In this document: positions 1 to 44,730 of the stretch, one piece after another
How positions within the stretch are numbered: the first letter of the stretch is position 1
How the letters are laid out: every line of letters begins with the position of its first letter
Made by a program: the position numbers and the translations under genes
The notes under the pieces: model-generated
Seen by the model: the letters and a program-made list of their open reading frames with translations, nothing else
What the model was told of the DNA's origin: nothing
Database searches by the model: none
Virus record (IMG/VR): IMGVR_UViG_3300036815_000121
Span: 1-44,730 of that record
DNA from: a virus
Lineage: Duplodnaviria; Caudoviricetes
DNA length: 44,730 nt
Strand: one strand, 5' to 3'

Positions 1-126
1 CTACGAAGCATAACATTTTTCTATTGCCTGAGTCAAACGATACCCCGCCCCCGGCTTGATATTCTTTTTGGAGACCCTATACATATTATTTTTCTGTTGT
101 TTTGTTGCTGGCTTCTTTCACTCCCC

Positions 127-320
127 CGGTCGCTTGGCGCTGGCTCTGCGGTCACTCTGCGAGGGGTTCGCGGTCGCTTGGCGCTGGCTCTGCGGTCACT
201 CTGCGAGGGGTTCGCGGTCACTCTGCGAGGGGTTCGCGGTTCACTCTGCAAATTTATTTTGCGGTCGTCTAACTCTCCAGTTTGCGAGGGGTTCGCGGTC
301 ACTTCGCGGTCACTCTGCAA
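127..320. repeat. 22-bp periodic tandem repeat array
   Basis: CGGT recurs at 127,149,171,193,215,237. Unit A CGGTCGCTTGGCGCTGGCTCTG and unit B CGGTCACTCTGCGAGGGGTTCG occur as A-B-A-B-B, with degenerate copies to ~320. Confidence 0.9.
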
Positions 321-330
321 CTTTGTGGGG

Positions 331-359
331 TTGCGTCCCAATTAATTGTTTGCTAGGGT
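331..359 (+). promoter_or_regulatory. Putative sigma70 early promoter
   Basis: TTGCGT-17 nt-TAGGGT with an extended -10 TG, upstream of the first early gene. Confidence 0.35.
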
Positions 360-415
360 TGGTCTCGTTACATCAAATCCGGGCCATTTGATGGCCCATA
401 ACCGAAAGGATTCCC

Positions 416-1072
416 ATGAACACACTTTTCGAAACGTCTCCCTTGCCAACATCCTCACTCCTGACTGAGCGTTACCGACCGCATACCATCGCGGGTTTTA
501 TCGGTCTCGACAAACCCAAAGCGAAGATGGCGAAACTAGTTGTTTCCCCGTTCGATTCGGCTTGGATTTTCTCCGGGCCTAGTGGGATGGGTAAGACCAC
601 ACTGGCGTTAGCTGTAGCGGAGGAGCTACAAGCGGAGTTGCATCACATTCCCTCGCAACGTTGCACTATTCAAGCGGTCGAGGATATCCGCAGACGTTGT
701 CAGTATGTTCCTATGGCTGGCAAGCGGTTGCATCTAGTTCTGGTAGATGAGGCCGATACCATGAGCAAAGCGGCTCAGGATGCGTTTTTGTCAATCCTCG
801 ATTCGACCAACCGTGCGCCAAACACAATTTTTATCTTCACCTGTAACCAGACCTTGGGCTTAGAGACGCGCTTTTTGTCGCGCTGTTTCGATGTTCCATT
901 CTCTTCCCATGCGGTCTCGAATGAAATCACGGCAATGTTGGAGCGGGTCTGGAATGAAGAAACGAACGGCAATGCTTCCGCTCCTAATTTTCGGAGGATT
1001 GTCAAAGAAGCTAATAATAATGTTCGTACTTCTTTGATGGAGTTGCAAAGCGAGATTATGATGCTTGCCTAG
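416..1072 (+). CDS. Clamp-loader clade AAA+ ATPase (RFC/DnaX/RarA-like), AAA+ module only
   Basis: LTERYRP N-terminal motif, Walker A GPSGMGKTT, Walker B LVLVDEAD, SRC arginine-finger motif (FLSRCF). Confidence 0.85.
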   Translation: MNTLFETSPLPTSSLLTERYRPHTIAGFIGLDKPKAKMAKLVVSPFDSAWIFSGPSGMGKTTLALAVAEELQAELHHIPSQRCTIQAVEDIRRRCQYVPMAGKRLHLVLVDEADTMSKAAQDAFLSILDSTNRAPNTIFIFTCNQTLGLETRFLSRCFDVPFSSHAVSNEITAMLERVWNEETNGNASAPNFRRIVKEANNNVRTSLMELQSEIMMLA

Positions 1073-1145
1073 CATAGTGTAGTTATGATAAAAGTATAGT
1101 TATTAAATCCGGGGTTCGCCCCATAACCTGAGAGGATTACCACCC

Positions 1146-2036
1146 ATGAACATTTACGAGACCATAACCAATCGCATCATTGATTCGCTTAACGCGGGCG
1201 TCATCCCATGGCGGAAACAATGGAAGGTAAGCGCTAAAAACGGGGGAGTTAATGGCATCCCCTACAACCTTACAAACGGCAAGCGATACCGGGGAATCAA
1301 TGAGATTTCCCTGCTTTGCTCTGGCTACACGTCAAGCGGATGGGCAACCTATAAGCAGGCTCAGGCGTTGGGCTATCAGGTTCGCAAAGGTGAGCGGTCG
1401 TCTCCTGTCGTCTGGTGGAGCTTCCCCGATAGAACGAAGGCGGAGGAGAAAGACCGCGCACCATTCGCCAAGTACTATTCCGTTTTCAATGTGGAGCAAA
1501 TGGAAGGTGTACCGGGGGAGTTACCGCTTGGCGATGATGCGGAACCGTTCGACGCGATAGCCTCCGCTGAAACGGTCGCGAATAACTACATGGAATCGGC
1601 CTCGCATCCTACGCTCGGGTTCGGGGGTTCGGACGCCTATTTCCGACCGTCTACTGATCATGTTCAAATGCCTCCTCGTGAATCTTTCCTTTCCCCCGAA
1701 AATTACTATTCGGTTCTGTTCCATGAGTTCGTACACAGTACCGGGATTAAGTCGCGTCTTCATCGGGAGGAGTTGGCCTCAATGATGCGCTTTGGTGACC
1801 GGGAGTATTCGAAGGAGGAGTTAACGGCGGAGTTCGGAGCGGCTTTTCTCTGCGGGGAAGCTGGAATTTCAAACGATTATCTCTTGGACAATTCGACCGC
1901 ATACATTCAGTCTTGGATTGCCAAACTTCAGAGTGACAAAAACTTTGCGATACAGGCGGCGCAACGTGCGCAAAAAGCGGCCGATTTTATCCTCGGGCGG
2001 TCGTGGAAAGCAGCGGAGGAGACGACCGCAGAGTAG
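1146..2036 (+). CDS. ardC: ArdC-family antirestriction / ssDNA-binding protein
   Basis: IPWRKQW, YRGIN, WATYKQA, VRKGE, VFNVEQ (DUF1738-like); zincin-like HEFVH and YSKEELTAEFGAAFLC. Confidence 0.92.
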   Translation: MNIYETITNRIIDSLNAGVIPWRKQWKVSAKNGGVNGIPYNLTNGKRYRGINEISLLCSGYTSSGWATYKQAQALGYQVRKGERSSPVVWWSFPDRTKAEEKDRAPFAKYYSVFNVEQMEGVPGELPLGDDAEPFDAIASAETVANNYMESASHPTLGFGGSDAYFRPSTDHVQMPPRESFLSPENYYSVLFHEFVHSTGIKSRLHREELASMMRFGDREYSKEELTAEFGAAFLCGEAGISNDYLLDNSTAYIQSWIAKLQSDKNFAIQAAQRAQKAADFILGRSWKAAEETTAE

Positions 2037-2040
2037 CAAA

Positions 2041-2096
2041 GGTCGAAACGGGGGAGGAATCCCCCGTTTCAGCGTGATGCGCTGACTGAAGAGACC
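2041..2096 (+). ncRNA. Type II hammerhead ribozyme
   Basis: GGTC-GAAA-[CGGGGGA GGAA TCCCCCG]-TT-[TCAGCG TGATG CGCTGA]-CTGAAGA-GACC; all core nucleotides and three stems present; predicted cleavage after GUU at 2068. Confidence 0.88.
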
Positions 2097-2149
2097 ATTC
2101 AGCAACATTAACCGGGGGTCTCCCCCATAACCGAAAAGGACTAGCCCAC

Positions 2150-2308
2150 ATGGTTCCAAGAACTGAGTTCGGCGCGATTGAAAAGCTCTGGCGAGTGCGC
2201 TGCTATCTCAACGGTATCGCTTCTTATGATCGGTCTCTCACCTTTGAACAGGTGCGAGGAATCGACGCGGCGATTGATATCACCTATGCTGTGCAACGTT
2301 TGTTTTAA
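2150..2308 (+). CDS. Small hypothetical protein, 52 aa (not in ORF track)
   Basis: MVPRTEFGAIEKLWRV...VQRLF follows leader 3 with AAGGA RBS; its TAA stop begins leader 4. Confidence 0.7.
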   Translation: MVPRTEFGAIEKLWRVRCYLNGIASYDRSLTFEQVRGIDAAIDITYAVQRLF

Positions 2309-2347
2309 CCGGGGTCTCCCCCATAACCTTGAAAGGAATAACTACAT

Positions 2348-2464
2348 ATGTATATCGCGAACATTGCGGGTGTAATTTGCATTTTGTTCCTGATGTTTTT
2401 CTTTCCCCTCGCGCATGGGATTGCTCGTCTGATCTGCTTCCTGATAACGAAGGGGGGCCGCTAA
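2348..2464 (+). CDS. Small hydrophobic membrane peptide, 38 aa (not in ORF track)
   Basis: MYIANIAGVICILFLMFFFPLAHGIARLICFLITKGGR follows leader 4; TAATG coupling to the next gene. Confidence 0.65.
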   Translation: MYIANIAGVICILFLMFFFPLAHGIARLICFLITKGGR

Positions 2465-2784
2465 TGCGTAAACCTGATCTGACTTTCTTGGTGACGGTCT
2501 CCCCCGTTTGTCGGGTGATCGGATGCCAAAAAAAACAGGATGAAGAAAATCGCGGTCTCTTCGGTTTCCATTCCTTTACTACGTGTCCAGACTGTCAGGT
2601 GATCCCTGACGGTTGGCAGATGTGGGGGGAGAATGGCCACATGCAAGCGGCTCCTTCCACGCGTGAGTGGATGGCGCATTGGATCAAAGTTAAGGCGCGG
2701 GAACAGTGGAAGACTAAGGCGGGTCTCCTGATGGGCTACCGCTTCCGGGTCGGTTCCACACTTTATTACCGGGGGGGCCGCTAA
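2464..2784 (+). CDS. Hypothetical protein with Cys/His motifs, 106 aa
   Basis: Start reassigned to the TAATG overlap at 2464; CRVIGC and HSFTTCPDC motifs. Confidence 0.65.
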   Translation: MRKPDLTFLVTVSPVCRVIGCQKKQDEENRGLFGFHSFTTCPDCQVIPDGWQMWGENGHMQAAPSTREWMAHWIKVKAREQWKTKAGLLMGYRFRVGSTLYYRGGR

Positions 2785-3014
2785 TGGAAGAATTTGCGCT
2801 GGTCTCTCCTTCGTTCGAGCGGCGTTCGCGCATTGTCTACGTGCGCGGTCGCGCTATCAAGGCGGTCATCTCTACTCATCCCTGTGACGAACGGTGTACT
2901 TCAGCAAAGGGCAACCTTTGCGAGTGCTCGTGTGGTGGGAAGAATCACGGCGCGGATTATCGCGCTGGCGTCGTCCTGGCTCCAGTCGCAGAGGTTGCGC
3001 GGTCGTTGTTCTAA
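2784..3014 (+). CDS. Cys-rich putative Zn-binding phage protein
   Basis: CDERCTSAKGNLCECSCGGKNHG; TAATG-coupled start. Confidence 0.75.
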   Translation: MEEFALVSPSFERRSRIVYVRGRAIKAVISTHPCDERCTSAKGNLCECSCGGKNHGADYRAGVVLAPVAEVARSLF

Positions 3015-3071
3015 CCAATAACCGGGGGCCGCATGGCGCGGCTCCCATAACCTTGAAAGTGAGGAATCAAA

Positions 3072-3395
3072 ATGGAACGTCAACGGTGTGGTTATCATTC
3101 GTGCATCTGTCAAGGGGTGGCTTTCATCTCGCGTGGTGGTGTCAAGCCAGATTCCGATTACTGCGTCAATGGCAAGCGGGTGCGGGTGCGCGATGATGGC
3201 ACGGTCTACGCTTATGATCTGACGGCGGCGGATGTGGCGGAGTTGACTGCTTACTTCCTGCGTGAGTATGCGCGTTACTGCGCTTGGCACGTCGCCAAAA
3301 AGTACACTCAACCGCAAGTCTACGGGGAGATGGTTCTCCAGCCCTTTAACATGGCGTGGCCGTTGCGCGGCGAGTCGCGCACTGGTACAGTGTAG
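3072..3395 (+). CDS. Hypothetical early protein
   Basis: ATG follows leader 5 with GAGGA RBS. Confidence 0.7.
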   Translation: MERQRCGYHSCICQGVAFISRGGVKPDSDYCVNGKRVRVRDDGTVYAYDLTAADVAELTAYFLREYARYCAWHVAKKYTQPQVYGEMVLQPFNMAWPLRGESRTGTV

Positions 3396-3439
3396 TTATT
3401 CCGGGGGCGCGGCTCCCATAACCTGAGAGGGGTTTTCCA

Positions 3440-3640
3440 ATGGTCGAACTTTCCGAAACAGCTAAAGCGGCGCTCATTCTCCACGGTGCACAAAAGACGG
3501 TCTCCGCTCGTCCTGACGGCGCTGTGTGGATTATCGAGGAACGTAAATGGGCGTTGATTGCTTCGCTTCCGGCGGGGCCGGAACACACTTTCATTCTGGC
3601 TCTGATTCACGCTGAGTGTGAGCGTAAATATGGGGCATAA
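3440..3640 (+). CDS. Hypothetical early protein
   Basis: ATG follows leader 6. Confidence 0.7.
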   Translation: MVELSETAKAALILHGAQKTVSARPDGAVWIIEERKWALIASLPAGPEHTFILALIHAECERKYGA

Positions 3641-3694
3641 CTCCAACCGGGGGGCCGCGCTGCGGCTCCCCATAACCTTGAAAGGAATAACTAC

Positions 3695-4072
3695 ATGCAA
3701 AATTTTGTTGGCGTCCGTCCGTTTCGCAACGATATCAGGCCCTATTTCCGTTTCTACTCGGCTCCTCTCGGGGAGGTCGTTGAAGCTGTCGTGCAATTCC
3801 GCAACGACCGCCGTCAAGGGGCTGGCTTTTATCTCTACCTCACTATCAAGACAATCCTGTCTGATGGCGCGGTCCAGTGGATGCCGATGAGTGCGCGGCA
3901 GTCCTATATTCTGCTGTCTCCGGCTGCGCGTTTCGGCTTCCCCAAGCTGCAAGTTTTCGCCATGGCGCTCGACACTAAAATCCCTGAAATTGCAGCGGCG
4001 TGGCGCGATGGCGGGGCGGATGGTATCGAACCCTTTGTTTGTTCGCTGCTCTCTCATTCGCTGGCAATCTAA
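3695..4072 (+). CDS. Hypothetical early protein
   Basis: ATG follows leader 7. Confidence 0.7.
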   Translation: MQNFVGVRPFRNDIRPYFRFYSAPLGEVVEAVVQFRNDRRQGAGFYLYLTIKTILSDGAVQWMPMSARQSYILLSPAARFGFPKLQVFAMALDTKIPEIAAAWRDGGADGIEPFVCSLLSHSLAI

Positions 4073-4130
4073 CTTCAACCGGGGGGCCGTCCTGCGGCTC
4101 CCCCATAACCTTGAAAGGGGAATAACTACA

Positions 4131-4493
4131 ATGGCTCACCAATTGACTCAGGCCGATTTGAACGGCTTCCACGGTTCCGAAGAGTATTACCGGCATCAGC
4201 TAACCGGCTTCGTTTACACGGAGGGGGTTAAGTTCATGGCGGAAACGGGCGGCGCGTACTGGCTGATCGATGAAATTATGCTCTCCAATCGGTTCTCGAA
4301 AAAGGTCCAGGCTGAAGAGTTTCAGGTCTGGAAACTCGACCGCGATAACGAAGGGAATGCGGCTTGGCTGCGGATGGAAGACGGTAACGATGTTCGTCTG
4401 TTCGAAAAGCGGATAGAGTTCACCGATTTCCCTCTACCGGGAATCATTCTCTTCTTTGAAAATTCCACGCTGTACTTACCTTCGGAGCGATAA
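4131..4493 (+). CDS. DUF6876-like protein, 120 aa
   Basis: Start reassigned to the ATG after leader 8; LNGFHGSEEYYRH, YTEGVKFMAE, AYWLIDEI, FQVWKL, IEFTDFPL, LYLPSE. Confidence 0.75.
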   Translation: MAHQLTQADLNGFHGSEEYYRHQLTGFVYTEGVKFMAETGGAYWLIDEIMLSNRFSKKVQAEEFQVWKLDRDNEGNAAWLRMEDGNDVRLFEKRIEFTDFPLPGIILFFENSTLYLPSER

Positions 4494-4495
4494 CT

Positions 4496-4810
4496 ATGGC
4501 TTATGACTATGGCCATGCCATGCAGATTTTGCGCGATGCGCGATTGTTCGCGCCTTCGCTGGTCTACTTGGATGGCAAGTTCCACGTCTTTACTCGGACG
4601 GTGCTGCTCGGCTCCGGGGCAACTATCGAGGAGGCATTACAGGCGGCGGGGTTCATTCCGCCTGTGGTGGCTCCCTCGGTGTTGTTCGTGGCGGTCGGCT
4701 CCAACGTCGTCAAGGAAAATCAAAACGTGGCGGTGGCGCGGTCGCGGACTATGGCGCTGCGGATAGCCAGCGCCCTTAACGAGTACGTTCCGGGTGATCG
4801 CGGGTATTAG
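4496..4810 (+). CDS. Hypothetical protein
   Basis: Starts 2 nt after the previous stop; GGAG RBS. Confidence 0.7.
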   Translation: MAYDYGHAMQILRDARLFAPSLVYLDGKFHVFTRTVLLGSGATIEEALQAAGFIPPVVAPSVLFVAVGSNVVKENQNVAVARSRTMALRIASALNEYVPGDRGY

Positions 4811-4847
4811 CCGCGAATGACCCGCAAACCATCCGCTAAACGGTAGC

Positions 4848-4882
4848 AAAAACGCCTTGGGGTGTGGCCTCAAGGCGTTGTT
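4848..4882. terminator. Probable bidirectional intrinsic terminator
   Basis: AACGCCTTG...CAAGGCGTT inverted repeat with an A-run on the left, between convergent genes. Confidence 0.6.
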
Positions 4883-4897
4883 GCGTCTGGGAGGATG

Positions 4898-5434
4898 TTA
4901 GGGCCGTCCGCTCGGCTCCGGCGCGTCCTTGGGCGTTTTTAGCTTGTCCCATGAGCGGGGGGGTAGGGTGGTGCGGTAGCCTCCATGTTTCACTTCGGCA
5001 TCGCGCACCTTAACGGCTTCTTCAATCGTCTTGTAGGTTCCGGCATGGCGGCGGTCGCCATAGAGCTTGTCCACATCGGCGTACAACCGAACCAGATACC
5101 TCTCTGCGAACGGGTCGAACAAAACGCCTTCGTGCTCCGTGTCGACTAGGCGGGTGGTCTTGTGCTTCCAGTTGTCGAAGCGGCTCACTACTTTGAGGTT
5201 GACGCTGCGGCGGTTGTCCAGGCGGTCTCCATTGATGTGATCGACAATTTTCTTCGGGTCGGTGCATCCCATGATCACGCGATGCATGGGTTGGACGCCT
5301 GTCGGATACTTGTACGTTACCGCGTAGCCTTTGCTATACATCCAGCGTTTGCCTTTGACTAGCGGCTCGTCCTCGTCGTCAATGAGCGCGAACTTTCCGC
5401 GTCCTTTGCTGCCTTGCAGGGGTATCCGTACCAT
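4898..5434 (-). CDS. HNH endonuclease with AP2-like C-terminus
   Basis: MHRVIM, VDHINGDRLDNRRSVNL, GTYKTIEEAVKVRD; start uncertain (5434, 5461 or 5494). Confidence 0.85.
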   Translation of the reverse strand: MVRIPLQGSKGRGKFALIDDEDEPLVKGKRWMYSKGYAVTYKYPTGVQPMHRVIMGCTDPKKIVDHINGDRLDNRRSVNLKVVSRFDNWKHKTTRLVDTEHEGVLFDPFAERYLVRLYADVDKLYGDRRHAGTYKTIEEAVKVRDAEVKHGGYRTTLPPRSWDKLKTPKDAPEPSGRP

Positions 5435-5526
5435 GTAATCTATTGTATTCCTCCGGCTCATGGGGTGATACACTGTCCAACGCTTTCCGGCCAAGCAATC
5501 AAAATCGACATAGAGGAGTAGGTCAA

Positions 5527-6042
5527 ATGAATCGTAGAACCTTTCTCACTTGTTCGCTAGCGACTACAGCTACCGCCTTCACCTTCGCTCCACAACACGC
5601 CGTCGCGCAAAGCGCCGCCGAAGCTCCAACTTGGGACCCCACTTATTGGTGGTGGTGGGTCAGTTGGGTTGACTGGCAAAACTCGATGCTTCCCCCGGAA
5701 GAGTTGATTTATCTGGGTGGCGGTCGTGGCGGCGGTGGGGGCTTTCTCACTGACTGGCCGAATCTCGATGATGAGGCGAATTACACCTTTTTCACTGAGG
5801 ATATTCTGCGGGCGAATATCGCCAATCACTTCGCCAGTGGCGGCGCTGCACCCAGTTTCAACACTTGCAAGTTCCTCGATGCGATAGGCATTTACACCTT
5901 AGGGCAACTTAGAGCTTGGCTGATCGCGAACCCCGAAGTGCTGGAAGAAGTCGCTTTCATCATGGACGTTGCTCCTGCCGCTGTGCTGATCATGGGGGTA
6001 CTTCTGGTGATCGCGTTGATTGCAATAGCTGCCTACTGCTAG
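5527..6042 (+). CDS. Tat-signal exported protein with C-terminal hydrophobic segment
   Basis: MNRRTFL twin-arginine motif, AVA-Q cleavage-like site, GAGGAG RBS; Trp-rich YWWWWVSWVDW. Confidence 0.75.
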   Translation: MNRRTFLTCSLATTATAFTFAPQHAVAQSAAEAPTWDPTYWWWWVSWVDWQNSMLPPEELIYLGGGRGGGGGFLTDWPNLDDEANYTFFTEDILRANIANHFASGGAAPSFNTCKFLDAIGIYTLGQLRAWLIANPEVLEEVAFIMDVAPAAVLIMGVLLVIALIAIAAYC

Positions 6043-6058
6043 GGGAAAGGGTGACGTT

Positions 6059-6370
6059 ATGGAGAGAGTACTGAAAATTTTTCCTGCAAAGAACTGGCCT
6101 GTCGTACAAGGCGGATTGCTTGTTTTCGTGGGATTGTTCATGGCTTGGCTGCTGTGGCAGTCTCATTGGAATCTGAACGACTTGATCATGATGATCATCC
6201 CCGCGTCATTCTGTTTCGACTCCTATCGATGGGCGCGGCGAAGTACAGCTAAAGCAACTACGGATCGCGAGCGGATTGAGGCTAATGAGCCATTTGTAGG
6301 GATGGCCCTAGCGGTAATTTCCGTTCTGGCTCTGTGCATCTCAATCCTCCGGTCGTCACACTGTGGTTAA
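6059..6370 (+). CDS. Small membrane protein (~3 TM)
   Basis: Three hydrophobic segments; follows the Tat gene. Confidence 0.65.
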   Translation: MERVLKIFPAKNWPVVQGGLLVFVGLFMAWLLWQSHWNLNDLIMMIIPASFCFDSYRWARRSTAKATTDRERIEANEPFVGMALAVISVLALCISILRSSHCG

Positions 6371-6473
6371 GGGAGCAGGCGGCTACATCCATCGCGCCTT
6401 ACGTGATCAGGTGTTCAACAACAACCTCAACCCTTCCTTTATTTCGATTGCGCAGTCGGTTCCCTCGGTGGAT

Positions 6474-6656
6474 ATGTCAACCCTTCTAGCCATCTCTGCC
6501 GCTGGTCTCGCGCTTGGGCTGCTCACGGCGTATATGGCTTATCGCTATCGCCACAAGCGAGAGAAACCCATCACCAACCTAGATCGCTGGTTGGTGGGCA
6601 TGACGGTTTTTACCGGCTGCTGTCTGATCTGGTTCGCGATGGTGCATCGCTACTAA
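6474..6656 (+). CDS. Small membrane protein (2 TM)
   Basis: MSTLLAISAAGLALGLL... two hydrophobic segments; alternative start at 6363. Confidence 0.5.
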   Translation: MSTLLAISAAGLALGLLTAYMAYRYRHKREKPITNLDRWLVGMTVFTGCCLIWFAMVHRY

Positions 6657-7327
6657 GGGAGCAATCGGTATGCCTGGGTGATCTGGTGTTCTAGATGGGC
6701 GGTTGCTGCGGGGCCGTCGTGCTTCTCGGCCTGTGCGCGGAGCAAGGGGATTCCGCTCTCCATGCTCTCTAATACCTCGGCGCGGGTCGCGGGTCGGCCT
6801 CGGCAATACCACTCTGTCTTGAATGGTCGGCCAAGCTGAAACAAGAGTCCGTCTCCGGCTCCGGGGCGGTTGCGCACGGTCAGCAGCATATGGCGGCGGG
6901 TGTACCAAAGCAGGCTCACTCCGGGGTTGCGCTCGATCATCACTCCCGCGCCTTTTTGTTTCATCGCGTCGATAGTTTCGTCGGTACGGCGGTGCATCTG
7001 CGGCTTGGACAAAAACGGGCAATTCTTCGCGGCGTACTCGGCGCACTCGCGATGACTCGGCGGTTCGGAGCTAATGCGGTTGACGGCGCACATCGGGCCG
7101 ATGACGAAAACCTCTTCGGGGTGAAGCCGTTCTCCGCAAGTCCAGCACAGTCGGTCATTGACGGCGCGGCGGAACTTTTGCATATCCATGGCGCGAAACT
7201 CCGGCTCGCCGTTTATCCAGTCCACGAACCAAGGGACGGGATATCCGCGTTTGTCGATGGGGAGCCGCTCCATGAAGCGGGGCGGCTTCTGAATATCGGG
7301 GCGTAGGGCGTGGGGGCAAGTGCTCAT
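6653..7327 (-). CDS. Phage hypothetical protein, putative Zn-binding
   Basis: RGYPVPWF, LCWTCG, EPPSHRECAEYAAKNCPFL. Confidence 0.75.
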   Translation of the reverse strand: MSTCPHALRPDIQKPPRFMERLPIDKRGYPVPWFVDWINGEPEFRAMDMQKFRRAVNDRLCWTCGERLHPEEVFVIGPMCAVNRISSEPPSHRECAEYAAKNCPFLSKPQMHRRTDETIDAMKQKGAGVMIERNPGVSLLWYTRRHMLLTVRNRPGAGDGLLFQLGRPFKTEWYCRGRPATRAEVLESMESGIPLLRAQAEKHDGPAATAHLEHQITQAYRLLP

Positions 7328-7342
7328 TCGTTTTTTCCCTTT

Positions 7343-10300
7343 CTAGGATGTCCAGCAGTCCACGTGGATATCTAGCGTCTCGCCGGGTTGCAGCGGGTTT
7401 TGCAGTTGAATGATTAGGGTGTTGTTGTTGTTCGATGACCACGTTAGGCCGTGCGCGGGGAGGTCTCCGTTGCCGATGACTCCGCAACTGAGGTACTTAA
7501 GGTTACTGCTCTTGTAGTACACGGTGGCAATGCTGGTGGTGGGCGCGGTGGTGCTGGCGGTGAAACTTACGTGTCCATTGATGACGCGGGGGTTGGTAAT
7601 CGATACTCCGGCTACAGGCCGAATCTCGACGCCCGCCACAACAATAACTACAGGTGGGGCGGTGATCGTATAGAGGCCGGAGAAGATGCCGGAGTCGGGC
7701 CGTCCTGCAAGCGTGGCAATCGCCTTAATGGTGGTGGTGGATGGAACAATGATCGGGCTGGTGTAGACGGTGCTTTCTGCGCCACATGCCGGAGTAACGC
7801 TGTTGATGGTGTAACAAATGGTGGCTCCGGTGGTCTGGGTGAACAGGGCTATGGTGGTGGTTGACGGAAAGGTTCCGGGCATGGGTTGCGCGGTCGGGGT
7901 GGCGACGGGGGGTTGGGGAGCATTGATGGTGTAGAGGCCGGAGAAGATGGCGGAGTCGGTGTATCCGGCAAGGGTGGCGATGGCCTTAATGGTGGTGGTA
8001 GTGGCTACGCTGAAAGAGCCGCTGTAGGTGGTGCTTCCAGACCCGCAGTTGTTACCCGTCGTCGTCGGGGTGCTGCCGTTGGTGGTGTAGCAGATTTTCG
8101 CGCCGGAGGTCGTAGTCGAGAGGGCTACGGATGTGGCGGCGGTGAAGGTTCCCGGTGGCGGCGCTCCGGTCGGGGTGGCGGCGGTCGGCGGCGGGGCGCT
8201 GTTGATAGTGTAGAGGCCGGAGAAGATGGCGGAGTCGGTATATCCGGCAAGGGTGGCGATGGCCTTGATGGTGGTGGTGGCGGGTACGCTGAATGACCCG
8301 CTGTAGGTGGTGCTTCCAGACCCGCAGTTGTTGGCGCTCGTCGTCGGGGTGGTGCCGTTGGTGGTGTAGCAGATTTTCGCCCCGGAGGTCGTGGTCGAGA
8401 GTGCTACTGATGTGGCGGCGGTGAAGGTTCCCGGGGGCGGCGCTCCGGTCGGGGTGGCGGCGGTCGGCGGCGGGGGAATATTGATGGTGTAGAGGCCGGA
8501 GAAAATTGCGGAGTCGGTGTATCCGGCAAGCGTGGCAATGGCCTTAATGGTGGTGGTGGCGGGTACGCTGAAGGACCCGCTGTAGGTGGTGCTTCCAGAC
8601 CCGCAGTTGTTCGCTGATGTGGTCGGGGTGCTGCCGTTGGTCGTGTAGCAGATTTTCGCTCCGGTGGTCGTGGTCGAGAGTGCTACTGATGTGGCGGCGG
8701 TGAAGGTTCCCGGTGGCGGCGCTCCGGTCGGGGTGGCGGCGGTCGGCGGCGGCGGGGCGCTGCCATACTCCAATCCGCCCATGCTCGGCGGAACATGGTA
8801 GGCGTTGCCCGCGTTGTCGGTGGTGATGGCGGGCGACAACACGACTCCGGTGTACTTGGCGGGGCTTCCGGTGGTGAGGTTCCAGCCGTAGTTGTCGAAC
8901 ATGGCCTCGCCGGTGTAGGTCGATCCGCCTACAAGCAGCGGGTCTACGCAAAGGTCGCCCGCGCCTCCGGCTCCGCAGTTGCCTCCCTTAAGGTGGAAAT
9001 GGCTGTTGTGGTTCTCGATGATCTGGGAGGGGGCCTGATCGTGGCTTGTCGCTAGCAGGTTGGGATAGGTGCCGCTGTTCCAGTTGGGATTGGAGAAGCC
9101 CAAGAAGATGTTGTTTTGCATGGTGAGGGTCGGCTGCGGCAAGAGACAATGCCCTGCCCCGTCGTTGTCCCAGCATCCCCACAACATAAACTCGTTGTTA
9201 TAGCCAATGATCGTATTGTGCGCAATCAGGCTGGTCCCGCCTCGAAGGTTTTGAAACGATAAGGTGTCGCCCGCGGCGCGGCAAAAGTCGCCTAAGTGAG
9301 TGCGCGGGTCGGGTTCATCTCCTACCTGCTCTGATAAGCGGTGGCAGTTGCCGATGACTAGGTTGGTGGTAAAAACGGTGGTGGTCACGCCTCCCCATTT
9401 GAACTGCTGGCCTGAGTTGCCATAGGCGATGCTGTTGGTGATGGTGACGTTGGCGGGGCCTCCTGAGTTGCCGTCGATATGTCCAACGTCGGGGCCGTCC
9501 TGCGTACAGTAGCGGAAGGTCGTGCGGTCGATCTGGACGGTTAGGGGAGTGTCCGGGGTGCCGATACAATCGGCTACCGTTCCATGCGCGTCATCGAAGG
9601 CTAGGAGCGTGGGAACGTTATGAACGTCGGGAAATTCCTCTATCGCTCCCGCCCATTCAATGATGGAGTTGCGCATCGAGAGGGTGCCGTTTAGGGAGTG
9701 GGTTCCGTTGCCGTCGTCCAGGTCCCATCCGGTCTGTCCGGTGTAGGCGATGCGGACTCGATTAAGATCCACCAGCCCGCCGATTGGTCCTTGTATTCCG
9801 CGATTGGTCACGCGATGAATGTTCACGTCTTGCAGGTAGATATTGGCGCTGGTGTTGTTGGTGACCATGCCCGCTTGCATGTTGTCGTCATAGGGGTAGT
9901 TATTCGCGCAGTAGTGGGCCGCTGGCGGGTCTCCCGGTAGGGGTCCATCGCCCGTTGTTCTACACGACGAGTACCCCGTAACCTCGAAGCATTCAATCAC
10001 AACATCATGCGACCCGCGAACGTCGAACATCTGCGACATATCGTAGCTGCCATGCAGGATTTGCTTTGCTCCGGGTGCGGTACAGGCGGCGTAGTTAGCT
10101 CCTCTAAACGTTGTCGGGTCTGAGGGTGTTCCAGAAGGAATTGCCGGGGGCGTACAGCCGATAGCTCCATTTCCACCAGAGCACCACGGCTCGCCGGAGG
10201 CGGTTGGCTGACTAAAGCCAACCTGACATCCGGGGCCGTCGCTGGCGGCGAGGCAGCTTTCGACGGTGATAATGTCGCTCCCGGCAATGACCCATGCGTG

Positions 10301-10552
10301 ATTGCCATAGGTCTGATCGTCATACAGCCAGCGAAAATCATTAAAGCCGCAGGGCTGATTCGTGCCGCTGCCGGGATAGGCGGCGTCGTGTTTGCCGTCG
10401 CATTGGCTTCTGCTCCCGCCATCGGCGCGGATATACCAGTTGGTGACGACGGCTCGGCCTACACGACAAGAGCGCACTCCATAGATGGCGGCGGCGAGGG
10501 CTGCGATCACCACTAAAATGATGATTAACGACTTGCGCTTGGTATAGGACAT
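7343..10552 (-). CDS. Secreted or anchored beta-helix protein with chitobiase/Fn3-associated repeats
   Basis: N-terminal hydrophobic signal; pectin-lyase-like N/I/G-rich region; four repeats of the type ATPT..PPPGTF...AKICYTTNGSTPT...TTTIKAIA. Confidence 0.85.
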   Translation of the reverse strand: MSYTKRKSLIIILVVIAALAAAIYGVRSCRVGRAVVTNWYIRADGGSRSQCDGKHDAAYPGSGTNQPCGFNDFRWLYDDQTYGNHAWVIAGSDIITVESCLAASDGPGCQVGFSQPTASGEPWCSGGNGAIGCTPPAIPSGTPSDPTTFRGANYAACTAPGAKQILHGSYDMSQMFDVRGSHDVVIECFEVTGYSSCRTTGDGPLPGDPPAAHYCANNYPYDDNMQAGMVTNNTSANIYLQDVNIHRVTNRGIQGPIGGLVDLNRVRIAYTGQTGWDLDDGNGTHSLNGTLSMRNSIIEWAGAIEEFPDVHNVPTLLAFDDAHGTVADCIGTPDTPLTVQIDRTTFRYCTQDGPDVGHIDGNSGGPANVTITNSIAYGNSGQQFKWGGVTTTVFTTNLVIGNCHRLSEQVGDEPDPRTHLGDFCRAAGDTLSFQNLRGGTSLIAHNTIIGYNNEFMLWGCWDNDGAGHCLLPQPTLTMQNNIFLGFSNPNWNSGTYPNLLATSHDQAPSQIIENHNSHFHLKGGNCGAGGAGDLCVDPLLVGGSTYTGEAMFDNYGWNLTTGSPAKYTGVVLSPAITTDNAGNAYHVPPSMGGLEYGSAPPPPTAATPTGAPPPGTFTAATSVALSTTTTGAKICYTTNGSTPTTSANNCGSGSTTYSGSFSVPATTTIKAIATLAGYTDSAIFSGLYTINIPPPPTAATPTGAPPPGTFTAATSVALSTTTSGAKICYTTNGTTPTTSANNCGSGSTTYSGSFSVPATTTIKAIATLAGYTDSAIFSGLYTINSAPPPTAATPTGAPPPGTFTAATSVALSTTTSGAKICYTTNGSTPTTTGNNCGSGSTTYSGSFSVATTTTIKAIATLAGYTDSAIFSGLYTINAPQPPVATPTAQPMPGTFPSTTTIALFTQTTGATICYTINSVTPACGAESTVYTSPIIVPSTTTIKAIATLAGRPDSGIFSGLYTITAPPVVIVVAGVEIRPVAGVSITNPRVINGHVSFTASTTAPTTSIATVYYKSSNLKYLSCGVIGNGDLPAHGLTWSSNNNNTLIIQLQNPLQPGETLDIHVDCWTS
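7923..8759. repeat. Three near-identical 279-bp intragenic repeats
   Basis: Units start at 7923, 8202 and 8481 (93 aa each); a diverged fourth copy lies at ~7660-7920. Confidence 0.9.
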
Positions 10553-10615
10553 CGCACGCCTCCCCTTCGGACTTTCCGGTGGGGGGCGATTAGGGCCGTT
10601 TCGGGTGGCGAGGTT

Positions 10616-10867
10616 TTAGGCTCGCTTAAGATTCATCTGGTATTGGGGCGGCGGTATGTAACCCTTGCCTCCACACTTCGGGCAAGTGGCGTTAGCGGCT
10701 GGCTTCCAACCGCTTCCTTCGCAGTCGAGACAAGCGGTGAGCTTTCCGCTGCCGTGACACTTGGGGCAACTTCGGATCGGCTTGCGCTTGTCGGTGTGGC
10801 GGCTGCAACTGCACACACCGATACCCTCGGGCTTCAGCGCGGCGGCGGCTATGTCGGTGGTGTCCAT
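10616..10867 (-). CDS. DnaJ-type CxxCxGxG zinc-finger protein, 83 aa
   Basis: CPKCHGSG, CLDCEGSG, CPKCGGKG; start at TAATG overlap. Confidence 0.75.
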   Translation of the reverse strand: MDTTDIAAAALKPEGIGVCSCSRHTDKRKPIRSCPKCHGSGKLTACLDCEGSGWKPAANATCPKCGGKGYIPPPQYQMNLKRA

Positions 10868-11091
10868 TATCGAAACCCCACAATCCAGCGGCGAACTTCT
10901 ACTGGGTTCTGAATCCAGCCGGGGAGCATCATCAATCCCACTCCAAGTTGTATGCCAACGTGGTTTTCGCAGTCGGGGTGCTTGCGTATATCGCTCAACA
11001 TCGAAGTGAACGCATTGGCTAAGTCTCCAGCGTCTAGGTATTCGAGGGCGCGTTTCTTGCACCATTCGATATGTTCGTCTTGGCTCATCAT
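10867..11091 (-). CDS. Hypothetical phage protein
   Basis: EHIEWCKKRALEYLDAGD; coupled overlaps on both sides. Confidence 0.7.
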   Translation of the reverse strand: MMSQDEHIEWCKKRALEYLDAGDLANAFTSMLSDIRKHPDCENHVGIQLGVGLMMLPGWIQNPVEVRRWIVGFR

Positions 11092-11411
11092 CGTACAGAC
11101 TCTCCGCTGTCCGGGTCTACAACTTTGGCTTGTACTGGCTTCTCGTCCTGCCGCAGTCGGAAGTATCTGAACTCTTGCATGACGGCGACGGCGGCTTCGG
11201 GGGGAAACTTCTGGTCGCTGAAGAAGCTCAACACGACCGCGTCGGCCTCGGTCCGTGCCGCCATGGTCAACAGGTCTTGGGCTATCTTGTGGGCCTCGGC
11301 AATGGAGAGTTGCGCACTCTCTCCATTGACCGTGAGCTTGACATAGGGCTGGTGATCGCGTTGGGCCACGATGCCATCCACAAAGACGTGAGTGTTGCCG
11401 GGGGCGCTCAT
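11088..11411 (-). CDS. Hypothetical protein
   Basis: Start reassigned to MSAPGN after GAAGGG RBS. Confidence 0.65.
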   Translation of the reverse strand: MSAPGNTHVFVDGIVAQRDHQPYVKLTVNGESAQLSIAEAHKIAQDLLTMAARTEADAVVLSFFSDQKFPPEAAVAVMQEFRYFRLRQDEKPVQAKVVDPDSGESVR

Positions 11412-11552
11412 AAATGAATTCCCTTCCCGCCTCGTACTCCCCGGTGCGCGGACTTCTCGTGAAACGTCATCCATCGCCAGCGGTTCCACGGCGGGATGAA
11501 GTACGGGGGCCGCACTCCGCAGGTCTCACAAACGCAGGGTACGCCTAGATGA

Positions 11553-12011
11553 TTACCGTAGCGTCGAAGCGTAGATGAGTTCAGCGAGTTGGGCGGCAAA
11601 AGTCCTAGCACCCAAGTCGAATTCAAAAGCCATGTTTTTTGATAATTCTTGGAATCTCCCGAGACCAATGGCGAGGGCGGCTTCGGTTTGGTTTTTACGA
11701 GTTGGAGCTTGGGCTTGGCCGTTGCTGATGTGGCTGATGTGGCCGTTAGCTTCTTGGGGGAGGGTCGCAAGTGTGGTGCTCCTTTTGGTGTATTTGCGTT
11801 TGGTGGCTTGGTCGGCGGCTGCGGTTTTGACACGTTCTAACCTCTCCGCATCTCTTTTTTGTCGGGTTTTGGTTGCGTTGTGGGATTTCCCCGCTATACC
11901 GTGCGCGGTGCGAAGGTGAATCCCTAGGTGGGCTTTGTCGTTGTACTCCTTTTCACAGCCGGGTTGAGTGCATTTAAATTTGGTTGGTTTGGTTGGGTGC
12001 GTCGTCGTCAT
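11553..12011 (-). CDS. C2H2 zinc-finger protein
   Basis: FKCTQPGCEKEYNDKAHLGIHLRTAH fits the C2H2 consensus. Confidence 0.75.
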   Translation of the reverse strand: MTTTHPTKPTKFKCTQPGCEKEYNDKAHLGIHLRTAHGIAGKSHNATKTRQKRDAERLERVKTAAADQATKRKYTKRSTTLATLPQEANGHISHISNGQAQAPTRKNQTEAALAIGLGRFQELSKNMAFEFDLGARTFAAQLAELIYASTLR

Positions 12012-12324
12012 GTTTTCCTTTTTGGTTGCGGTATTCGTAACCCATGCGGTATGCCTCTTCCGCTGACGGGTGTTGCCGTCCGAAGACGGGGTGCTCGGTG
12101 TCGAATAATTCCATCACGTGGTCTGCCTCTTGGTGGCAGAGATAGACGGTCACATAGCCGATGTTCGCCAGTAGTCTCTTTCTGGCCTCCTCTTCGCTCA
12201 AGTGGAAGTGTTCGACTATCGCCTGAGTCTCTTCGTTCACCAGCGCGGCGGCTTGTTCCTTGGTGGTGATCTGCCGGTCGATAGCGAGGTTTAGAATTTC
12301 CATCATGCTTCGCACGGCCATCAT
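11974..12324 (-). CDS. Hypothetical protein
   Basis: ORF in co-directional operon; AGGAG RBS. Confidence 0.65.
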   Translation of the reverse strand: MMAVRSMMEILNLAIDRQITTKEQAAALVNEETQAIVEHFHLSEEEARKRLLANIGYVTVYLCHQEADHVMELFDTEHPVFGRQHPSAEEAYRMGYEYRNQKGKHDDDAPNQTNQI

Positions 12325-12406
12325 GCTCCTGCTTTTGGTTCTGGTGTTAACAGGTCTGTTCTCTCTTGGTCACGAGTTAGGCTGGCCTCTTCAAGCGCGT
12401 CTTGCA

Positions 12407-12709
12407 TTAGTCGCTGCCTTTTTTCTCGGGATTCTGCACGGTCGATTGCGGCGGCGCGGATGAGAACAAGGGCGGTGGCGAGTTGTCCGGGCATGGTTGC
12501 GGTCTCCTTCGGAAATCCTCGGCCTTGGGACACGTCGCCCAATGGCTCACGGCGGGGCTGGCGTCTTCCGCCATCGGCTCCATGGGGATTCTGCCTCCGG
12601 TCGGCGTGTACCACCACTCCATGGGCTGTCTACAGCCTTTGCAGCGGCTATAGCTCTGCCGTTTGTATCCTGCCTCCTGCATGGCTTGGAGCGTGGCGGG
12701 GAACGGCAT
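12407..12709 (-). CDS. Putative Zn-binding phage protein
   Basis: CKGC...IPM...SHWATCP motif; start 12709 or 12721. Confidence 0.65.
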   Translation of the reverse strand: MPFPATLQAMQEAGYKRQSYSRCKGCRQPMEWWYTPTGGRIPMEPMAEDASPAVSHWATCPKAEDFRRRPQPCPDNSPPPLFSSAPPQSTVQNPEKKGSD

Positions 12710-13260
12710 CACTGCCACCATTCCGGTATCAGGTTCATTTGTGAGCGTGAGTCGTGTTTCTCAAGGGGCAGATAGTGAACCGTGTCGCCGGGGCCTTGGT
12801 CATACGGTGCCATCCTCGTATGGGTGCCACAACGGGGGCCTTTGATGGCTACCATGACGGCCTCTTGCCATAGCTGCCGGGGAAGGTTTTTCATCTGGCC
12901 GTCGTATTCGCGGAGGATGGCAAGATACCGCTGCTGGTACGCCTTGAAGCCTGCTTCGGTGCCGTTCGGCGGCTCGATCTTGAAGTGTTCGCAGAACACG
13001 TCCGAAAGTACCCAACGGGTATCGCTGGCTAACATGATGGCTTGTGCGAACAGCTTCCGCGCTGCTTCGGCGGCGGCTCTCATCATCGCGTATTTTTCCT
13101 GTTCGTCTCTCCAGCCAGCGGGTATAGCAAAGACTTCATCCTCCGGGCCGATGAGCATCACCTTGGGAATGAAGGCTTCTTCCGCGCTGTACTTGTGTCG
13201 GGCGCGGTCATCTTTCGCGATGAGCAACATTTTGTTTAGCAGTGTAGTTACTTCTATCAT
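12709..13260 (-). CDS. Hypothetical protein
   Basis: ATGA-coupled 183-aa ORF. Confidence 0.7.
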   Translation of the reverse strand: MIEVTTLLNKMLLIAKDDRARHKYSAEEAFIPKVMLIGPEDEVFAIPAGWRDEQEKYAMMRAAAEAARKLFAQAIMLASDTRWVLSDVFCEHFKIEPPNGTEAGFKAYQQRYLAILREYDGQMKNLPRQLWQEAVMVAIKGPRCGTHTRMAPYDQGPGDTVHYLPLEKHDSRSQMNLIPEWWQ

Positions 13261-13787
13261 TCGCTATCCTCGTCGTCGTAGTGGAGCCAAGTGCGGTCGC
13301 CGCATAACCGGCCTAAAAGAAAGTGTCTCCAGCGCGGCGGGATGAGGCATTGCAGCGTTAGCCGTTCGTGGGAGTCTTCCGCCTGGGCGCGGGTGGCGTA
13401 GCGGAGTTGTAGCTGATCGTGGGGATAGTGCTTCGCCAGATACGCTCTGCGATGGTCGTAGGCGGCTTCCTCATCTAAGGTGACCGTCTTCCTTGCTACC
13501 GCCAGCACATATGCCAGCTTCGCTCCCTTGTCGTCCTTGGGTGCGAAAAGCATGGTCTCGAAGATGAGCGGCGGGCCTGCGCCGAAACTGTGATCGATGC
13601 CAAGCCAAACCGTAGACAGCTTCTCGCCGTAGAGGGTGCGGGTCTGTCCTACGATGCGGTCGCTATCGCGCTGCTCATACAGCAGCGCCCATTTCAGGGT
13701 TGCCGGTAGTAGCTCGTCGGAGAGGATCGGCTTGCCGTCCGGGTAGTATGCGGCGGGCTTGGGTTCCTGCTGCTGTGCCTTGTCCAA
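13257..13787 (-). CDS. Hypothetical phage protein
   Basis: STVWLGIDHSFG.GPPLIFETMLF motif; TTG start after GAGGAG. Confidence 0.7.
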   Translation of the reverse strand: MDKAQQQEPKPAAYYPDGKPILSDELLPATLKWALLYEQRDSDRIVGQTRTLYGEKLSTVWLGIDHSFGAGPPLIFETMLFAPKDDKGAKLAYVLAVARKTVTLDEEAAYDHRRAYLAKHYPHDQLQLRYATRAQAEDSHERLTLQCLIPPRWRHFLLGRLCGDRTWLHYDDEDSE

Positions 13788-13854
13788 AGTTACTTACTCT
13801 CCTCTCAGGACGGCGGGGCCTACGGGTGGCTCCCGTAGACCCCCGAATTGCGGG

Positions 13855-15216
13855 CTATGCCGTGGCGGTAACCGGGGGTTTCTTCCGCTTCGCCTTGGCC
13901 TTGGCGGTTGGCTTCGGCTCCGGCTCCGGGTTGACCGCCTTTACTTCGCCATCCTCCAAATACACACCAACCTTACCGCTTGTGTCTACCACCTCCACGA
14001 ACACTTGGAAGTCCTGTTCGTGCGCCATCTCGGAGACGATATTCATGCTCTTGGCATCCAACAGGCTCCCGTCCTTGATGCGCATCACGCGAAGCTCCGG
14101 GTTGGAAGCCATGCCGATAGCGACACTGGCCCTGATCTGATCGGCGTTCGAGGCTTGGTCGAATGGCAGTCCTTCGTAAATCACCATCTTGTCACCGAAG
14201 GCCAAACCGGGTACGGGAAACTCGGCTTCGCTGATGGCGCGGGCGCGGGTGGCTTCGCGTTCGTCCATGGCTGCGGTGAGTTTCTCAATCTCCTGATCTA
14301 ACGCGGCTAGCTCGGCGTCGTAGCCGTCGCGCTGGCGGCGGCGTTCAATGCCTGCATTGATGGTCCGGGCCTCGGTGATCTTCGCGGCAAGCTCCTCCGC
14401 GTTCTTGAGCGGCGGCAACGGCTCCCACTTGGCCATGGTCGCCCGTGCCTTCTTCGCTTCGCTCTCCAGCAAGGCGGCTTCGCGTTCCAGATTATCGGCT
14501 CTGGCGCGTAGCTCCTCGGCCTCGGTGCGCTTGGTCTGTACCTCGGCCTCGTCTGCGGCAATACCTTCCTCTAGCTTCTCGCGGTCGCGCTGCATCTGCT
14601 GTAGCTCGGTGTTGTAGGTGCTGGCCTCGCGTAGCTCCTCCACCAGCGCGGCCTCGTCTACCTTGTCTTTCGGTAGACCCCCCGGAACGGCGAAGGCATC
14701 GCGGCGAATCTGGATGGCATCGCGCTCCTTCTTGGCCTCGCGGCGGCGGAGGTAATCGGCTTGGTAGGCGGCGTCGAGTGCATCGACGTCAACCTCCAGC
14801 TTCACCAGTGAGCGCAAAACCTCCGACTGCTTCTCCGGCTTCATCCGCAGAAATTCAAGCGGGTCGAAGCTGATTCGTCCCATGAGTCCATCGAGGAGTG
14901 CCTGTGGAGACTGGTAGCGGCTGCGGTTGGTCTTCGATTCGAGCGCCAACGTGCCATTGCGACTCCCGTTTTCATAGAATCGGCGGGTCACAACGATGTC
15001 GCCAAGGTCGAGTTCGATATGGCCCTTCCCTGCCCCTTTGCGAACGGGTTGGGAGGGAACGTTGCTGGTGCCGGTCAAGGCCCATTCAATGGAGTCGAGG
15101 ACGGAGGTCTTGCCGCTGCCGTTGCCTCCGCTGATGCGGTTGATGTAGTTGGTGGGGGTGAGGTACACGCACTTAAGGCGCTTGATGTTTTCACTGGTCA
15201 GTTTAATAATTCGCAT
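13855..15216 (-). CDS. SMC/Rad50-like ABC ATPase with short coiled coil
   Basis: MRIIKL..ENIKR, Walker A GGNGSGKTS, central coiled coil, signature-like QASNADQ, Walker B-like MRIKDGSLLD. Confidence 0.85.
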   Translation of the reverse strand: MRIIKLTSENIKRLKCVYLTPTNYINRISGGNGSGKTSVLDSIEWALTGTSNVPSQPVRKGAGKGHIELDLGDIVVTRRFYENGSRNGTLALESKTNRSRYQSPQALLDGLMGRISFDPLEFLRMKPEKQSEVLRSLVKLEVDVDALDAAYQADYLRRREAKKERDAIQIRRDAFAVPGGLPKDKVDEAALVEELREASTYNTELQQMQRDREKLEEGIAADEAEVQTKRTEAEELRARADNLEREAALLESEAKKARATMAKWEPLPPLKNAEELAAKITEARTINAGIERRRQRDGYDAELAALDQEIEKLTAAMDEREATRARAISEAEFPVPGLAFGDKMVIYEGLPFDQASNADQIRASVAIGMASNPELRVMRIKDGSLLDAKSMNIVSEMAHEQDFQVFVEVVDTSGKVGVYLEDGEVKAVNPEPEPKPTAKAKAKRKKPPVTATA

Positions 15217-15218
15217 GG

Positions 15219-15455
15219 TTATTTTGGCCTCTCTTCTAGCTTGACCACGCGTGTATCAACGTTGTGAATCGTTGTTAGCAGGGTCGTGATTTGGTTGTTG
15301 AAGCTCTCATAGTGGCGGTCTACCTTCGCGGACAGGTCGCGGAAGTCTTGCCGCAGAAGTGTGAAGTCATGTTTGTTAACCAAGATGCCGATGAGGATAA
15401 CGATGCAGGGGAATAAGGCGGTCAGAAAAAACGGCCAATAATTTGTCGTGCTCAT
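15219..15455 (-). CDS. Small TM plus coiled-coil protein
   Basis: N-terminal hydrophobic helix followed by a heptad pattern. Confidence 0.7.
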   Translation of the reverse strand: MSTTNYWPFFLTALFPCIVILIGILVNKHDFTLLRQDFRDLSAKVDRHYESFNNQITTLLTTIHNVDTRVVKLEERPK

Positions 15456-15646
15456 CGCGCCCCCGCTTTCTTCTTGGTTACGGTGGTGGGCTTGGTGCCG
15501 TTGGTGGGTTGATAGTGCGCTTTGATGTAGTCGTCCACGATTTTGTTGAGCATTGAGGTACGGTCGCGGTGGTCGTTCGCGGCCATCTCATCGATCACTT
15601 CAACCGTGGCAGAGGGGCAATAGAAATTGATCTTTTGTTTGTCCAT
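15452..15646 (-). CDS. Ribbon-helix-helix DNA-binding protein, 64 aa
   Basis: KINFYCP beta-strand then VIDEMA...RTSMLNKIVDDYI helices; start reassigned to MDKQK. Confidence 0.7.
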   Translation of the reverse strand: MDKQKINFYCPSATVEVIDEMAANDHRDRTSMLNKIVDDYIKAHYQPTNGTKPTTVTKKKAGAR

Positions 15647-15653
15647 GTATTCC

Positions 15654-15681
15654 ACGATACTCCGCTGGAATCTATTGTCAA
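15654..15681 (-). promoter_or_regulatory. Sigma70 promoter, likely leaderless transcript
   Basis: TTGACA-16 nt-TATCGT, 7 nt before the ATG at 15646. Confidence 0.6.
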
Positions 15682-15686
15682 GGCGC

Positions 15687-15723
15687 AAAAAAACGCCCTG
15701 CAAGCATGAGGGCTAACAGGGCG
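15687..15723 (-). terminator. Intrinsic terminator ending the virion operon
   Basis: CGCCCTG...CAGGGCG followed by T7 on the minus strand. Confidence 0.8.
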
Positions 15724-15765
15724 GGTGAAAACAAGTTTTCCGGCTGTGCCGATGTTAACACGGGT

Positions 15766-16005
15766 TCATGCTTCGGCTTCGGCTTGGGGTGGCGGCGGCG
15801 GTGCTGTAGCGATACCGTCGCCTACCAACTGCCCGGTCTGTTCGCTGAACAGGTAGCCGGGGTGCGCGGCCTCGATCTGCGCGATGTACTGGCTGCGGGC
15901 GGCAAGGTTGGCTTGTAGCGCCTGTCGCAGTCCGCTGTCTCTCAGGGCAAAGTTTTCTAGCTTTGTCAGTTCCAATTCGGTCAAGGTCGAGTTGCCGTTA
16001 ATCAT
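15766..16005 (-). CDS. Small protein after the tail fibre (possible chaperone)
   Basis: GGAGG RBS; position in operon. Confidence 0.6.
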   Translation of the reverse strand: MINGNSTLTELELTKLENFALRDSGLRQALQANLAARSQYIAQIEAAHPGYLFSEQTGQLVGDGIATAPPPPPQAEAEA

Positions 16006-16013
16006 GCTGCCTC

Positions 16014-19000
16014 CTAAGCAATGTTTGTGATGATTCCGTTTACTACGGTCACCGTACTGGTGGAAGTGATAGTGCCGCTGGCTCCGGCTACACCCCCCAC
16101 ACTGTAGGCGGTGCCGTCGATTAAGCCCGCTGCGGTGATCCGGGCGGGTGCGCCCACTCCTGCCGCAACGTTATTGCCGCTGAGGGGCGTACTGAAAAAC
16201 ATGTCGCCGTTGGTGTTGGTGTTCCATACCAATGCCACGCGTGTGATGTCATACAGCGCAAACACTCCGGGGAGTCCTGCGCCAATACTCGAACCCCATA
16301 CAACCATCTGGTAGTCATGTGATCCTGCGCCGGTCCATTGTAGTTGGCAGGCATTGCCGGGGTCGTTGTTGGTCAGGTAGAGACCGTTGCTGGAAATAGT
16401 CGCCATAGTAGAGAGCGGCTGGCCATACGGCGCGCAGCGAAATACATGCTTTCCGTTGCTGGAAGGGTCGCCTATGGTGTCGTAGTAGATGTTACTGTCG
16501 CCCGCCCCGAAGTACCCGGCGATGCGTTGGGCCACTCCGCTGCCGCTGCCATCATCGGCGGTGAACACTAATTCGTGATAGTCATTGCTGCCTCGGAGGA
16601 GGATAGACCCATGCAACTTATTCACAAAAGATGCGCTTCCGTTAGCTGACAGATTGCCTCCAGTGGAGAGGTCTCCTGCCGCCCGGACAGCCCCGGCGAA
16701 TTGCCATTCGTTGGGGGTTGGGTCATAGATTATCTTGCCGCCAACGGTGTAGTTGATGGTGATGAGAGTAATTGGCTTGCTCGCATTTCCCCCCGGACCG
16801 CCAATGAAGAGAACGTTGCCGCTGTCCGGTGCTCGCTCAAAGTTAAAAAGGTCGCCAAAAAGCCCCACCACGGTGAACAGAGGTGGGCAGTAAAGAGGCC
16901 CGCCTGCGCCCGTATAAATGGAGGTGGGGTTGTTGTTCCTGATGGCGATGGCTTGAACGCCTCCCCCGGAAAACCCTGCGCCATCAAGTAGCAGAGCTAT
17001 TCCTGTCGAACCATAGGAACTGTGTGACGGACTATGCTGTATTTTTTGCAGCAAAATGCCGTTGCCTCCGCCGATGGGGTAGTGCGGATTTTCAACTACA
17101 TCGCCTGCTGCCCACGCTACCCGGTTTTGCTCTAGCGTAGGGGCGTATGCGGTGGTGGTGTTCTTTACAATTTCCGCGCCGGGATAAAGATGGAAACCAG
17201 TATTCGCTCCGCTCGTGCTTGCCGCTTCCGATCCCGGAAGGGTATGGCCTGAGAGTAAGCCCGCCACATTGACTCCATAAATCAAATCGCTGCCGGTGAG
17301 AGACCCAAAAGCATAGTAGGTTGAACGCATCCCTGCGCCGGTGGTCGGTATATTCAGGTTCGCATCGAAGCTGAGGTATTGACCTTGAATGCCTCCGCAG
17401 AAAAGATACCCGCCAGCGTCATTCGGATTGCGGAGCATGAGGGTCACCGACTGTTGATTGCCTCCGGTCACGGCTCCGGCTGCGGTCACTTTGGTTTGTT
17501 CCGGGTAGTAGTTTCCTGCAAGGGTGAGGACATCGCCAACGGCAAAGGCGGGAGAAAGTGTGGAGCCGATGTTAAGCAGAGTGACGGTCACCGCAACCGC
17601 GACGGGGGAATCTGCGGTTGTTCCGGGGTCGGCAATGCCCGCATTGAGTTGAGCGTACTTTGTGGTAAGTGGCAACGTCACATTGACCGGAAGAGCATTT
17701 AAAAATGATCCACTGATAGGGGTGCTGGGTCCGGTCATGTTTCCGGCGATGGTTCCTTTGCTGATGTTCAACAGAAAGGCTCCGTCCGTTGTCCATCCGC
17801 TGCCGGAGGTGTAAGTCAGTACCGGAGCCTGATCGCCTGTGCCGGTGGTGGACGCGATAGTTCCATGAAAATAGCCTGCTGGTTCGATCACATGCATGGT
17901 CAACCCTGAGACTCCTTCATCTGATCCTGCGGCCACTCCTCCATCGGAATAGACATCGCTATTGATTCCGCAACAGTCGCCAATTGCCTGCTTCCACATT
18001 CCCACTCCTTTGCTCTGGGTGATACCGCGTCGGGCTGAAGTAAGATTTGCGGCTTCGCCGTGGGCAACCGACCATCCCCCGGAGCTTCCAAAGTTCCAGC
18101 CAGGGCCAACGATGGTTAAGGTGTTTTCGGCGTGCCAATAATCGACAATTGAGCCTCGACTACCTGCCGGTGACACTAAGCTTGTTTTGTTGGTGAATCT
18201 GGCCGTGGTCAACATATCCGGCACGGTGAGGGTGGTTTGGGTTGCGCTGTCGGTGGTAATCAGGGACGGCGACAACATTTGCCCTGCTGCGCCATAGAAA
18301 GACATCTGTCCGGTGGTGCCGGGGTTCACTCCACCTCCGCCCGAAGGCGTATTGGCGAAGGTGCGGACGGGGGAACCTTGCGAAGTCAGAACGCCAGTGA
18401 CATCGACGGCGGGCGTGATGGTGACTTTGCTAATGGTGCTGCCGCTGCGTAGGGCTTGCATCCAGACGTTATCTGTTCCTGAATCCATCTCGGCAGAGAA
18501 GATAAGCCTGTCGGTGAGCGCGGCCATGACCCACATGCGCTGATCGGTGGGAGCGCCCGCGTTGATAAGCGTCATCGCCGGGGTTACGTCGTCGTAGCCT
18601 GTACCAATCGAAGCATTGGAAGCATTGAGGTCGGGCAGGACGAAGCCATAAGCTCTCGCGAGACCCCCTGTTTTCAGTGTGCTCGGCACGTCCAGCGTGG
18701 ATTGCGTATCGGCATCGGTGGTGATGTGGGATGGCGATACCAGCGCCCCATCGACTGGGTAAAAGGGCAGGGTTGCGGTGGTGCCGGGGTTCACCGTGCC
18801 GCTGCCGCCAGTACCACCACCACCACTATCCGGGGTGTTGGCGAAGGTGCGGACGGGGGAGCCTTGTGACGTCAGCACTCCGGTTACATCGACTGGAGCA
18901 TAGAGGCTGATCTTGGTAATGGTGGTGCCGCTGCGCAACACTTGCATCCACCACGTATCGTTGCCGGTATCGCTGGCGGCGGCGAAGATGAATCTATCGG

Positions 19001-19457
19001 TAAGCGCGGCCTCAATCCATTGTCGTCCATCGACCGCGGCGGCGGCGTTAACGAACACTGCTACTGGGATGGTGGTGTTTTGGCCGGTCCCAATCGAAGT
19101 ATACGAAGCGGTCATATCGGGTACGGTGAAGCCGTAGGCTCGCAACGTGCCGCCTATTTGTGCGTCTGCCAGTTGCATAAAGACGGCGGGCTGAAACGCG
19201 CCTCCGGTCCATTCCCAGTTTTGCATCTTCGAATCCCGTTGATCGGAGATGTAGGTGGAGAAAGAGCCATTCACCAGTGCCGAAATATCTTCGCTGCCGG
19301 GGTAGCCGTGCAGGATGACAATTTCCCCCACTCCCGCGTTGTATCGCTGTACATAGTCAACGGCTCCTTGAATGCTGCCGAAGCCATCGCCGCCAACATA
19401 GATCACGTCATTGATTTGCCCGATTCCGATAGGGCCTAGCTTGGTCGCTGTCGCCAT
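16014..19457 (-). CDS. Tail fibre / tailspike-like protein
   Basis: 1147 aa, G/T/S-rich, internal duplication, at the end of the virion operon. Confidence 0.75.
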   Translation of the reverse strand: MATATKLGPIGIGQINDVIYVGGDGFGSIQGAVDYVQRYNAGVGEIVILHGYPGSEDISALVNGSFSTYISDQRDSKMQNWEWTGGAFQPAVFMQLADAQIGGTLRAYGFTVPDMTASYTSIGTGQNTTIPVAVFVNAAAAVDGRQWIEAALTDRFIFAAASDTGNDTWWMQVLRSGTTITKISLYAPVDVTGVLTSQGSPVRTFANTPDSGGGGTGGSGTVNPGTTATLPFYPVDGALVSPSHITTDADTQSTLDVPSTLKTGGLARAYGFVLPDLNASNASIGTGYDDVTPAMTLINAGAPTDQRMWVMAALTDRLIFSAEMDSGTDNVWMQALRSGSTISKVTITPAVDVTGVLTSQGSPVRTFANTPSGGGGVNPGTTGQMSFYGAAGQMLSPSLITTDSATQTTLTVPDMLTTARFTNKTSLVSPAGSRGSIVDYWHAENTLTIVGPGWNFGSSGGWSVAHGEAANLTSARRGITQSKGVGMWKQAIGDCCGINSDVYSDGGVAAGSDEGVSGLTMHVIEPAGYFHGTIASTTGTGDQAPVLTYTSGSGWTTDGAFLLNISKGTIAGNMTGPSTPISGSFLNALPVNVTLPLTTKYAQLNAGIADPGTTADSPVAVAVTVTLLNIGSTLSPAFAVGDVLTLAGNYYPEQTKVTAAGAVTGGNQQSVTLMLRNPNDAGGYLFCGGIQGQYLSFDANLNIPTTGAGMRSTYYAFGSLTGSDLIYGVNVAGLLSGHTLPGSEAASTSGANTGFHLYPGAEIVKNTTTAYAPTLEQNRVAWAAGDVVENPHYPIGGGNGILLQKIQHSPSHSSYGSTGIALLLDGAGFSGGGVQAIAIRNNNPTSIYTGAGGPLYCPPLFTVVGLFGDLFNFERAPDSGNVLFIGGPGGNASKPITLITINYTVGGKIIYDPTPNEWQFAGAVRAAGDLSTGGNLSANGSASFVNKLHGSILLRGSNDYHELVFTADDGSGSGVAQRIAGYFGAGDSNIYYDTIGDPSSNGKHVFRCAPYGQPLSTMATISSNGLYLTNNDPGNACQLQWTGAGSHDYQMVVWGSSIGAGLPGVFALYDITRVALVWNTNTNGDMFFSTPLSGNNVAAGVGAPARITAAGLIDGTAYSVGGVAGASGTITSTSTVTVVNGIITNIA

Positions 19458-19469
19458 GACTTCGCTCCT

Positions 19470-19766
19470 TTAAGTTCCCGGCATAGTGGCGTCCAAGTAC
19501 CCGCCATTTCCCACAAAATTGTGCACACTGGTTTGTCCGGGGGCGCGGCCTACGTCGCTCGCATTGCGACAAACAGACGGCCAAAAAAAGCTATGGCCTC
19601 CGCGTCCGTCCTGATGAAAGATGAAGGTATAGAGCACTCCCGGCACAATGTTCTTCACCTTCGCGGTGGAGACGTTATTGTGCAGGTTGACGATGAAACA
19701 CTCCGCCAAGGTGCCATCGAAGACCATGGGGGATGCCGAACTGTAAAGCATATAGAGTCGTCTCAT
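19470..19766 (-). CDS. Virion-associated protein, paralog of the neighbour's C-terminal domain
   Basis: MVFDG...VPGVLYTFIFHQD..G...FFWP shared with 19766-20425. Confidence 0.7.
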   Translation of the reverse strand: MRRLYMLYSSASPMVFDGTLAECFIVNLHNNVSTAKVKNIVPGVLYTFIFHQDGRGGHSFFWPSVCRNASDVGRAPGQTSVHNFVGNGGYLDATMPGT

Positions 19767-20425
19767 TATGAGTACGTTCCTGCGCTGATCGCGTACAGTG
19801 ATCCGTCATAATCGGCAACAAAGGTTTGAATGGTGAAGGCGTTCACACCCTGCCTAATCAGGGTCTGGTTGTGTACTCCGTTCGGCCACGTGAACTCCCA
19901 AAATCCGATTTCGTCTTGAACGATGATGAAGGTGTAGAGGTTGCCCGGAACCATGCCGGTGATGGTGGGGTGGGCTACATCGCTGTGAAGCACGGTCTTA
20001 AGCGTGGTGTAGCTGCTGCCGTCGAAAACCATAGTGTCTGAGGCTGGCAGCAACAGAAGCTCGTTGACGATGAGCGGCGGAAGCGGCATCAGCGGCAACG
20101 CGGGGTCGAAGGGCGGCGTGTCGCCTAGGTTGTAAGTGTTGCTACCAAGGAACACATAGGCATTGACTTGGACTACATCTCCGTTGTCGTCCTTCACGGT
20201 CACGGTGTAATAGGTTCCTGCGGGCTGAATCTGATCATTGCCGGTCAGGGTGACGCTGAAGTTCCCGTTTTCGTCCGCATCAATTTCAAGGGTGGTAGCT
20301 CGGGCTAGCAGTTGCGTGGTAGCGCGGGGAAGCTGCCCGCCGTATCCGCAGAGCGCAATAACTACACTGCCGCTCTCGGCCTCGTTGTTGAGAATGGTTG
20401 CGAGTTTTCCGATGACGGTTGCCAT
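19766..20425 (-). CDS. Putative tail-associated protein
   Basis: Ig-like N-terminus (ADENGNFSVTL..ND.I.PAGTYYTV) plus the shared C-terminal domain. Confidence 0.7.
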   Translation of the reverse strand: MATVIGKLATILNNEAESGSVVIALCGYGGQLPRATTQLLARATTLEIDADENGNFSVTLTGNDQIQPAGTYYTVTVKDDNGDVVQVNAYVFLGSNTYNLGDTPPFDPALPLMPLPPLIVNELLLLPASDTMVFDGSSYTTLKTVLHSDVAHPTITGMVPGNLYTFIIVQDEIGFWEFTWPNGVHNQTLIRQGVNAFTIQTFVADYDGSLYAISAGTYS

Positions 20426-20432
20426 ACTTGCC

Positions 20433-20864
20433 TCACGCGAAGAAAGTTAGCGGGCCTACGGTAGCGATGCGCGGATGTCTGTCTATCTGATCGGTGACGT
20501 TGGCGCAAAACCAGTCGCGCCTCGGATGGCTGAGGTCGGCGTAGTACAGCGCGGTCAGGGTTCCTCGGTCGTCGGTCACGTTTACGTTGCTGTCGTCGGC
20601 GGTGCCAAGATACACATCGTCAATCAAGGTGAGCATCCGGCGAAAGGTGAGGTCTTTCGGGTCTACCGGCCCTAAGTTCTCCCACACCGTTCCGGTGTAG
20701 TTATGCGCGGTGTCCAGTACACTCTTCCATTCTCCCCATCCCGCATTGACGCGATTGGCGATCACCTGGGCGACTGCCAACATGCAGTCGGTTCCGCCAT
20801 AGTGGTACGCCTCGTGGACGGCATACTCTACCAGTCGCGCCTTGATGTAGTTTTCGTAGGTCAT
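20433..20864 (-). CDS. SleB-like cell wall hydrolase (candidate lysin)
   Basis: HEA......MLAVAQVIANRV, ALYY and C-terminal VGPLTFF resemble Hydrolase_2; start reassigned to MTYENY. Confidence 0.65.
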   Translation of the reverse strand: MTYENYIKARLVEYAVHEAYHYGGTDCMLAVAQVIANRVNAGWGEWKSVLDTAHNYTGTVWENLGPVDPKDLTFRRMLTLIDDVYLGTADDSNVNVTDDRGTLTALYYADLSHPRRDWFCANVTDQIDRHPRIATVGPLTFFA

Positions 20865-21568
20865 CGCGGCTGTCCCTTGGTCCTGCGAAAGTCGGCTAGC
20901 TGTTCTAGGTAGAGTTCGCTGGCGGCGTTCTCGATCACTGGTCCGAAGGCGCGGTCTACTTCCGCCTCCGTGACAACCTCTTCCTGAATCATCCGTAACA
21001 GGGCGGTGCGCCATCCGCGATACCGTTCATACTTGGGAACGTCGAACTGATCGAACTGCATCAGGCTCCACTCCGGCCCCTTGGGATATTGCAGATAGGT
21101 GATGTACTGCGCGGTGCGTCTGCCGTTGCGCCACACCCATCCGGTAATCCCGATGCGGTCTTTGATAACTACATCGTGTAACCAGAACCGGGCGGTAGAG
21201 CGGGTGCGCTGTACCGGGATGAGGATGCCGGTCTTGGGGTCGTTGTCCCACACCCAATCAATCGCGGCCTCGATGCTGCAATCCACTCCGGCGTCTTGCA
21301 GCTTTTGAAAGACGGCATGGGGATGGAGGATGTTGACGAGACGCATCTCTTCATTCTCCCGGCCCATCCATCGCTCCTGCCCCTGCCAGCGGTATTGATC
21401 GCGGGCGCGATAGTTTGCCTCGAACAACTTTTGTTCCTCTTCCATGAGTTCGGCGCTGCTGGTGTCGGTGTAGGGTAGCGGCTCTGCGACTACCGGAGTC
21501 GGAAGCTCCTCGTCATAACTACACTCCACCCGCTTAAGATTGGATCGGATTTCCCCGGCTTCTGGCAT
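20861..21568 (-). CDS. Hypothetical protein
   Basis: 235-aa ORF with GGGAG RBS. Confidence 0.75.
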   Translation of the reverse strand: MPEAGEIRSNLKRVECSYDEELPTPVVAEPLPYTDTSSAELMEEEQKLFEANYRARDQYRWQGQERWMGRENEEMRLVNILHPHAVFQKLQDAGVDCSIEAAIDWVWDNDPKTGILIPVQRTRSTARFWLHDVVIKDRIGITGWVWRNGRRTAQYITYLQYPKGPEWSLMQFDQFDVPKYERYRGWRTALLRMIQEEVVTEAEVDRAFGPVIENAASELYLEQLADFRRTKGQPR

Positions 21569-21581
21569 TTACTTGACTCCC

Positions 21582-23882
21582 CTATTGCGGCTGCTTTCGG
21601 TTTTGTGCGGTTTGCAGGATGCGCGAAGCCAGCAACGGCCCCGCGATGCGCGGCGCAACTTTGTTGTTAGTGGCGTAGATGAAACTCTTGGCAAAGTTCG
21701 GGTCGGTGGCTATTCGGTCGGTGATGTATTGCAGGGTTCCGCTCACGGTTCCGGCTGCTGCCGCTCCCCCCAGTACCCCGGCTCCGGCTCCGATGGAATG
21801 GGTAAGCCCGTAAGCCAGCCCGCCTCCGGCGAGTCCTCCAATACCCCAATGGTGGCGGCGGATGGCGCTGCCGATGGAATCGAGTAGGCTTTTCGCGGTA
21901 TCTCTGCGTTCGCTGTTCTCGAACAGTTGGCCAAGCTCTTTAAGATCCATCATGTGGTCCTTGCCGATGGTTCTTTCCAGCACTTGGCGATTGCTGCCCT
22001 TGTTGTAAAAGTCCTCTAGCTGCTGGTTAAGTCCTGCGCCGGGTTTGAAGACTCGTTGCAGTTGGCCGGGTCGCGCTGCGGCTTCGCCGCGTGTAATGCC
22101 GTTGAATTGCCGCTCCACAAGGTTATGCAGATTGGAAAGTACGATGCCATCCTGATACCCGCTGCGGTGGGTCTCCCATTCCTGCGGGGATAGCTGGGTG
22201 CGATAGCGGTCGAAAAAATCCATCTGCTTTTGCTGATTGTCGGCAAGCTGTTGTTGTATGTCTTCGAGGTTGCCGGTCGGGTTCGGCCCATAGATTTTCT
22301 TCTCTAAAAACTTCTCCTGTTCGCGTAACTGCGTCCACTCCCCTCCGCTCAATTGGTCGGCCTTCTGCCAGAAGGGGGCGTGTGCGTCTTTGAGTTGTTG
22401 CGCGGCGTCGGCAAGGCTATCCGTACTGCGCACGGCGGAGACTACATCATGCATGGGGAAGTTGGGTTGACTGGCGGCGTGGTTGTCGTAGCGGCGTAGT
22501 TGCTCGGAGAGGTCGGCGTGAGCGTCTAGGAGTTGTTGATGTTGGCGTACTCCCATCTCGCTAAGGCTGTCCTCGTCATTGAGGATGCGGTTGTACTGTG
22601 CCAGTTGCGCTCTCGCCTTCTCCACGCTCGATGCCTGACCGTCGTTGGTTAGGATCATCGGGCCTCCGCCTGTGGTCGGGGTGTCAGTAACTACATCGGC
22701 CTCCTGTCCGGGCTTAACGGCGTTGCGGTACTGGTAGATGGGTTCGCGGTGGCTTCCCCGTTGCGTGAGGTCGCCTTCTCCGGTTGGCGTCGGCGGCTGT
22801 CCTTCGTATCGCGCAAGGTCAAATTGTCCTGGCCCCTTGCCTTCGACTACGCGGGTGCCTATCTGCTGTTTGCCGGGGTCGAACGCGATGCGTCCCTCCC
22901 CGGTCGGCGTCGGCTCCCCTGCGGTCTGCATCTCGAATCCTGCGCGTCCGGGTAGCAAGCGGGATGGGTCGCTCTCCGGGGTCACGACTTTAGGCCGCGC
23001 TGCGTTGGAGCGGTTGAGCGAGTTGGCGACTGCGGTCTTGCCGATGTTGCCGGTGGCTTCGTCGGTGGCGGCGGTGGCGGCGTCGGCGGTGCCGGGGGTC
23101 AACGGAGCCATGTTGAGTTGGCCGTTGGCTAGGGTGTCGAACTTGGCTCCGGCGATGGTGCGGGTTCCCGGTCGGGTCGCTTGCAGGGCTTCGCGGGTCT
23201 CGCGCACGGCGGAGGCTCCGCCTCCCATGGCTCCGCCGATAACGACTCCTGTCTTCCCTGCCTCTTTCGCTTGCTGCACGTCGCCAGTCTTGACTAGGGT
23301 TTGCTCTCCCTGTTCGAGACCGGCGCGGGTTCCGGCTTTTAGGCTGTCCAGTCCCACGCGAAAGACGCGGGCTAGTTTGCTGTCGCCTTGCAGGGTTTTG
23401 ATGAGCTTTCCGGCGCTGCTGAAACGGTCGGCTATGCCGGGGATTTCGCCCGCCAGTTTAGCCTCGTCCGCTTCGGGTAGAGCCATAAACTCCAGCACCG
23501 ACTCTGCAATGTCGCCCTCTTTCTGGTACGGGTCTTTGGAAGTGTCGGTGTTCTTGCGGAGCCATGTGGCGGCGGTATCGAAGGCTTGTTGCGTCCGTCC
23601 GGTCGGGCTGATGCGAACGGGCGGCGAGTAGGGGGTTTCTCCGCCAAGGTAGGCTCCGGCTGTGTCGATGAGTCCAGCGGCGGTTTTTTCCGCACCCTTC
23701 GCCATGCCCTGTATGTTCCCGATGGTCGGCGCGGCTTGGGTCTTGATCTGCTGCCACAAGGACGGGTGCTGCGCTTGGGCAGGGATAAAGTCGGGGTCGC
23801 TGGGCGGCTGCTGCTGGGTTGCAGCGGGGATAAAGTCGGGGTCGCTGGCGGCGGCTGCGTCGGGTTGTCCGTTCGGTGTCAT
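21582..23882 (-). CDS. Putative internal virion / ejection protein
   Basis: 766 aa, A/G/Q-rich helical, Gly-rich hydrophobic C-terminus; podovirus synteny. Confidence 0.6.
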   Translation of the reverse strand: MTPNGQPDAAAASDPDFIPAATQQQPPSDPDFIPAQAQHPSLWQQIKTQAAPTIGNIQGMAKGAEKTAAGLIDTAGAYLGGETPYSPPVRISPTGRTQQAFDTAATWLRKNTDTSKDPYQKEGDIAESVLEFMALPEADEAKLAGEIPGIADRFSSAGKLIKTLQGDSKLARVFRVGLDSLKAGTRAGLEQGEQTLVKTGDVQQAKEAGKTGVVIGGAMGGGASAVRETREALQATRPGTRTIAGAKFDTLANGQLNMAPLTPGTADAATAATDEATGNIGKTAVANSLNRSNAARPKVVTPESDPSRLLPGRAGFEMQTAGEPTPTGEGRIAFDPGKQQIGTRVVEGKGPGQFDLARYEGQPPTPTGEGDLTQRGSHREPIYQYRNAVKPGQEADVVTDTPTTGGGPMILTNDGQASSVEKARAQLAQYNRILNDEDSLSEMGVRQHQQLLDAHADLSEQLRRYDNHAASQPNFPMHDVVSAVRSTDSLADAAQQLKDAHAPFWQKADQLSGGEWTQLREQEKFLEKKIYGPNPTGNLEDIQQQLADNQQKQMDFFDRYRTQLSPQEWETHRSGYQDGIVLSNLHNLVERQFNGITRGEAAARPGQLQRVFKPGAGLNQQLEDFYNKGSNRQVLERTIGKDHMMDLKELGQLFENSERRDTAKSLLDSIGSAIRRHHWGIGGLAGGGLAYGLTHSIGAGAGVLGGAAAAGTVSGTLQYITDRIATDPNFAKSFIYATNNKVAPRIAGPLLASRILQTAQNRKQPQ

Positions 23883-25882
23883 TTATACCAACCCAATCCT
23901 TTCGCTCCCATCCCGTAGAAACGTCCCGGCTGGGTCGGTTCATTCGGGGGCGGGTTCATGGCTTTGAAGCTCGGTCCTGCGGTCGTCGGCGCTGTCGGTG
24001 CTCCCGGCGCTCGTGCGGCTTGATCGGTGTTCGGCGCGGCGGCGGCTGGCGCGGCGGCGGCTGCTGCTGGCGTTGCTTGCGTTGCCGTGCCGCCTACGTT
24101 CTTGATGCGGTTCTGCACATCGGCAATCTGCGCCTGATAAGACTGGGTGCGGTTATTCATATCAACGCGTAGTTCGCCCATCGAAGCCATCATTGCGGAG
24201 ATGGGGGCGTTGCCGTCGATGATGTCTTGCAGTTCATGGCGGGCGGAGTCGGTGAGGTTGCCGGTGCCGGTCGAGGAGTTGAGCACCTTTGCGGCCTCGG
24301 TCTGTACGGTTTGGAGGTCGGTCTTGAATCGGGCCATGGCATCGCTGCCGATGAGTTTGGCGCTGATCTGGCGGGCGGGGAGATTGGCAAAGCGGCTCCC
24401 CAAGTCGGGAATGTCCTTGAGGGTTTGCTGCAAGCGGTTCATGTTGGCCAATGCGGTATTCTCGAAAGCCTGTGTCTGCTGGTAGTTGGTCTGTAGTTTG
24501 TTGAGCGAATCGCTGTAGGCTTTGAGGTTGGCCTTATTCGCGGCGATGCCTTCGCCTCCGCCCTGTTTATCCAATTCGGCGGCTCTGGCGATGATGGCGG
24601 CGGAGGTCTGCGGACTACGGCTGAATCCTGCCGGTAGCTGGCCTGTCTTTCTGTAGTTATCTGCGGCCAAGTTCAACGCATCATCGTTGGCTGGCCCCGC
24701 TAGTTGATTGGTCATCACGGAGCGTCCTGCCGCTGCCTTGGACATCTCGTTAGCGAGTAGCTTGGTGCCTAGCTTGGTAAATTTCTCTTTCTCGCCGGGG
24801 TCGTTGGTCTGCGCGGCCATTCCGAAGGCTTTGCCCGATGTATCCATAACCTTCTCTTGGCCCGCCTTCTCCTGCGCGATTTTCGCGTCGAACGCCTGTT
24901 TTCTTACCTTGTCGTCCTCTATACCTTGTGCCATCTGCCGCATAAGGCGTCTCTCATTGGTCTCGCTCCCGGCTAGGCTGACGTGCGTCTCCTCAATGGT
25001 CTTGGTGGGGTCGTTGGGGTCTAAACGGGTGGCGGTCCAGTGATCGTCGTCGGTAGTCCGCTGCTTGGCGACATCGGCGGGGATGCGGTAGAAGTTCACA
25101 CCTCCTTTGCCGTCCGGTTCGTTGAACAGCATCTCGCCGTTTTGCCCCATGTGGGCCTGTACCGATTTCGGGTCGGACACACCAAACCGCATCAAAGTAT
25201 CGTGATCGGTGACGTTGGAGGCAACCGGGATGGCTCCCATGCTGTCTAGCTTTGTCCTATGGTCGAGAGCCAGGTCTGCCTGTCGTTGCAGGTCATCGCG
25301 GTAAAGATGGTCGTTATCCCATGCGCCTCTGACAACCTCTTGGTTGAGTCGCACGATGTTTGCGCCTCGCATCATGCGCTCTTGCTCGACCGATGCCTCC
25401 TTATTGGCTTCGTCTAGCCTTTGCTGCGGTTGCTGTAGGCCATATTGCGTACCTGCGGCGGCGGCGCGGGCTGGTCCTCCGGGGCCTTGGCCTACGGCTA
25501 AACCGTGGGCGGCTCCTCCCAGTGCGGCGGCGGCTACCCGGCCCCATTTCTCCCCCTCGGTGGAGGGGTCGTGAGTCACTTCCACACTGCCATCCGCCTT
25601 CTTGGTTACATGCAGGGTGGTATCCCCGCCAAGGATGTTGCCAACCGTGTCCATCACGTGCGCCAACCATGACTGGTGATGCGCTCCCGCAACCATCTCC
25701 GGGTCTTGGTAGGCGGGGGTGGTTTGCAGGGGGATTTGCTCGCTCAAAGGGTCGCCGGATTGGGTGCTAATCGGGGTCGGATTCGAGGCTATGGGCGGCA
25801 TCCCGGTATTCGGTATATCGCTGTCCGGTGTCATCAGCGGGGGGGCGGTCGGGGCTAATACATCGGCGGCGGTATCGGGCAT
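23879..25882 (-). CDS. Putative internal virion / ejection protein
   Basis: 667 aa, A/Q-rich helical; synteny. Confidence 0.6.
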   Translation of the reverse strand: MPDTAADVLAPTAPPLMTPDSDIPNTGMPPIASNPTPISTQSGDPLSEQIPLQTTPAYQDPEMVAGAHHQSWLAHVMDTVGNILGGDTTLHVTKKADGSVEVTHDPSTEGEKWGRVAAAALGGAAHGLAVGQGPGGPARAAAAGTQYGLQQPQQRLDEANKEASVEQERMMRGANIVRLNQEVVRGAWDNDHLYRDDLQRQADLALDHRTKLDSMGAIPVASNVTDHDTLMRFGVSDPKSVQAHMGQNGEMLFNEPDGKGGVNFYRIPADVAKQRTTDDDHWTATRLDPNDPTKTIEETHVSLAGSETNERRLMRQMAQGIEDDKVRKQAFDAKIAQEKAGQEKVMDTSGKAFGMAAQTNDPGEKEKFTKLGTKLLANEMSKAAAGRSVMTNQLAGPANDDALNLAADNYRKTGQLPAGFSRSPQTSAAIIARAAELDKQGGGEGIAANKANLKAYSDSLNKLQTNYQQTQAFENTALANMNRLQQTLKDIPDLGSRFANLPARQISAKLIGSDAMARFKTDLQTVQTEAAKVLNSSTGTGNLTDSARHELQDIIDGNAPISAMMASMGELRVDMNNRTQSYQAQIADVQNRIKNVGGTATQATPAAAAAAPAAAAPNTDQAARAPGAPTAPTTAGPSFKAMNPPPNEPTQPGRFYGMGAKGLGWYK

Positions 25883-25894
25883 AATTCCCTCCCC

Positions 25895-26512
25895 TTAGAA
25901 GTGCTTCGAAGCATATCCGCCAGCGGCCATCCCGCCGATGGAGCCAAGCGCACCAAAGGCGGCGTTCCACGGCGAGTTGGCGGCGTTGGCGATGTCGGTA
26001 GCGCCTTGCATGGCTTGGCCTCCGGCTCCGGTGGTCTGGGCGGCATAGCTGGTGGGGTTGATCAGCCCTGCGGTGGAGCCTAGAACGTTGGCCGCTGTAC
26101 CCCAGTTTTGATAGCCTTGCGCATAGTTCGCTTGGGTAATCGTGTTTTGGGCGGCGGAGCGTTGCTGGGCGGCTTGATTGACGTTCTGGGCGAGGATGTT
26201 GCTGCTGATGCTGGAGGGCAACAGGGTGTCGCCTCCGCCTCGCGCTGCCAGCACTTGGGCGGTGGCCTTTTGGGCTTGGGCATAGTTTTGGCCAATATTC
26301 TCATCCGCTTGGGTGCGCATCGCGTTTTCTTGCCCCGGCGCGAATCCGGTCTGACTCGGCCCCGCTTTGAGGATGGGCAGATAGGCGCTGGTCAAGGCTC
26401 CGGTGATCGCCTGTGACTGGCCAAAGATGGTCGAATACTGCTGTGTGAGCATCTTGTAAAATTCGTTCTGCTCATTGGAAACTTCGGTCTGCTGTTGTGT
26501 CGCACCGCACAT
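25895..26512 (-). CDS. Putative small ejection protein
   Basis: MCGA start, Q/A/N-rich, Gly-rich amphipathic C-terminus. Confidence 0.6.
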   Translation of the reverse strand: MCGATQQQTEVSNEQNEFYKMLTQQYSTIFGQSQAITGALTSAYLPILKAGPSQTGFAPGQENAMRTQADENIGQNYAQAQKATAQVLAARGGGDTLLPSSISSNILAQNVNQAAQQRSAAQNTITQANYAQGYQNWGTAANVLGSTAGLINPTSYAAQTTGAGGQAMQGATDIANAANSPWNAAFGALGSIGGMAAGGYASKHF

Positions 26513-27026
26513 TTGCCTGTCCTCGCTCTCCCTGAGATATTTGTGGGGCTGCGTCCCAATGACCTACAGCGGGCTGATTGGGTGCCAAAGGTAGTCCAAT
26601 CTCCCTCGCCAGTCCAGAAACCTCCCTGAAGCCCATCCGCCGTTTGGCCATGGCGGTCAGTTCCGGGCCTTCGGTCTGGAACAGAATTTCGCGGAAGCTG
26701 TTGGCGCATAGCTGCGCTTCAATCCAAGCCAGTCCTTTCAAGAGCGCAATCCGGTTGCGGGTCTTGGCGGCGGCGGTCTCCGCCTGGGCGAATTGCAGGG
26801 ATAGCCTGACGGCGGTCTGGGTCTTGAAGTAGAAGAGGACCTTCCCCTTATCGTCTTCTAAGGCCCATGCATCCTCCCCCGGCTTTAGCTTGAGGAAGTA
26901 ATCGGCGTCCATCTGACCGTTGTGGTACTGGTCGGCTTCGATCAAAGCCTCCAGATAGATTCTGTCCTTCTCGCTCACTGGGCGTACCACGTAATTGTCA
27001 AAATGAAATACCGTTTGGCCGTTCAT
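26472..27026 (-). CDS. Hypothetical protein, possibly GNAT-like (T7 gp13-like position)
   Basis: VVRPVSEKD...RRMGFREV pattern; lies between nozzle and ejection genes. Confidence 0.5.
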   Translation of the reverse strand: MNGQTVFHFDNYVVRPVSEKDRIYLEALIEADQYHNGQMDADYFLKLKPGEDAWALEDDKGKVLFYFKTQTAVRLSLQFAQAETAAAKTRNRIALLKGLAWIEAQLCANSFREILFQTEGPELTAMAKRRMGFREVSGLAREIGLPLAPNQPAVGHWDAAPQISQGERGQANVRCDTTADRSFQ

Positions 27027-27262
27027 GCTCCACTCCCTTTCTTGGCTGGCATCGTGCGGTAGGTTGGAACCTTGGAACCCCCGTAAAACTGGCGCTGAAA
27101 AGCATCTGCTGTGCTCGCCATCAAAGGCATCGAAGCCAGCATGTTAGGGTGACGCATGGGAGAGGTATTAACCGGGGGGATTTGGGGTCGTGAATTGCTC
27201 TGCTGCGGGGCGGGTTGATAGCCCTGCATATTGAATCTCGCGGCTTGTCGTAAGGTGGCCAT
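27023..27262 (-). CDS. Hypothetical protein, 79 aa
   Basis: TAATG-coupled start MATLRQ. Confidence 0.6.
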   Translation of the reverse strand: MATLRQAARFNMQGYQPAPQQSNSRPQIPPVNTSPMRHPNMLASMPLMASTADAFQRQFYGGSKVPTYRTMPAKKGSGA

Positions 27263-29787
27263 TATTGACTCCTCTGCTCGGCCCAAACTTGGCCAAAAAT
27301 AGCGAAGGTATCAAGCTCGTTTGCGGCGTCTTCCGCTGGCCATTCCAAGCGTAGTTTTAAGCTCTTGCACCATACTGGTTTTTGGTCTTGCAAAAGGCCG
27401 TGCCGGTTGCTGTAAATGGTGTCGCTCGGGGGGGCATTTGGGGGGTCTTGCCGGGTGCGCGGAACGGGGGTAAATTGGGCGGAATTTGACCCGGTTTTTT
27501 CCTTGGTTTCATCCAGCATGACGGATAGTTTTGTGGGGGTTCCAACCGCCTCAGATTCGAGTGTGATCCACGCCAAACCTGCCAGTTGCCCGGTGTGCGC
27601 CAACACGATATTGCCGATGTCGGCAAAGACGGAATAGGCCAATCCATTGTCGGTGTTGGCGCTGGTATCGCGCATCAGAATGGGTCCTGATCCACCTTGG
27701 CGCGGCCCTGCCAGCAGCGACATCGTACCGGGGGCGGTTTCCACGCTTTGGAAGGCACTGATGCCCTGCCCCAAGAGGCCGGGAGGGTTCCAGTTGAGGC
27801 CGTGTTCGGGGGCGGAGGTCGGGGCCATTCTGTACCATTCCTGACCATTGGCCACATACAGCGCGGTCTCTCCGCTAGGGCCGCTATGGAAGGTGACATA
27901 GGCGGTTGCGGGGTCGAGCGCGGCTATCTGATCGGCTATGGGAAAACTGGCTTCCACGATGCCCGCGCTGGGGTCGAGCGCGTTAACCATGCGGTGTCCG
28001 GTCAGCAGATAGGGGGTTGTGAGGAAGATGGCGAATGCATCGTAATTCAGCAATGGCAGGTTTTCGATGAATCGCCGCATACCAAGGGGGGTATTGGCCG
28101 TGCCGTCGCCTTCGATGATGTAGGCATCGCGCACGGTGAAAACGATGACGCCAAGCGTACTAACCCAAAAACGGGTGATCTTGGATTGCGCGGTGAAGGT
28201 GATATTGAATCCCGCGTTCCCGCTCGATCCGCTGGCTACCGCATCCGGTCCTGACGACACGTAAACCACGTTGCCAACGGCTACGAAGAAGCGGCCTACG
28301 TGGTACTCCATGCAGGTTGCGCCGATGGGCAACGGCGTACCCTCTCCGGCTACCTGCGCCTGAATCTCGATGGTGAGGTCGGAATCAGGATGGGTGTCGG
28401 TGTAGGTCCATGTGGCTCCCCCTCCGGGGCTGGAAATCTCATCCAGCAGAAAGAAGGTTGAGCCTCCCTGTTCCGTCCGGTAGATCACGATGGTTTGGGC
28501 TTGCCCGTCCGTGGACCCTACCCCCTGCACGATCACTTCCCCGCCCTTGCTGACACTGATGGGCGCACTCGGCGGAGACATATTGCTGATGTCTTTGGTG
28601 GTGGGATTTTTGTAGGCGTAGCCATAGCGCCATGGCGCGGTGGTGCCGGAGGAGTAGTTGCCCGCGTTGACCCATATCGCCGCGCCGTCCGTGGTGTAGG
28701 CTCCCGGCTGGGTCTGCCAAGTGGGGGCGGAACTTCCGCTTTTTCCCGGCTGAAGGATGGTTTGCAAATACCCGTTGGGGTCTAGGATCGTGGTGGCTCC
28801 CACGATCTGCGTAGACGATCCGATATCGGAGGACCAATACAAGAGATTCCCGGCGTTTTTCCAGACCACTCCGTTATCGTTTACCAGCGTTCCGGTGCCT
28901 TCCAGCCATGCCGGTTCCGTGCTGCCGCTCACGCCCGCGTGGATGCACCAGAAAAGCTGTCCGATGGTAAGCCCGCTGCCGGGGTCGAACACTCGTCCTA
29001 CAACCGGGTCGCCATAGACGTAGTTATGTCCTGCCGTCCAGCCTGACGGTCCCATGTTTTGCCACGTCACGGTGTTGTCGAAGGTGGCTCCGTACTGGGT
29101 GGGATTCCAACCCGGCTCCACGGCTCCGGTGACGCCAAAGGCGGTCACCCGTTCAATGTTGTTGTTGCCGTCCTCGATGGCGAGACCAAAAACATCGTTG
29201 CTGCTATAGGCGGTGTTGGGTTGCCATGTGGGATAGGGATTGGGTCGTGCGGTCTGGGTCACGGTGGGGGCGTCTGTCGGGCCATAGATACCCCAGTTGG
29301 AGATGACTTCGGAGGCGTTGTCGAGTTGTTTATTCTCGACTCCGTTGGTCATGTAAAGGGTGTTGCCCAAGCCTAGAAAATAGGTTGGACCCGCGCCTAG
29401 AGTTTTGACCCAAACCGCCGTCTTGGTGTTGGGTCCAGTGGCGTCATAAACGACCGTCGAAGTGTCCACCATCACGCGCACGTTTTCATCGGTTTGGGTG
29501 AAGGTATTCCAGCCGTAAAAACGTTTGATCGGCGGAAAAATTTGCGCGTTGTAAACCGTGAATCCGGGGCGGCGGCGGAGGGTGAGCTTGGAGCTTATCT
29601 CTGCGTTCTGTCCTGCGGCGATGCGGTCTTGCCTTCCCCCGTAAAACTTCTCCGTAAACATATCGGTGGCGGCATCGCGAAGCGGGTTGGTGTTGGTCCA
29701 ATAGCCGGTCACCAATCGGTTGACGTGCAACGGCGCGTAGTCGCTCGGTGCGCTCTGCGCTCCCTCGATCTGGAGCGGCCCCGCCAT
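27262..29787 (-). CDS. Tail nozzle / tail tubular protein B-like
   Basis: 841 aa, beta-rich; N-terminal LRRRPG motif; follows the adaptor genes. Confidence 0.65.
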   Translation of the reverse strand: MAGPLQIEGAQSAPSDYAPLHVNRLVTGYWTNTNPLRDAATDMFTEKFYGGRQDRIAAGQNAEISSKLTLRRRPGFTVYNAQIFPPIKRFYGWNTFTQTDENVRVMVDTSTVVYDATGPNTKTAVWVKTLGAGPTYFLGLGNTLYMTNGVENKQLDNASEVISNWGIYGPTDAPTVTQTARPNPYPTWQPNTAYSSNDVFGLAIEDGNNNIERVTAFGVTGAVEPGWNPTQYGATFDNTVTWQNMGPSGWTAGHNYVYGDPVVGRVFDPGSGLTIGQLFWCIHAGVSGSTEPAWLEGTGTLVNDNGVVWKNAGNLLYWSSDIGSSTQIVGATTILDPNGYLQTILQPGKSGSSAPTWQTQPGAYTTDGAAIWVNAGNYSSGTTAPWRYGYAYKNPTTKDISNMSPPSAPISVSKGGEVIVQGVGSTDGQAQTIVIYRTEQGGSTFFLLDEISSPGGGATWTYTDTHPDSDLTIEIQAQVAGEGTPLPIGATCMEYHVGRFFVAVGNVVYVSSGPDAVASGSSGNAGFNITFTAQSKITRFWVSTLGVIVFTVRDAYIIEGDGTANTPLGMRRFIENLPLLNYDAFAIFLTTPYLLTGHRMVNALDPSAGIVEASFPIADQIAALDPATAYVTFHSGPSGETALYVANGQEWYRMAPTSAPEHGLNWNPPGLLGQGISAFQSVETAPGTMSLLAGPRQGGSGPILMRDTSANTDNGLAYSVFADIGNIVLAHTGQLAGLAWITLESEAVGTPTKLSVMLDETKEKTGSNSAQFTPVPRTRQDPPNAPPSDTIYSNRHGLLQDQKPVWCKSLKLRLEWPAEDAANELDTFAIFGQVWAEQRSQ

Positions 29788-30518
29788 TACGTTGCGCTCC
29801 TAGCTTGTACGCCTTGCTGGGTGGTCAGTTGGGCGCGTCCCGCTTCGCCCATCAGGGCAAGCCACTCGCCAATGAAGATGTTGCGTTGGGTGGCGGTTAT
29901 TCCGTCCTGCGCTCCCAAGAGATGGGAAACGAACTTCTGTTGAAAGACGGCTTGCCGGATGTCCTTGGTAATCATGGACAGCATGGCCAAAAAACCCCAG
30001 TCATAGATGTAGCTAAGGTGGTCGGGAATCGGCCCCCATGACGATGCCGGGGAAGTAACCGGCATGGGGGTTTGCTGGTAGAAGCCGTTGAGCAGGTAAG
30101 AGCGGTCGGGCAGGGAATTGATGCGCAAGGTTACGCTGTCGTCGTCCTGGGCTTGGACGGCGATGCTCTGTGGCCGCATCACGGCACTTTCGGCGGCGAG
30201 ACTGGAGACGATGGTGAGCGGTTTTACTTCTCCGGTAACCGGGTCGGTCAGCCATGCTTTTTCGAGGAATGCGAAGCGGATGGTGTCGAGCGCGTAATCC
30301 TGCGCCTGACTCACATCGCCATAGGGGTCGATGGTGGGGATGCTGAGTTCGAAGCTGACACGGTTCCATGGCCATGTGAAGGGCGCTCCTAGCATGGTCT
30401 GCTTGATGAGGTTGGCGGCGTTGATCGCGGGTTCGCCGTTGGAGATGTTGGCGGGCTGGTAGCCGATGAAGGGCAGCGCAAACAAGATGCTGGATTGAAT
30501 GTTGCGCGTCACTGGCAT
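29787..30518 (-). CDS. Head-tail adaptor-like protein
   Basis: AINAAN...FTWPWNR, GPIPDHL; synteny. Confidence 0.55.
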   Translation of the reverse strand: MPVTRNIQSSILFALPFIGYQPANISNGEPAINAANLIKQTMLGAPFTWPWNRVSFELSIPTIDPYGDVSQAQDYALDTIRFAFLEKAWLTDPVTGEVKPLTIVSSLAAESAVMRPQSIAVQAQDDDSVTLRINSLPDRSYLLNGFYQQTPMPVTSPASSWGPIPDHLSYIYDWGFLAMLSMITKDIRQAVFQQKFVSHLLGAQDGITATQRNIFIGEWLALMGEAGRAQLTTQQGVQARSAT

Positions 30519-30521
30519 CCC

Positions 30522-31508
30522 TTACCTCCATCCGAAGCGGTACGGGTATGGCCCCTGATCCTGCACGAAGCCGGGAGAGGCAATGGACTGGTCGGGATAG
30601 AAGCCTTTGGCTTCGTCCTCGCGGTCGCCTTGGCGGGCGGCGGCGGCGACGGATTCCAGCCAAGCCATCTTCATCCGGTCGAAACGGGCAAGCACGGCGG
30701 GGTTGGAGGAGTAGCGATGGGTGTAGGCAATGAAGCCGTCGATGAACCATTTGGCGTACTCGTCGGGGATGGGGTCAACGAACTGTCCAAGGTTGATGAA
30801 GCGCGGCGGCTGCTTCATCTGCGCGAAGATGCGCATCAGCCAAACGTTTCCTCCCGATGGTGGGCGGGGAAGAAAACGGAAACCTTGCGCGTTGGGGTCG
30901 GCCACGGTCCATTCGCAGGTTCCGTCAATAACTACACTGCCGGGTGCGGTGCCGGAGGCTACGACCGGCGCGATGGCTCCGGTGGTGCCGTAGGCGGTCA
31001 AGACGAGAATGTTGCCCGCTGCGTCGTTGATGTTGGTCCACTTGTTGTTGTTGCTGGTCGCCTGTCCTACGGGATTGGTGTAGACGACTCCCGGCCCCGG
31101 CCATCTTCCGTACTCCAACTGATGGTTGGAATACCAGCACACTTCGCCGGGGAAGCCGCCAATCGAGTTGTCAATCTCGATGTCGCGGACAGCAACCACC
31201 TTCCATGACGGCGGCGGGACTTGGGTGTTGTTGATGTCGATGCGGACGGCGTTCTCCAGCCATCCGATGTTGTTGACGGTGAGCGAGGCGTAGTCCTGTT
31301 GCAGCGGGGTCAGCACGAAGGCGGGAATCTTGGCCCGGTTCCACTTCCAAGGGAAGCGCACACTCAACATCTCTCCCATCACCGTATTGGCGATGGAGAG
31401 GGCGGGTTGCGCGGCATAACCTCCGGTGGATTTCAAAACCGGGGTGAGGTCGCCCATGACGGCAACCTCATCCACGATATCCATCAGCTTTATGTTGCTG
31501 TTCCCCAT
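30522..31508 (-). CDS. Head-tail adaptor-like protein (paralog)
   Basis: ALSIAN...FPWKWNR, DPIPDEY; synteny. Confidence 0.55.
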   Translation of the reverse strand: MGNSNIKLMDIVDEVAVMGDLTPVLKSTGGYAAQPALSIANTVMGEMLSVRFPWKWNRAKIPAFVLTPLQQDYASLTVNNIGWLENAVRIDINNTQVPPPSWKVVAVRDIEIDNSIGGFPGEVCWYSNHQLEYGRWPGPGVVYTNPVGQATSNNNKWTNINDAAGNILVLTAYGTTGAIAPVVASGTAPGSVVIDGTCEWTVADPNAQGFRFLPRPPSGGNVWLMRIFAQMKQPPRFINLGQFVDPIPDEYAKWFIDGFIAYTHRYSSNPAVLARFDRMKMAWLESVAAAARQGDREDEAKGFYPDQSIASPGFVQDQGPYPYRFGWR

Positions 31509-31526
31509 CGCGCACTCCTGTAGTTA

Positions 31527-31865
31527 TTACCCTGCCGCTTGCCCCTGTTTGAAGTCCGGGGTGTTGGGACTGCTCTTGGGGGTCGCTTGCTGCTGCTTCA
31601 ATGCGGCCTCGGCTCGTTTCTTGCGCTCGGCGGGGTCTTGCTGCTTCTGCGCGGTGATGGCGCTCTCCCGCTGTTCGTCGGGGTCGGGCGGGTTCTGCGC
31701 GTTGTCGAATGCGGCCTGCGCTTTTTTGTTCTGCTCTACCTGCATGGCGTCGAGTTCATCGTTGAGAGCTTCGTTCTTCTCCGCTTCTTCAAGGAGTTGC
31801 TTGCGGCGGTCGCCTATAGCAACGGGTTGCCCCTCTTTCCGGTCTTCTACTTTGGCTGTAGTCAT
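31527..31865 (-). CDS. Hypothetical charged protein
   Basis: 112-aa ORF in virion operon. Confidence 0.6.
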   Translation of the reverse strand: MTTAKVEDRKEGQPVAIGDRRKQLLEEAEKNEALNDELDAMQVEQNKKAQAAFDNAQNPPDPDEQRESAITAQKQQDPAERKKRAEAALKQQQATPKSSPNTPDFKQGQAAG

Positions 31866-31899
31866 GGCGTGTCTCGCTTTCTTGGTGGGTTGTGCCGGG

Positions 31900-32397
31900 T
31901 TAGGCGGCGGGGGCTGCGGGAACCGTGATCGGCGGCGTGGGCGGCGGTCCGATGACGAAGAGTTGAGTACCGCTCATTTCGTTATCGGTGGGCAGGTTGA
32001 GCCACAACACATACTCGTCATAGAGCCGCTTGTATTCGGCCTTCTGCTGCGCGGTGGCGGTCTTCGCGTTCAATGCGGGGTTGGGCGGCTCGACGAGCTT
32101 GAAACATCGCTGGCAGATGATGATGATGGGGCCGTGGCAAAGCTGGTGCTTGACGACGGCAAAGTTATGGTCGTTGCCGCGCAACAGCATCTCCACGCCC
32201 TTGCCGCCCTTCTTGTGCCAACACGCATCCTGCGATGCCTTCCTCATCGCGTTGTCGCGGGCAATGTCGCGTTCGCGGCTGGCGGCGCGTTGGATACGGG
32301 CCTCTTTGTTGCGGCGCATTTCGTAGACCCGTTCCTGTGTCTCCTCCAGTTGAAGTTGCTCCAACTGCGCCGTGATTGAGGCTTTGTCGAGTGGCAT
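31900..32397 (-). CDS. Hypothetical protein, coiled coil plus Cys/His motifs
   Basis: Start reassigned to MPLDK after GGAGG; CWHKKGG, ICQRC. Confidence 0.7.
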   Translation of the reverse strand: MPLDKASITAQLEQLQLEETQERVYEMRRNKEARIQRAASRERDIARDNAMRKASQDACWHKKGGKGVEMLLRGNDHNFAVVKHQLCHGPIIIICQRCFKLVEPPNPALNAKTATAQQKAEYKRLYDEYVLWLNLPTDNEMSGTQLFVIGPPPTPPITVPAAPAA

Positions 32398-32515
32398 AAC
32401 TACATCCCTCCTTCGGGGTTGGGTGGAGCGGGGGAAAGAGAGAGACCTTGGGAGACCCTTTCCTCTCCCCCCTTTTGAGTTGCGTGGCTCTAGGACGCAA
32501 CCCCGCTCCAGCTTT

Positions 32516-33661
32516 TTAGGTGATGGCGCTGGCCGCGTCGGTGTAGCGGATGCGTTGAACCGGGTCGGGGGGGAGGGTCGCGGTATACATGGTGTTGTAC
32601 GACGCGAAGCCTCCAATCATCCGTGACGGGTCGTATCCGCTCGGCTCCGTCAATCGACGGACCCAAACGTTCAAGTTTCTCCAGTCGCCATCCCCAATTT
32701 GGGTATTTTCCTTGGCTCCGAAAGACACGCCAATGACTCCATCGCGCCCGATGACATAGGTGCGAAGTTTGACCGGCGCTGATCCGGTTTGTTTAACCAG
32801 CGTGGATTGATGGAAGCTGGCTCCGCCCCAATCAATCACGGTTACGTTGTCGCCATCGGGGGCTGGGAGTTCGCGCAACTTCTCCTGACCCTCCGCCGTT
32901 CTTTTCAAAACGTCGGTGATGCCGTTGGGTTGGGTGCTGATGAGGATGTCGCCAACGATGAGCGGATGAATCACTCCGGTAAAGCGCCCGTTATCGAAGG
33001 GCAGGGCATTGACGGCGGTCAACGACTGCACCATCGAAGTGATGTCCTGCGCGATAAGGTTGGTGCCTAGCGGCGTGTGTGCCACCAGCGCATCGACTAC
33101 GCTGGCTCCGTCGGCGGTGTTCTGGATGATGAGGTTGATAACCTGCGCCAAGCGGTAGGCCATCTGCACACCCAACGCTTCAAGGGCGGGGTCGATGGCG
33201 GTCTGCAAAGCGTAGGTCGAGATGTTGGCGTAGTCGGCATAGTTGCCGATGGTGGACGTGTTCTGTACCACCGAAACGGTTAGGCCGGTGCCAATTGTTC
33301 CCTCCGGTGCCTGGGTGATCGGCGGCGCGGGAAGGTTCTGATACATGTAGAGCACGAGCTTATTGCCCGCATTCTCGTCAATGGTTCGCCGTGCGGTGCA
33401 ACGCACCCATGGGGTCTCCGCCTTCAGGTTCTCTACGAAAACCTTGTCGAAGGAAGTCACGACCGACTGGGGCAGGTTGGTGGTCAAGTTGGATGCTGGC
33501 GAGACGCCAACGCCCAACGCTCCGTGGACGCGATACGCGCCTACGGCATACGTCCAGACAAAGAGTTGACCGCCAACGGCGGCGGCAAACTCAATGACTG
33601 GAATAACTACTTTCTGGCAAAACTGCCTGCCGCGCTCGGCGGCTTCGGATGTGCTTCGCAT
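32516..33661 (-). CDS. Major capsid protein (N4-gp56-like, HK97 fold)
   Basis: FDKVFVENLK, PEGT, IGNYADY...S, LAQVIN, GVIHP, YDPSRMIG; follows the scaffold; start MRST after GAGGGG. Confidence 0.8.
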   Translation of the reverse strand: MRSTSEAAERGRQFCQKVVIPVIEFAAAVGGQLFVWTYAVGAYRVHGALGVGVSPASNLTTNLPQSVVTSFDKVFVENLKAETPWVRCTARRTIDENAGNKLVLYMYQNLPAPPITQAPEGTIGTGLTVSVVQNTSTIGNYADYANISTYALQTAIDPALEALGVQMAYRLAQVINLIIQNTADGASVVDALVAHTPLGTNLIAQDITSMVQSLTAVNALPFDNGRFTGVIHPLIVGDILISTQPNGITDVLKRTAEGQEKLRELPAPDGDNVTVIDWGGASFHQSTLVKQTGSAPVKLRTYVIGRDGVIGVSFGAKENTQIGDGDWRNLNVWVRRLTEPSGYDPSRMIGGFASYNTMYTATLPPDPVQRIRYTDAASAIT

Positions 33662-33684
33662 GTGACCATCCCCCTCTTGGGAAG

Positions 33685-34494
33685 TCACGCGCCTAATGCA
33701 TCGACCGCTTTTCTGAAGGCCGGGTCTCGCAATCTCTCCTGATACTCCGCCCTCGACATGCGTTCGATGTCTGCGCGTGTGAGCTTCTTCGGCGTAGGCG
33801 GCGGGGGTGCGGTAGCGGATGCGTCACTGCTCCTGATCCCAGTCGATACGCTGCGTGGTCTGCTGGTACTTGTAGGAGAGGGAGGATTAGGCTCCGGCTG
33901 TCCGTTCGGTTTGGGTCCATCGGTTGGCTCGGTCGGCCATGCGATGAGTTCGCCTTGGTCGTGGAGGGTTTGATAAACCAGTGCAAGATTATTCCGTGTC
34001 AGGTCTAGCTGGTTGTCTTTCAATGCGGCAAAAAGTTTGTCGCGGTTCTGCTGTACTGGGTAGTAATCGGGGGTGGCTTGGACGAAGGCGGTAGCTTCGT
34101 CCTTGTAATACTGGTCGCGCTGCTCGTCGGTCATGTTGGCGAGGCGTGTAGTTATTTCACGCGGGGGGGCGCCCTGCGCGTGAGTTACGATTTCCGTCAC
34201 GGCATCCACTACTTTGTCCGGGTCGGTAATTTCCGTCGATAGGCGTAGCTTGTCGGCGGAGGTTAGTTCTTTCGTTTCGGCTTTGAAGGGTTGGGGAATC
34301 CTCGCACGGTCGGGCCGTCGTAGACGGCTGATTTCGCGATTAGCGTTAGCTTGCGAGTGCAATAGCGCGTCCGCCACTTCCTTGTAGGTCTTGCCCTTAA
34401 AAGTGGAGATTCGCGCTCCGACTGCATTTTCGATGATGGCGATGTAATCGCCGTTCTCATCGGGTTCCCCGTTATTGAGCCATTCGTATTTCAT
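33685..34494 (-). CDS. Capsid scaffolding protein
   Basis: Directly upstream of the capsid; Pro-rich linker and C-terminal LTRADIERMSRAEY. Confidence 0.65.
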   Translation of the reverse strand: MKYEWLNNGEPDENGDYIAIIENAVGARISTFKGKTYKEVADALLHSQANANREISRLRRPDRARIPQPFKAETKELTSADKLRLSTEITDPDKVVDAVTEIVTHAQGAPPREITTRLANMTDEQRDQYYKDEATAFVQATPDYYPVQQNRDKLFAALKDNQLDLTRNNLALVYQTLHDQGELIAWPTEPTDGPKPNGQPEPNPPSPTSTSRPRSVSTGIRSSDASATAPPPPTPKKLTRADIERMSRAEYQERLRDPAFRKAVDALGA

Positions 34495-34513
34495 GTACCT
34501 GTTTCTCCTCTTG

Positions 34514-34900
34514 TTATTGCTCTACGTCGGAGGGCATCAGTCTTGTTGGGTCCAGAATATTTTCGACAAGCTGTTCCTCTGCGGTTAACTTGGGCATTGC
34601 GGCGTTCCTCGCGTTGCCATTGAGATAGAGAGAGATTTCGTCGTCTACTTTCTGCTGCAAATGGGTGAAGATTTGCCATGCTGCCTTGGCCATCTTGTGG
34701 TTGGCTAGTACCTCCGCCTCGGCTGCGGGGTCGGTGTTGATGAGTTGGGTTTCGATTTCGATACAGCACATCTCCATCACATCGAGAACATCGGGCCATG
34801 CCTCGCTGCTGCGTACCTGAAACAGATTGCGGCGTTGCAGCGGGGTTAGTTCCGCTGTCACGCCGAATCGTCGCTCGGTACGCATGGCGGTCTCGATCAT
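34514..34900 (-). CDS. Hypothetical helical protein
   Basis: ATGA-coupled start MIETAM. Confidence 0.65.
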   Translation of the reverse strand: MIETAMRTERRFGVTAELTPLQRRNLFQVRSSEAWPDVLDVMEMCCIEIETQLINTDPAAEAEVLANHKMAKAAWQIFTHLQQKVDDEISLYLNGNARNAAMPKLTAEEQLVENILDPTRLMPSDVEQ

Positions 34901-35286
34901 GCGATAGCCTCTTTCTCCTCGTTCGGGTCGTAGGGGTTGTTGTCGTGGCGGCGCATCTCTGCTGTGAGTAGCTGTTGCTCCGGCGCGCTGGGCTTGCGTG
35001 TCTCGCGCAACATCACTCCCATCCCCAGACACATCTGTCCTAGCGGGGTGATGCGAAGGAAATACTTTCCCCCGTCGCCAAGTTCGGTCCCGGTGAGGTC
35101 TTCGATGAGGCCCCGCTCCCACAACGGCTCTACGATCTGCTCCAGCGTGAAGCCTTCGTCTTCCTCGCGCAGTGCGCCTCTGCCAAGAGCGCCCAAGCGG
35201 TCGCGCTGCTTCTGCTCCACCAACATCTCCAGTGCGCGGCGGTGGCGCGGCGGAATGGCCATGAACTTTTCGCTAACTGTTTCCAT
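34897..35286 (-). CDS. Possible winged-helix protein
   Basis: LWERGLIE...YFLRITPLG wHTH-like pattern. Confidence 0.5.
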   Translation of the reverse strand: METVSEKFMAIPPRHRRALEMLVEQKQRDRLGALGRGALREEDEGFTLEQIVEPLWERGLIEDLTGTELGDGGKYFLRITPLGQMCLGMGVMLRETRKPSAPEQQLLTAEMRRHDNNPYDPNEEKEAIA

Positions 35287-35500
35287 CGCTCGGCTCCGTG
35301 ATGGGGTTGTCGTGAATGAAGACGGTCGCGTAATACAGTTCCCGGTCTACCCTCGGCTTGCAGCGGCATAGCGCCCCGAAGATATGCCCCGGCGCAAGCT
35401 CCCCTCCCCGGTTGCAGGGGGCTACATCCACTTGGGCGTCTCGCCGGAAGACTCCCCAACGTTTATCTGCTGAGACTCGCCGTGCTTGGCGGTGATCCAT
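35273..35500 (-). CDS. Small Cys/His protein
   Basis: VAPC...GH...CRCKP...IHD; abuts the portal stop. Confidence 0.55.
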   Translation of the reverse strand: MDHRQARRVSADKRWGVFRRDAQVDVAPCNRGGELAPGHIFGALCRCKPRVDRELYYATVFIHDNPITEPSDGNS

Positions 35501-37621
35501 CTAGCTTCCTCCTGAGGTGCCGAAAAACTGGCTGGCTTGCATCTGGCGCTCGTCGGCAGTGCGCTCGGCAAAGCTGGCGGCGCGTTGGAGCGGGGATTCG
35601 ACAAGGGTTTTGTGGGTGGTGTCTACGCTCTTGCTGGCAATTCGTCCGGCAATTTTTTTGTCTTCCAGTTCCATATCATTCTGGTGCTTCTGCTGTAGCT
35701 GGGCGGAGTCGGCCTGAGCTTTGATCGCGGCGGGATTTTGCGCGGCCATGGTCTGCATTTCCTGTTGCGTCATCGGGACCACAAGGTCAGCGCGGTTCTT
35801 CCATTCGCTCATATCCAGCACCATCTTTACGAGTTCCATCACGTTGACTTTGTAGCCAACCTGCGAGAGTTGCTGTATGAGCGCCTGATTGCCGAACACT
35901 TCCAACAGGAAGGGAAGGGCTTGCGCCATGCGGTTCCGCGCTGCCAGTTTTGTACCTGCCAGTGTTTCAAATTTGACGTTGGTCGCCATGAAGTCGCCAA
36001 AGTCGGTTACGAGGTCTTGGCTGCGCTCGCCAATGCGGTCGCGGATTTCCTGTATCGGCATCCGCTCTTTCACCATCTGAAAAAGGAAGTTGAGGAAGGG
36101 CAGAAAAACCCCGTCGATGAAACGTTCGACGGGGCTTTGCAGACGACCGGAGGAAGCGGCTTGGAGCATTCCCGCGCCTGTACCGGAATGCCCCACACTG
36201 CTGCCGCGACCGGGGAGGACTCCTTGCACCGTGGCTTGATCGGCTCCGGTCGCGCCTTCGCTCGATCCTACCACCGCTTGGATCGCTCTCCAGCCGTCCG
36301 GGGGAACCTGCGGTTGCGGCACAAGCGACACGGCTTTGGTGGCGTCGTTGCCGTCCACCATACGGATACCGCCTAGCCGTCGCCGCTGGTCTTGGGTCGG
36401 CACGTTGGCCCCTCGCGCAATCGCGTACTCCGGCTGTACCGCGAAGGCGAGGATATCGAGGATGGCGTTTATCATCCCCTGCTCCACCCGTTGATCGGCT
36501 CCCGAGATGCGGCCTACCCCCATGCCGTAGCCGCTGTTGTCGATGTCCCAGTAGTTGGCGCTGAGGTAGGGCTTTTCCGGCATCTTGTGTTTGGCGTTGC
36601 GGATGACGCACTTCTGTTGCAACACCGTTCGCACTTGGGTCTTGTCCCACCATTCCAATACCTGCATCGGTTTCAAGAGCGGGTCTGCTGTCCAGTTGGT
36701 GTCCTGGCGGGCGGCGTGGTGGACGCTGGTGTTGACCGTCATCGCCTCTTCGGTGCCGTCGATGGGTTCGGTCTGCTCCTCGTCCGACATAAAGATGTGG
36801 CGTAGGATTTCGTCGCTCGGGATGTCGTAGTCGGGGTTCTCGCGGAGCTTGGTCAGGTCATCGTAGTTGAGGTAGTTGCGGTGGACGATAAACCGCGCCT
36901 TCCAAATCTGGTTGGGGTTCTTCCATTTTGGATCAATGAAGACTTCGCCTAGTTCGCACTTCTCGAAGGTGGGGCGGTTGCGGGTTACCTCTTCTTCGAC
37001 GGCTTCAAACTCGTCGGACTCCTTGGTGAACACCGTCATGGGCTGGCCTAGCGGCATCGGCACTTGCGGCGGGGCCTTCTTTCTCCGGTAGTGGGTTTCC
37101 AGTTTAGTCTCGGTCTCCCATCCCACCTTGTAGATGACGGTGCCGGAGTTCACCATCCCCTGTATGCCATAACTACACTCTTGCTTGAAGTTGATTTCGT
37201 CTAGCAGTTCGGAGACTAGATCGGTCCATGCCCTTGCCGTGTCCTGATGGGTGGCGGGGCGGGGCCGTACCATAAACGGGGTGGTGTCGGAAAAAATCGC
37301 CCCTGTGATGGCGGGGGCGAGAGAGTTGGTTTGCTTGGCCACGGTGAAGCGGGAGACGTTCGACCGGGTAACAGTGGAGCCTTCAAACACGCTCATGGTG
37401 CGGGGCGATTGATACAGGATGTCGCTCTCCGTCCATTGCAGCGGCCAACGGCGGTCATTCTGCCATGCGCTGGCCCGTTCGTAGTCCTGTACCACGATGC
37501 TGATCACGGCGGCGTCGGTGTAGCGCGGCGGAATTTTCGGGTCGGAAGAAGTCGTCACATCGCCCGGCAACACCGGGGCGTGTGGGTTGTTCTCCACATC
37601 CAAGACGGATGACGCGGCCAT
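35501..37621 (-). CDS. Portal protein (podovirus type)
   Basis: 706 aa downstream of TerL; GTVIYKVGW, VFIDP, GYGMG, Q-rich C-terminal helix. Confidence 0.8.
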   Translation of the reverse strand: MAASSVLDVENNPHAPVLPGDVTTSSDPKIPPRYTDAAVISIVVQDYERASAWQNDRRWPLQWTESDILYQSPRTMSVFEGSTVTRSNVSRFTVAKQTNSLAPAITGAIFSDTTPFMVRPRPATHQDTARAWTDLVSELLDEINFKQECSYGIQGMVNSGTVIYKVGWETETKLETHYRRKKAPPQVPMPLGQPMTVFTKESDEFEAVEEEVTRNRPTFEKCELGEVFIDPKWKNPNQIWKARFIVHRNYLNYDDLTKLRENPDYDIPSDEILRHIFMSDEEQTEPIDGTEEAMTVNTSVHHAARQDTNWTADPLLKPMQVLEWWDKTQVRTVLQQKCVIRNAKHKMPEKPYLSANYWDIDNSGYGMGVGRISGADQRVEQGMINAILDILAFAVQPEYAIARGANVPTQDQRRRLGGIRMVDGNDATKAVSLVPQPQVPPDGWRAIQAVVGSSEGATGADQATVQGVLPGRGSSVGHSGTGAGMLQAASSGRLQSPVERFIDGVFLPFLNFLFQMVKERMPIQEIRDRIGERSQDLVTDFGDFMATNVKFETLAGTKLAARNRMAQALPFLLEVFGNQALIQQLSQVGYKVNVMELVKMVLDMSEWKNRADLVVPMTQQEMQTMAAQNPAAIKAQADSAQLQQKHQNDMELEDKKIAGRIASKSVDTTHKTLVESPLQRAASFAERTADERQMQASQFFGTSGGS

Positions 37622-37796
37622 GAACCCTCACCCTTAACCGTTTTGTCGTTAGAACGGGTTCAGGGTCGGGAAAAAACGTTTCTTCCGGCCACTTCCGTTG
37701 TTTCAATGGCACCGGGGAGGGTGCGTTCTTCAAAGGTTCAAGCAACGCCTTGCACAATCTTTGCGGATGATAGACCCTCAACAGAGAGAAAACAAC

Positions 37797-38162
37797 ATGG
37801 ATAACCAGAGCAGCATCCGGGTAATGCTCCAGCTAATCATCTTTAGCCTGACCGACAACCCCCAAGCCGTCAAGATTGAGGTTACCGGGCAGGATGGGGG
37901 TACAACCTTTAGCGTCACGGTCCATGCCAGCGATATCGGCAAGGTGATCGGCAAAGGGGGGCGTACTGCCCGCTCGATCCGCACGATTCTAGCGGCGGCT
38001 TCAATGCGGGATAAAACCCGCTACGACTTAGACATCACTCCAAACCCGGAATACACACCTCTAGACCCTGTGCCGTCAACGGGTGCTCCTCAAAACTGGA
38101 TAGCGATTCCTCCTCCTCCGGCTCCGGCTCGGGAGGAGAGTACACCCCGCGCCCGTAGATAA
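37797..38162 (+). CDS. khpA: KhpA-like KH-domain RNA-binding protein
   Basis: LTDNPQAVKIE...VHASDIGKVIGKGGRTARSIRTIL (GxxG loop) matches UPF0109/KhpA; start reassigned to MDNQS. Confidence 0.88.
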   Translation: MDNQSSIRVMLQLIIFSLTDNPQAVKIEVTGQDGGTTFSVTVHASDIGKVIGKGGRTARSIRTILAAASMRDKTRYDLDITPNPEYTPLDPVPSTGAPQNWIAIPPPPAPAREESTPRARR

Positions 38163-39774
38163 GGTTGTACTTGTCGCGTTCGCGCATCATCTCCCATGCG
38201 AGGTCTTCCTCGGCCATCTCCCCGGCTGCGATGCTCACCGGAAGGTGATCGGCCACGCGGGAGACCACATCGGGTAAGCCGTCGTCGGGGGTCATGCCAT
38301 ATTGCACAAAGCCTTCGATGAGCGGCTTGGTCTTGAGGCTGTTCGAAAAGAACAGGCGGGAGGATGCCAGCAACGGCTCCAGATGCCGGATGCGGGTGTC
38401 TCGCTCTCCGGCGTCGGCCTGAAACTCCGTCCACGTAATGGCGATGTTCCAACCCGTTGTCAAACTGTAGTTATTGATTGCCGGTTGCATCAACCGCGCT
38501 CCCGGCGATTCCTCGATGCTGATGCTGTGCAGGCCGTTGCGTCGGGCGGTGTCGTGGATGATTCGGGCGAGTGCCGATGGCTTGTAGTGGCCCTGCAAAG
38601 TCTCCGCGATATACATGCGGTTGCGGTGCAGAATGCCTACCGCGCCGGAGGTCGTTAGCCAGTTGATGCTCCGGCAAGGAACCCGAAAATGTAAGAAGCG
38701 TTGTCCCTCCATCGGGAGGTCGCTTTCGTCCACCATCGCTGCCAGCATTTGCGCCTCGGTGAACACCAGTTCGGCGGCTCCGTAGCTGTCCAGCATGTAT
38801 TGGCTCATAAAAAATTCATAGTCGGCTTCGTACTCCTCACGCAAAAAATCGTAGCTGAGGATGGCGGGGAACAGCAGTTCCATCTCTTCCGGGGCAGGGA
38901 AGCCGTTGGGGTCCAGCCGTTCGCCGTTCAACAACCGCAACGCGGGTTTGAAGACGCGGTGATAACTCCCCGGCCTCGCCGTCAAAACCTCATCGGAGAA
39001 GGTGTCGCCCAAGCCGTAGGGCGTCCCGATCTTGATTTCGAAGCCGGTCGGTTTGAGGATTTTGCGGGTGAGCTTATACGCCTTGGTGACGGCTACCCGG
39101 CCTTCGAACTTGCGCGAATTGCGGTTGGTGTTGATGTCGTCGTAGATCAACACGTCGGGGTGCCATCCGGTAATGTTGGAGTCGATGGAGTTGGCCCATA
39201 TCATCGGCTCGATAATCTTGGGGTCGTGCTGGCGGAGCGGACAAGTGAATCGTCCTGGCTCCTTCGGCATCTTGGACACGCACAGTTCGGGAAAGAGGGC
39301 TTGAAACAGGGTGGGCGGGCGGTGCGAGGGATGAAAGAAAAAGCTGGCTACCTGATCCACGAAGGCGAAGGCTAGGTCTTTGCCTCCGCTCATGATCAGG
39401 ATGGCGATGGTCATGTAGTAATGCAGGATGAGTTGTACGCAGTAGGCGTTATCAAGGGTGGTCTTGTAGGTGTTGCGCGGGTAGAGTAGGGTGCGCCTGC
39501 GCTTCTTGCCGATGTGCAGTTCCGCAACCGTCTGGGAGGAGTCTATCTCGGGGAAAAACGCGATGGCCTCATGGTGAACGGTTTCGTCAATCAGGCAGTA
39601 ACCCAACACGTAGCTGAGGGCGAGAAGGTTGCTCTTGCAGCATCGCCGCCCGTCCGCATTCACATCGCCATCGTGCAAGACGATATCGGTAAGCTCGGTG
39701 CGCCATGCTTGGTTGTCGCTCCGCTCGGCGGCGGGGTCGCGCAATCGACGCCAATCAAAATGTCTCGGCTTCAC
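38035..39774 (-). CDS. terL: Terminase large subunit
   Basis: LLYPRNTYKTT Walker A variant, ITGWHPDVLIYDD Walker B, IGTPY motif, C-terminal RNase H-like region. Confidence 0.85.
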   Translation of the reverse strand: MKPRHFDWRRLRDPAAERSDNQAWRTELTDIVLHDGDVNADGRRCCKSNLLALSYVLGYCLIDETVHHEAIAFFPEIDSSQTVAELHIGKKRRRTLLYPRNTYKTTLDNAYCVQLILHYYMTIAILIMSGGKDLAFAFVDQVASFFFHPSHRPPTLFQALFPELCVSKMPKEPGRFTCPLRQHDPKIIEPMIWANSIDSNITGWHPDVLIYDDINTNRNSRKFEGRVAVTKAYKLTRKILKPTGFEIKIGTPYGLGDTFSDEVLTARPGSYHRVFKPALRLLNGERLDPNGFPAPEEMELLFPAILSYDFLREEYEADYEFFMSQYMLDSYGAAELVFTEAQMLAAMVDESDLPMEGQRFLHFRVPCRSINWLTTSGAVGILHRNRMYIAETLQGHYKPSALARIIHDTARRNGLHSISIEESPGARLMQPAINNYSLTTGWNIAITWTEFQADAGERDTRIRHLEPLLASSRLFFSNSLKTKPLIEGFVQYGMTPDDGLPDVVSRVADHLPVSIAAGEMAEEDLAWEMMRERDKYNLIYGRGVYSPPEPEPEEEESLSSFEEHPLTAQGLEVCIPGLE

Positions 39775-40028
39775 GACGCGGGTTCTTCGTCGGGTTCGAC
39801 CGGCCCCATGTGCTGTTGCACGTGCGCGGCTAGCGCGGCTGGATCGGCGGCAACGTTATACTCGGCCTCGGCGTTCTGCCCGTCCTGCGGGGGCTGGCCC
39901 TTGCCGTCGCGGAGTTCATGCTTGGCGATGTAGCCGTTGGCGGTACGGCGGAGATGCATACCGTGAGTGTGGAGCTTCTTGCCCCTGCTGCTTAAAACCT
40001 TGCCTGCGCTTTCGGCTGGTGAGTCCAT
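39771..40028 (-). CDS. Hypothetical protein
   Basis: GGAGG RBS; overlaps the TerL start. Confidence 0.7.
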   Translation of the reverse strand: MDSPAESAGKVLSSRGKKLHTHGMHLRRTANGYIAKHELRDGKGQPPQDGQNAEAEYNVAADPAALAAHVQQHMGPVEPDEEPAS

Positions 40029-40058
40029 ACGCGCCTCCGGTTGGCCCCCGGATGCGCC

Positions 40059-40310
40059 CTAGACGCGGCGGAGAGCCTGTCGATTGATAACGGTGCAAAA
40101 CCCGTCCTCAAACTTGATCTGCGCTGTCTTGGTGGATTGGCGAATGATGGTCACTCGCTGCCCCTTGCGCCCTAAGCGGTCCCAAACAAGGACATAGGGG
40201 AAGGGGGTTGGCTGTGTCTCGACCTGGGGATTAGGCCCAAGCCGCATCACAGCGGTTTTGACTATACCATCCCATCGTTTCTCGTCACTAGTGCGGTCTT
40301 TTTTCTTCAA
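40059..40310 (-). CDS. Hypothetical protein (SH3-like beta pattern)
   Basis: RKGQRVTIIR...AQIKFEDG. Confidence 0.55.
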   Translation of the reverse strand: MKKKDRTSDEKRWDGIVKTAVMRLGPNPQVETQPTPFPYVLVWDRLGRKGQRVTIIRQSTKTAQIKFEDGFCTVINRQALRRV

Positions 40311-40479
40311 ACTCTTCCTCCACCCTTCGTACCGTGTCCACCTTGACTAACCTCTTGCTGTATTTCAATTGCGCTACGAGTGCTCGGGCCTCTTCTTCTT
40401 CCCGTATTGGCAGGAATGGCGAGACCCAACCTCCGCCAGAGCGGGAGATAATTTCTACTTCCCAATGGACGCTAGTCAC
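40288..40479 (-). CDS. Hypothetical protein
   Basis: Probable GTG start overlapping the upstream TGA. Confidence 0.45.
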   Translation of the reverse strand: MTSVHWEVEIISRSGGGWVSPFLPIREEEEARALVAQLKYSKRLVKVDTVRRVEEEFEEKRPH

Positions 40480-40811
40480 TGCTTGTCTCCCATACGAATT
40501 AGCTCTCCCCAACACTCCTCCAGTTCGGTCTTCGATAACAGCCTGTCAATGTACTTTGCAGCGGGGTTCTGTGACGTTGGGACGGGGCATCCGCGAATTT
40601 GCCCGCCCGGATTGATGTAGAGGTCTCGCGCCCGCTGGCAAGCGTGTACGAAGCCATAGGCGCGGACAATGCACCCGCCTAGAAACTTGCCGGGGCTGGC
40701 ATAGGAGAGATACCAAAGCGAGGTAGCGCCCTTGGTCTGCTGGCGCTCCTCTGCGATGAGGTCGCGGTTGCGCTGGCGTAGCTCCTCAATCGTGAGATGG
40801 GGATAGTTCAT
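40476..40811 (-). CDS. Hypothetical protein
   Basis: Start reassigned to MNYPHL; LWYLSYA...FLGGCIV...INPGGQ. Confidence 0.6.
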   Translation of the reverse strand: MNYPHLTIEELRQRNRDLIAEERQQTKGATSLWYLSYASPGKFLGGCIVRAYGFVHACQRARDLYINPGGQIRGCPVPTSQNPAAKYIDRLLSKTELEECWGELIRMGDKQ

Positions 40812-41154
40812 CGGCGGTCTCAATTGTGGATTGGGGTTTCGGGCCGCGTTTCTTGGGCGGGTTAGCTCTACGATACTCCCGCTCGGCAAGCTCCTCCGGG
40901 GAGAGGTCGGCATCGGGGGGCGGATTCTTCTCTTCCCATCGCCGCCAACGCTGAAAGCGGCTGCGCTCGGCCAAGGTTGCGGGGCGGCGGCAATAGCGGC
41001 ACTCCCGCGCATCCTGTTTGCTGCGCCGCCATTGTTTGCGCAACAGGCTGCACTTGTCGGAACAGGTGATGGCGTGCTTGGGGCGGTCGGCGGGAACAAT
41101 CTCGCCGCACATCACGCAATGCGGGATGATGCCGGAAAAGTGATCTGCTCTCAT
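40786..41154 (-). CDS. Zn-ribbon protein
   Basis: HCVMCG...TCSDKC, CRYC; ATGA-coupled to rusA. Confidence 0.6.
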   Translation of the reverse strand: MRADHFSGIIPHCVMCGEIVPADRPKHAITCSDKCSLLRKQWRRSKQDARECRYCRRPATLAERSRFQRWRRWEEKNPPPDADLSPEELAEREYRRANPPKKRGPKPQSTIETADELSPSHD

Positions 41155-41573
41155 TTGTTGTCCTTTCGGGTTACGGTGTAAACGGTGCGGCTGTTGCCTC
41201 GGTCGTTGCGTATGACGTCGCAGACGCAATGCGCGTAGGCGTCGGAGTGAATGACTCCGGCATCGGTTAGAGCATCAAGCCCAACCTTGTGAAAGTTGTC
41301 TTCGTCGCCCTTCTGACCACGGCCAAGTACGACGACCATATGAACGTCATAGGCGGTTTTTTTCTTCTTGGCATCGGGCGGGGCGACGGTGCGGCCTCGG
41401 GCGAAGATGGCGACGGCCTCTTTGTATGCCTTGGCCTCGGGGGTGACCTTGAATCCCCGGCGCGGGTAGCCGTTGCGGTCGCGGTAGACGCATGGACTCT
41501 TGTAGTGATTCCCCGATGGCGGAACAAGGTAGGGAACCGTGAAAGTGACTACATCCGCGATTTCGCTTGACAT
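41151..41573 (-). CDS. rusA: RusA-like Holliday junction resolvase
   Basis: PPSGNHY, EAKAYK, GDEDNFHKVGLDALTDAGVIHSD. Confidence 0.85.
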   Translation of the reverse strand: MSSEIADVVTFTVPYLVPPSGNHYKSPCVYRDRNGYPRRGFKVTPEAKAYKEAVAIFARGRTVAPPDAKKKKTAYDVHMVVVLGRGQKGDEDNFHKVGLDALTDAGVIHSDAYAHCVCDVIRNDRGNSRTVYTVTRKDNK

Positions 41574-41609
41574 AAAGTGACTATACTTTGTAGAAGTGAG
41601 TCATGGCAA
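41542..41609. promoter_or_regulatory. Overlapping divergent promoters with candidate operator repeats
   Basis: + strand TTGACA at 41567; - strand TTGCCA-18 nt-TATAGT ending 6 nt before the rusA ATG; AAAGTGACTA at 41542 and 41574. Confidence 0.55.
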
Positions 41610-41860
41610 TGAAAAAAAATGCAAAGGAAATCAAGATTAATAGCTATCAAAAGGGGGTCGGCGGACGGTCGCGGCGGCGTACCGGCGTGATCGTCCAAAG
41701 CATCCGCCTTTTGGTGGTCGATAACAACAAGTTGCACGACGCGGCGAAGGTGGAAGGAATCTCCTTCAACGGTTGGGCATCCCGCATTCTCATCCGCGAG
41801 GCCGCAAAGGTTCTCAAGCGCAATGAGGCGGCAAAACAACAAAAGAAAGTGACGGAATAA
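41603..41860 (+). CDS. Ribbon-helix-helix regulator (candidate repressor)
   Basis: SIRL...LHDAAKVEGISFNGWASRIL; first gene of the divergent operon. Confidence 0.7.
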   Translation: MAMKKNAKEIKINSYQKGVGGRSRRRTGVIVQSIRLLVVDNNKLHDAAKVEGISFNGWASRILIREAAKVLKRNEAAKQQKKVTE

Positions 41861-41861
41861 C

Positions 41862-42074
41862 TTGGCGAAAACAAGCGTACCGGCTAGGGACACTCGACCT
41901 TCAAACACCAACAACGCGGCTCTCCATCCGCAACCGAAAGACCCCCGGATGGAGCTTTTTTACCTGCTTGGCGTCCTGCGCGGCTCCGGCGTCGAAAACT
42001 CGGTTCGTATCGCAGAACTGGTCAATGAGCTATTGATTCCTGCGGCTCCGGCTGCGGAAAGTGCAGGTGAGTGA
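41862..42074 (+). CDS. Hypothetical protein
   Basis: Fills the operon gap; start uncertain. Confidence 0.45.
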   Translation: MAKTSVPARDTRPSNTNNAALHPQPKDPRMELFYLLGVLRGSGVENSVRIAELVNELLIPAAPAAESAGE

Positions 42075-42262
42075 TGGCGGAGGATCGCCTAGACCGCATT
42101 GAAGCTGTCTTGGAGCAGACAACCGTGCTGGTGAACCGTTTGGTTCGCTACGCTATGTTGATCGCTCGGATTCACGAAGAGGAAATTAGCAGTCTTAAAA
42201 AGCGGGTCTCGCTACTGGAAGCGGGGGAGGAAGGGACAAATGGCGACGTTGTTACGCGCTGA
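42071..42262 (+). CDS. Small coiled-coil protein
   Basis: RLDRIEAVLEQ heptads. Confidence 0.6.
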   Translation: MMAEDRLDRIEAVLEQTTVLVNRLVRYAMLIARIHEEEISSLKKRVSLLEAGEEGTNGDVVTR

Positions 42263-42539
42263 TGGATCGGCGGAGACCTTGCAACCGTCGAACGGAGTTC
42301 ACTGGAATCTGGAGGAGCTTCAAACTTTGGTCGGCGGTTACATCGAGGTCGCGAGGACGACCGATGGCAAATACTTGGTGCTCGATGAGGAAGGGAAGTT
42401 GAAACGGAAGCCGCTGAACGTGGCGGCAACCCGCATCTACCAGCACGGTCGGCGGGACGTGATTGTGGGCGATGCGGTTGTCGTAGACACTAAACTAGAG
42501 ATGAACGGACCGGATGAGGAGGAGGAGCCAGAGCAGTGA
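42240..42539 (+). CDS. DUF3846-like protein
   Basis: LEELQTLVGGYIEV, DEEGKL..KPLNVAAT, IVGDAVV. Confidence 0.8.
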   Translation: MATLLRADGSAETLQPSNGVHWNLEELQTLVGGYIEVARTTDGKYLVLDEEGKLKRKPLNVAATRIYQHGRRDVIVGDAVVVDTKLEMNGPDEEEEPEQ

Positions 42540-42832
42540 AGAAGTGGAATCCTTTCATAAAGGATGGGTACACCGGGCGGATGCCACCAAGCGTCTGCCC
42601 GGTTTGTCTTTATGAGCTAAATGGCGTTACCAACATGACCTCGCGTGATGAGCCAGCAGTGGGTGATTTCACCATTTGCATCAACTGTCGTTCGGTCCTA
42701 CGCTTCGGGTTGGGAATGACTCTGGAGAAGAGTTCCCTGTTGGATGTCCCTGTTTCCGTGCGCTTTAATTTTGCGAAACTGCTACGGGTGATGGAGACCA
42801 TGCCAGCACGACCAAAAAAGAAAGGGAAATAA
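42536..42832 (+). CDS. CxxC zinc-ribbon protein
   Basis: CPVC and CINC; GGAG RBS. Confidence 0.65.
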   Translation: MKKWNPFIKDGYTGRMPPSVCPVCLYELNGVTNMTSRDEPAVGDFTICINCRSVLRFGLGMTLEKSSLLDVPVSVRFNFAKLLRVMETMPARPKKKGK

Positions 42833-42839
42833 CTACATT

Positions 42840-43811
42840 ATGGGCGCGATAACAGAAATTTCACGGAACCCTTTAAGCGGCGTTGTCAATGAGAGGCGCA
42901 TGGAGGCTTCGCTACAGATGTTCGATATCGAACGCGGCAATGCGAAGCCATCGTTCTATTACCTCAACACCGTGCTCGCGCAAACCAGTCTGCCCCACAA
43001 AGACCCCGGCGATATGCCCTTTTTCAAGTGTGAAAACGGCAACGTCGCTACTACTCTTGTGCGCGGCACTCTCCGTAATCCCTTCAGTGGAAAAATCGAG
43101 TTGCAGGGCTACCCTTATGGCACGAAGCCCCGATTAATGCTCATGTACCTGTGCAGCAGAGCAACCTTGACAGGGAGTAAAGAGATTTACCTGGGCGGCT
43201 CTCTGACGGAATTTCAGCGGCGTATCGGAATCGAGCAATCAACCGGGGGGGTTACCGGGTCGTTGGCTCCGACAAAAAACCAGTTAATGCGTCTCGTATC
43301 CACACATCTCCAGTTGTATTGCGGAGCTATAAACGCCTACTCCATGACCCATGCGGTTCCTCCTATCAAACGCTTCGATTTTTGGCTTCCCGAGGGCCGT
43401 GGAGCCATGAAGTGGGAGGGTATGGTGACGCTCGATGATGAGATTTTCAATTGTCTACAAGATCGTTCCTGCCCCCTACAGGCGTCGGCCATTGTTGCGC
43501 TGCATAACTCCAGTTTGGCGCTCGATATTTATACGTGGCTGGCCTTTCGGCTCTGGCGGATCAAGGTTAGTCCAATGAGGCCGCTGCCTTGGGACTCGCT
43601 TCATGCTCAGTTCGGATCGGGATATAGCAGGATTCGAGACTTTCGGAAGGCTTTCAAGGAATCTCTTCAGTTGGTGAAATCCGTCTACCCGGAAGCCTGT
43701 TTCAGTTTCGACCACAACGACGAGCTAGTTTTGCGGCGTTCTCAACCTCCTGTGGCGAAGTCCACTATCGAGCGGGAGGTAAAAACTCTCCAACTTTCGC
43801 TAAACTATTGA
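42840..43811 (+). CDS. repA: Plasmid replication initiator RepA (RepA_C-like family)
   Basis: LAQTSLPH, GYPYGTKPRL, SSLALDIYTWLAFRL, LHAQFGSGY, VYPEA. Confidence 0.88.
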   Translation: MGAITEISRNPLSGVVNERRMEASLQMFDIERGNAKPSFYYLNTVLAQTSLPHKDPGDMPFFKCENGNVATTLVRGTLRNPFSGKIELQGYPYGTKPRLMLMYLCSRATLTGSKEIYLGGSLTEFQRRIGIEQSTGGVTGSLAPTKNQLMRLVSTHLQLYCGAINAYSMTHAVPPIKRFDFWLPEGRGAMKWEGMVTLDDEIFNCLQDRSCPLQASAIVALHNSSLALDIYTWLAFRLWRIKVSPMRPLPWDSLHAQFGSGYSRIRDFRKAFKESLQLVKSVYPEACFSFDHNDELVLRRSQPPVAKSTIEREVKTLQLSLNY

Positions 43812-43827
43812 AAACATTACTAAACGT

Positions 43828-43999
43828 CACGCATAAATGGTCGCGCTTCGAGTTTTCCTCATTTTCAACAGGGTTGGAGAGTTTTCCACGCATAATTGGT
43901 CGCGCATTGAAACCCTTTGTTTCCGTCAAGGCCACGCATAATTGGTCGCGCCTTCCACGCATAAATGGTCGCGCTCTATCTATATTGTTTTTGCCGTTA
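43828..43999 (+). promoter_or_regulatory. Replication origin: four 19-bp iterons plus AT-rich tract
   Basis: CACGCATAAWTGGTCGCGC at 43828, 43887, 43933, 43956; DnaA-box-like TTTTCAACA and TTTTCCACG; AT-rich 43975-43999. Confidence 0.85.
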
Positions 44000-44250
44000 G
44001 TAGAAGCCCGTAAGATTTAAATACCCGGTAGTTGGTGAAGCCGGGCGGTGTGGAAAAAGTTGTTGCGACGAGCGCAAAACCGCAAAACGCGACGGCTCAC
44101 ACAGGCGGTGGCGGCAACCGCAAAACACCCAAAGCGCACAAATGCCACCACATGGCGTTGGTGGCGGCGGGATGACCTGTTACCCTCACCGAAGGGCTGC
44201 GGAGGCCGTGTAGGGCGATTCTGGGCGATTGCGGGGCATCGGAGGCGAAG

Positions 44251-44553
44251 GTGAAGGATCGAATTGGCAATGTGTTGGCGAATGGCGACAAGGTGTTGGT
44301 CGAATTGCCAACGTCGAGCATCGTGGGCTTCATCGCAGACCTCGCGGAGCCGGGGCTGGTGGCAGTGCGGCGCGGAACGGCGGCGAACATGACTCCAGGG
44401 CGGGTTTTGGTGTCGTGCGTAATCGCCTTGCCGGTGGATGGCGAGGTTGGCGCAGTGCCGCAGTTGGTGAAGGTGTACGATGCGGCCAAGGAAGGCACTC
44501 AGGAGCCATCGCAGGGCTTTGAGGGTAGGCAAGGGTCATCGCGAGAGAACTGA
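44251..44553 (+). CDS. Hypothetical protein
   Basis: GTG start after GGAGG; MKDRIGNVLANGDKVLV. Confidence 0.65.
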   Translation: MKDRIGNVLANGDKVLVELPTSSIVGFIADLAEPGLVAVRRGTAANMTPGRVLVSCVIALPVDGEVGAVPQLVKVYDAAKEGTQEPSQGFEGRQGSSREN

Positions 44554-44730
44554 AGCCGTATAGACCATTGGGGCGCAGTGCCACAAGTAATCGTTTAGGA
44601 CAGAATGACCTGTAAAAACTACCAGTAGCCGGGGGTGGGAAGAACCAAGCAAGAAAACAATGAAACAATAAAGTGTTGAAAAAGTGTATGGAGATATGCT
44701 AAGAACAAAGCTGTGTTGAAGCAAGGAAAA

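Follow-up and report, generated by a model that had tools for sequence, protein, structure and literature searches.

What is the short structured element that recurs before the small genes near one terminus of this phage genome, and what does it do for them? The sequence analyzed here (the window, 44,730 nucleotides), from an uncultured soil phage, carries such an element beside an anti-restriction gene and a putative ribozyme. Self-cleaving ribozymes next to early and anti-restriction genes are known from bacteria and phages, and the reason for their presence there has been described as an open question (PMC6765202).

Eight copies of the leader in the window genome

Each leader consists of CCGGG, a stem, CCCATAACC and a Shine-Dalgarno (SD) sequence, and eight copies are found at positions 379-4130, with none elsewhere in the 44.7 kb phage genome (Table 1). 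A preliminary description had proposed this array of CCGGG-stem leaders, and it proved to be real: exact CCCATAACC occurs eight times, always on the plus strand (395-4110), with 0 other occurrences on both strands of the 44,730 bases, whereas 200 dinucleotide shuffles gave a mean of 0.3 for the 9-mer (maximum 2) and of 0.005 for CCGGG-N-CCCATAACC. All eight leaders open with CCGGG, their stems measure 4-10 bp in predicted folds, and the SD-to-ATG spacers of leaders 1-8 (5, 9, 9, 10, 6, 7, 8 and 9 nt) fall in the 5-10 nt range reported earlier. The picture of eight early genes each headed by one leader held with a qualification: three of the 11 plus-strand ORFs up to position 4810 lack a full leader (at 2464, 2784 and 4496); a truncated GGGGGCCGCTA (2453, 2773) precedes two of these three.

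Table 1. Features of the early array and its borders (window coordinates).
Feature	Position	Strand	Remarks
Weak sigma70-like promoter match, TTGCGT-17-TAGGGT with TG	331..359	+	Candidate, upstream of leader 1; regex match, missed by stricter scanner
Leader 1 (stem 381-397)	379..415	+	Precedes AAA+ gene
AAA+ clamp-loader/RarA-like protein, 218 aa	416..1072	+	First cassette; PF00004 (E 3e-14), phrog_168, JGI names
GTAGTTAT site, possibly an operator	1079..1086	+	GTATAGTTAT variant next, immediately 5' of leader 2
Leader 2 (stem 1111-1122)	1109..1145	+	UUCG loop
ArdC anti-restriction protein (ArdcN + zincin)	1146..2036	+	Slot occupied by DUF932 in 7 relatives
Putative type II hammerhead ribozyme	2041..2096	+	All core bases; predicted cut after 2068; by-eye reading and fold
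Leader 3 (stem 2114-2126)	2112..2149	+	17 nt 3' of putative hammerhead; left breakpoint of replacement in run X2
52-aa ORF (family F5)	2150..2308	+	Homologues in L136, L162
Leader 4 (stem 2311-2321)	2309..2347	+	Immediately 3' of stop codon; AATAACTAC in spacer
Three coupled ORFs (38, 106, 76 aa)	2348..3014	+	Truncated GGGGGCCGCTA before last two; ORF38 homologue in L134
Leader 5 (stem 3024-3046)	3022..3071	+	Followed by another gene in contigs of runs X1, X3
107-aa ORF	3072..3395	+	Homologue in L135
Promoter-like TTGCGC-17-TACAGT with TG	3363..3399	+	Candidate, regex match; GTAGTTAT over predicted start site
Leader 6 (stem 3403-3417)	3401..3439	+	
66-aa ORF	3440..3640	+	Homologues in L132, L134, L182
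Leader 7 (stem 3649-3671)	3647..3694	+	
125-aa ORF	3695..4072	+	Homologue in L132
Leader 8 (stem 4081-4103)	4079..4130	+	Left breakpoint of same-length diverged replacement, run X2
DUF6876 protein	4131..4493	+	PF21781 (E 5.5e-38)
104-aa ORF without leader	4496..4810	+	Last gene of array; also in L132, L133, L134 (blastn)
Long hairpin behind array	4846..4884	.	Likely terminator between convergent gene blocks, from sequence

The Rfam covariance models gave 0 matches at the gathering threshold over the whole window and, at E<=10 over positions 1-5000, three unrelated chance matches; neither here nor in 36 relatives was a leader family found, in agreement with the expectation that the leader stands outside Rfam. 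Nor was the element found in the full-text literature, a scope that excludes most subscription papers and the alignments in the supplements of two RNA-motif catalogues (PMC5737381, PMC10690425). In minimum free energy (MFE) folds, the two ends of a cassette, or its 5' CC and the SD GG, paired with each other in copies 1 and 2 alone; such pairing is not conserved and was rejected as a leader feature.

Related contigs conserve pairing rather than sequence

A generic hairpin detector was positive at 131 of 317 array genes, compared with 12-21% in controls; it was too noisy and was therefore replaced by a search with anchors, chosen by eye from the same loci, from which six matches were removed by eye. 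Of 38 related contigs, 37 carry a leader of this kind (124 copies), with a flank rich in A and C, a G/C hairpin, an A/C-rich linker and an SD; pattern matches numbered 130 on the plus strand versus 9 on the minus strand. A strict scan of the collection with the window pattern hit 2 unrelated contigs and a loose one gave single matches in unrelated contigs (<=2 copies per locus). A RepA search retrieved one close relative, which lacks the array end.

The claim that stems change sequence yet keep pairing was borne out. Of 61 distinct stems, 58 retain the first base pair inside the search anchors, as five pair types (null 26.7, maximum 38). Cells changed on both sides number 38 (0/500 shuffles), and pairing stands at 88% versus 35-51% in slid controls. 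G-T pairs had been taken as a sign that the sense strand matters, and internal G-U pairs indeed number 10 versus 0 for A-C (9 of the 10 from three close genomes); the four window cases, however, represent one homologous position and not four independent events. Ungapped stems span 3-13 bp, mostly 4-6, with only one of 68 exceeding 10 bp, and G content around the stem is low (9% of the 5' flank, 11% of the linker).

Leader similarity is 81% within a genome versus 48% for the same slot across genomes (10 genomes), and CCCATAACC is invariant solely in the window genome and its nearest kin. The leader sequence is genome-specific, so neither ATAACC nor the SD mini-hairpin, both previously put forward as the functional core, is invariant; the mini-hairpin is predicted at just -0.6 to -3.9 kcal/mol in the window and is absent from many relatives. 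The invariant-core claim is unsupported because what relatives share is limited to the G-G/C-C core of the stem and flanks rich in A and C, the near-invariant bases being C-C and one G.

Promoters, ribozymes and stop codons upstream of the leader

This sense-strand hairpin occurs in three upstream contexts: among the 124 copies, 47 follow a promoter, 7 a ribozyme and 70 neither. Of 37 first copies, 25 have an ordinary TTGAC promoter upstream (null 1.7), and TTGAC lies upstream of 15 of the 20 AAA leaders tested in relatives. In the window, two of the eight copies have weak regex matches and none is detected by the stricter scanner; the promoter slot of leader 6 reads TGnTATAGT in L132, L133, L134 and L215. 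Where a promoter is present, the stem lies 8-30 nt (median 16) downstream of the -10 box and is therefore often not at the RNA 5' end. Internal copies with neither promoter nor ribozyme lie 2-63 nt 3' of a stop codon.

The only Rfam family in the relatives is twister-P5 (9 matches in 8 of 36), found in the region that matches the putative hammerhead of the window. A leader follows 7 of the 9 twisters within 7-18 nt, which weakens the idea that it plays a cleavage role equivalent to that of a ribozyme. The putative hammerhead shows, by eye, the GAAA, UH and CUGANGA core and three stems, with stem II open; its active fold is 4.2 kcal above the MFE, Rfam did not detect it, and our own hammerhead regex gave 0 matches, the window's own included.

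At the DNA level, GTAGTTAT at some promoters, together with a candidate RHH repressor, probably turns the array off later. The RHH-like ORF (15455-15670, minus strand; RHH_1 E 0.055) scores under the cut-off, and 16 of the 87 internal leaders, from 8 genomes, have TAGTTAT within the preceding 30 nt.

Cargo varies and replacements begin at leaders

The genes behind the leaders belong to 51 families, 34 of them singletons, and their order is partly fixed, with AAA first and ArdC or DUF932 second. L132 carries one additional leader with a 56-aa ORF between AAA and ArdC. A 95-98% identical relative (run X2) has two replacements, one beginning within leader 3 (2118) and the other within leader 8 (4104); their right breakpoints (2453, 4496) lie outside full leaders, and the 4104-4496 replacement, unchanged in length, could be allelic. 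Cargo differs between leaders, with breakpoints at leaders in near relatives, as the proposed shuffling had implied. Neither an integrase nor a phage RNA polymerase was found among the 60 ORFs scanned, and PADLOC returned only generic AAA matches.

Host nucleases and access to the ribosome site

No close GenBank phage was found for these phages; AAA homologues and one binned contig point to Acidobacteriota as the likely hosts. In five Acidobacteriota genomes, RNase J scored over the cut-off in all five, RNase E/G in four (with a match in all five) and RNase Y in none. The ribosome-binding sites (RBS) of leader genes have a median opening energy of 6.6 kcal/mol, versus 11.5 for 30 late genes. 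Deleting the hairpin in silico shifted RBS opening by just 0.4 kcal/mol (61 of 124 worse, 49 better); the hairpin is therefore not needed for accessibility, and a role as RBS insulator was rejected. The hairpin lies a median of 22 nt 5' of the ATG, which places it at the margin of an initiating ribosome. Where RNase J acts, mRNA has been described as stabilised by 5' roadblocks and ribosome-bound leaders (PMC3997798).

A proposed portable translation-start module and its alternatives

We propose, with roughly even confidence, that the leader is a portable module for starting translation, acting on the sense strand. Its hairpin likely blocks decay from the 5' side, and its copies likely double as recombination joints. 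The module (an unstructured A/C-rich stretch, a short G/C hairpin, an A/C-rich linker and the SD) would be copied before small genes at one genome end, giving each gene in the mRNA an independent translation start. RNA 5' ends would arise from sigma70 promoters, ribozyme cuts or host endonuclease cuts in the single-stranded stretch past the stop codon; RNase J would then trim toward the hairpin, where hairpin and initiating ribosome would stall it. Recombination between the 25-40 nt copies may homogenise leaders within a genome and move leader-ORF units. Against the decay block, many stems are just 4-5 bp, weak for stopping an exonuclease; against the joint, the ends of gene replacements lie close to gene borders in any case. 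The leader is also not universal, since 2 of 9 twisters and 3 of 11 window genes go without. Dozens of genomes, their stems covarying, carry the same leader behind a promoter, a ribozyme or a stop codon; this natural factorial design makes the processing-and-protection idea directly testable.

A far more ambitious version, which we regard as a long shot, is an integrase-free cassette system. One 40-nt element would serve as RNase J-blocking cap and translation start in RNA and as short-homology recombination site in DNA, with the RarA-like AAA+ protein (the first cassette in most family members) driving copy exchange; the phage would re-deal anti-host genes as ready-to-express units, with ribozymes and a small pseudoknot as add-ons.

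Unlikely, but deserving consideration, is a PeSL-like attenuator, a poly-G/poly-C hairpin that terminates or dampens upstream read-through or stops antisense late transcription, with shuffling as a by-product. PeSL stems often have poly-G followed by poly-C and span the stretch between the preceding stop codon and the SD and ATG, and termination in vivo is reported for one of them (PMC2839356); here, two of the eight window copies are scored as terminators on the minus strand, and the position of internal copies shortly past a stop would suit such a role. However, at least 5 T within 8 nt past the stem are found in 0 of 124 copies (8 of 124 for the minus-strand equivalent), first copies lie downstream of their own promoter, and 70 of the 124 copies lack a promoter match from which transcription could restart. 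Unlikely to the same degree is a translational operator, on which a phage or host protein binding the stem base and flanks would repress or activate all early genes together. The genome-specific conservation of stem base and linker and the hairpin's place at the ribosome footprint edge would fit, and Aca1 and Aca2 are described as binding 5' UTR RNA motifs of anti-defence operons (PMC13551039). Loop and stem length nevertheless vary freely within one genome, and no further conserved RNA-binding protein was identified, albeit without a systematic search, beside KhpA; the latter, named earlier as a partner, is encoded in the window but in just 7 of 36 relatives.

We give slightly less credence to an endonuclease processing signal, like the early RNase III sites of T7, that cuts polycistronic RNA into single-gene pieces. 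Intergenic placement and ribozymes in the same arrays speak for it, and the A/U/C-rich single-stranded flanks could suit RNase E, encoded by the hosts. RNase III substrates, however, have stems of about 11 bp or more, above the common 4-6 bp; a cut at first copies, near the transcript start, would free nothing, and the leader follows most twisters instead of replacing them. Decidedly improbable is an element acting in DNA alone, either as a homology tract or as a single-strand hairpin recombination site, that plays no part in RNA: leaders are homogenised within genomes, breakpoints fall at leaders, hairpins are tandemly duplicated in L135 and L136, and structure-ORF-structure arrays can be attC-like DNA sites (PMC5737381), but orientation and spacing to SD and ATG are fixed, the loop is most often UUCG (7 of 68 stems), no integrase was found among the scanned ORFs, and plain homology needs no compensatory pairing. 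Hardly credible is that the leader is itself a novel small self-cleaving ribozyme or a template-strand hairpin promoter of the N4 type, since, although ribozyme classes are described as clustering near one another and near phage genes (PMC6765202), the near-invariant bases are too few to make up a catalytic core, the scanned ORFs include no phage RNA polymerase and most first copies have ordinary TTGAC promoters; an RNase P minihelix (stem plus ACC) was rejected, as GTGG-type leaders lack ACC.

The array also points to some 50 families of small candidate anti-host proteins, most of them unknown, in these phages likely infecting Acidobacteriota, and the leader is a compact natural expression part.

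Comparison with known systems

The early RNase III sites of T7 punctuate an early phage operon, with stems much longer than those of the leader. In integrons, attC arrays involve an integrase and RYYYAAC...GTTRRRY boxes around a hairpin; here the hairpin lies before such boxes, not between them, and the 60 ORFs include no integrase.

The SAS/ESAS of cluster K mycobacteriophages are likewise genome-specific repeats at the translation starts of a gene subset, of unknown function, but SAS is described as a 13-bp SD-containing sequence, with little support for ESAS hairpins according to its authors (PMC3203893); in the leader, pairing is conserved and sequence is not. Stabilising 5' leaders (ermC, cryIIIA STAB-SD, aprE, ompA) also place a stem-loop together with a strong ribosome site before a gene, although they are described as single-copy (PMC3997798). 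The EGeRS2/Reg576 and EGeRS1 repeats of pLS20-family plasmids precede ardC and other establishment genes and cluster by replicon, and the plasmid RHH repressor with promoter operators may find a parallel in the candidate GTAGTTAT sites and RHH-like ORF here; EGeRS2, however, is a promoter plus operator and EGeRS1 spans 400-750 bp (PMC6294495, PMC8708921), whereas the leader is a 35-55 nt unit in a phage, with a covarying hairpin adjoining the RBS. In prophages, clustered hammerhead and twister ribozymes are reported to flank genes such as ardA (PMC3088659, PMC6765202), and ribozymes share the leader arrays, adjoining anti-restriction genes; the leader itself is by sequence not a ribozyme and is added 3' of one.

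The closest known element is the PeSL of T4-type phages. PeSLs are described as repeated units of a hyperplastic early region, each extending from the stop codon before it as far as the SD and ATG, with a poly-G/poly-C stem-loop, gene indels at the repeats and recombination between units that also yields mini-circles, always with a consensus sigma70 promoter that the stem mostly lies inside or overlaps, and as acting as terminators (PMC2839356, PMC4122927). Repeated unit, extent and hyperplastic early setting are all found in the leader, and an indel and replacements occur at leaders; a circularising joint between leaders was absent from assembled contigs of four DNA sequencing runs, which drop rare forms. 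The leader stem, in contrast, lies downstream of the -10 box, a promoter accompanies a minority of copies, no copy has a U tail on the plus strand, and the unit is combined with ribozymes. Even so, the earlier rating of the array as a new system was too high, because its design is close to that of the published PeSL cassettes.

Genome context and relatives

Profile searches of the ORFs placed the genes for portal, large terminase and major head proteins on the minus strand of the window, a virus record of 44,730 bases, with a block of small genes on the plus strand at its left end and a RepA_C gene near its right end. This gene is of plasmid type, and the phage may replicate in plasmid style. 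The AAA protein of the first cassette (218 amino acids, AAA+ clamp-loader/RarA-like) was aligned with 35 homologues, and AAA loci were gathered from three collections (the best 80 of 138, 80 of 489 and 80 of 91). The analyzed set comprised the window and 37 non-redundant contigs of 35-44 kb with the AAA gene ≤800 nt from an end; a homologous terminase was present in 36 of the 36 relatives tested (26-89% identity). Among the matches listed, GenBank phages gave distant clamp loaders alone (best 34%), and the nearest GTDB-genome relatives were mostly Acidobacteriota assemblies. Since, in addition, the sequence upstream of AAA in phage contig L147 (L-numbers denote related contigs or loci carrying the AAA gene) is shared by a 42.6 kb contig binned as Acidobacteriaceae, the host is likely an acidobacterium. 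All four runs containing the array region derive from soil metagenomes.

Both ends of the window match the arms of an inverted repeat with which relatives start, which suggests that the genome has a fixed terminus, of cos-like or telomere-like type, immediately next to the array. A GCGGTCACTCTGC/GAGGGGTTC unit is directly repeated several times in the stretch that separates the genome end from the first promoter; L132 has these repeats too, and they may be iterons or serve as packaging signals. One 69 kb contig (L289/L290) carries the AAA gene in both orientations.

Features of the window and of related contigs
Feature	Location	Strand	Remark
Inverted-repeat arms	window 1-30 and 44715-44730; L132:1-52; L136:1-58		spacer 14-15 nt
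Direct repeats	window 120-320		
Leaders 1-8	window 379-4130	+	
CCCATAACC copies	window 395-4110	+	
AAA gene	window 416..1072	+	
Putative type II hammerhead	window 2041-2096		
SbcC/Rad50-like ATPase	window 13855-15216	-	candidate for recombination layer
Possible small ribbon-helix-helix protein	window 15452-15703	-	RHH_1, E 0.055; candidate for repression layer
KhpA	window about 37800-38162	+	PF13083, E 2e-17; antisense between portal and terminase
RusA resolvase	window 41151-41573	-	candidate for recombination layer
Second possible small ribbon-helix-helix protein	window 41603-41860	+	no Pfam match; candidate for repression layer
RepA_C, plasmid-type	window 42840-43811	+	ATAACTAC immediately before start
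Tandem double leaders	L135:339-400 and 622-680; L136		6 of 7 copies in L136
GGDEF-domain protein	L167:2765; L202:1734		PF00990, E 8e-37 for L167
Predicted H-type pseudoknot	L182:2962; L166:3761; L289:8530		similar: L135:3841, L154:3330, L183:3332

A covarying hairpin leader heads early genes

Our analysis confirmed the eight-copy leader array reported in the preliminary description: CCCATAACC occurs eight times exactly, always on the plus strand (0.3 expected), and every copy has CCGGG and a stem of 4-10 bp before it and, after it, an SD that lies 5-10 nt ahead of an ATG. Three of the 11 ORFs in the array are without a full leader, and the cassettes are real genes, since even ORFs of 52 and 38 amino acids have homologues among relatives.

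The leader search relied on eight anchor patterns that had been drawn up by visual inspection of the same loci and required no inner pairing; it returned 130 plus-strand matches in 37 of 38 genomes versus 9 on the minus strand. Six plus-strand matches judged visually to be other elements were set aside, and the remaining 124 count as leader copies, with at least two per genome in 31 genomes. In the GTDB loci fetched (best 80 listed), the window's own strict pattern did not recur close to the AAA gene. Leaders share one design, in which an A/C-rich stretch comes first, followed by a stem built on a G-G/C-C core, then by a linker of mostly 7-11 nt, again rich in A and C, and finally by the SD. 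G accounts for 9% of bases in the 5' flank and 11% in the linker; the loop seen most often is UUCG.

The set comprised 68 distinct stems, and pairing at the first position within the anchors was kept in 58 of 61 (shuffled 26.7, maximum 38). An alignment of 40 rows (12- and 14-nt stems) was 88% paired, versus 35-51% in slid controls, with both-side changes in 38 cells (0 of 500 shuffles). None of these figures is to be read as a probability, because the rows share ancestry and themselves served to derive the structure. Internal pairs include ten G-U versus no A-C, nine of the G-U pairs coming from three close genomes. The G-T pairs earlier taken to favour sense RNA are indeed present in the window, but all at one homologous position there. 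Across the family a sense-strand hairpin is well supported, and the leader is a real, covarying, family-wide element. Two supposedly invariant features did not survive: the linker of the ATAACC core reads ATAA in the window, CAAA, TCAA, ACAA or CTAA in near kin and is unrelated further out, and the mini-hairpin at the SD is marginal in the window (-0.6 to -3.9 kcal/mol predicted).

Some leaders are tandem doubles, in which an extra hairpin and a CAACC-like linker directly precede the usual leader. Because more distant AAA-bearing elements (L141, L243, L267, L179, L185) have repeated leaders of other kinds (AAATCTAAA runs, CCAGTCCGCCGGA, GAGCAGCTA), repeat-headed arrays reach beyond the hairpin-leader type.

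Cargo and recombination at leaders

The 124 proteins encoded behind leaders were grouped into 51 families, of which 34 have a single member; AAA follows 29 leaders, ArdC 18 and DUF932 7. The proposed shuffling of cargo at leaders is borne out in part: cargo is varied and replacements can start inside leaders, but AAA followed by ArdC/DUF932 is a largely constant order. In a relative from run X2 (X1-X3 are runs whose contigs contain relatives of the array), with flanking pieces 95-98% identical, 507 nt replace 334 nt, starting at 2118 within leader 3, and 391 nt starting at 4104 within leader 8 are swapped for an equally long diverged stretch; a third change (4798-4821) does not fall on a leader. 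These breakpoints call for caution, as replacements stop near gene borders anyway and the right breakpoints lie outside full leaders. Low-depth contigs of X1 and X3 have a different gene behind leader 5, and one in X3 has a different gene behind leader 8. Leaders are 81% alike within a genome versus 48% for the same slot across genomes, and in 8 of 10 genomes no first leader from another genome came closer than the genome's own second one. Taken alone, a role of leaders as recombination joints is probable.

In L132, an additional leader and a 56-aa ORF lie between AAA and ArdC, and the operator-leader block is duplicated. An X2 contig ending at window 376 points to a co-occurring relative in which the same promoter, the first, has a leader of L134 type, and a low-depth X3 contig (joint 412-1144) runs from leader 1 directly into the ArdC start without the AAA cassette. 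A GGDEF-domain protein is early leader-headed cargo in two relatives.

Promoters, ribozymes and candidate protein-binding sites

A promoter-like sequence lies upstream of 23 of the 37 first leader copies (null 2.7) and of 25 of the 87 internal copies (null 4.1). When ribozymes take precedence in the count, a promoter match is found upstream of 47 of the 124 copies and a ribozyme upstream of 7, which leaves 70 with neither; among internal copies with neither, 55 of 56 lie 2-63 nt past a stop codon. In the window, weak promoter matches precede leaders 1 and 6 only, and a stricter scanner found nothing ahead of any leader.

Rfam detected nine twister-P5 ribozymes in 8 of 36 relatives. As a leader follows seven of the nine within 7-18 nt (the other two lead straight to an SD), ribozyme and leader are additive, neither substituting for the other. 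The putative type II hammerhead of the window has all core bases, is missed by the Rfam search, and its active fold is predicted 4.2 kcal/mol over the MFE. Some relatives carry, just before the SD and sometimes directly downstream of a hairpin leader, a predicted small H-type pseudoknot (GCGC-loop-GCGC, linker, and a CC-rich tail that pairs with the loop). It shows compensatory changes and could be an exonuclease block; none was found in the window.

The window also holds 22 ATAACTAC/GTAGTTAT sites on both strands between 1079 and 42829 (null 0.3), 15 of them within ORFs and spread regardless of transcription direction. They cover predicted start sites ahead of leaders 2 and 6 and occur in the SD-ATG spacers of leaders 4, 7 and 8. 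The 9-mer is present at 12-21 copies in 5 of 36 relatives, and others have different palindromes at promoters. The motif looks like a DNA-binding site, stoperator-like or of another candidate protein-binding type, comparable to the Reg576 operators (PMC6294495) or the Aca14 sites (PMC13551039).

Function of the leader

Predicted RBS opening energy is 6.6 kcal/mol behind leaders versus 11.5 at 30 late genes. Deleting the hairpin in silico shifts it by just 0.4 kcal/mol, so that openness would come mostly from the linker and the hairpin must have another job; disrupting the stem has a similarly small effect, an increase in 33 of 37 genomes. The hairpin ends a median of 22 nt before the ATG, coinciding with the edge of the initiating ribosome, given its footprint. 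Five of five Acidobacteriota genomes encode RNase J, four have RNase E/G over the cut-off (all five some match), and none of the five has RNase Y. In RNase J organisms, 5' roadblocks and ribosome-bound leaders stabilize downstream RNA (PMC3997798).

We therefore favour, on the ribosome-edge position, RNase J of Acidobacteriota and these roadblocks, together with the missing U tail, short stem and missing catalytic core, a model in which the leader would be a cap-plus-start module shielding any 5' end generated upstream, its copies doubling as recombination joints. As a whole this model has about an even chance of being right, and its decay-block component is tentative, slightly short of even. 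An attenuator is unlikely, as a U tail follows the stem in 0 of 124 copies. A protein operator is equally improbable; KhpA, suggested earlier as the leader's partner, is encoded in the window, yet in only 7 of 36 relatives. A cleavage signal is a slightly slimmer prospect, the stem being too short for an RNase III substrate. That the leader acts only as a DNA site is very unlikely, and a ribozyme, for which it has no catalytic core, or a hairpin promoter is highly improbable.

Comparison with known systems

As anticipated, the leader matches no Rfam family, and no description of it was found in the full-text literature, a scope that leaves aside the alignments of two large RNA-motif catalogues. 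Identity with attC was ruled out, as was identity with the start-associated sequences of mycobacteriophages, since in the leader pairing is conserved and sequence is not. The promoter-early stem-loop (PeSL) cassettes of T4-type phages differ in that a promoter, which defines them, is not a constant part of the leader, and termination, a PeSL trait, is only putative for it. Like them, it would serve as a shuffling joint, and PeSL stems likewise contain poly-G/poly-C and end at the SD and ATG (PMC2839356).

Follow-up and report, generated by a model that had tools for sequence, protein, structure and literature searches.

The nine-letter word ATAACTACA is dispersed over the genome of a 44.7-kb podovirus-like phage from soil (the window, that is, the whole stretch of DNA analyzed) and is probably recognized in double-stranded form by the RHH (ribbon-helix-helix) protein of the gene at position 41603, a predicted dimer. 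Sites at promoters would repress, and sites inside genes would tighten silencing across the genome; we infer RHH binding, repression and the role of the in-gene sites from patterns in the sequence. This provides a testable candidate repressor-operator pair for an uncultured soil phage family in which integrase, ParA and a cI-type repressor were not found.

The host of the window phage, like the hosts of the family, probably belongs to the Acidobacteriota. Isolated phages gave no nucleotide match to the window and no match to the 41603 RHH protein, the nearest being Tunturi 3 (portal, 37%). GTDB genomes searched with the capsid contained no prophage, portal alignment returned two short bin contigs and nothing else, and no joint that would settle the window's topology was seen among contigs aligned to it. 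Integrase, resolvase and ParA are absent in 19/19 records, a partition ATPase (AAA_31) is found in 0/19, and an HTH_3 domain occurs in 1/19, which is not the window. In a check for a plasmid replicon, the window proved to have a RepA_C gene together with four repeats of 23 bp; HTH_36 initiators stand in for RepA_C in G001, G005, G008, G011 and G031.

Abundance and conservation of the word

The 19 exact copies given in the preliminary description are all present in the window (12 on the plus strand and 7 on the minus strand) with no further copies, a density of 425 per Mb (Table 1). The claimed enrichment persists under both nulls applied to it. An order-3 Markov model predicts 0.24 copies at the window's GC content of 57.6%, and resampling of synonymous codons (2000 times) gives a mean of 0.46 and a maximum of 4 copies wholly within genes, compared with 11 of the 19 observed. 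The pattern RTARCTRCA occurs 21 times in the window, the wider form of the word is [A/C]RTAACTRYA, and the core TAACTA/TAGTTA reads as a TARYTA dyad. Spacing is uneven, neighboring exact copies lying as much as 12.7 kb apart. Copies with one mismatch lie at 1095, 9895, 13243, 22687, 29019 and 33603, those at 4490 and 41545 have two mismatches and that at 41577 has three; these near matches had been listed before, one of them a base off (9896 rather than 9895). Also borne out were copies between RBS and ATG on the plus strand at 2338, 3687, 4122 and 42829, a copy overlapping the start at 32397, and 17 bp common to 20356 and 30926. A suggested likeness to BlaI/CopY half-sites fell away. The full palindrome of BlaI/CopY operators is TACAnnTGTA, which is completed by 1 of 95 sites in six genomes, and such operators were rejected.

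Table 1. Sites of the word and associated features in the window
Feature	Position	Strand	Remark
Exact site, predicted early promoter flanked by clamp-loader gene and ardC	1078..1086	-	Site kept here clade-wide
Variant ATAACTATA, same early promoter as 1078 site	1095..1103	-	Form retained in unexpanded sister lineages
Exact site within ardC (N-N-Y-M)	1582..1590	+	Same place in G004, G006
Exact site, RBS to ATG 2348 of 38-codon early ORF	2338..2346	+	
Exact site over -10 of predicted early promoter TTGCGC-17-TACAGT	3391..3399	-	
Exact site, RBS to ATG 3695	3687..3695	+	
Exact site, RBS to ATG 4131 (DUF6876)	4122..4130	+	
Exact site within 1069-aa gene, antisense	7644..7652	+	
Variant GTAACTACA in first codons of 12709-13260	13243..13251	-	
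Exact site within 19766-20425, antisense (S-V-V-I)	20358..20366	+	
Exact site within 20433-20864, sense	20696..20704	-	
Exact site within 20861-21568 (D-V-V-I)	21165..21173	+	Kept in 6/7 clade genomes
Exact site within 20861-21568 (C-S-Y-D)	21515..21523	+	Exact in 6/7 clade genomes, 1 variant
Variant GTAACTACA within 21582-23882	22687..22695	+	
Exact site within 23879-25882, sense	24652..24660	-	
Exact site within 30522-31508, antisense	30928..30936	+	
Exact site at junction, directly upstream of RBS of 30522-31508	31519..31527	-	
Exact site, reverse orientation, RBS to ATG 32397, overlapping start	32396..32404	+	
1-mismatch site near major capsid gene start	33603..33611	+	Exact in G001, G013
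Exact site within 33685-34494 (I-T-T-R)	34147..34155	-	
Exact site within portal gene (C-S-Y-G)	37169..37177	+	Exact in 20/21 clade sequences
Exact site within large terminase gene (N-N-Y-S)	38466..38474	-	Exact in 18/20 clade sequences
Divergent rhh / rusA-late promoter region, degenerate sites GTGACTACA (41545), GTGACTATA (41577)	41545..41609	.	
RHH-fold protein, likely binder	41603..41860	+	85 aa
Exact site, RBS to ATG 42840 of repA (RepA_C)	42829..42837	+	G003: own variant at this place

The word is found at 12 to 21 copies in six relatives of the window phage, and its variant RTARCTRCA at 19 places in G014 and 29 in G003; the genomes carrying either form make up one clade with full support. 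Exact copies number 95 in 260 kb of clade DNA, compared with 1 in 422 kb of same-gene relatives. Within in-gene sites, 145 of the 173 codons compared are identical (84%, against a codon-specific background of 51%), so that the synonymous-site conservation looked for in relatives is present. The position of certain in-gene sites is fixed throughout the clade, and outgroups have different residues at several sites.

A strong dispersed word of some kind is present in 14 of the 37 records tested and not in the other 23. Searches that tolerated mismatches gave no convincing dispersed word for G005, G007, G009, G010, G012, G016-G019, G022 and G028-G033. G009, G029 and G030, which have related RHH strands, hold two to four copies, all at the rhh and early promoters, and G017 has the strand type of G008's RHH yet just 2 copies. 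The pattern ATARCNNCAT (13 versus 2.0) in G010 was picked after looking and was therefore left uncounted. The word is not enriched in candidate hosts, where the preliminary description had suggested looking for it: in 36 genomes from the order to which the putative host bin belongs, 290 copies were counted over 144.5 Mb (no more than 4.2 per Mb, compared with 425 in the window). A host-wide signal such as uptake sequences or Chi was rejected on this count.

The RHH protein and the placement of sites

The 41603 protein has a basic N-arm, which is conserved, followed by a strand (V31-Q-S-I-R35) and helices at 38-51 and 55-84. Its profile hits are 1y9b (E 0.013), NikA (E 0.035) and Arc (E 0.39), and RHH look-alikes were found as well. 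Homodimer models pair residues 31-35 antiparallel with a score of 0.54, compared with 0.00 for the best control, and runs agree in at least 95% of contacts at a pLDDT of 65-67; 20 of 30 solved dimers attain the mark applied, as against 1 of 23 single chains. The protein is predicted to be an RHH dimer, and the model score may stem from similarity to RHH dimers of known structure. The RHH sequences are too diverse in alignment for a locus scan.

Across lineages, the word recurs at the promoter of the rhh gene. In 11 of the 14 records with a strong word, all of them relatives and not independent samples, the record's own dispersed word falls within 60 bp upstream of rhh, and just 1-3% of equal-length stretches score as high. 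These words include CGTAGCTGCA in G003, ATGACTTCA in G008 and ATGACGTCA in G011, all different from one another, and G008 and G011 also have a different RHH strand. The three misses are the window, G002 and G015. The window's promoter holds only the copies with 2 and 3 mismatches (top 3.4% of stretches by matrix), and that of G002 no detectable copy. In the window, the divergent region carries TTGACA at 41567 on the plus strand and TTGCCA-18-TATAGT at 41609-41580 on the minus strand. Lineage-specific words are present at three other places as well (the early promoter, the region behind the capsid gene and that preceding repA), and G003, G008 and G011 have their own words in the intergenic region matching the 32396 site. 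The rhh and early promoter words match at 10.5/12 positions within one genome versus 9.2/12 across RHH types; for RHH types other than IVQSIR, the agreement is weak (p=0.07, n=7). Linkage of the rhh gene to its promoter means that part of the co-variation of word and RHH is inheritance.

Sites face either way. Those lying between RBS and ATG take one orientation in 10 cases and the other in 5 (n=15), which indicates that the target is DNA and not mRNA, and an RNA-level operator was rejected. The in-gene exact sites of the window are 5 sense and 6 antisense, and eight genomes together have 52 distinct in-gene positions (20 sense versus 32 antisense, p=0.13), 36 of them private to a single genome. 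Outside gene interiors, 10 of 45 sites have a sigma-70 promoter score above the control's 95th percentile (p=3e-4); inside genes, 1 of 50 lies at a predicted promoter, so that internal promoters were rejected and plain promoter repression does not explain the role of these sites. Sites are single, with a neighbor within 30 bp for 5 of 95 (9% at random), and tandem copies occur at the early promoters of G029 and G030 only.

Proposed circuit and alternative explanations

The targets of repression by the 41603 RHH would be the rhh promoter itself, the late promoter divergent from it, the early promoters at ardC, and repA. Early promoters would fire just after entry, while the genome is unbound; RHH would then accumulate and shut them, like Reg576 and F55. 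The basic circuit of the family would consist of two to four sites at the rhh and early promoters, to which the clade would have added sites at low-cost places (RBS-ATG spacers and wobble positions). The in-gene sites would most likely serve as orientation-free roadblocks and, also most likely, as a sink that fixes the free RHH left per genome copy.

The family displays both a small state (2-4 promoter sites) and an expanded state (12-29 sites), in which no fewer than three lineages have words of their own. The two states thus form a natural series on the origin of stoperator-like networks and on the purpose of orientation-free in-gene sites, and the natural RHH variants with distinct words offer a ready specificity code.

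An unlikely extension is that a two-promoter RHH switch turned to genome coating in one clade, with single sites planted wherever cheap, even by altering portal and terminase residues, as the number of RHH dimers per genome matters. Such a coat would count copies by titration, late genes being released once replication outruns RHH, or would tether a genome that lacks integrase, ParA and cI and stays unintegrated. It is rather unlikely that RHH binds but that the main job of the sites is physical, in a coat that counts genome copies, compacts them or tethers them to the host nucleoid via the basic arm in place of a partition system. Many in-gene positions, mostly private, facing both ways and away from promoters, would suit a coat, but two to four promoter sites suffice for sister lineages, spacing is uneven and certain in-gene sites are fixed across the clade. 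The lack of ParA and the conserved arm also fit this reading, as do the KorB sites of RK2, described as dispersed and possibly helpful in segregation (PMC3597684); plasmid life is nevertheless no more than putative because relatives swap RepA_C for HTH_36 initiators.

The preliminary description proposed a genome-wide binding-site network with the 41603 RHH as binder, which comparative evidence supports; the other binders it put forward fit worse. It appears improbable that the word is recognized by something else, whether the C2H2-finger protein 11553, the second RHH 15452 or a regulator of the host; the rhh promoter would then be just one target among others. Although 11553 is present in 7 of 7 whole motif-clade relatives (tblastn), it is 30-58% identical inside the clade and was not found by tblastn in G011, a genome with its own dispersed word. 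The 15452 strand is unchanged in G017 and G012, which lack the motif, and changed in G001, G003 and G014, which carry it, and 34897 is missing from the same three motif-bearing genomes; both were rejected as binders. The weak copies at the window's rhh promoter would fit another binder and lineages could differ in host, but the low density in candidate host genomes argues against it. Least credible is that function resides in the promoter copies alone and that in-gene copies arose neutrally, through amino-acid content, descent and the duplication of leaders: the early leaders, near-copies of one another, account for about three sites and N-Y and V-V-I motifs can give the word, but the codon null, the synonymous identity, the single copy in same-gene relatives and the outgroup residues all speak against it.

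Comparison with known systems

The window system appears to resemble Reg576 or SSV1 F55 at promoters and P1 C1 in spread. An analogy with L5 stoperators, drawn in the preliminary description, fails on orientation, in-gene placement and repressor fold. Stoperators act by blocking the elongation of transcription. Cluster A mycobacteriophages (L5 gp71 type) are described as having 20-30 sites per genome, some at promoters and most not; the stoperators are 13-14 bp, oriented with transcription and located in short intergenic gaps, and their repressor is a 183-aa HTH plus Stoperator-domain monomer (PMC9283540, PMC6550527). The two systems are alike in genome-wide copy number (19 exact copies or 21 of RTARCTRCA here) and in a word that changes between lineages together with the repressor. 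In contrast, the window sites are 9-10 bp in both orientations with 11/19 in genes, and the candidate repressor is a predicted RHH dimer. Since the in-gene sites are single, either-facing and off promoters, they are not L5 stoperators, and none of the 63 window proteins scanned belongs to the HTH plus Stoperator-domain family.

Reg576 of the Bacillus plasmid p576 is reported to be a small RHH repressor of its own promoter and of ardC-type establishment genes, which are expressed transiently after entry; its short word has 18 copies, 5 in coding regions, and it requires paired heptamers, its promoter sites all falling within 7.9 kb of a conjugative plasmid (PMC6294495). F55 of the Sulfolobus virus SSV1 is reported as a viral RHH dimer that represses early and own promoters in a carrier state (PMC5569661). 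Like both, the phage family has the word at the rhh promoter (11/14 records; degenerate in the window) and at early/ardC promoters. Unlike the paired or tandem subsites of both, to which binding is cooperative, its sites are single (5/95 with a neighbor) except for the tandem copies of G029 and G030, and unlike Reg576 it has single 9-10-mers over a whole phage, mostly in virion genes, under synonymous constraint. F55 is archaeal and acts on tandem repeats at four promoters only, and the sections of its account drawn on here describe no genome-wide in-gene sites (PMC5569661). In P1, about 22 dispersed operators are described for one repressor, C1, with a replication gene included, as in the window, where one candidate repressor is proposed and repA carries a site; P1 has 17-bp operators, a different repressor with the modulators Coi and Lxc, and a proven plasmid prophage (PMC8546580).

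Enrichment and conservation of the dispersed word

The dispersed 9-mer ATAACTACA (the word) occurs exactly 19 times in the window (44,730 bp, GC 57.6%), 12 times on the + strand and seven on the - strand, and these are the copies claimed by eye in the preliminary description; an order-3 Markov model expects 0.24. The near-matches listed there are also present, with two mismatches at 4490 and 41545 and three at 41577. Eleven of the 19 copies lie wholly within genes, an enrichment that persists when synonymous codons are resampled (mean 0.46, maximum 4 in 2000 runs). Among the flanking bases, only A or C directly before the word is favored. The sites are solitary, as a neighbor is present for 5 of 95 copies (9% at random), and a gap of 12.7 kb without exact sites spans the gene for a 1069-aa protein (see table) and other variable modules.

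Relatives were gathered by capsid and portal scans (46, 57, 54 and 80 loci, in overlapping sets). The related phage records G001, G002, G004, G006, G013 and G015 each contain 12 to 21 copies of ATAACTACA, and the variant RTARCTRCA is found at 19 places in G014 and 29 in G003. The word-bearing records form one fully supported clade, 13 rows of a 43-row portal, terminase and capsid tree. Exact copies number 95 in 260 kb (six clade genomes) versus one in 422 kb (ten other family members). Outside the clade, G008 carries ATGACNNCAT 14 times and G011 carries ATGACNTCA 13 times (1.5 expected for each); no strong dispersed word was found in the remaining records searched.

Sites in the terminase, the portal and gene 20861-21568 are fixed through most of the clade and are missing from nearly all outgroups, which often have different residues there. 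Synonymous positions are conserved as well: codons in sites are identical to those of the window in 145 of 173 (84%) same-amino-acid comparisons with 13 relatives, which are related by descent and so not independent samples, against backgrounds of 63% for the gene and 51% for the specific codon. There is also turnover, with 36 of 52 distinct in-gene positions over eight genomes private to a single genome (positions were pooled in bins of three residues, and two of them are probably one site). These positions comprise 20 sense and 32 antisense sites (p=0.13). The sites in the window and its clade are real and under selection.

Promoter placement and the candidate binder

When scored with an approximate sigma-70 matrix, in-gene sites did no better than the word planted randomly within genes (1 of 50 passed the 95th percentile). 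Of the 45 remaining sites, some of which are in genes that have no homolog in the window, 10 exceeded that percentile (p=3e-4). Sites adjoining a start codon (n=15) face both ways, 10 forward and 5 backward, which points to double-stranded DNA as the target of the binder. Each lineage's own word tends to occur at the early promoter past the clamp loader, past the capsid gene and ahead of repA. In G029 (1136-1156) and G030 (879-903, both in window orientation) the early promoter contains tandem ATAACT-period arrays of a variant site, while G005, G007 and G028 have long palindromes instead. Early genes are exchanged between strains as cassettes.

The preliminary description proposed the 85-aa ribbon-helix-helix (RHH) protein encoded at 41603 (rhh) as the binder, and co-occurrence across lineages favors it; the other candidates named fared less well. 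The second RHH protein (15452) and the 34897 protein were rejected since they do not track the word, and the 11553 protein is compatible by presence yet poorly conserved and absent from G011. Of 27 records, 23 yielded the 41603 protein, and most of those that did not are fragments; the protein's profile weakly matches 1y9b, NikA and Arc, and RHH look-alikes are listed in Atlas. The monomer model has helices at residues 38-51 and 55-84. In the homodimer model residues 31-35 pair antiparallel (score 0.54 versus 0.00 for the best control; contacts agreeing at least 95%; pLDDT 65-67). Among solved dimers 20 of 30 attain that mark, against 1 of 23 for single chains, and the score may be driven by likeness to solved RHH dimers.

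In 37 records of at least 14 kb with rhh located, 14 had a strong dispersed word, and 11 of these carry their own word within 60 bp upstream of rhh (10 of 12 with two identical pairs merged); windows of equal size reach such a score in only 1-3% of cases. The pattern also holds for G003, G008 and G011, each with a different word. The three exceptions are G002, the window and G015, which is the window's twin. In the window, the rhh promoter has two degenerate copies (top 3.4% of windows), and no site was found upstream of the G002 rhh. Similarity between the rhh and early promoters is 10.5/12 within a genome versus 9.2/12 across RHH types, a match that is weak once the IVQSIR-type group (RHH strand like that of the window) is left out (p=0.07, n=7). 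With related RHH strands, G009, G029 and G030 carry just 2-4 copies, all at the promoters of rhh and the early genes, and represent the unexpanded state.

A probable operator network and its relation to known systems

Enriched, conserved, indifferent to strand, placed at promoters and co-occurring with the rhh gene, the word most likely forms an RHH operator network. An RHH dimer would bind the TARYTA-centred word and repress its own promoter and the divergent rusA-late promoter, and likewise the early ardC promoters and repA, such that early genes would be expressed from a freshly entered genome, still unbound, up to the point where RHH has built up. The in-gene copies would most likely be orientation-free roadblocks and a sink tying free RHH to genome number. 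The preliminary description had named silencing and DNA organization together, and the chief rival to the operator network is that the sites are mainly structural, for counting, compaction or tethering. It is surprising that orientation-free sites invade virion genes and that the step from 2-4 to 12-29 sites is visible.

The proposed operator network resembles Reg576 (PMC6294495) and F55 (PMC5569661) at promoters, and P1 C1 operators (PMC8546580) and L5 stoperators (PMC9283540, PMC6550527) in spread. The suggested L5 analogy breaks down, as orientation, placement and repressor type all differ from those of stoperators, and the sites are single where Reg576 calls for pairs. The network is therefore assigned to neither type. 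KorB sites are described as dispersed (PMC3597684). Searches of the open-licence PMC and bioRxiv literature turned up no account of the motif of this phage family, nor of a tailed phage in which an RHH has sites throughout the genome and inside genes.

Genome, host and other features

The window is the entire record of a podovirus-like phage with an SU10-type portal, terminase, capsid, RusA, RepA_C, clamp loader, ArdC and SMC-like ATPase. Among isolates, Tunturiibacter phage Tunturi 3 (PMC11924767) is closest, with a portal at 37%, and a portal at 72% was located on a short contig binned as Candidatus Sulfotelmatobacter, so the host is likely a member of the Acidobacteriota. The 36 genomes used from the order of this putative host bin (5 unpublished of 41 left out) show no enrichment of the word, with 290 copies in 144.5 Mb and at most 4.2 per Mb, versus 425 per Mb in the window.

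CheckV completeness of the phage records is 42-61%, yet 19 of them measure 41-45 kb and several share left and right ends, which suggests near-whole genomes. Tyrosine integrase, resolvase and ParA were found in none of the 19, and HTH_3 in one. HTH_36 initiators replace RepA_C in G001, G005, G008, G011 and G031 (61 of 115 candidate ORFs scanned), and a phage-plasmid is therefore possible. A perfect-stem hairpin (19-23 bp stem, 14-nt loop) opens several records, as at the left ends of G001 and G006; it may be a terminus, a packaging site or the place where a circular genome was broken in assembly.

Coordinates of features in the window
Position	Strand	Feature	Observation
1-40		Left-end hairpin	Window begins within it; right end resembles the absent arm
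127-318		Tandem repeats, 22-bp period, GGTCACTCTGCGAGGGGTTCGC type, near left end	Other GC-rich repeats at this place in relatives
1105-4130		Repeated leader of each early gene	GC stem-loop, then CCCATAACC..RBS; CCCATAACC copies: 8 in window, 7 in G006, 0-2 in other relatives
1146-2036		ardC slot	ArdC or DUF932, depending on relative
5530-6656	+	TAT-signal protein and two small membrane-like proteins	Two common only to G001 among 17 relatives; recent cargo
7343-10552		1069-aa protein	Beta-helix-like region, four Fn3-associated repeats; three 279-bp DNA repeats
13855-15216		453-aa SbcC/SMC-like ATPase	In every near-whole relative tested
41603-41860	+	rhh	
42840-43811		Initiator slot	RepA_C or HTH_36 protein, depending on relative; DnaC-like ATPase alongside HTH_36 in G011
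43782-43885		34-nt inverted repeat	Accompanies the iteron-like repeats
43827-43977		Four 23-bp direct repeats	Downstream of repA; iteron-like

What the first reader, a model, noticed from the sequence alone, without database searches (positions are those of the whole stretch)
2041..2110. Complete type II hammerhead ribozyme 4 nt after the ardC stop
Seen: stem II GGTC/GACC with the canonical G10.1-C11.1 pair, GAAA, an 8-bp stem III, a GUU triplet (2066-2068), a 6-bp stem I and CUGAAGA. Loop I UGAUG could pair with downstream CAUUA (2106-2110) as a pseudoknot. Known: hammerheads occur in phage intergenic regions but their roles are mostly unknown. Inference: self-cleavage splits the early mRNA between ardC and cassette 3, leaving ardC with a 3' hairpin and the downstream RNA with a 5'-OH end just ahead of leader 3.
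Basis: partly seen in the sequence, partly recalled or inferred. Interest (0 to 1): 0.82.

Follow-up and report, generated by a model that had tools for sequence, protein, structure and literature searches.

The report
Phage hammerhead in swappable ribozyme slot
A soil phage has a self-cutting hammerhead RNA motif 4 bases after its anti-restriction gene ardC, at the spot where its closest relatives have an unrelated twister self-cutting motif; the phage likely needs a cut in its early message there, and this copy is predicted to cut only partly because a short tail and its cut-site base can pair with its own active core.

Summary
Real type II hammerhead motif at 2040-2096 (cut predicted 2068/2069). 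Rfam misses it, but it scores 57 bits with a model built without it and belongs to a large compact phage family. The proposed pseudoknot is not supported; invariant A2040 and U2075 point to the viroid-type reverse-Hoogsteen contact instead. In the AAA+ArdC phage clade 5 of 16 distinct loci have a ribozyme right after ardC: this hammerhead, three twister P5, one twister P1; the two closest relatives have twisters, and downstream genes differ. So a cut, not a sequence, is likely what is kept. About a tenth of the family has a 3' tail complementary to the core that covaries with N7 (36 of 37); the window has it (2098-2102), and its rare GUU site adds a misfold, so cleavage is predicted to be partial. 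No activity was tested. Ribozymes between phage genes, near anti-restriction genes too, are published (Perreault 2011), and this scan noted such operons and one slot swap on other DNA.

The parts
1146..2036 (+). ardC-like gene (ArdcN + MPTase-PolyVal), second early gene; its stop abuts the ribozyme
2040..2040 (+). A immediately 5' of stem II; likely partner of U1.7 in a reverse-Hoogsteen tertiary pair
   Evidence: A in 145 of 146 and 122 of 124 family hits although not in the search patterns; pair type from PMC2632901 passages
2041..2044 (+). stem II, 5' strand (pairs with 2093-2096)
   Evidence: stem II covaries freely in the family
2045..2048 (+). core G12 A13 A14 A15.1
2049..2067 (+). stem III hairpin with U16.1 at 2067; would cap the 3' end of the ardC fragment
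   Evidence: pair probability 0.99-1.00
2068..2069 (+). predicted scissile bond after U17 (GUU site, 2 of 369 family members; allows a misfold with 2045-2047)
   Evidence: untested
2069..2085 (+). stem I hairpin, 6 bp + loop 2075-2079 with U1.7 at 2075; would be the 5' end of the downstream fragment
   Evidence: U1.7 in 144 of 144; fold of the 3' product
2086..2092 (+). core C3 U4 G5 A6 N7 G8 A9 (N7 = A)
2093..2096 (+). stem II, 3' strand with G10.1
2098..2102 (+). anti-core tail complementary to 2086-2090; competes with stem II
2110..2141 (+). third copy of the repeated early-gene leader (hairpin, CCCATAACC, Shine-Dalgarno)
   Evidence: (8 copies against 0.37 expected)
2150..2308 (+). 52-aa ORF of unknown function downstream of the cut
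   Evidence: no family; homologue in L002

Best explanation
It is a compact type II hammerhead motif directly after the ardC stop codon that likely cuts a fraction of the phage's early mRNA between 2068 and 2069, which would release the ardC message with a hairpin at its 3' end and the downstream message with a 5'-OH hairpin end. Shown: the motif, its family, its position, and twister ribozymes at the same position in relatives. Inferred: stems I and II are docked by an A2040-U2075 reverse-Hoogsteen pair, not a pseudoknot; the products part easily because only the 4-bp stem II joins them; the tail 2098-2102 then closes on the core, which would block re-ligation and, before the cut, would lower the cleaved fraction; the GUU site lowers it further. 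The selected function is inferred to be a host-independent cut that uncouples the stability and translation of the anti-defence gene from the variable genes behind it.
For: Motif and family. Same slot, other class: Twister-P5 above Rfam's cut-off 1-2 nt after the ardC stop in L001/L130 (ArdC 89%), L139 (85%), L003/L138/L140 (69%); twister-P1 in L132 (42 bits, E 1.8e-8 on 151 nt, below cut-off 67.2). In G001, G003, G004 and G010 (41-44 kb) the single Twister-P5 match is at this slot; the window has one hammerhead and no twister. The ArdC tree nests the window with two twister-bearing loci (100/99) inside a clade whose other branch also has a twister (98/96), so replacement of a twister is the simplest history. 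In L507 a DUF932 gene takes ardC's place and a twister overlaps its stop. Family hammerheads overlap the ardC stop in distant L147 and L458. Family-wide, 176 of 250 start within 5 nt of an upstream ORF stop (reverse-strand control 11 of 241) and a start with a Shine-Dalgarno-like motif follows at a median 24.5 nt. Type P5 twister also leaves a hairpin on the upstream product. Precedent: hammerheads flanking ardA cleave in vitro and in E. coli (PMC3088659); a synthetic ribozyme plus hairpin raises downstream expression (PMC6206723, passages).
Against: No cleavage, transcript end or phenotype was observed. 11 of 16 distinct clade loci have no detected ribozyme after ardC, and only 2 of 81 more distant ardC loci do, so it is dispensable. 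The window's copy is the family's worst folder in a 2D model: A14 paired 0.92 against median 0.09, stem I with tail 0.03 against median 1.00, n = 257; GUU occurs in 2 of 369. The swap could reflect recombination that carries any ardC-linked module between ardC and the repeated leader, without selection on this copy. If each leader has its own promoter the downstream 5' end would not need the cut; the promoter scan was uninformative (3 sites against 3.7 in shuffles).
Confidence: 0.6

Rival explanations
1. Translation-gated switch: a ribosome terminating at the ardC stop would cover A2040 and the 5' strand of stem II, letting the tail lock the core, so cleavage would occur mainly when ardC is not being translated.
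For: Family members sit closer to the upstream stop than uniform placement in their gaps predicts (158 of 202 within 5 nt against 92.7); four P5 twisters start 2 nt or less from the stop; the tail covaries with N7 (36 of 37 pair; 2x2 p 4.5e-8, not corrected for kinship; 7 stem II types) and active and tail-locked folds are within 0.4 kcal/mol in 2D. Ribosome footprint past the stop codon is recalled, from no call.
Against: About nine in ten members lack the tail (27 of 254 with a Watson-Crick match; 3 of 108 in genome hits); tight packing is normal in phages and the invariant A plus G favours overlap with stop codons (60 of 250 overlap by one base); my uniform-placement null is crude; the tail is equally explained as a post-cleavage lock.
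Confidence: 0.15
2. Decaying or neutral passenger: this copy hardly cleaves in vivo and persists as a hairpin at the end of ardC, moved around by recombination between cassettes.
For: Rare GUU site and strongest predicted misfold of 257; ribozyme absent in 11 of 16 clade loci.
Against: All core bases, all three stems, A2040 and U2075 are intact; the X2 contig (depth 8.7) differs at five positions of the element (2039, 2058, 2078, 2090, 2098), none in a stem or invariant base, and the 2090 and 2098 changes together keep the tail paired; an X4 contig reads GUC at the site; 2D energies omit tertiary contacts; GUU is a cleavable NUH site (PMC8495972, PMC3138052, passages).
Confidence: 0.15
3. Shut-off device: the cut mainly marks the ardC message or the downstream message for decay, making the anti-defence burst brief.
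For: The ribozyme tracks the end of the second early gene (ardC or DUF932) and not the downstream gene; engineered 3'-UTR twisters affect expression (PMC6765202, passage).
Against: Both predicted products end in stable hairpins, which usually protect RNA (own knowledge; PMC6206723 discussion).
Confidence: 0.07
4. Intrinsic terminator or chance hairpins, not a ribozyme.
For: G+C-rich hairpin followed by three U; no Rfam hammerhead hit.
Against: No plus-strand terminator called there; full core, family model score 57 bits; Rfam misses the whole family.
Confidence: 0.03

Closest known systems
Type II hammerhead ribozymes of bacteria and prophages (Perreault et al. 2011, PMC3088659; abstract and parts 1-4 of 7 of the text read; Rfam RF02276)
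   Same: Open stem II topology, full core, phage intergenic location, neighbourhood of an anti-restriction gene (ardA there), proposed processing of polycistronic RNA.
   Different: The consensus there has a loop I / 3'-tail pseudoknot; this family shows no such enrichment, has a fixed 4-bp stem II, 6-bp stem I, invariant U1.7 and A, and is not detected by RF02276. The paper does say many hammerheads lack the pseudoknot, and its type II alignment could not be read, so overlap with its dataset is open.
Viroid/satellite type III hammerheads with the loop 1 U / loop 2 A reverse-Hoogsteen pair (Dufour et al. 2009, PMC2632901, passages; PMC6155905, passages)
   Same: 5' U of loop 1 and the A just before stem II are invariant at the matching positions.
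   Different: Here loop 2 is open (type II), where PMC6155905's figure legend says type II contacts are usually Watson-Crick; the pair is inferred from conservation only.
Co-location of hammerhead and twister ribozymes near the same gene classes (Roth 2014 and Weinberg 2015 as summarised in PMC10085705 and PMC6765202, passages; originals not read)
   Same: Different ribozyme classes occupy similar places near phage genes; function unknown.
   Different: Here the exchange is seen at one orthologous junction between phages with 85-89% identical ArdC, with a tree that suggests its direction.
RiboJ synthetic insulator (PMC6206723, passages)
   Same: Self-cleavage leaves a defined hairpin-bearing 5' end ahead of a ribosome-binding site.
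   Different: Natural, placed between genes, also makes the upstream 3' end, and carries a tail that opposes its own core.
Twister type P5 (RF02684) and P1 (RF03160)
   Same: Occupy the same slot in relatives; same cleavage chemistry.
   Different: Unrelated fold; absent from the window.

Membership tests
Hammerhead ribozyme class | Core C3 U4 G5 A6 N7 G8 A9, G12 A13 A14, A15.1-U16.1, H17 | tested here: met
Hammerhead ribozyme class | Three helices around the core, supported by covariation | tested here: met
   137 of 146 primary-sequence hits form stems I and III; stem II of 4 bp or more in 117 of 124 with many sequences; double changes at 10 of 16 pairs in a set I had pre-selected for pairing
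Hammerhead ribozyme class | Site-specific self-cleavage giving 2',3'-cyclic phosphate and 5'-OH | not testable with these tools
   needs in vitro or in vivo assay
Type II hammerhead | Stems I and III closed by loops, stem II open | tested here: met
Pseudoknotted type II consensus (Perreault 2011 / RF02276) | Loop I pairs with the 3' tail of stem II | tested here: not met
   no enrichment, 11 of 143 against 10.8; broken in related contigs
Pseudoknotted type II consensus (Perreault 2011 / RF02276) | Score above gathering threshold (37 bits) | tested here: not met
   no match at E<=10
Loop-loop (U1.7-A) tertiary-stabilised hammerheads | Invariant 5' U of loop 1 and A 5' of stem II at 6-bp/4-bp geometry | tested here: met
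   144 of 144 and 145 of 146; 122 of 124 against 13 of 33 unstructured hits
Loop-loop (U1.7-A) tertiary-stabilised hammerheads | Physical reverse-Hoogsteen pair needed for fast cleavage | not testable with these tools
   needs kinetics or structure
Twister ribozyme | Match to RF02684 / RF03160 | tested here: not met
   window: none; met in relatives
Intrinsic terminator | Hairpin followed by a U-rich tract | tested here: not met

The most novel reading that the evidence does not exclude
A large phage family of stop-codon-abutting type II hammerheads includes a subfamily with a natural, covarying anti-core tail that works as a translation-gated self-cleavage switch: the ribosome finishing ardC melts stem II, the tail locks the core, and the early message is cut only when the anti-defence gene is not being translated.
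Probability: 0.15. Interest if true: 0.85.

Novelty: new variant of a known kind. Interest (0 to 1): 0.5.

Why it matters
The role of self-cleaving ribozymes in phages is called open in the reviews read (PMC6765202, PMC6155905, PMC10085705; passages). A junction where near-identical phages carry a hammerhead, a twister or nothing is a natural experiment: three alleles can be compared in one reporter to ask what the cut does. The family is large (about 3600 stored viral stretches match the loose pattern, 124 of 157 sampled hits structured), invisible to Rfam, about 52-60 nt long, and present in cultured Paraburkholderia genomes. A covarying tail that pairs with the catalytic core would be a natural counterpart of engineered inhibitory strands. 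The layout itself is ordinary.

Tried and rejected
Rfam hammerhead models: nothing in the window or in 17 family loci. Pseudoknot: rejected. BLASTN of the element against cultured phages: only chance-level pieces, 0 of 19 records covering 80%. A second ribozyme in the window that could excise or circularise ardC: none. R1 hits in nine relatives' records: none. Promoter scan: at chance level. Sequencing runs: no RNA holder listed; X1 may be the source of the window; X3 gave nothing on the short stretch. Contigs in X1 (depth 4.0) and X3 (depth 6.6) leave ardC and go on like the start of the L001 twister, but only 30 letters are shown: a lead only. L496 (hammerhead-like after the AAA gene, 25 bits, altered core) and L475 (apparent type III form before ardC, read by eye) were not counted. 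L175/L178/L184/L187 hairpins after ardC looked at by eye, no model hit. Whether the family is in Perreault's Dataset S1: file cut before the type II pages, motif searches empty and uninformative. No paper on an anti-core tail or ribosome-gated natural hammerhead turned up in searches (listings), nor in scan notes; subscription papers (Roth 2014, Weinberg 2015, Jimenez 2011, O'Rourke 2015) were not available or not read. No rate for GUU against GUC was found. Host not determined.

Full report
Setting. The window is a whole 44.7-kb virus record with terminase, portal, capsid and a plasmid-type RepA. Its first 4.8 kb is a plus-strand run of small genes, eight of them headed by a repeated leader (8 copies against 0.37 expected). 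The first gene is a clamp-loader-like AAA protein, the second an ArdC-like protein. Runs holding the DNA are soil metagenomes (X1 may be the source).

Observation. A general type II descriptor finds this one site on both strands; 1 of 200 shuffles has any. Rfam finds no hammerhead. That is a gap in Rfam: a primary-sequence pattern gave 126 viral loci from 14 of 64 parts of the collection, 146 distinct hits, 137 of which form stems I and III though neither was asked for; Rfam at gathering score saw none in the 17 such loci I gave it. A looser pattern gave 157 distinct hits, 124 structured (33 dropped as unstructured), 117 of them with a stem II of 4 bp or more in 27 sequence types. A model from 45 of the 146 hits (those of equal length, window left out) scores the window at 57.2 bits, E 2.4e-14 (rough), as the only real hit. 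In genome contigs 106 of 108 distinct hits are structured; many come from Gastranaerophilales, some from Acidobacteriota and Paraburkholderia.

Tertiary contact. The pseudoknot is not supported: 11 of 143 members have 5 complementary bases between loop I and 15 nt of tail, 10.8 expected, and related contigs break it. Two bases outside the patterns are invariant: the A just 5' of stem II (145 of 146; 122 of 124 against 13 of 33 unstructured hits) and U1.7 (144 of 144). These match the loop 2 A and loop 1 U that form a reverse-Hoogsteen pair in Schistosoma, sTRSV and CChMVd hammerheads (PMC2632901, passages; PMC9217987, passages). In the window they are A2040 and U2075. The pair is inferred.

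The slot. ArdC relatives came from three viral scans and one metagenome scan, plus a scan with the AAA protein. Of 17 loci with the AAA gene and ArdC at 48% identity or more, plus the window, 16 are distinct after merging two near-identical pairs; 5 of 16 have a ribozyme after the ardC stop: the window's hammerhead; Twister-P5 above cut-off in L130 (89%), L139 (85%) and L138/L140 (69%), 1-2 nt after the stop; twister-P1 in L132, 31 nt after the stop and below cut-off. 11 of 16 have none detected. In the four whole records with a Twister-P5 match it is single and at this junction; ten other records have none. In one of the four (L507) a DUF932 gene stands where ardC does. Among 81 more distant ardC loci, 2 (L147, L458) have a family hammerhead overlapping the stop; for 6 my script missed the stop, and Rfam was run on only 12. 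The ArdC tree (27 rows) groups the window with L130 and L139 (100/99), sister to L138/L140 and ribozyme-less L141 (98/96); the simplest history is a twister replaced by a hammerhead, though recombination at ardC blurs this. The eight downstream proteins show no cross-similarity. Inference: what is kept is a cut at the end of the second early gene.

Family architecture. 176 of 250 members begin within 5 nt of an upstream ORF's stop (reverse-strand control 11 of 241); where both neighbours were found, 158 of 202 against 92.7 for uniform placement; medians 2 nt up and 24.5 nt down. I ran this control because an earlier scan note reported that a like claim for twisters fell on re-test. The null is crude and the invariant A favours overlap with stops (60 of 250).

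Anti-core tail. Of 112 distinct matches to a core-plus-tail pattern, 16 were hammerheads, and in 16 of 16 the base before TCAG pairs with N7. Pooling all scans (369 members, enriched by that search), 37 have the tail and 36 pair: U-A 21, C-G 13, U-G 2; p 4.5e-8 without correction for kinship; seven stem II types; without the tail G follows in only 20 of 100 N7=C members. In the unenriched set 27 of 254 have a Watson-Crick match, against 13.9 with swapped tails and 1.1 with shuffled letters; in genome hits only 3 of 108. The window has N7=A and one more U in the tail; the X2 contig (depth 8.7) and one X4 contig (depth 3.3) have N7=U and lack that U, so both states pair. In 2D the active fold (-28.1) and tail-locked fold (-27.7 kcal/mol) are level, and the 3' product folds as stem I, tail hairpin, leader hairpin.

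Against full activity. GUU is found in 2 of 369 members. Here it lets 2068-2070 pair with 2045-2047: A14 is paired with probability 0.92 against a family median of 0.09, the highest of 257, and with the tail stem I falls to 0.03. The model has no tertiary energies. X2 keeps GUU; an X4 contig reads GUC. GUU is a cleavable NUH site (PMC8495972, PMC3138052, passages); no rate comparison was found.

Mechanism. Shown: motif, family, position, class exchange, covariation. Inferred: transcription through the junction, partial cleavage at 2068/2069, hairpin-ended products, irreversibility through the tail, and uncoupling of ardC from the variable genes behind it (0.6). Rivals: translation-gated switch (0.15), decaying passenger (0.15), shut-off device (0.07), terminator (0.03). 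The parallel with RNase III cutting of the T7 early transcript is recalled, from no call.

Prior art. Perreault 2011 (PMC3088659; abstract, parts 1-4 of 7, supplement searches) reported type II hammerheads, prophage clusters, activity around ardA and the processing idea. Co-location of hammerheads and twisters near the same genes is stated in PMC10085705 (passages); function is called open in PMC6765202 and PMC6155905 (passages). PMC13481778 (passages) lists 561 type II hits from deep-sea RNA viromes, not compared. Perreault's type II alignment was cut from the held file, and bioRxiv supplements are closed, so prior listing of this family cannot be excluded. This scan has noted ribozyme-punctuated early operons, hammerheads near ardC and a hammerhead/pistol slot on other DNA.

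Verdict. A real ribozyme motif in a known kind of place. New as far as searched: a large Rfam-invisible type II family with a U-A contact, a covarying anti-core tail, and a close-range hammerhead/twister exchange that makes the function testable. New variant of a known kind; interest 0.5.

Noticed in passing
window 379-4121: Eight copies of a leader (hairpin, CCCATAACC, Shine-Dalgarno) head the early genes; L001 keeps it, L002 and L003 use analogous hairpin leaders of other sequence. No Rfam match.
   Followed up: partly
window 1075-1108 and 3390-3400; L001 1110-1131, 1338-1351; L003 945-954: A GTRTAGTTAT-like motif precedes only some leader copies (before ardC and before ORF 3440) and is kept in relatives; possible promoter or operator.
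   Followed up: no
window 127-328: 22-nt-spaced direct repeats at the left end, with similar repeats in L001 and L002; possible iterons for the RepA at 42840-43811, suggesting a phage-plasmid.
   Followed up: no
L147 1791-1855: Family hammerhead with the U3-A8 core variant, overlapping the ardC stop.
   Followed up: partly
L475 653-720: Apparent type III permutation with the same 6-bp stem I, U1.7 and 4-bp stem II, just upstream of ardC (read by eye).
   Followed up: no
L496 946-1013: Hammerhead-like element with an altered GAAA strand at the stop of the AAA gene in a relative lacking ardC.
   Followed up: no
L507 929-1889: DUF932 gene replaces ardC as second early gene, with a P5 twister overlapping its stop.
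   Followed up: yes
L023/L024, L072/L073, L077, L374-L376, L320-L323: Phages with four to nine family hammerheads in tandem between small genes.
   Followed up: no
L578-L654 (genome contigs): A 66-nt subfamily common in Gastranaerophilales bins has a conserved long stem III with a recurring loop sequence.
   Followed up: no
window 7343-10552 (-): 1069-aa protein with repeated proline/threonine-rich units, likely a virion surface protein.
   Followed up: no
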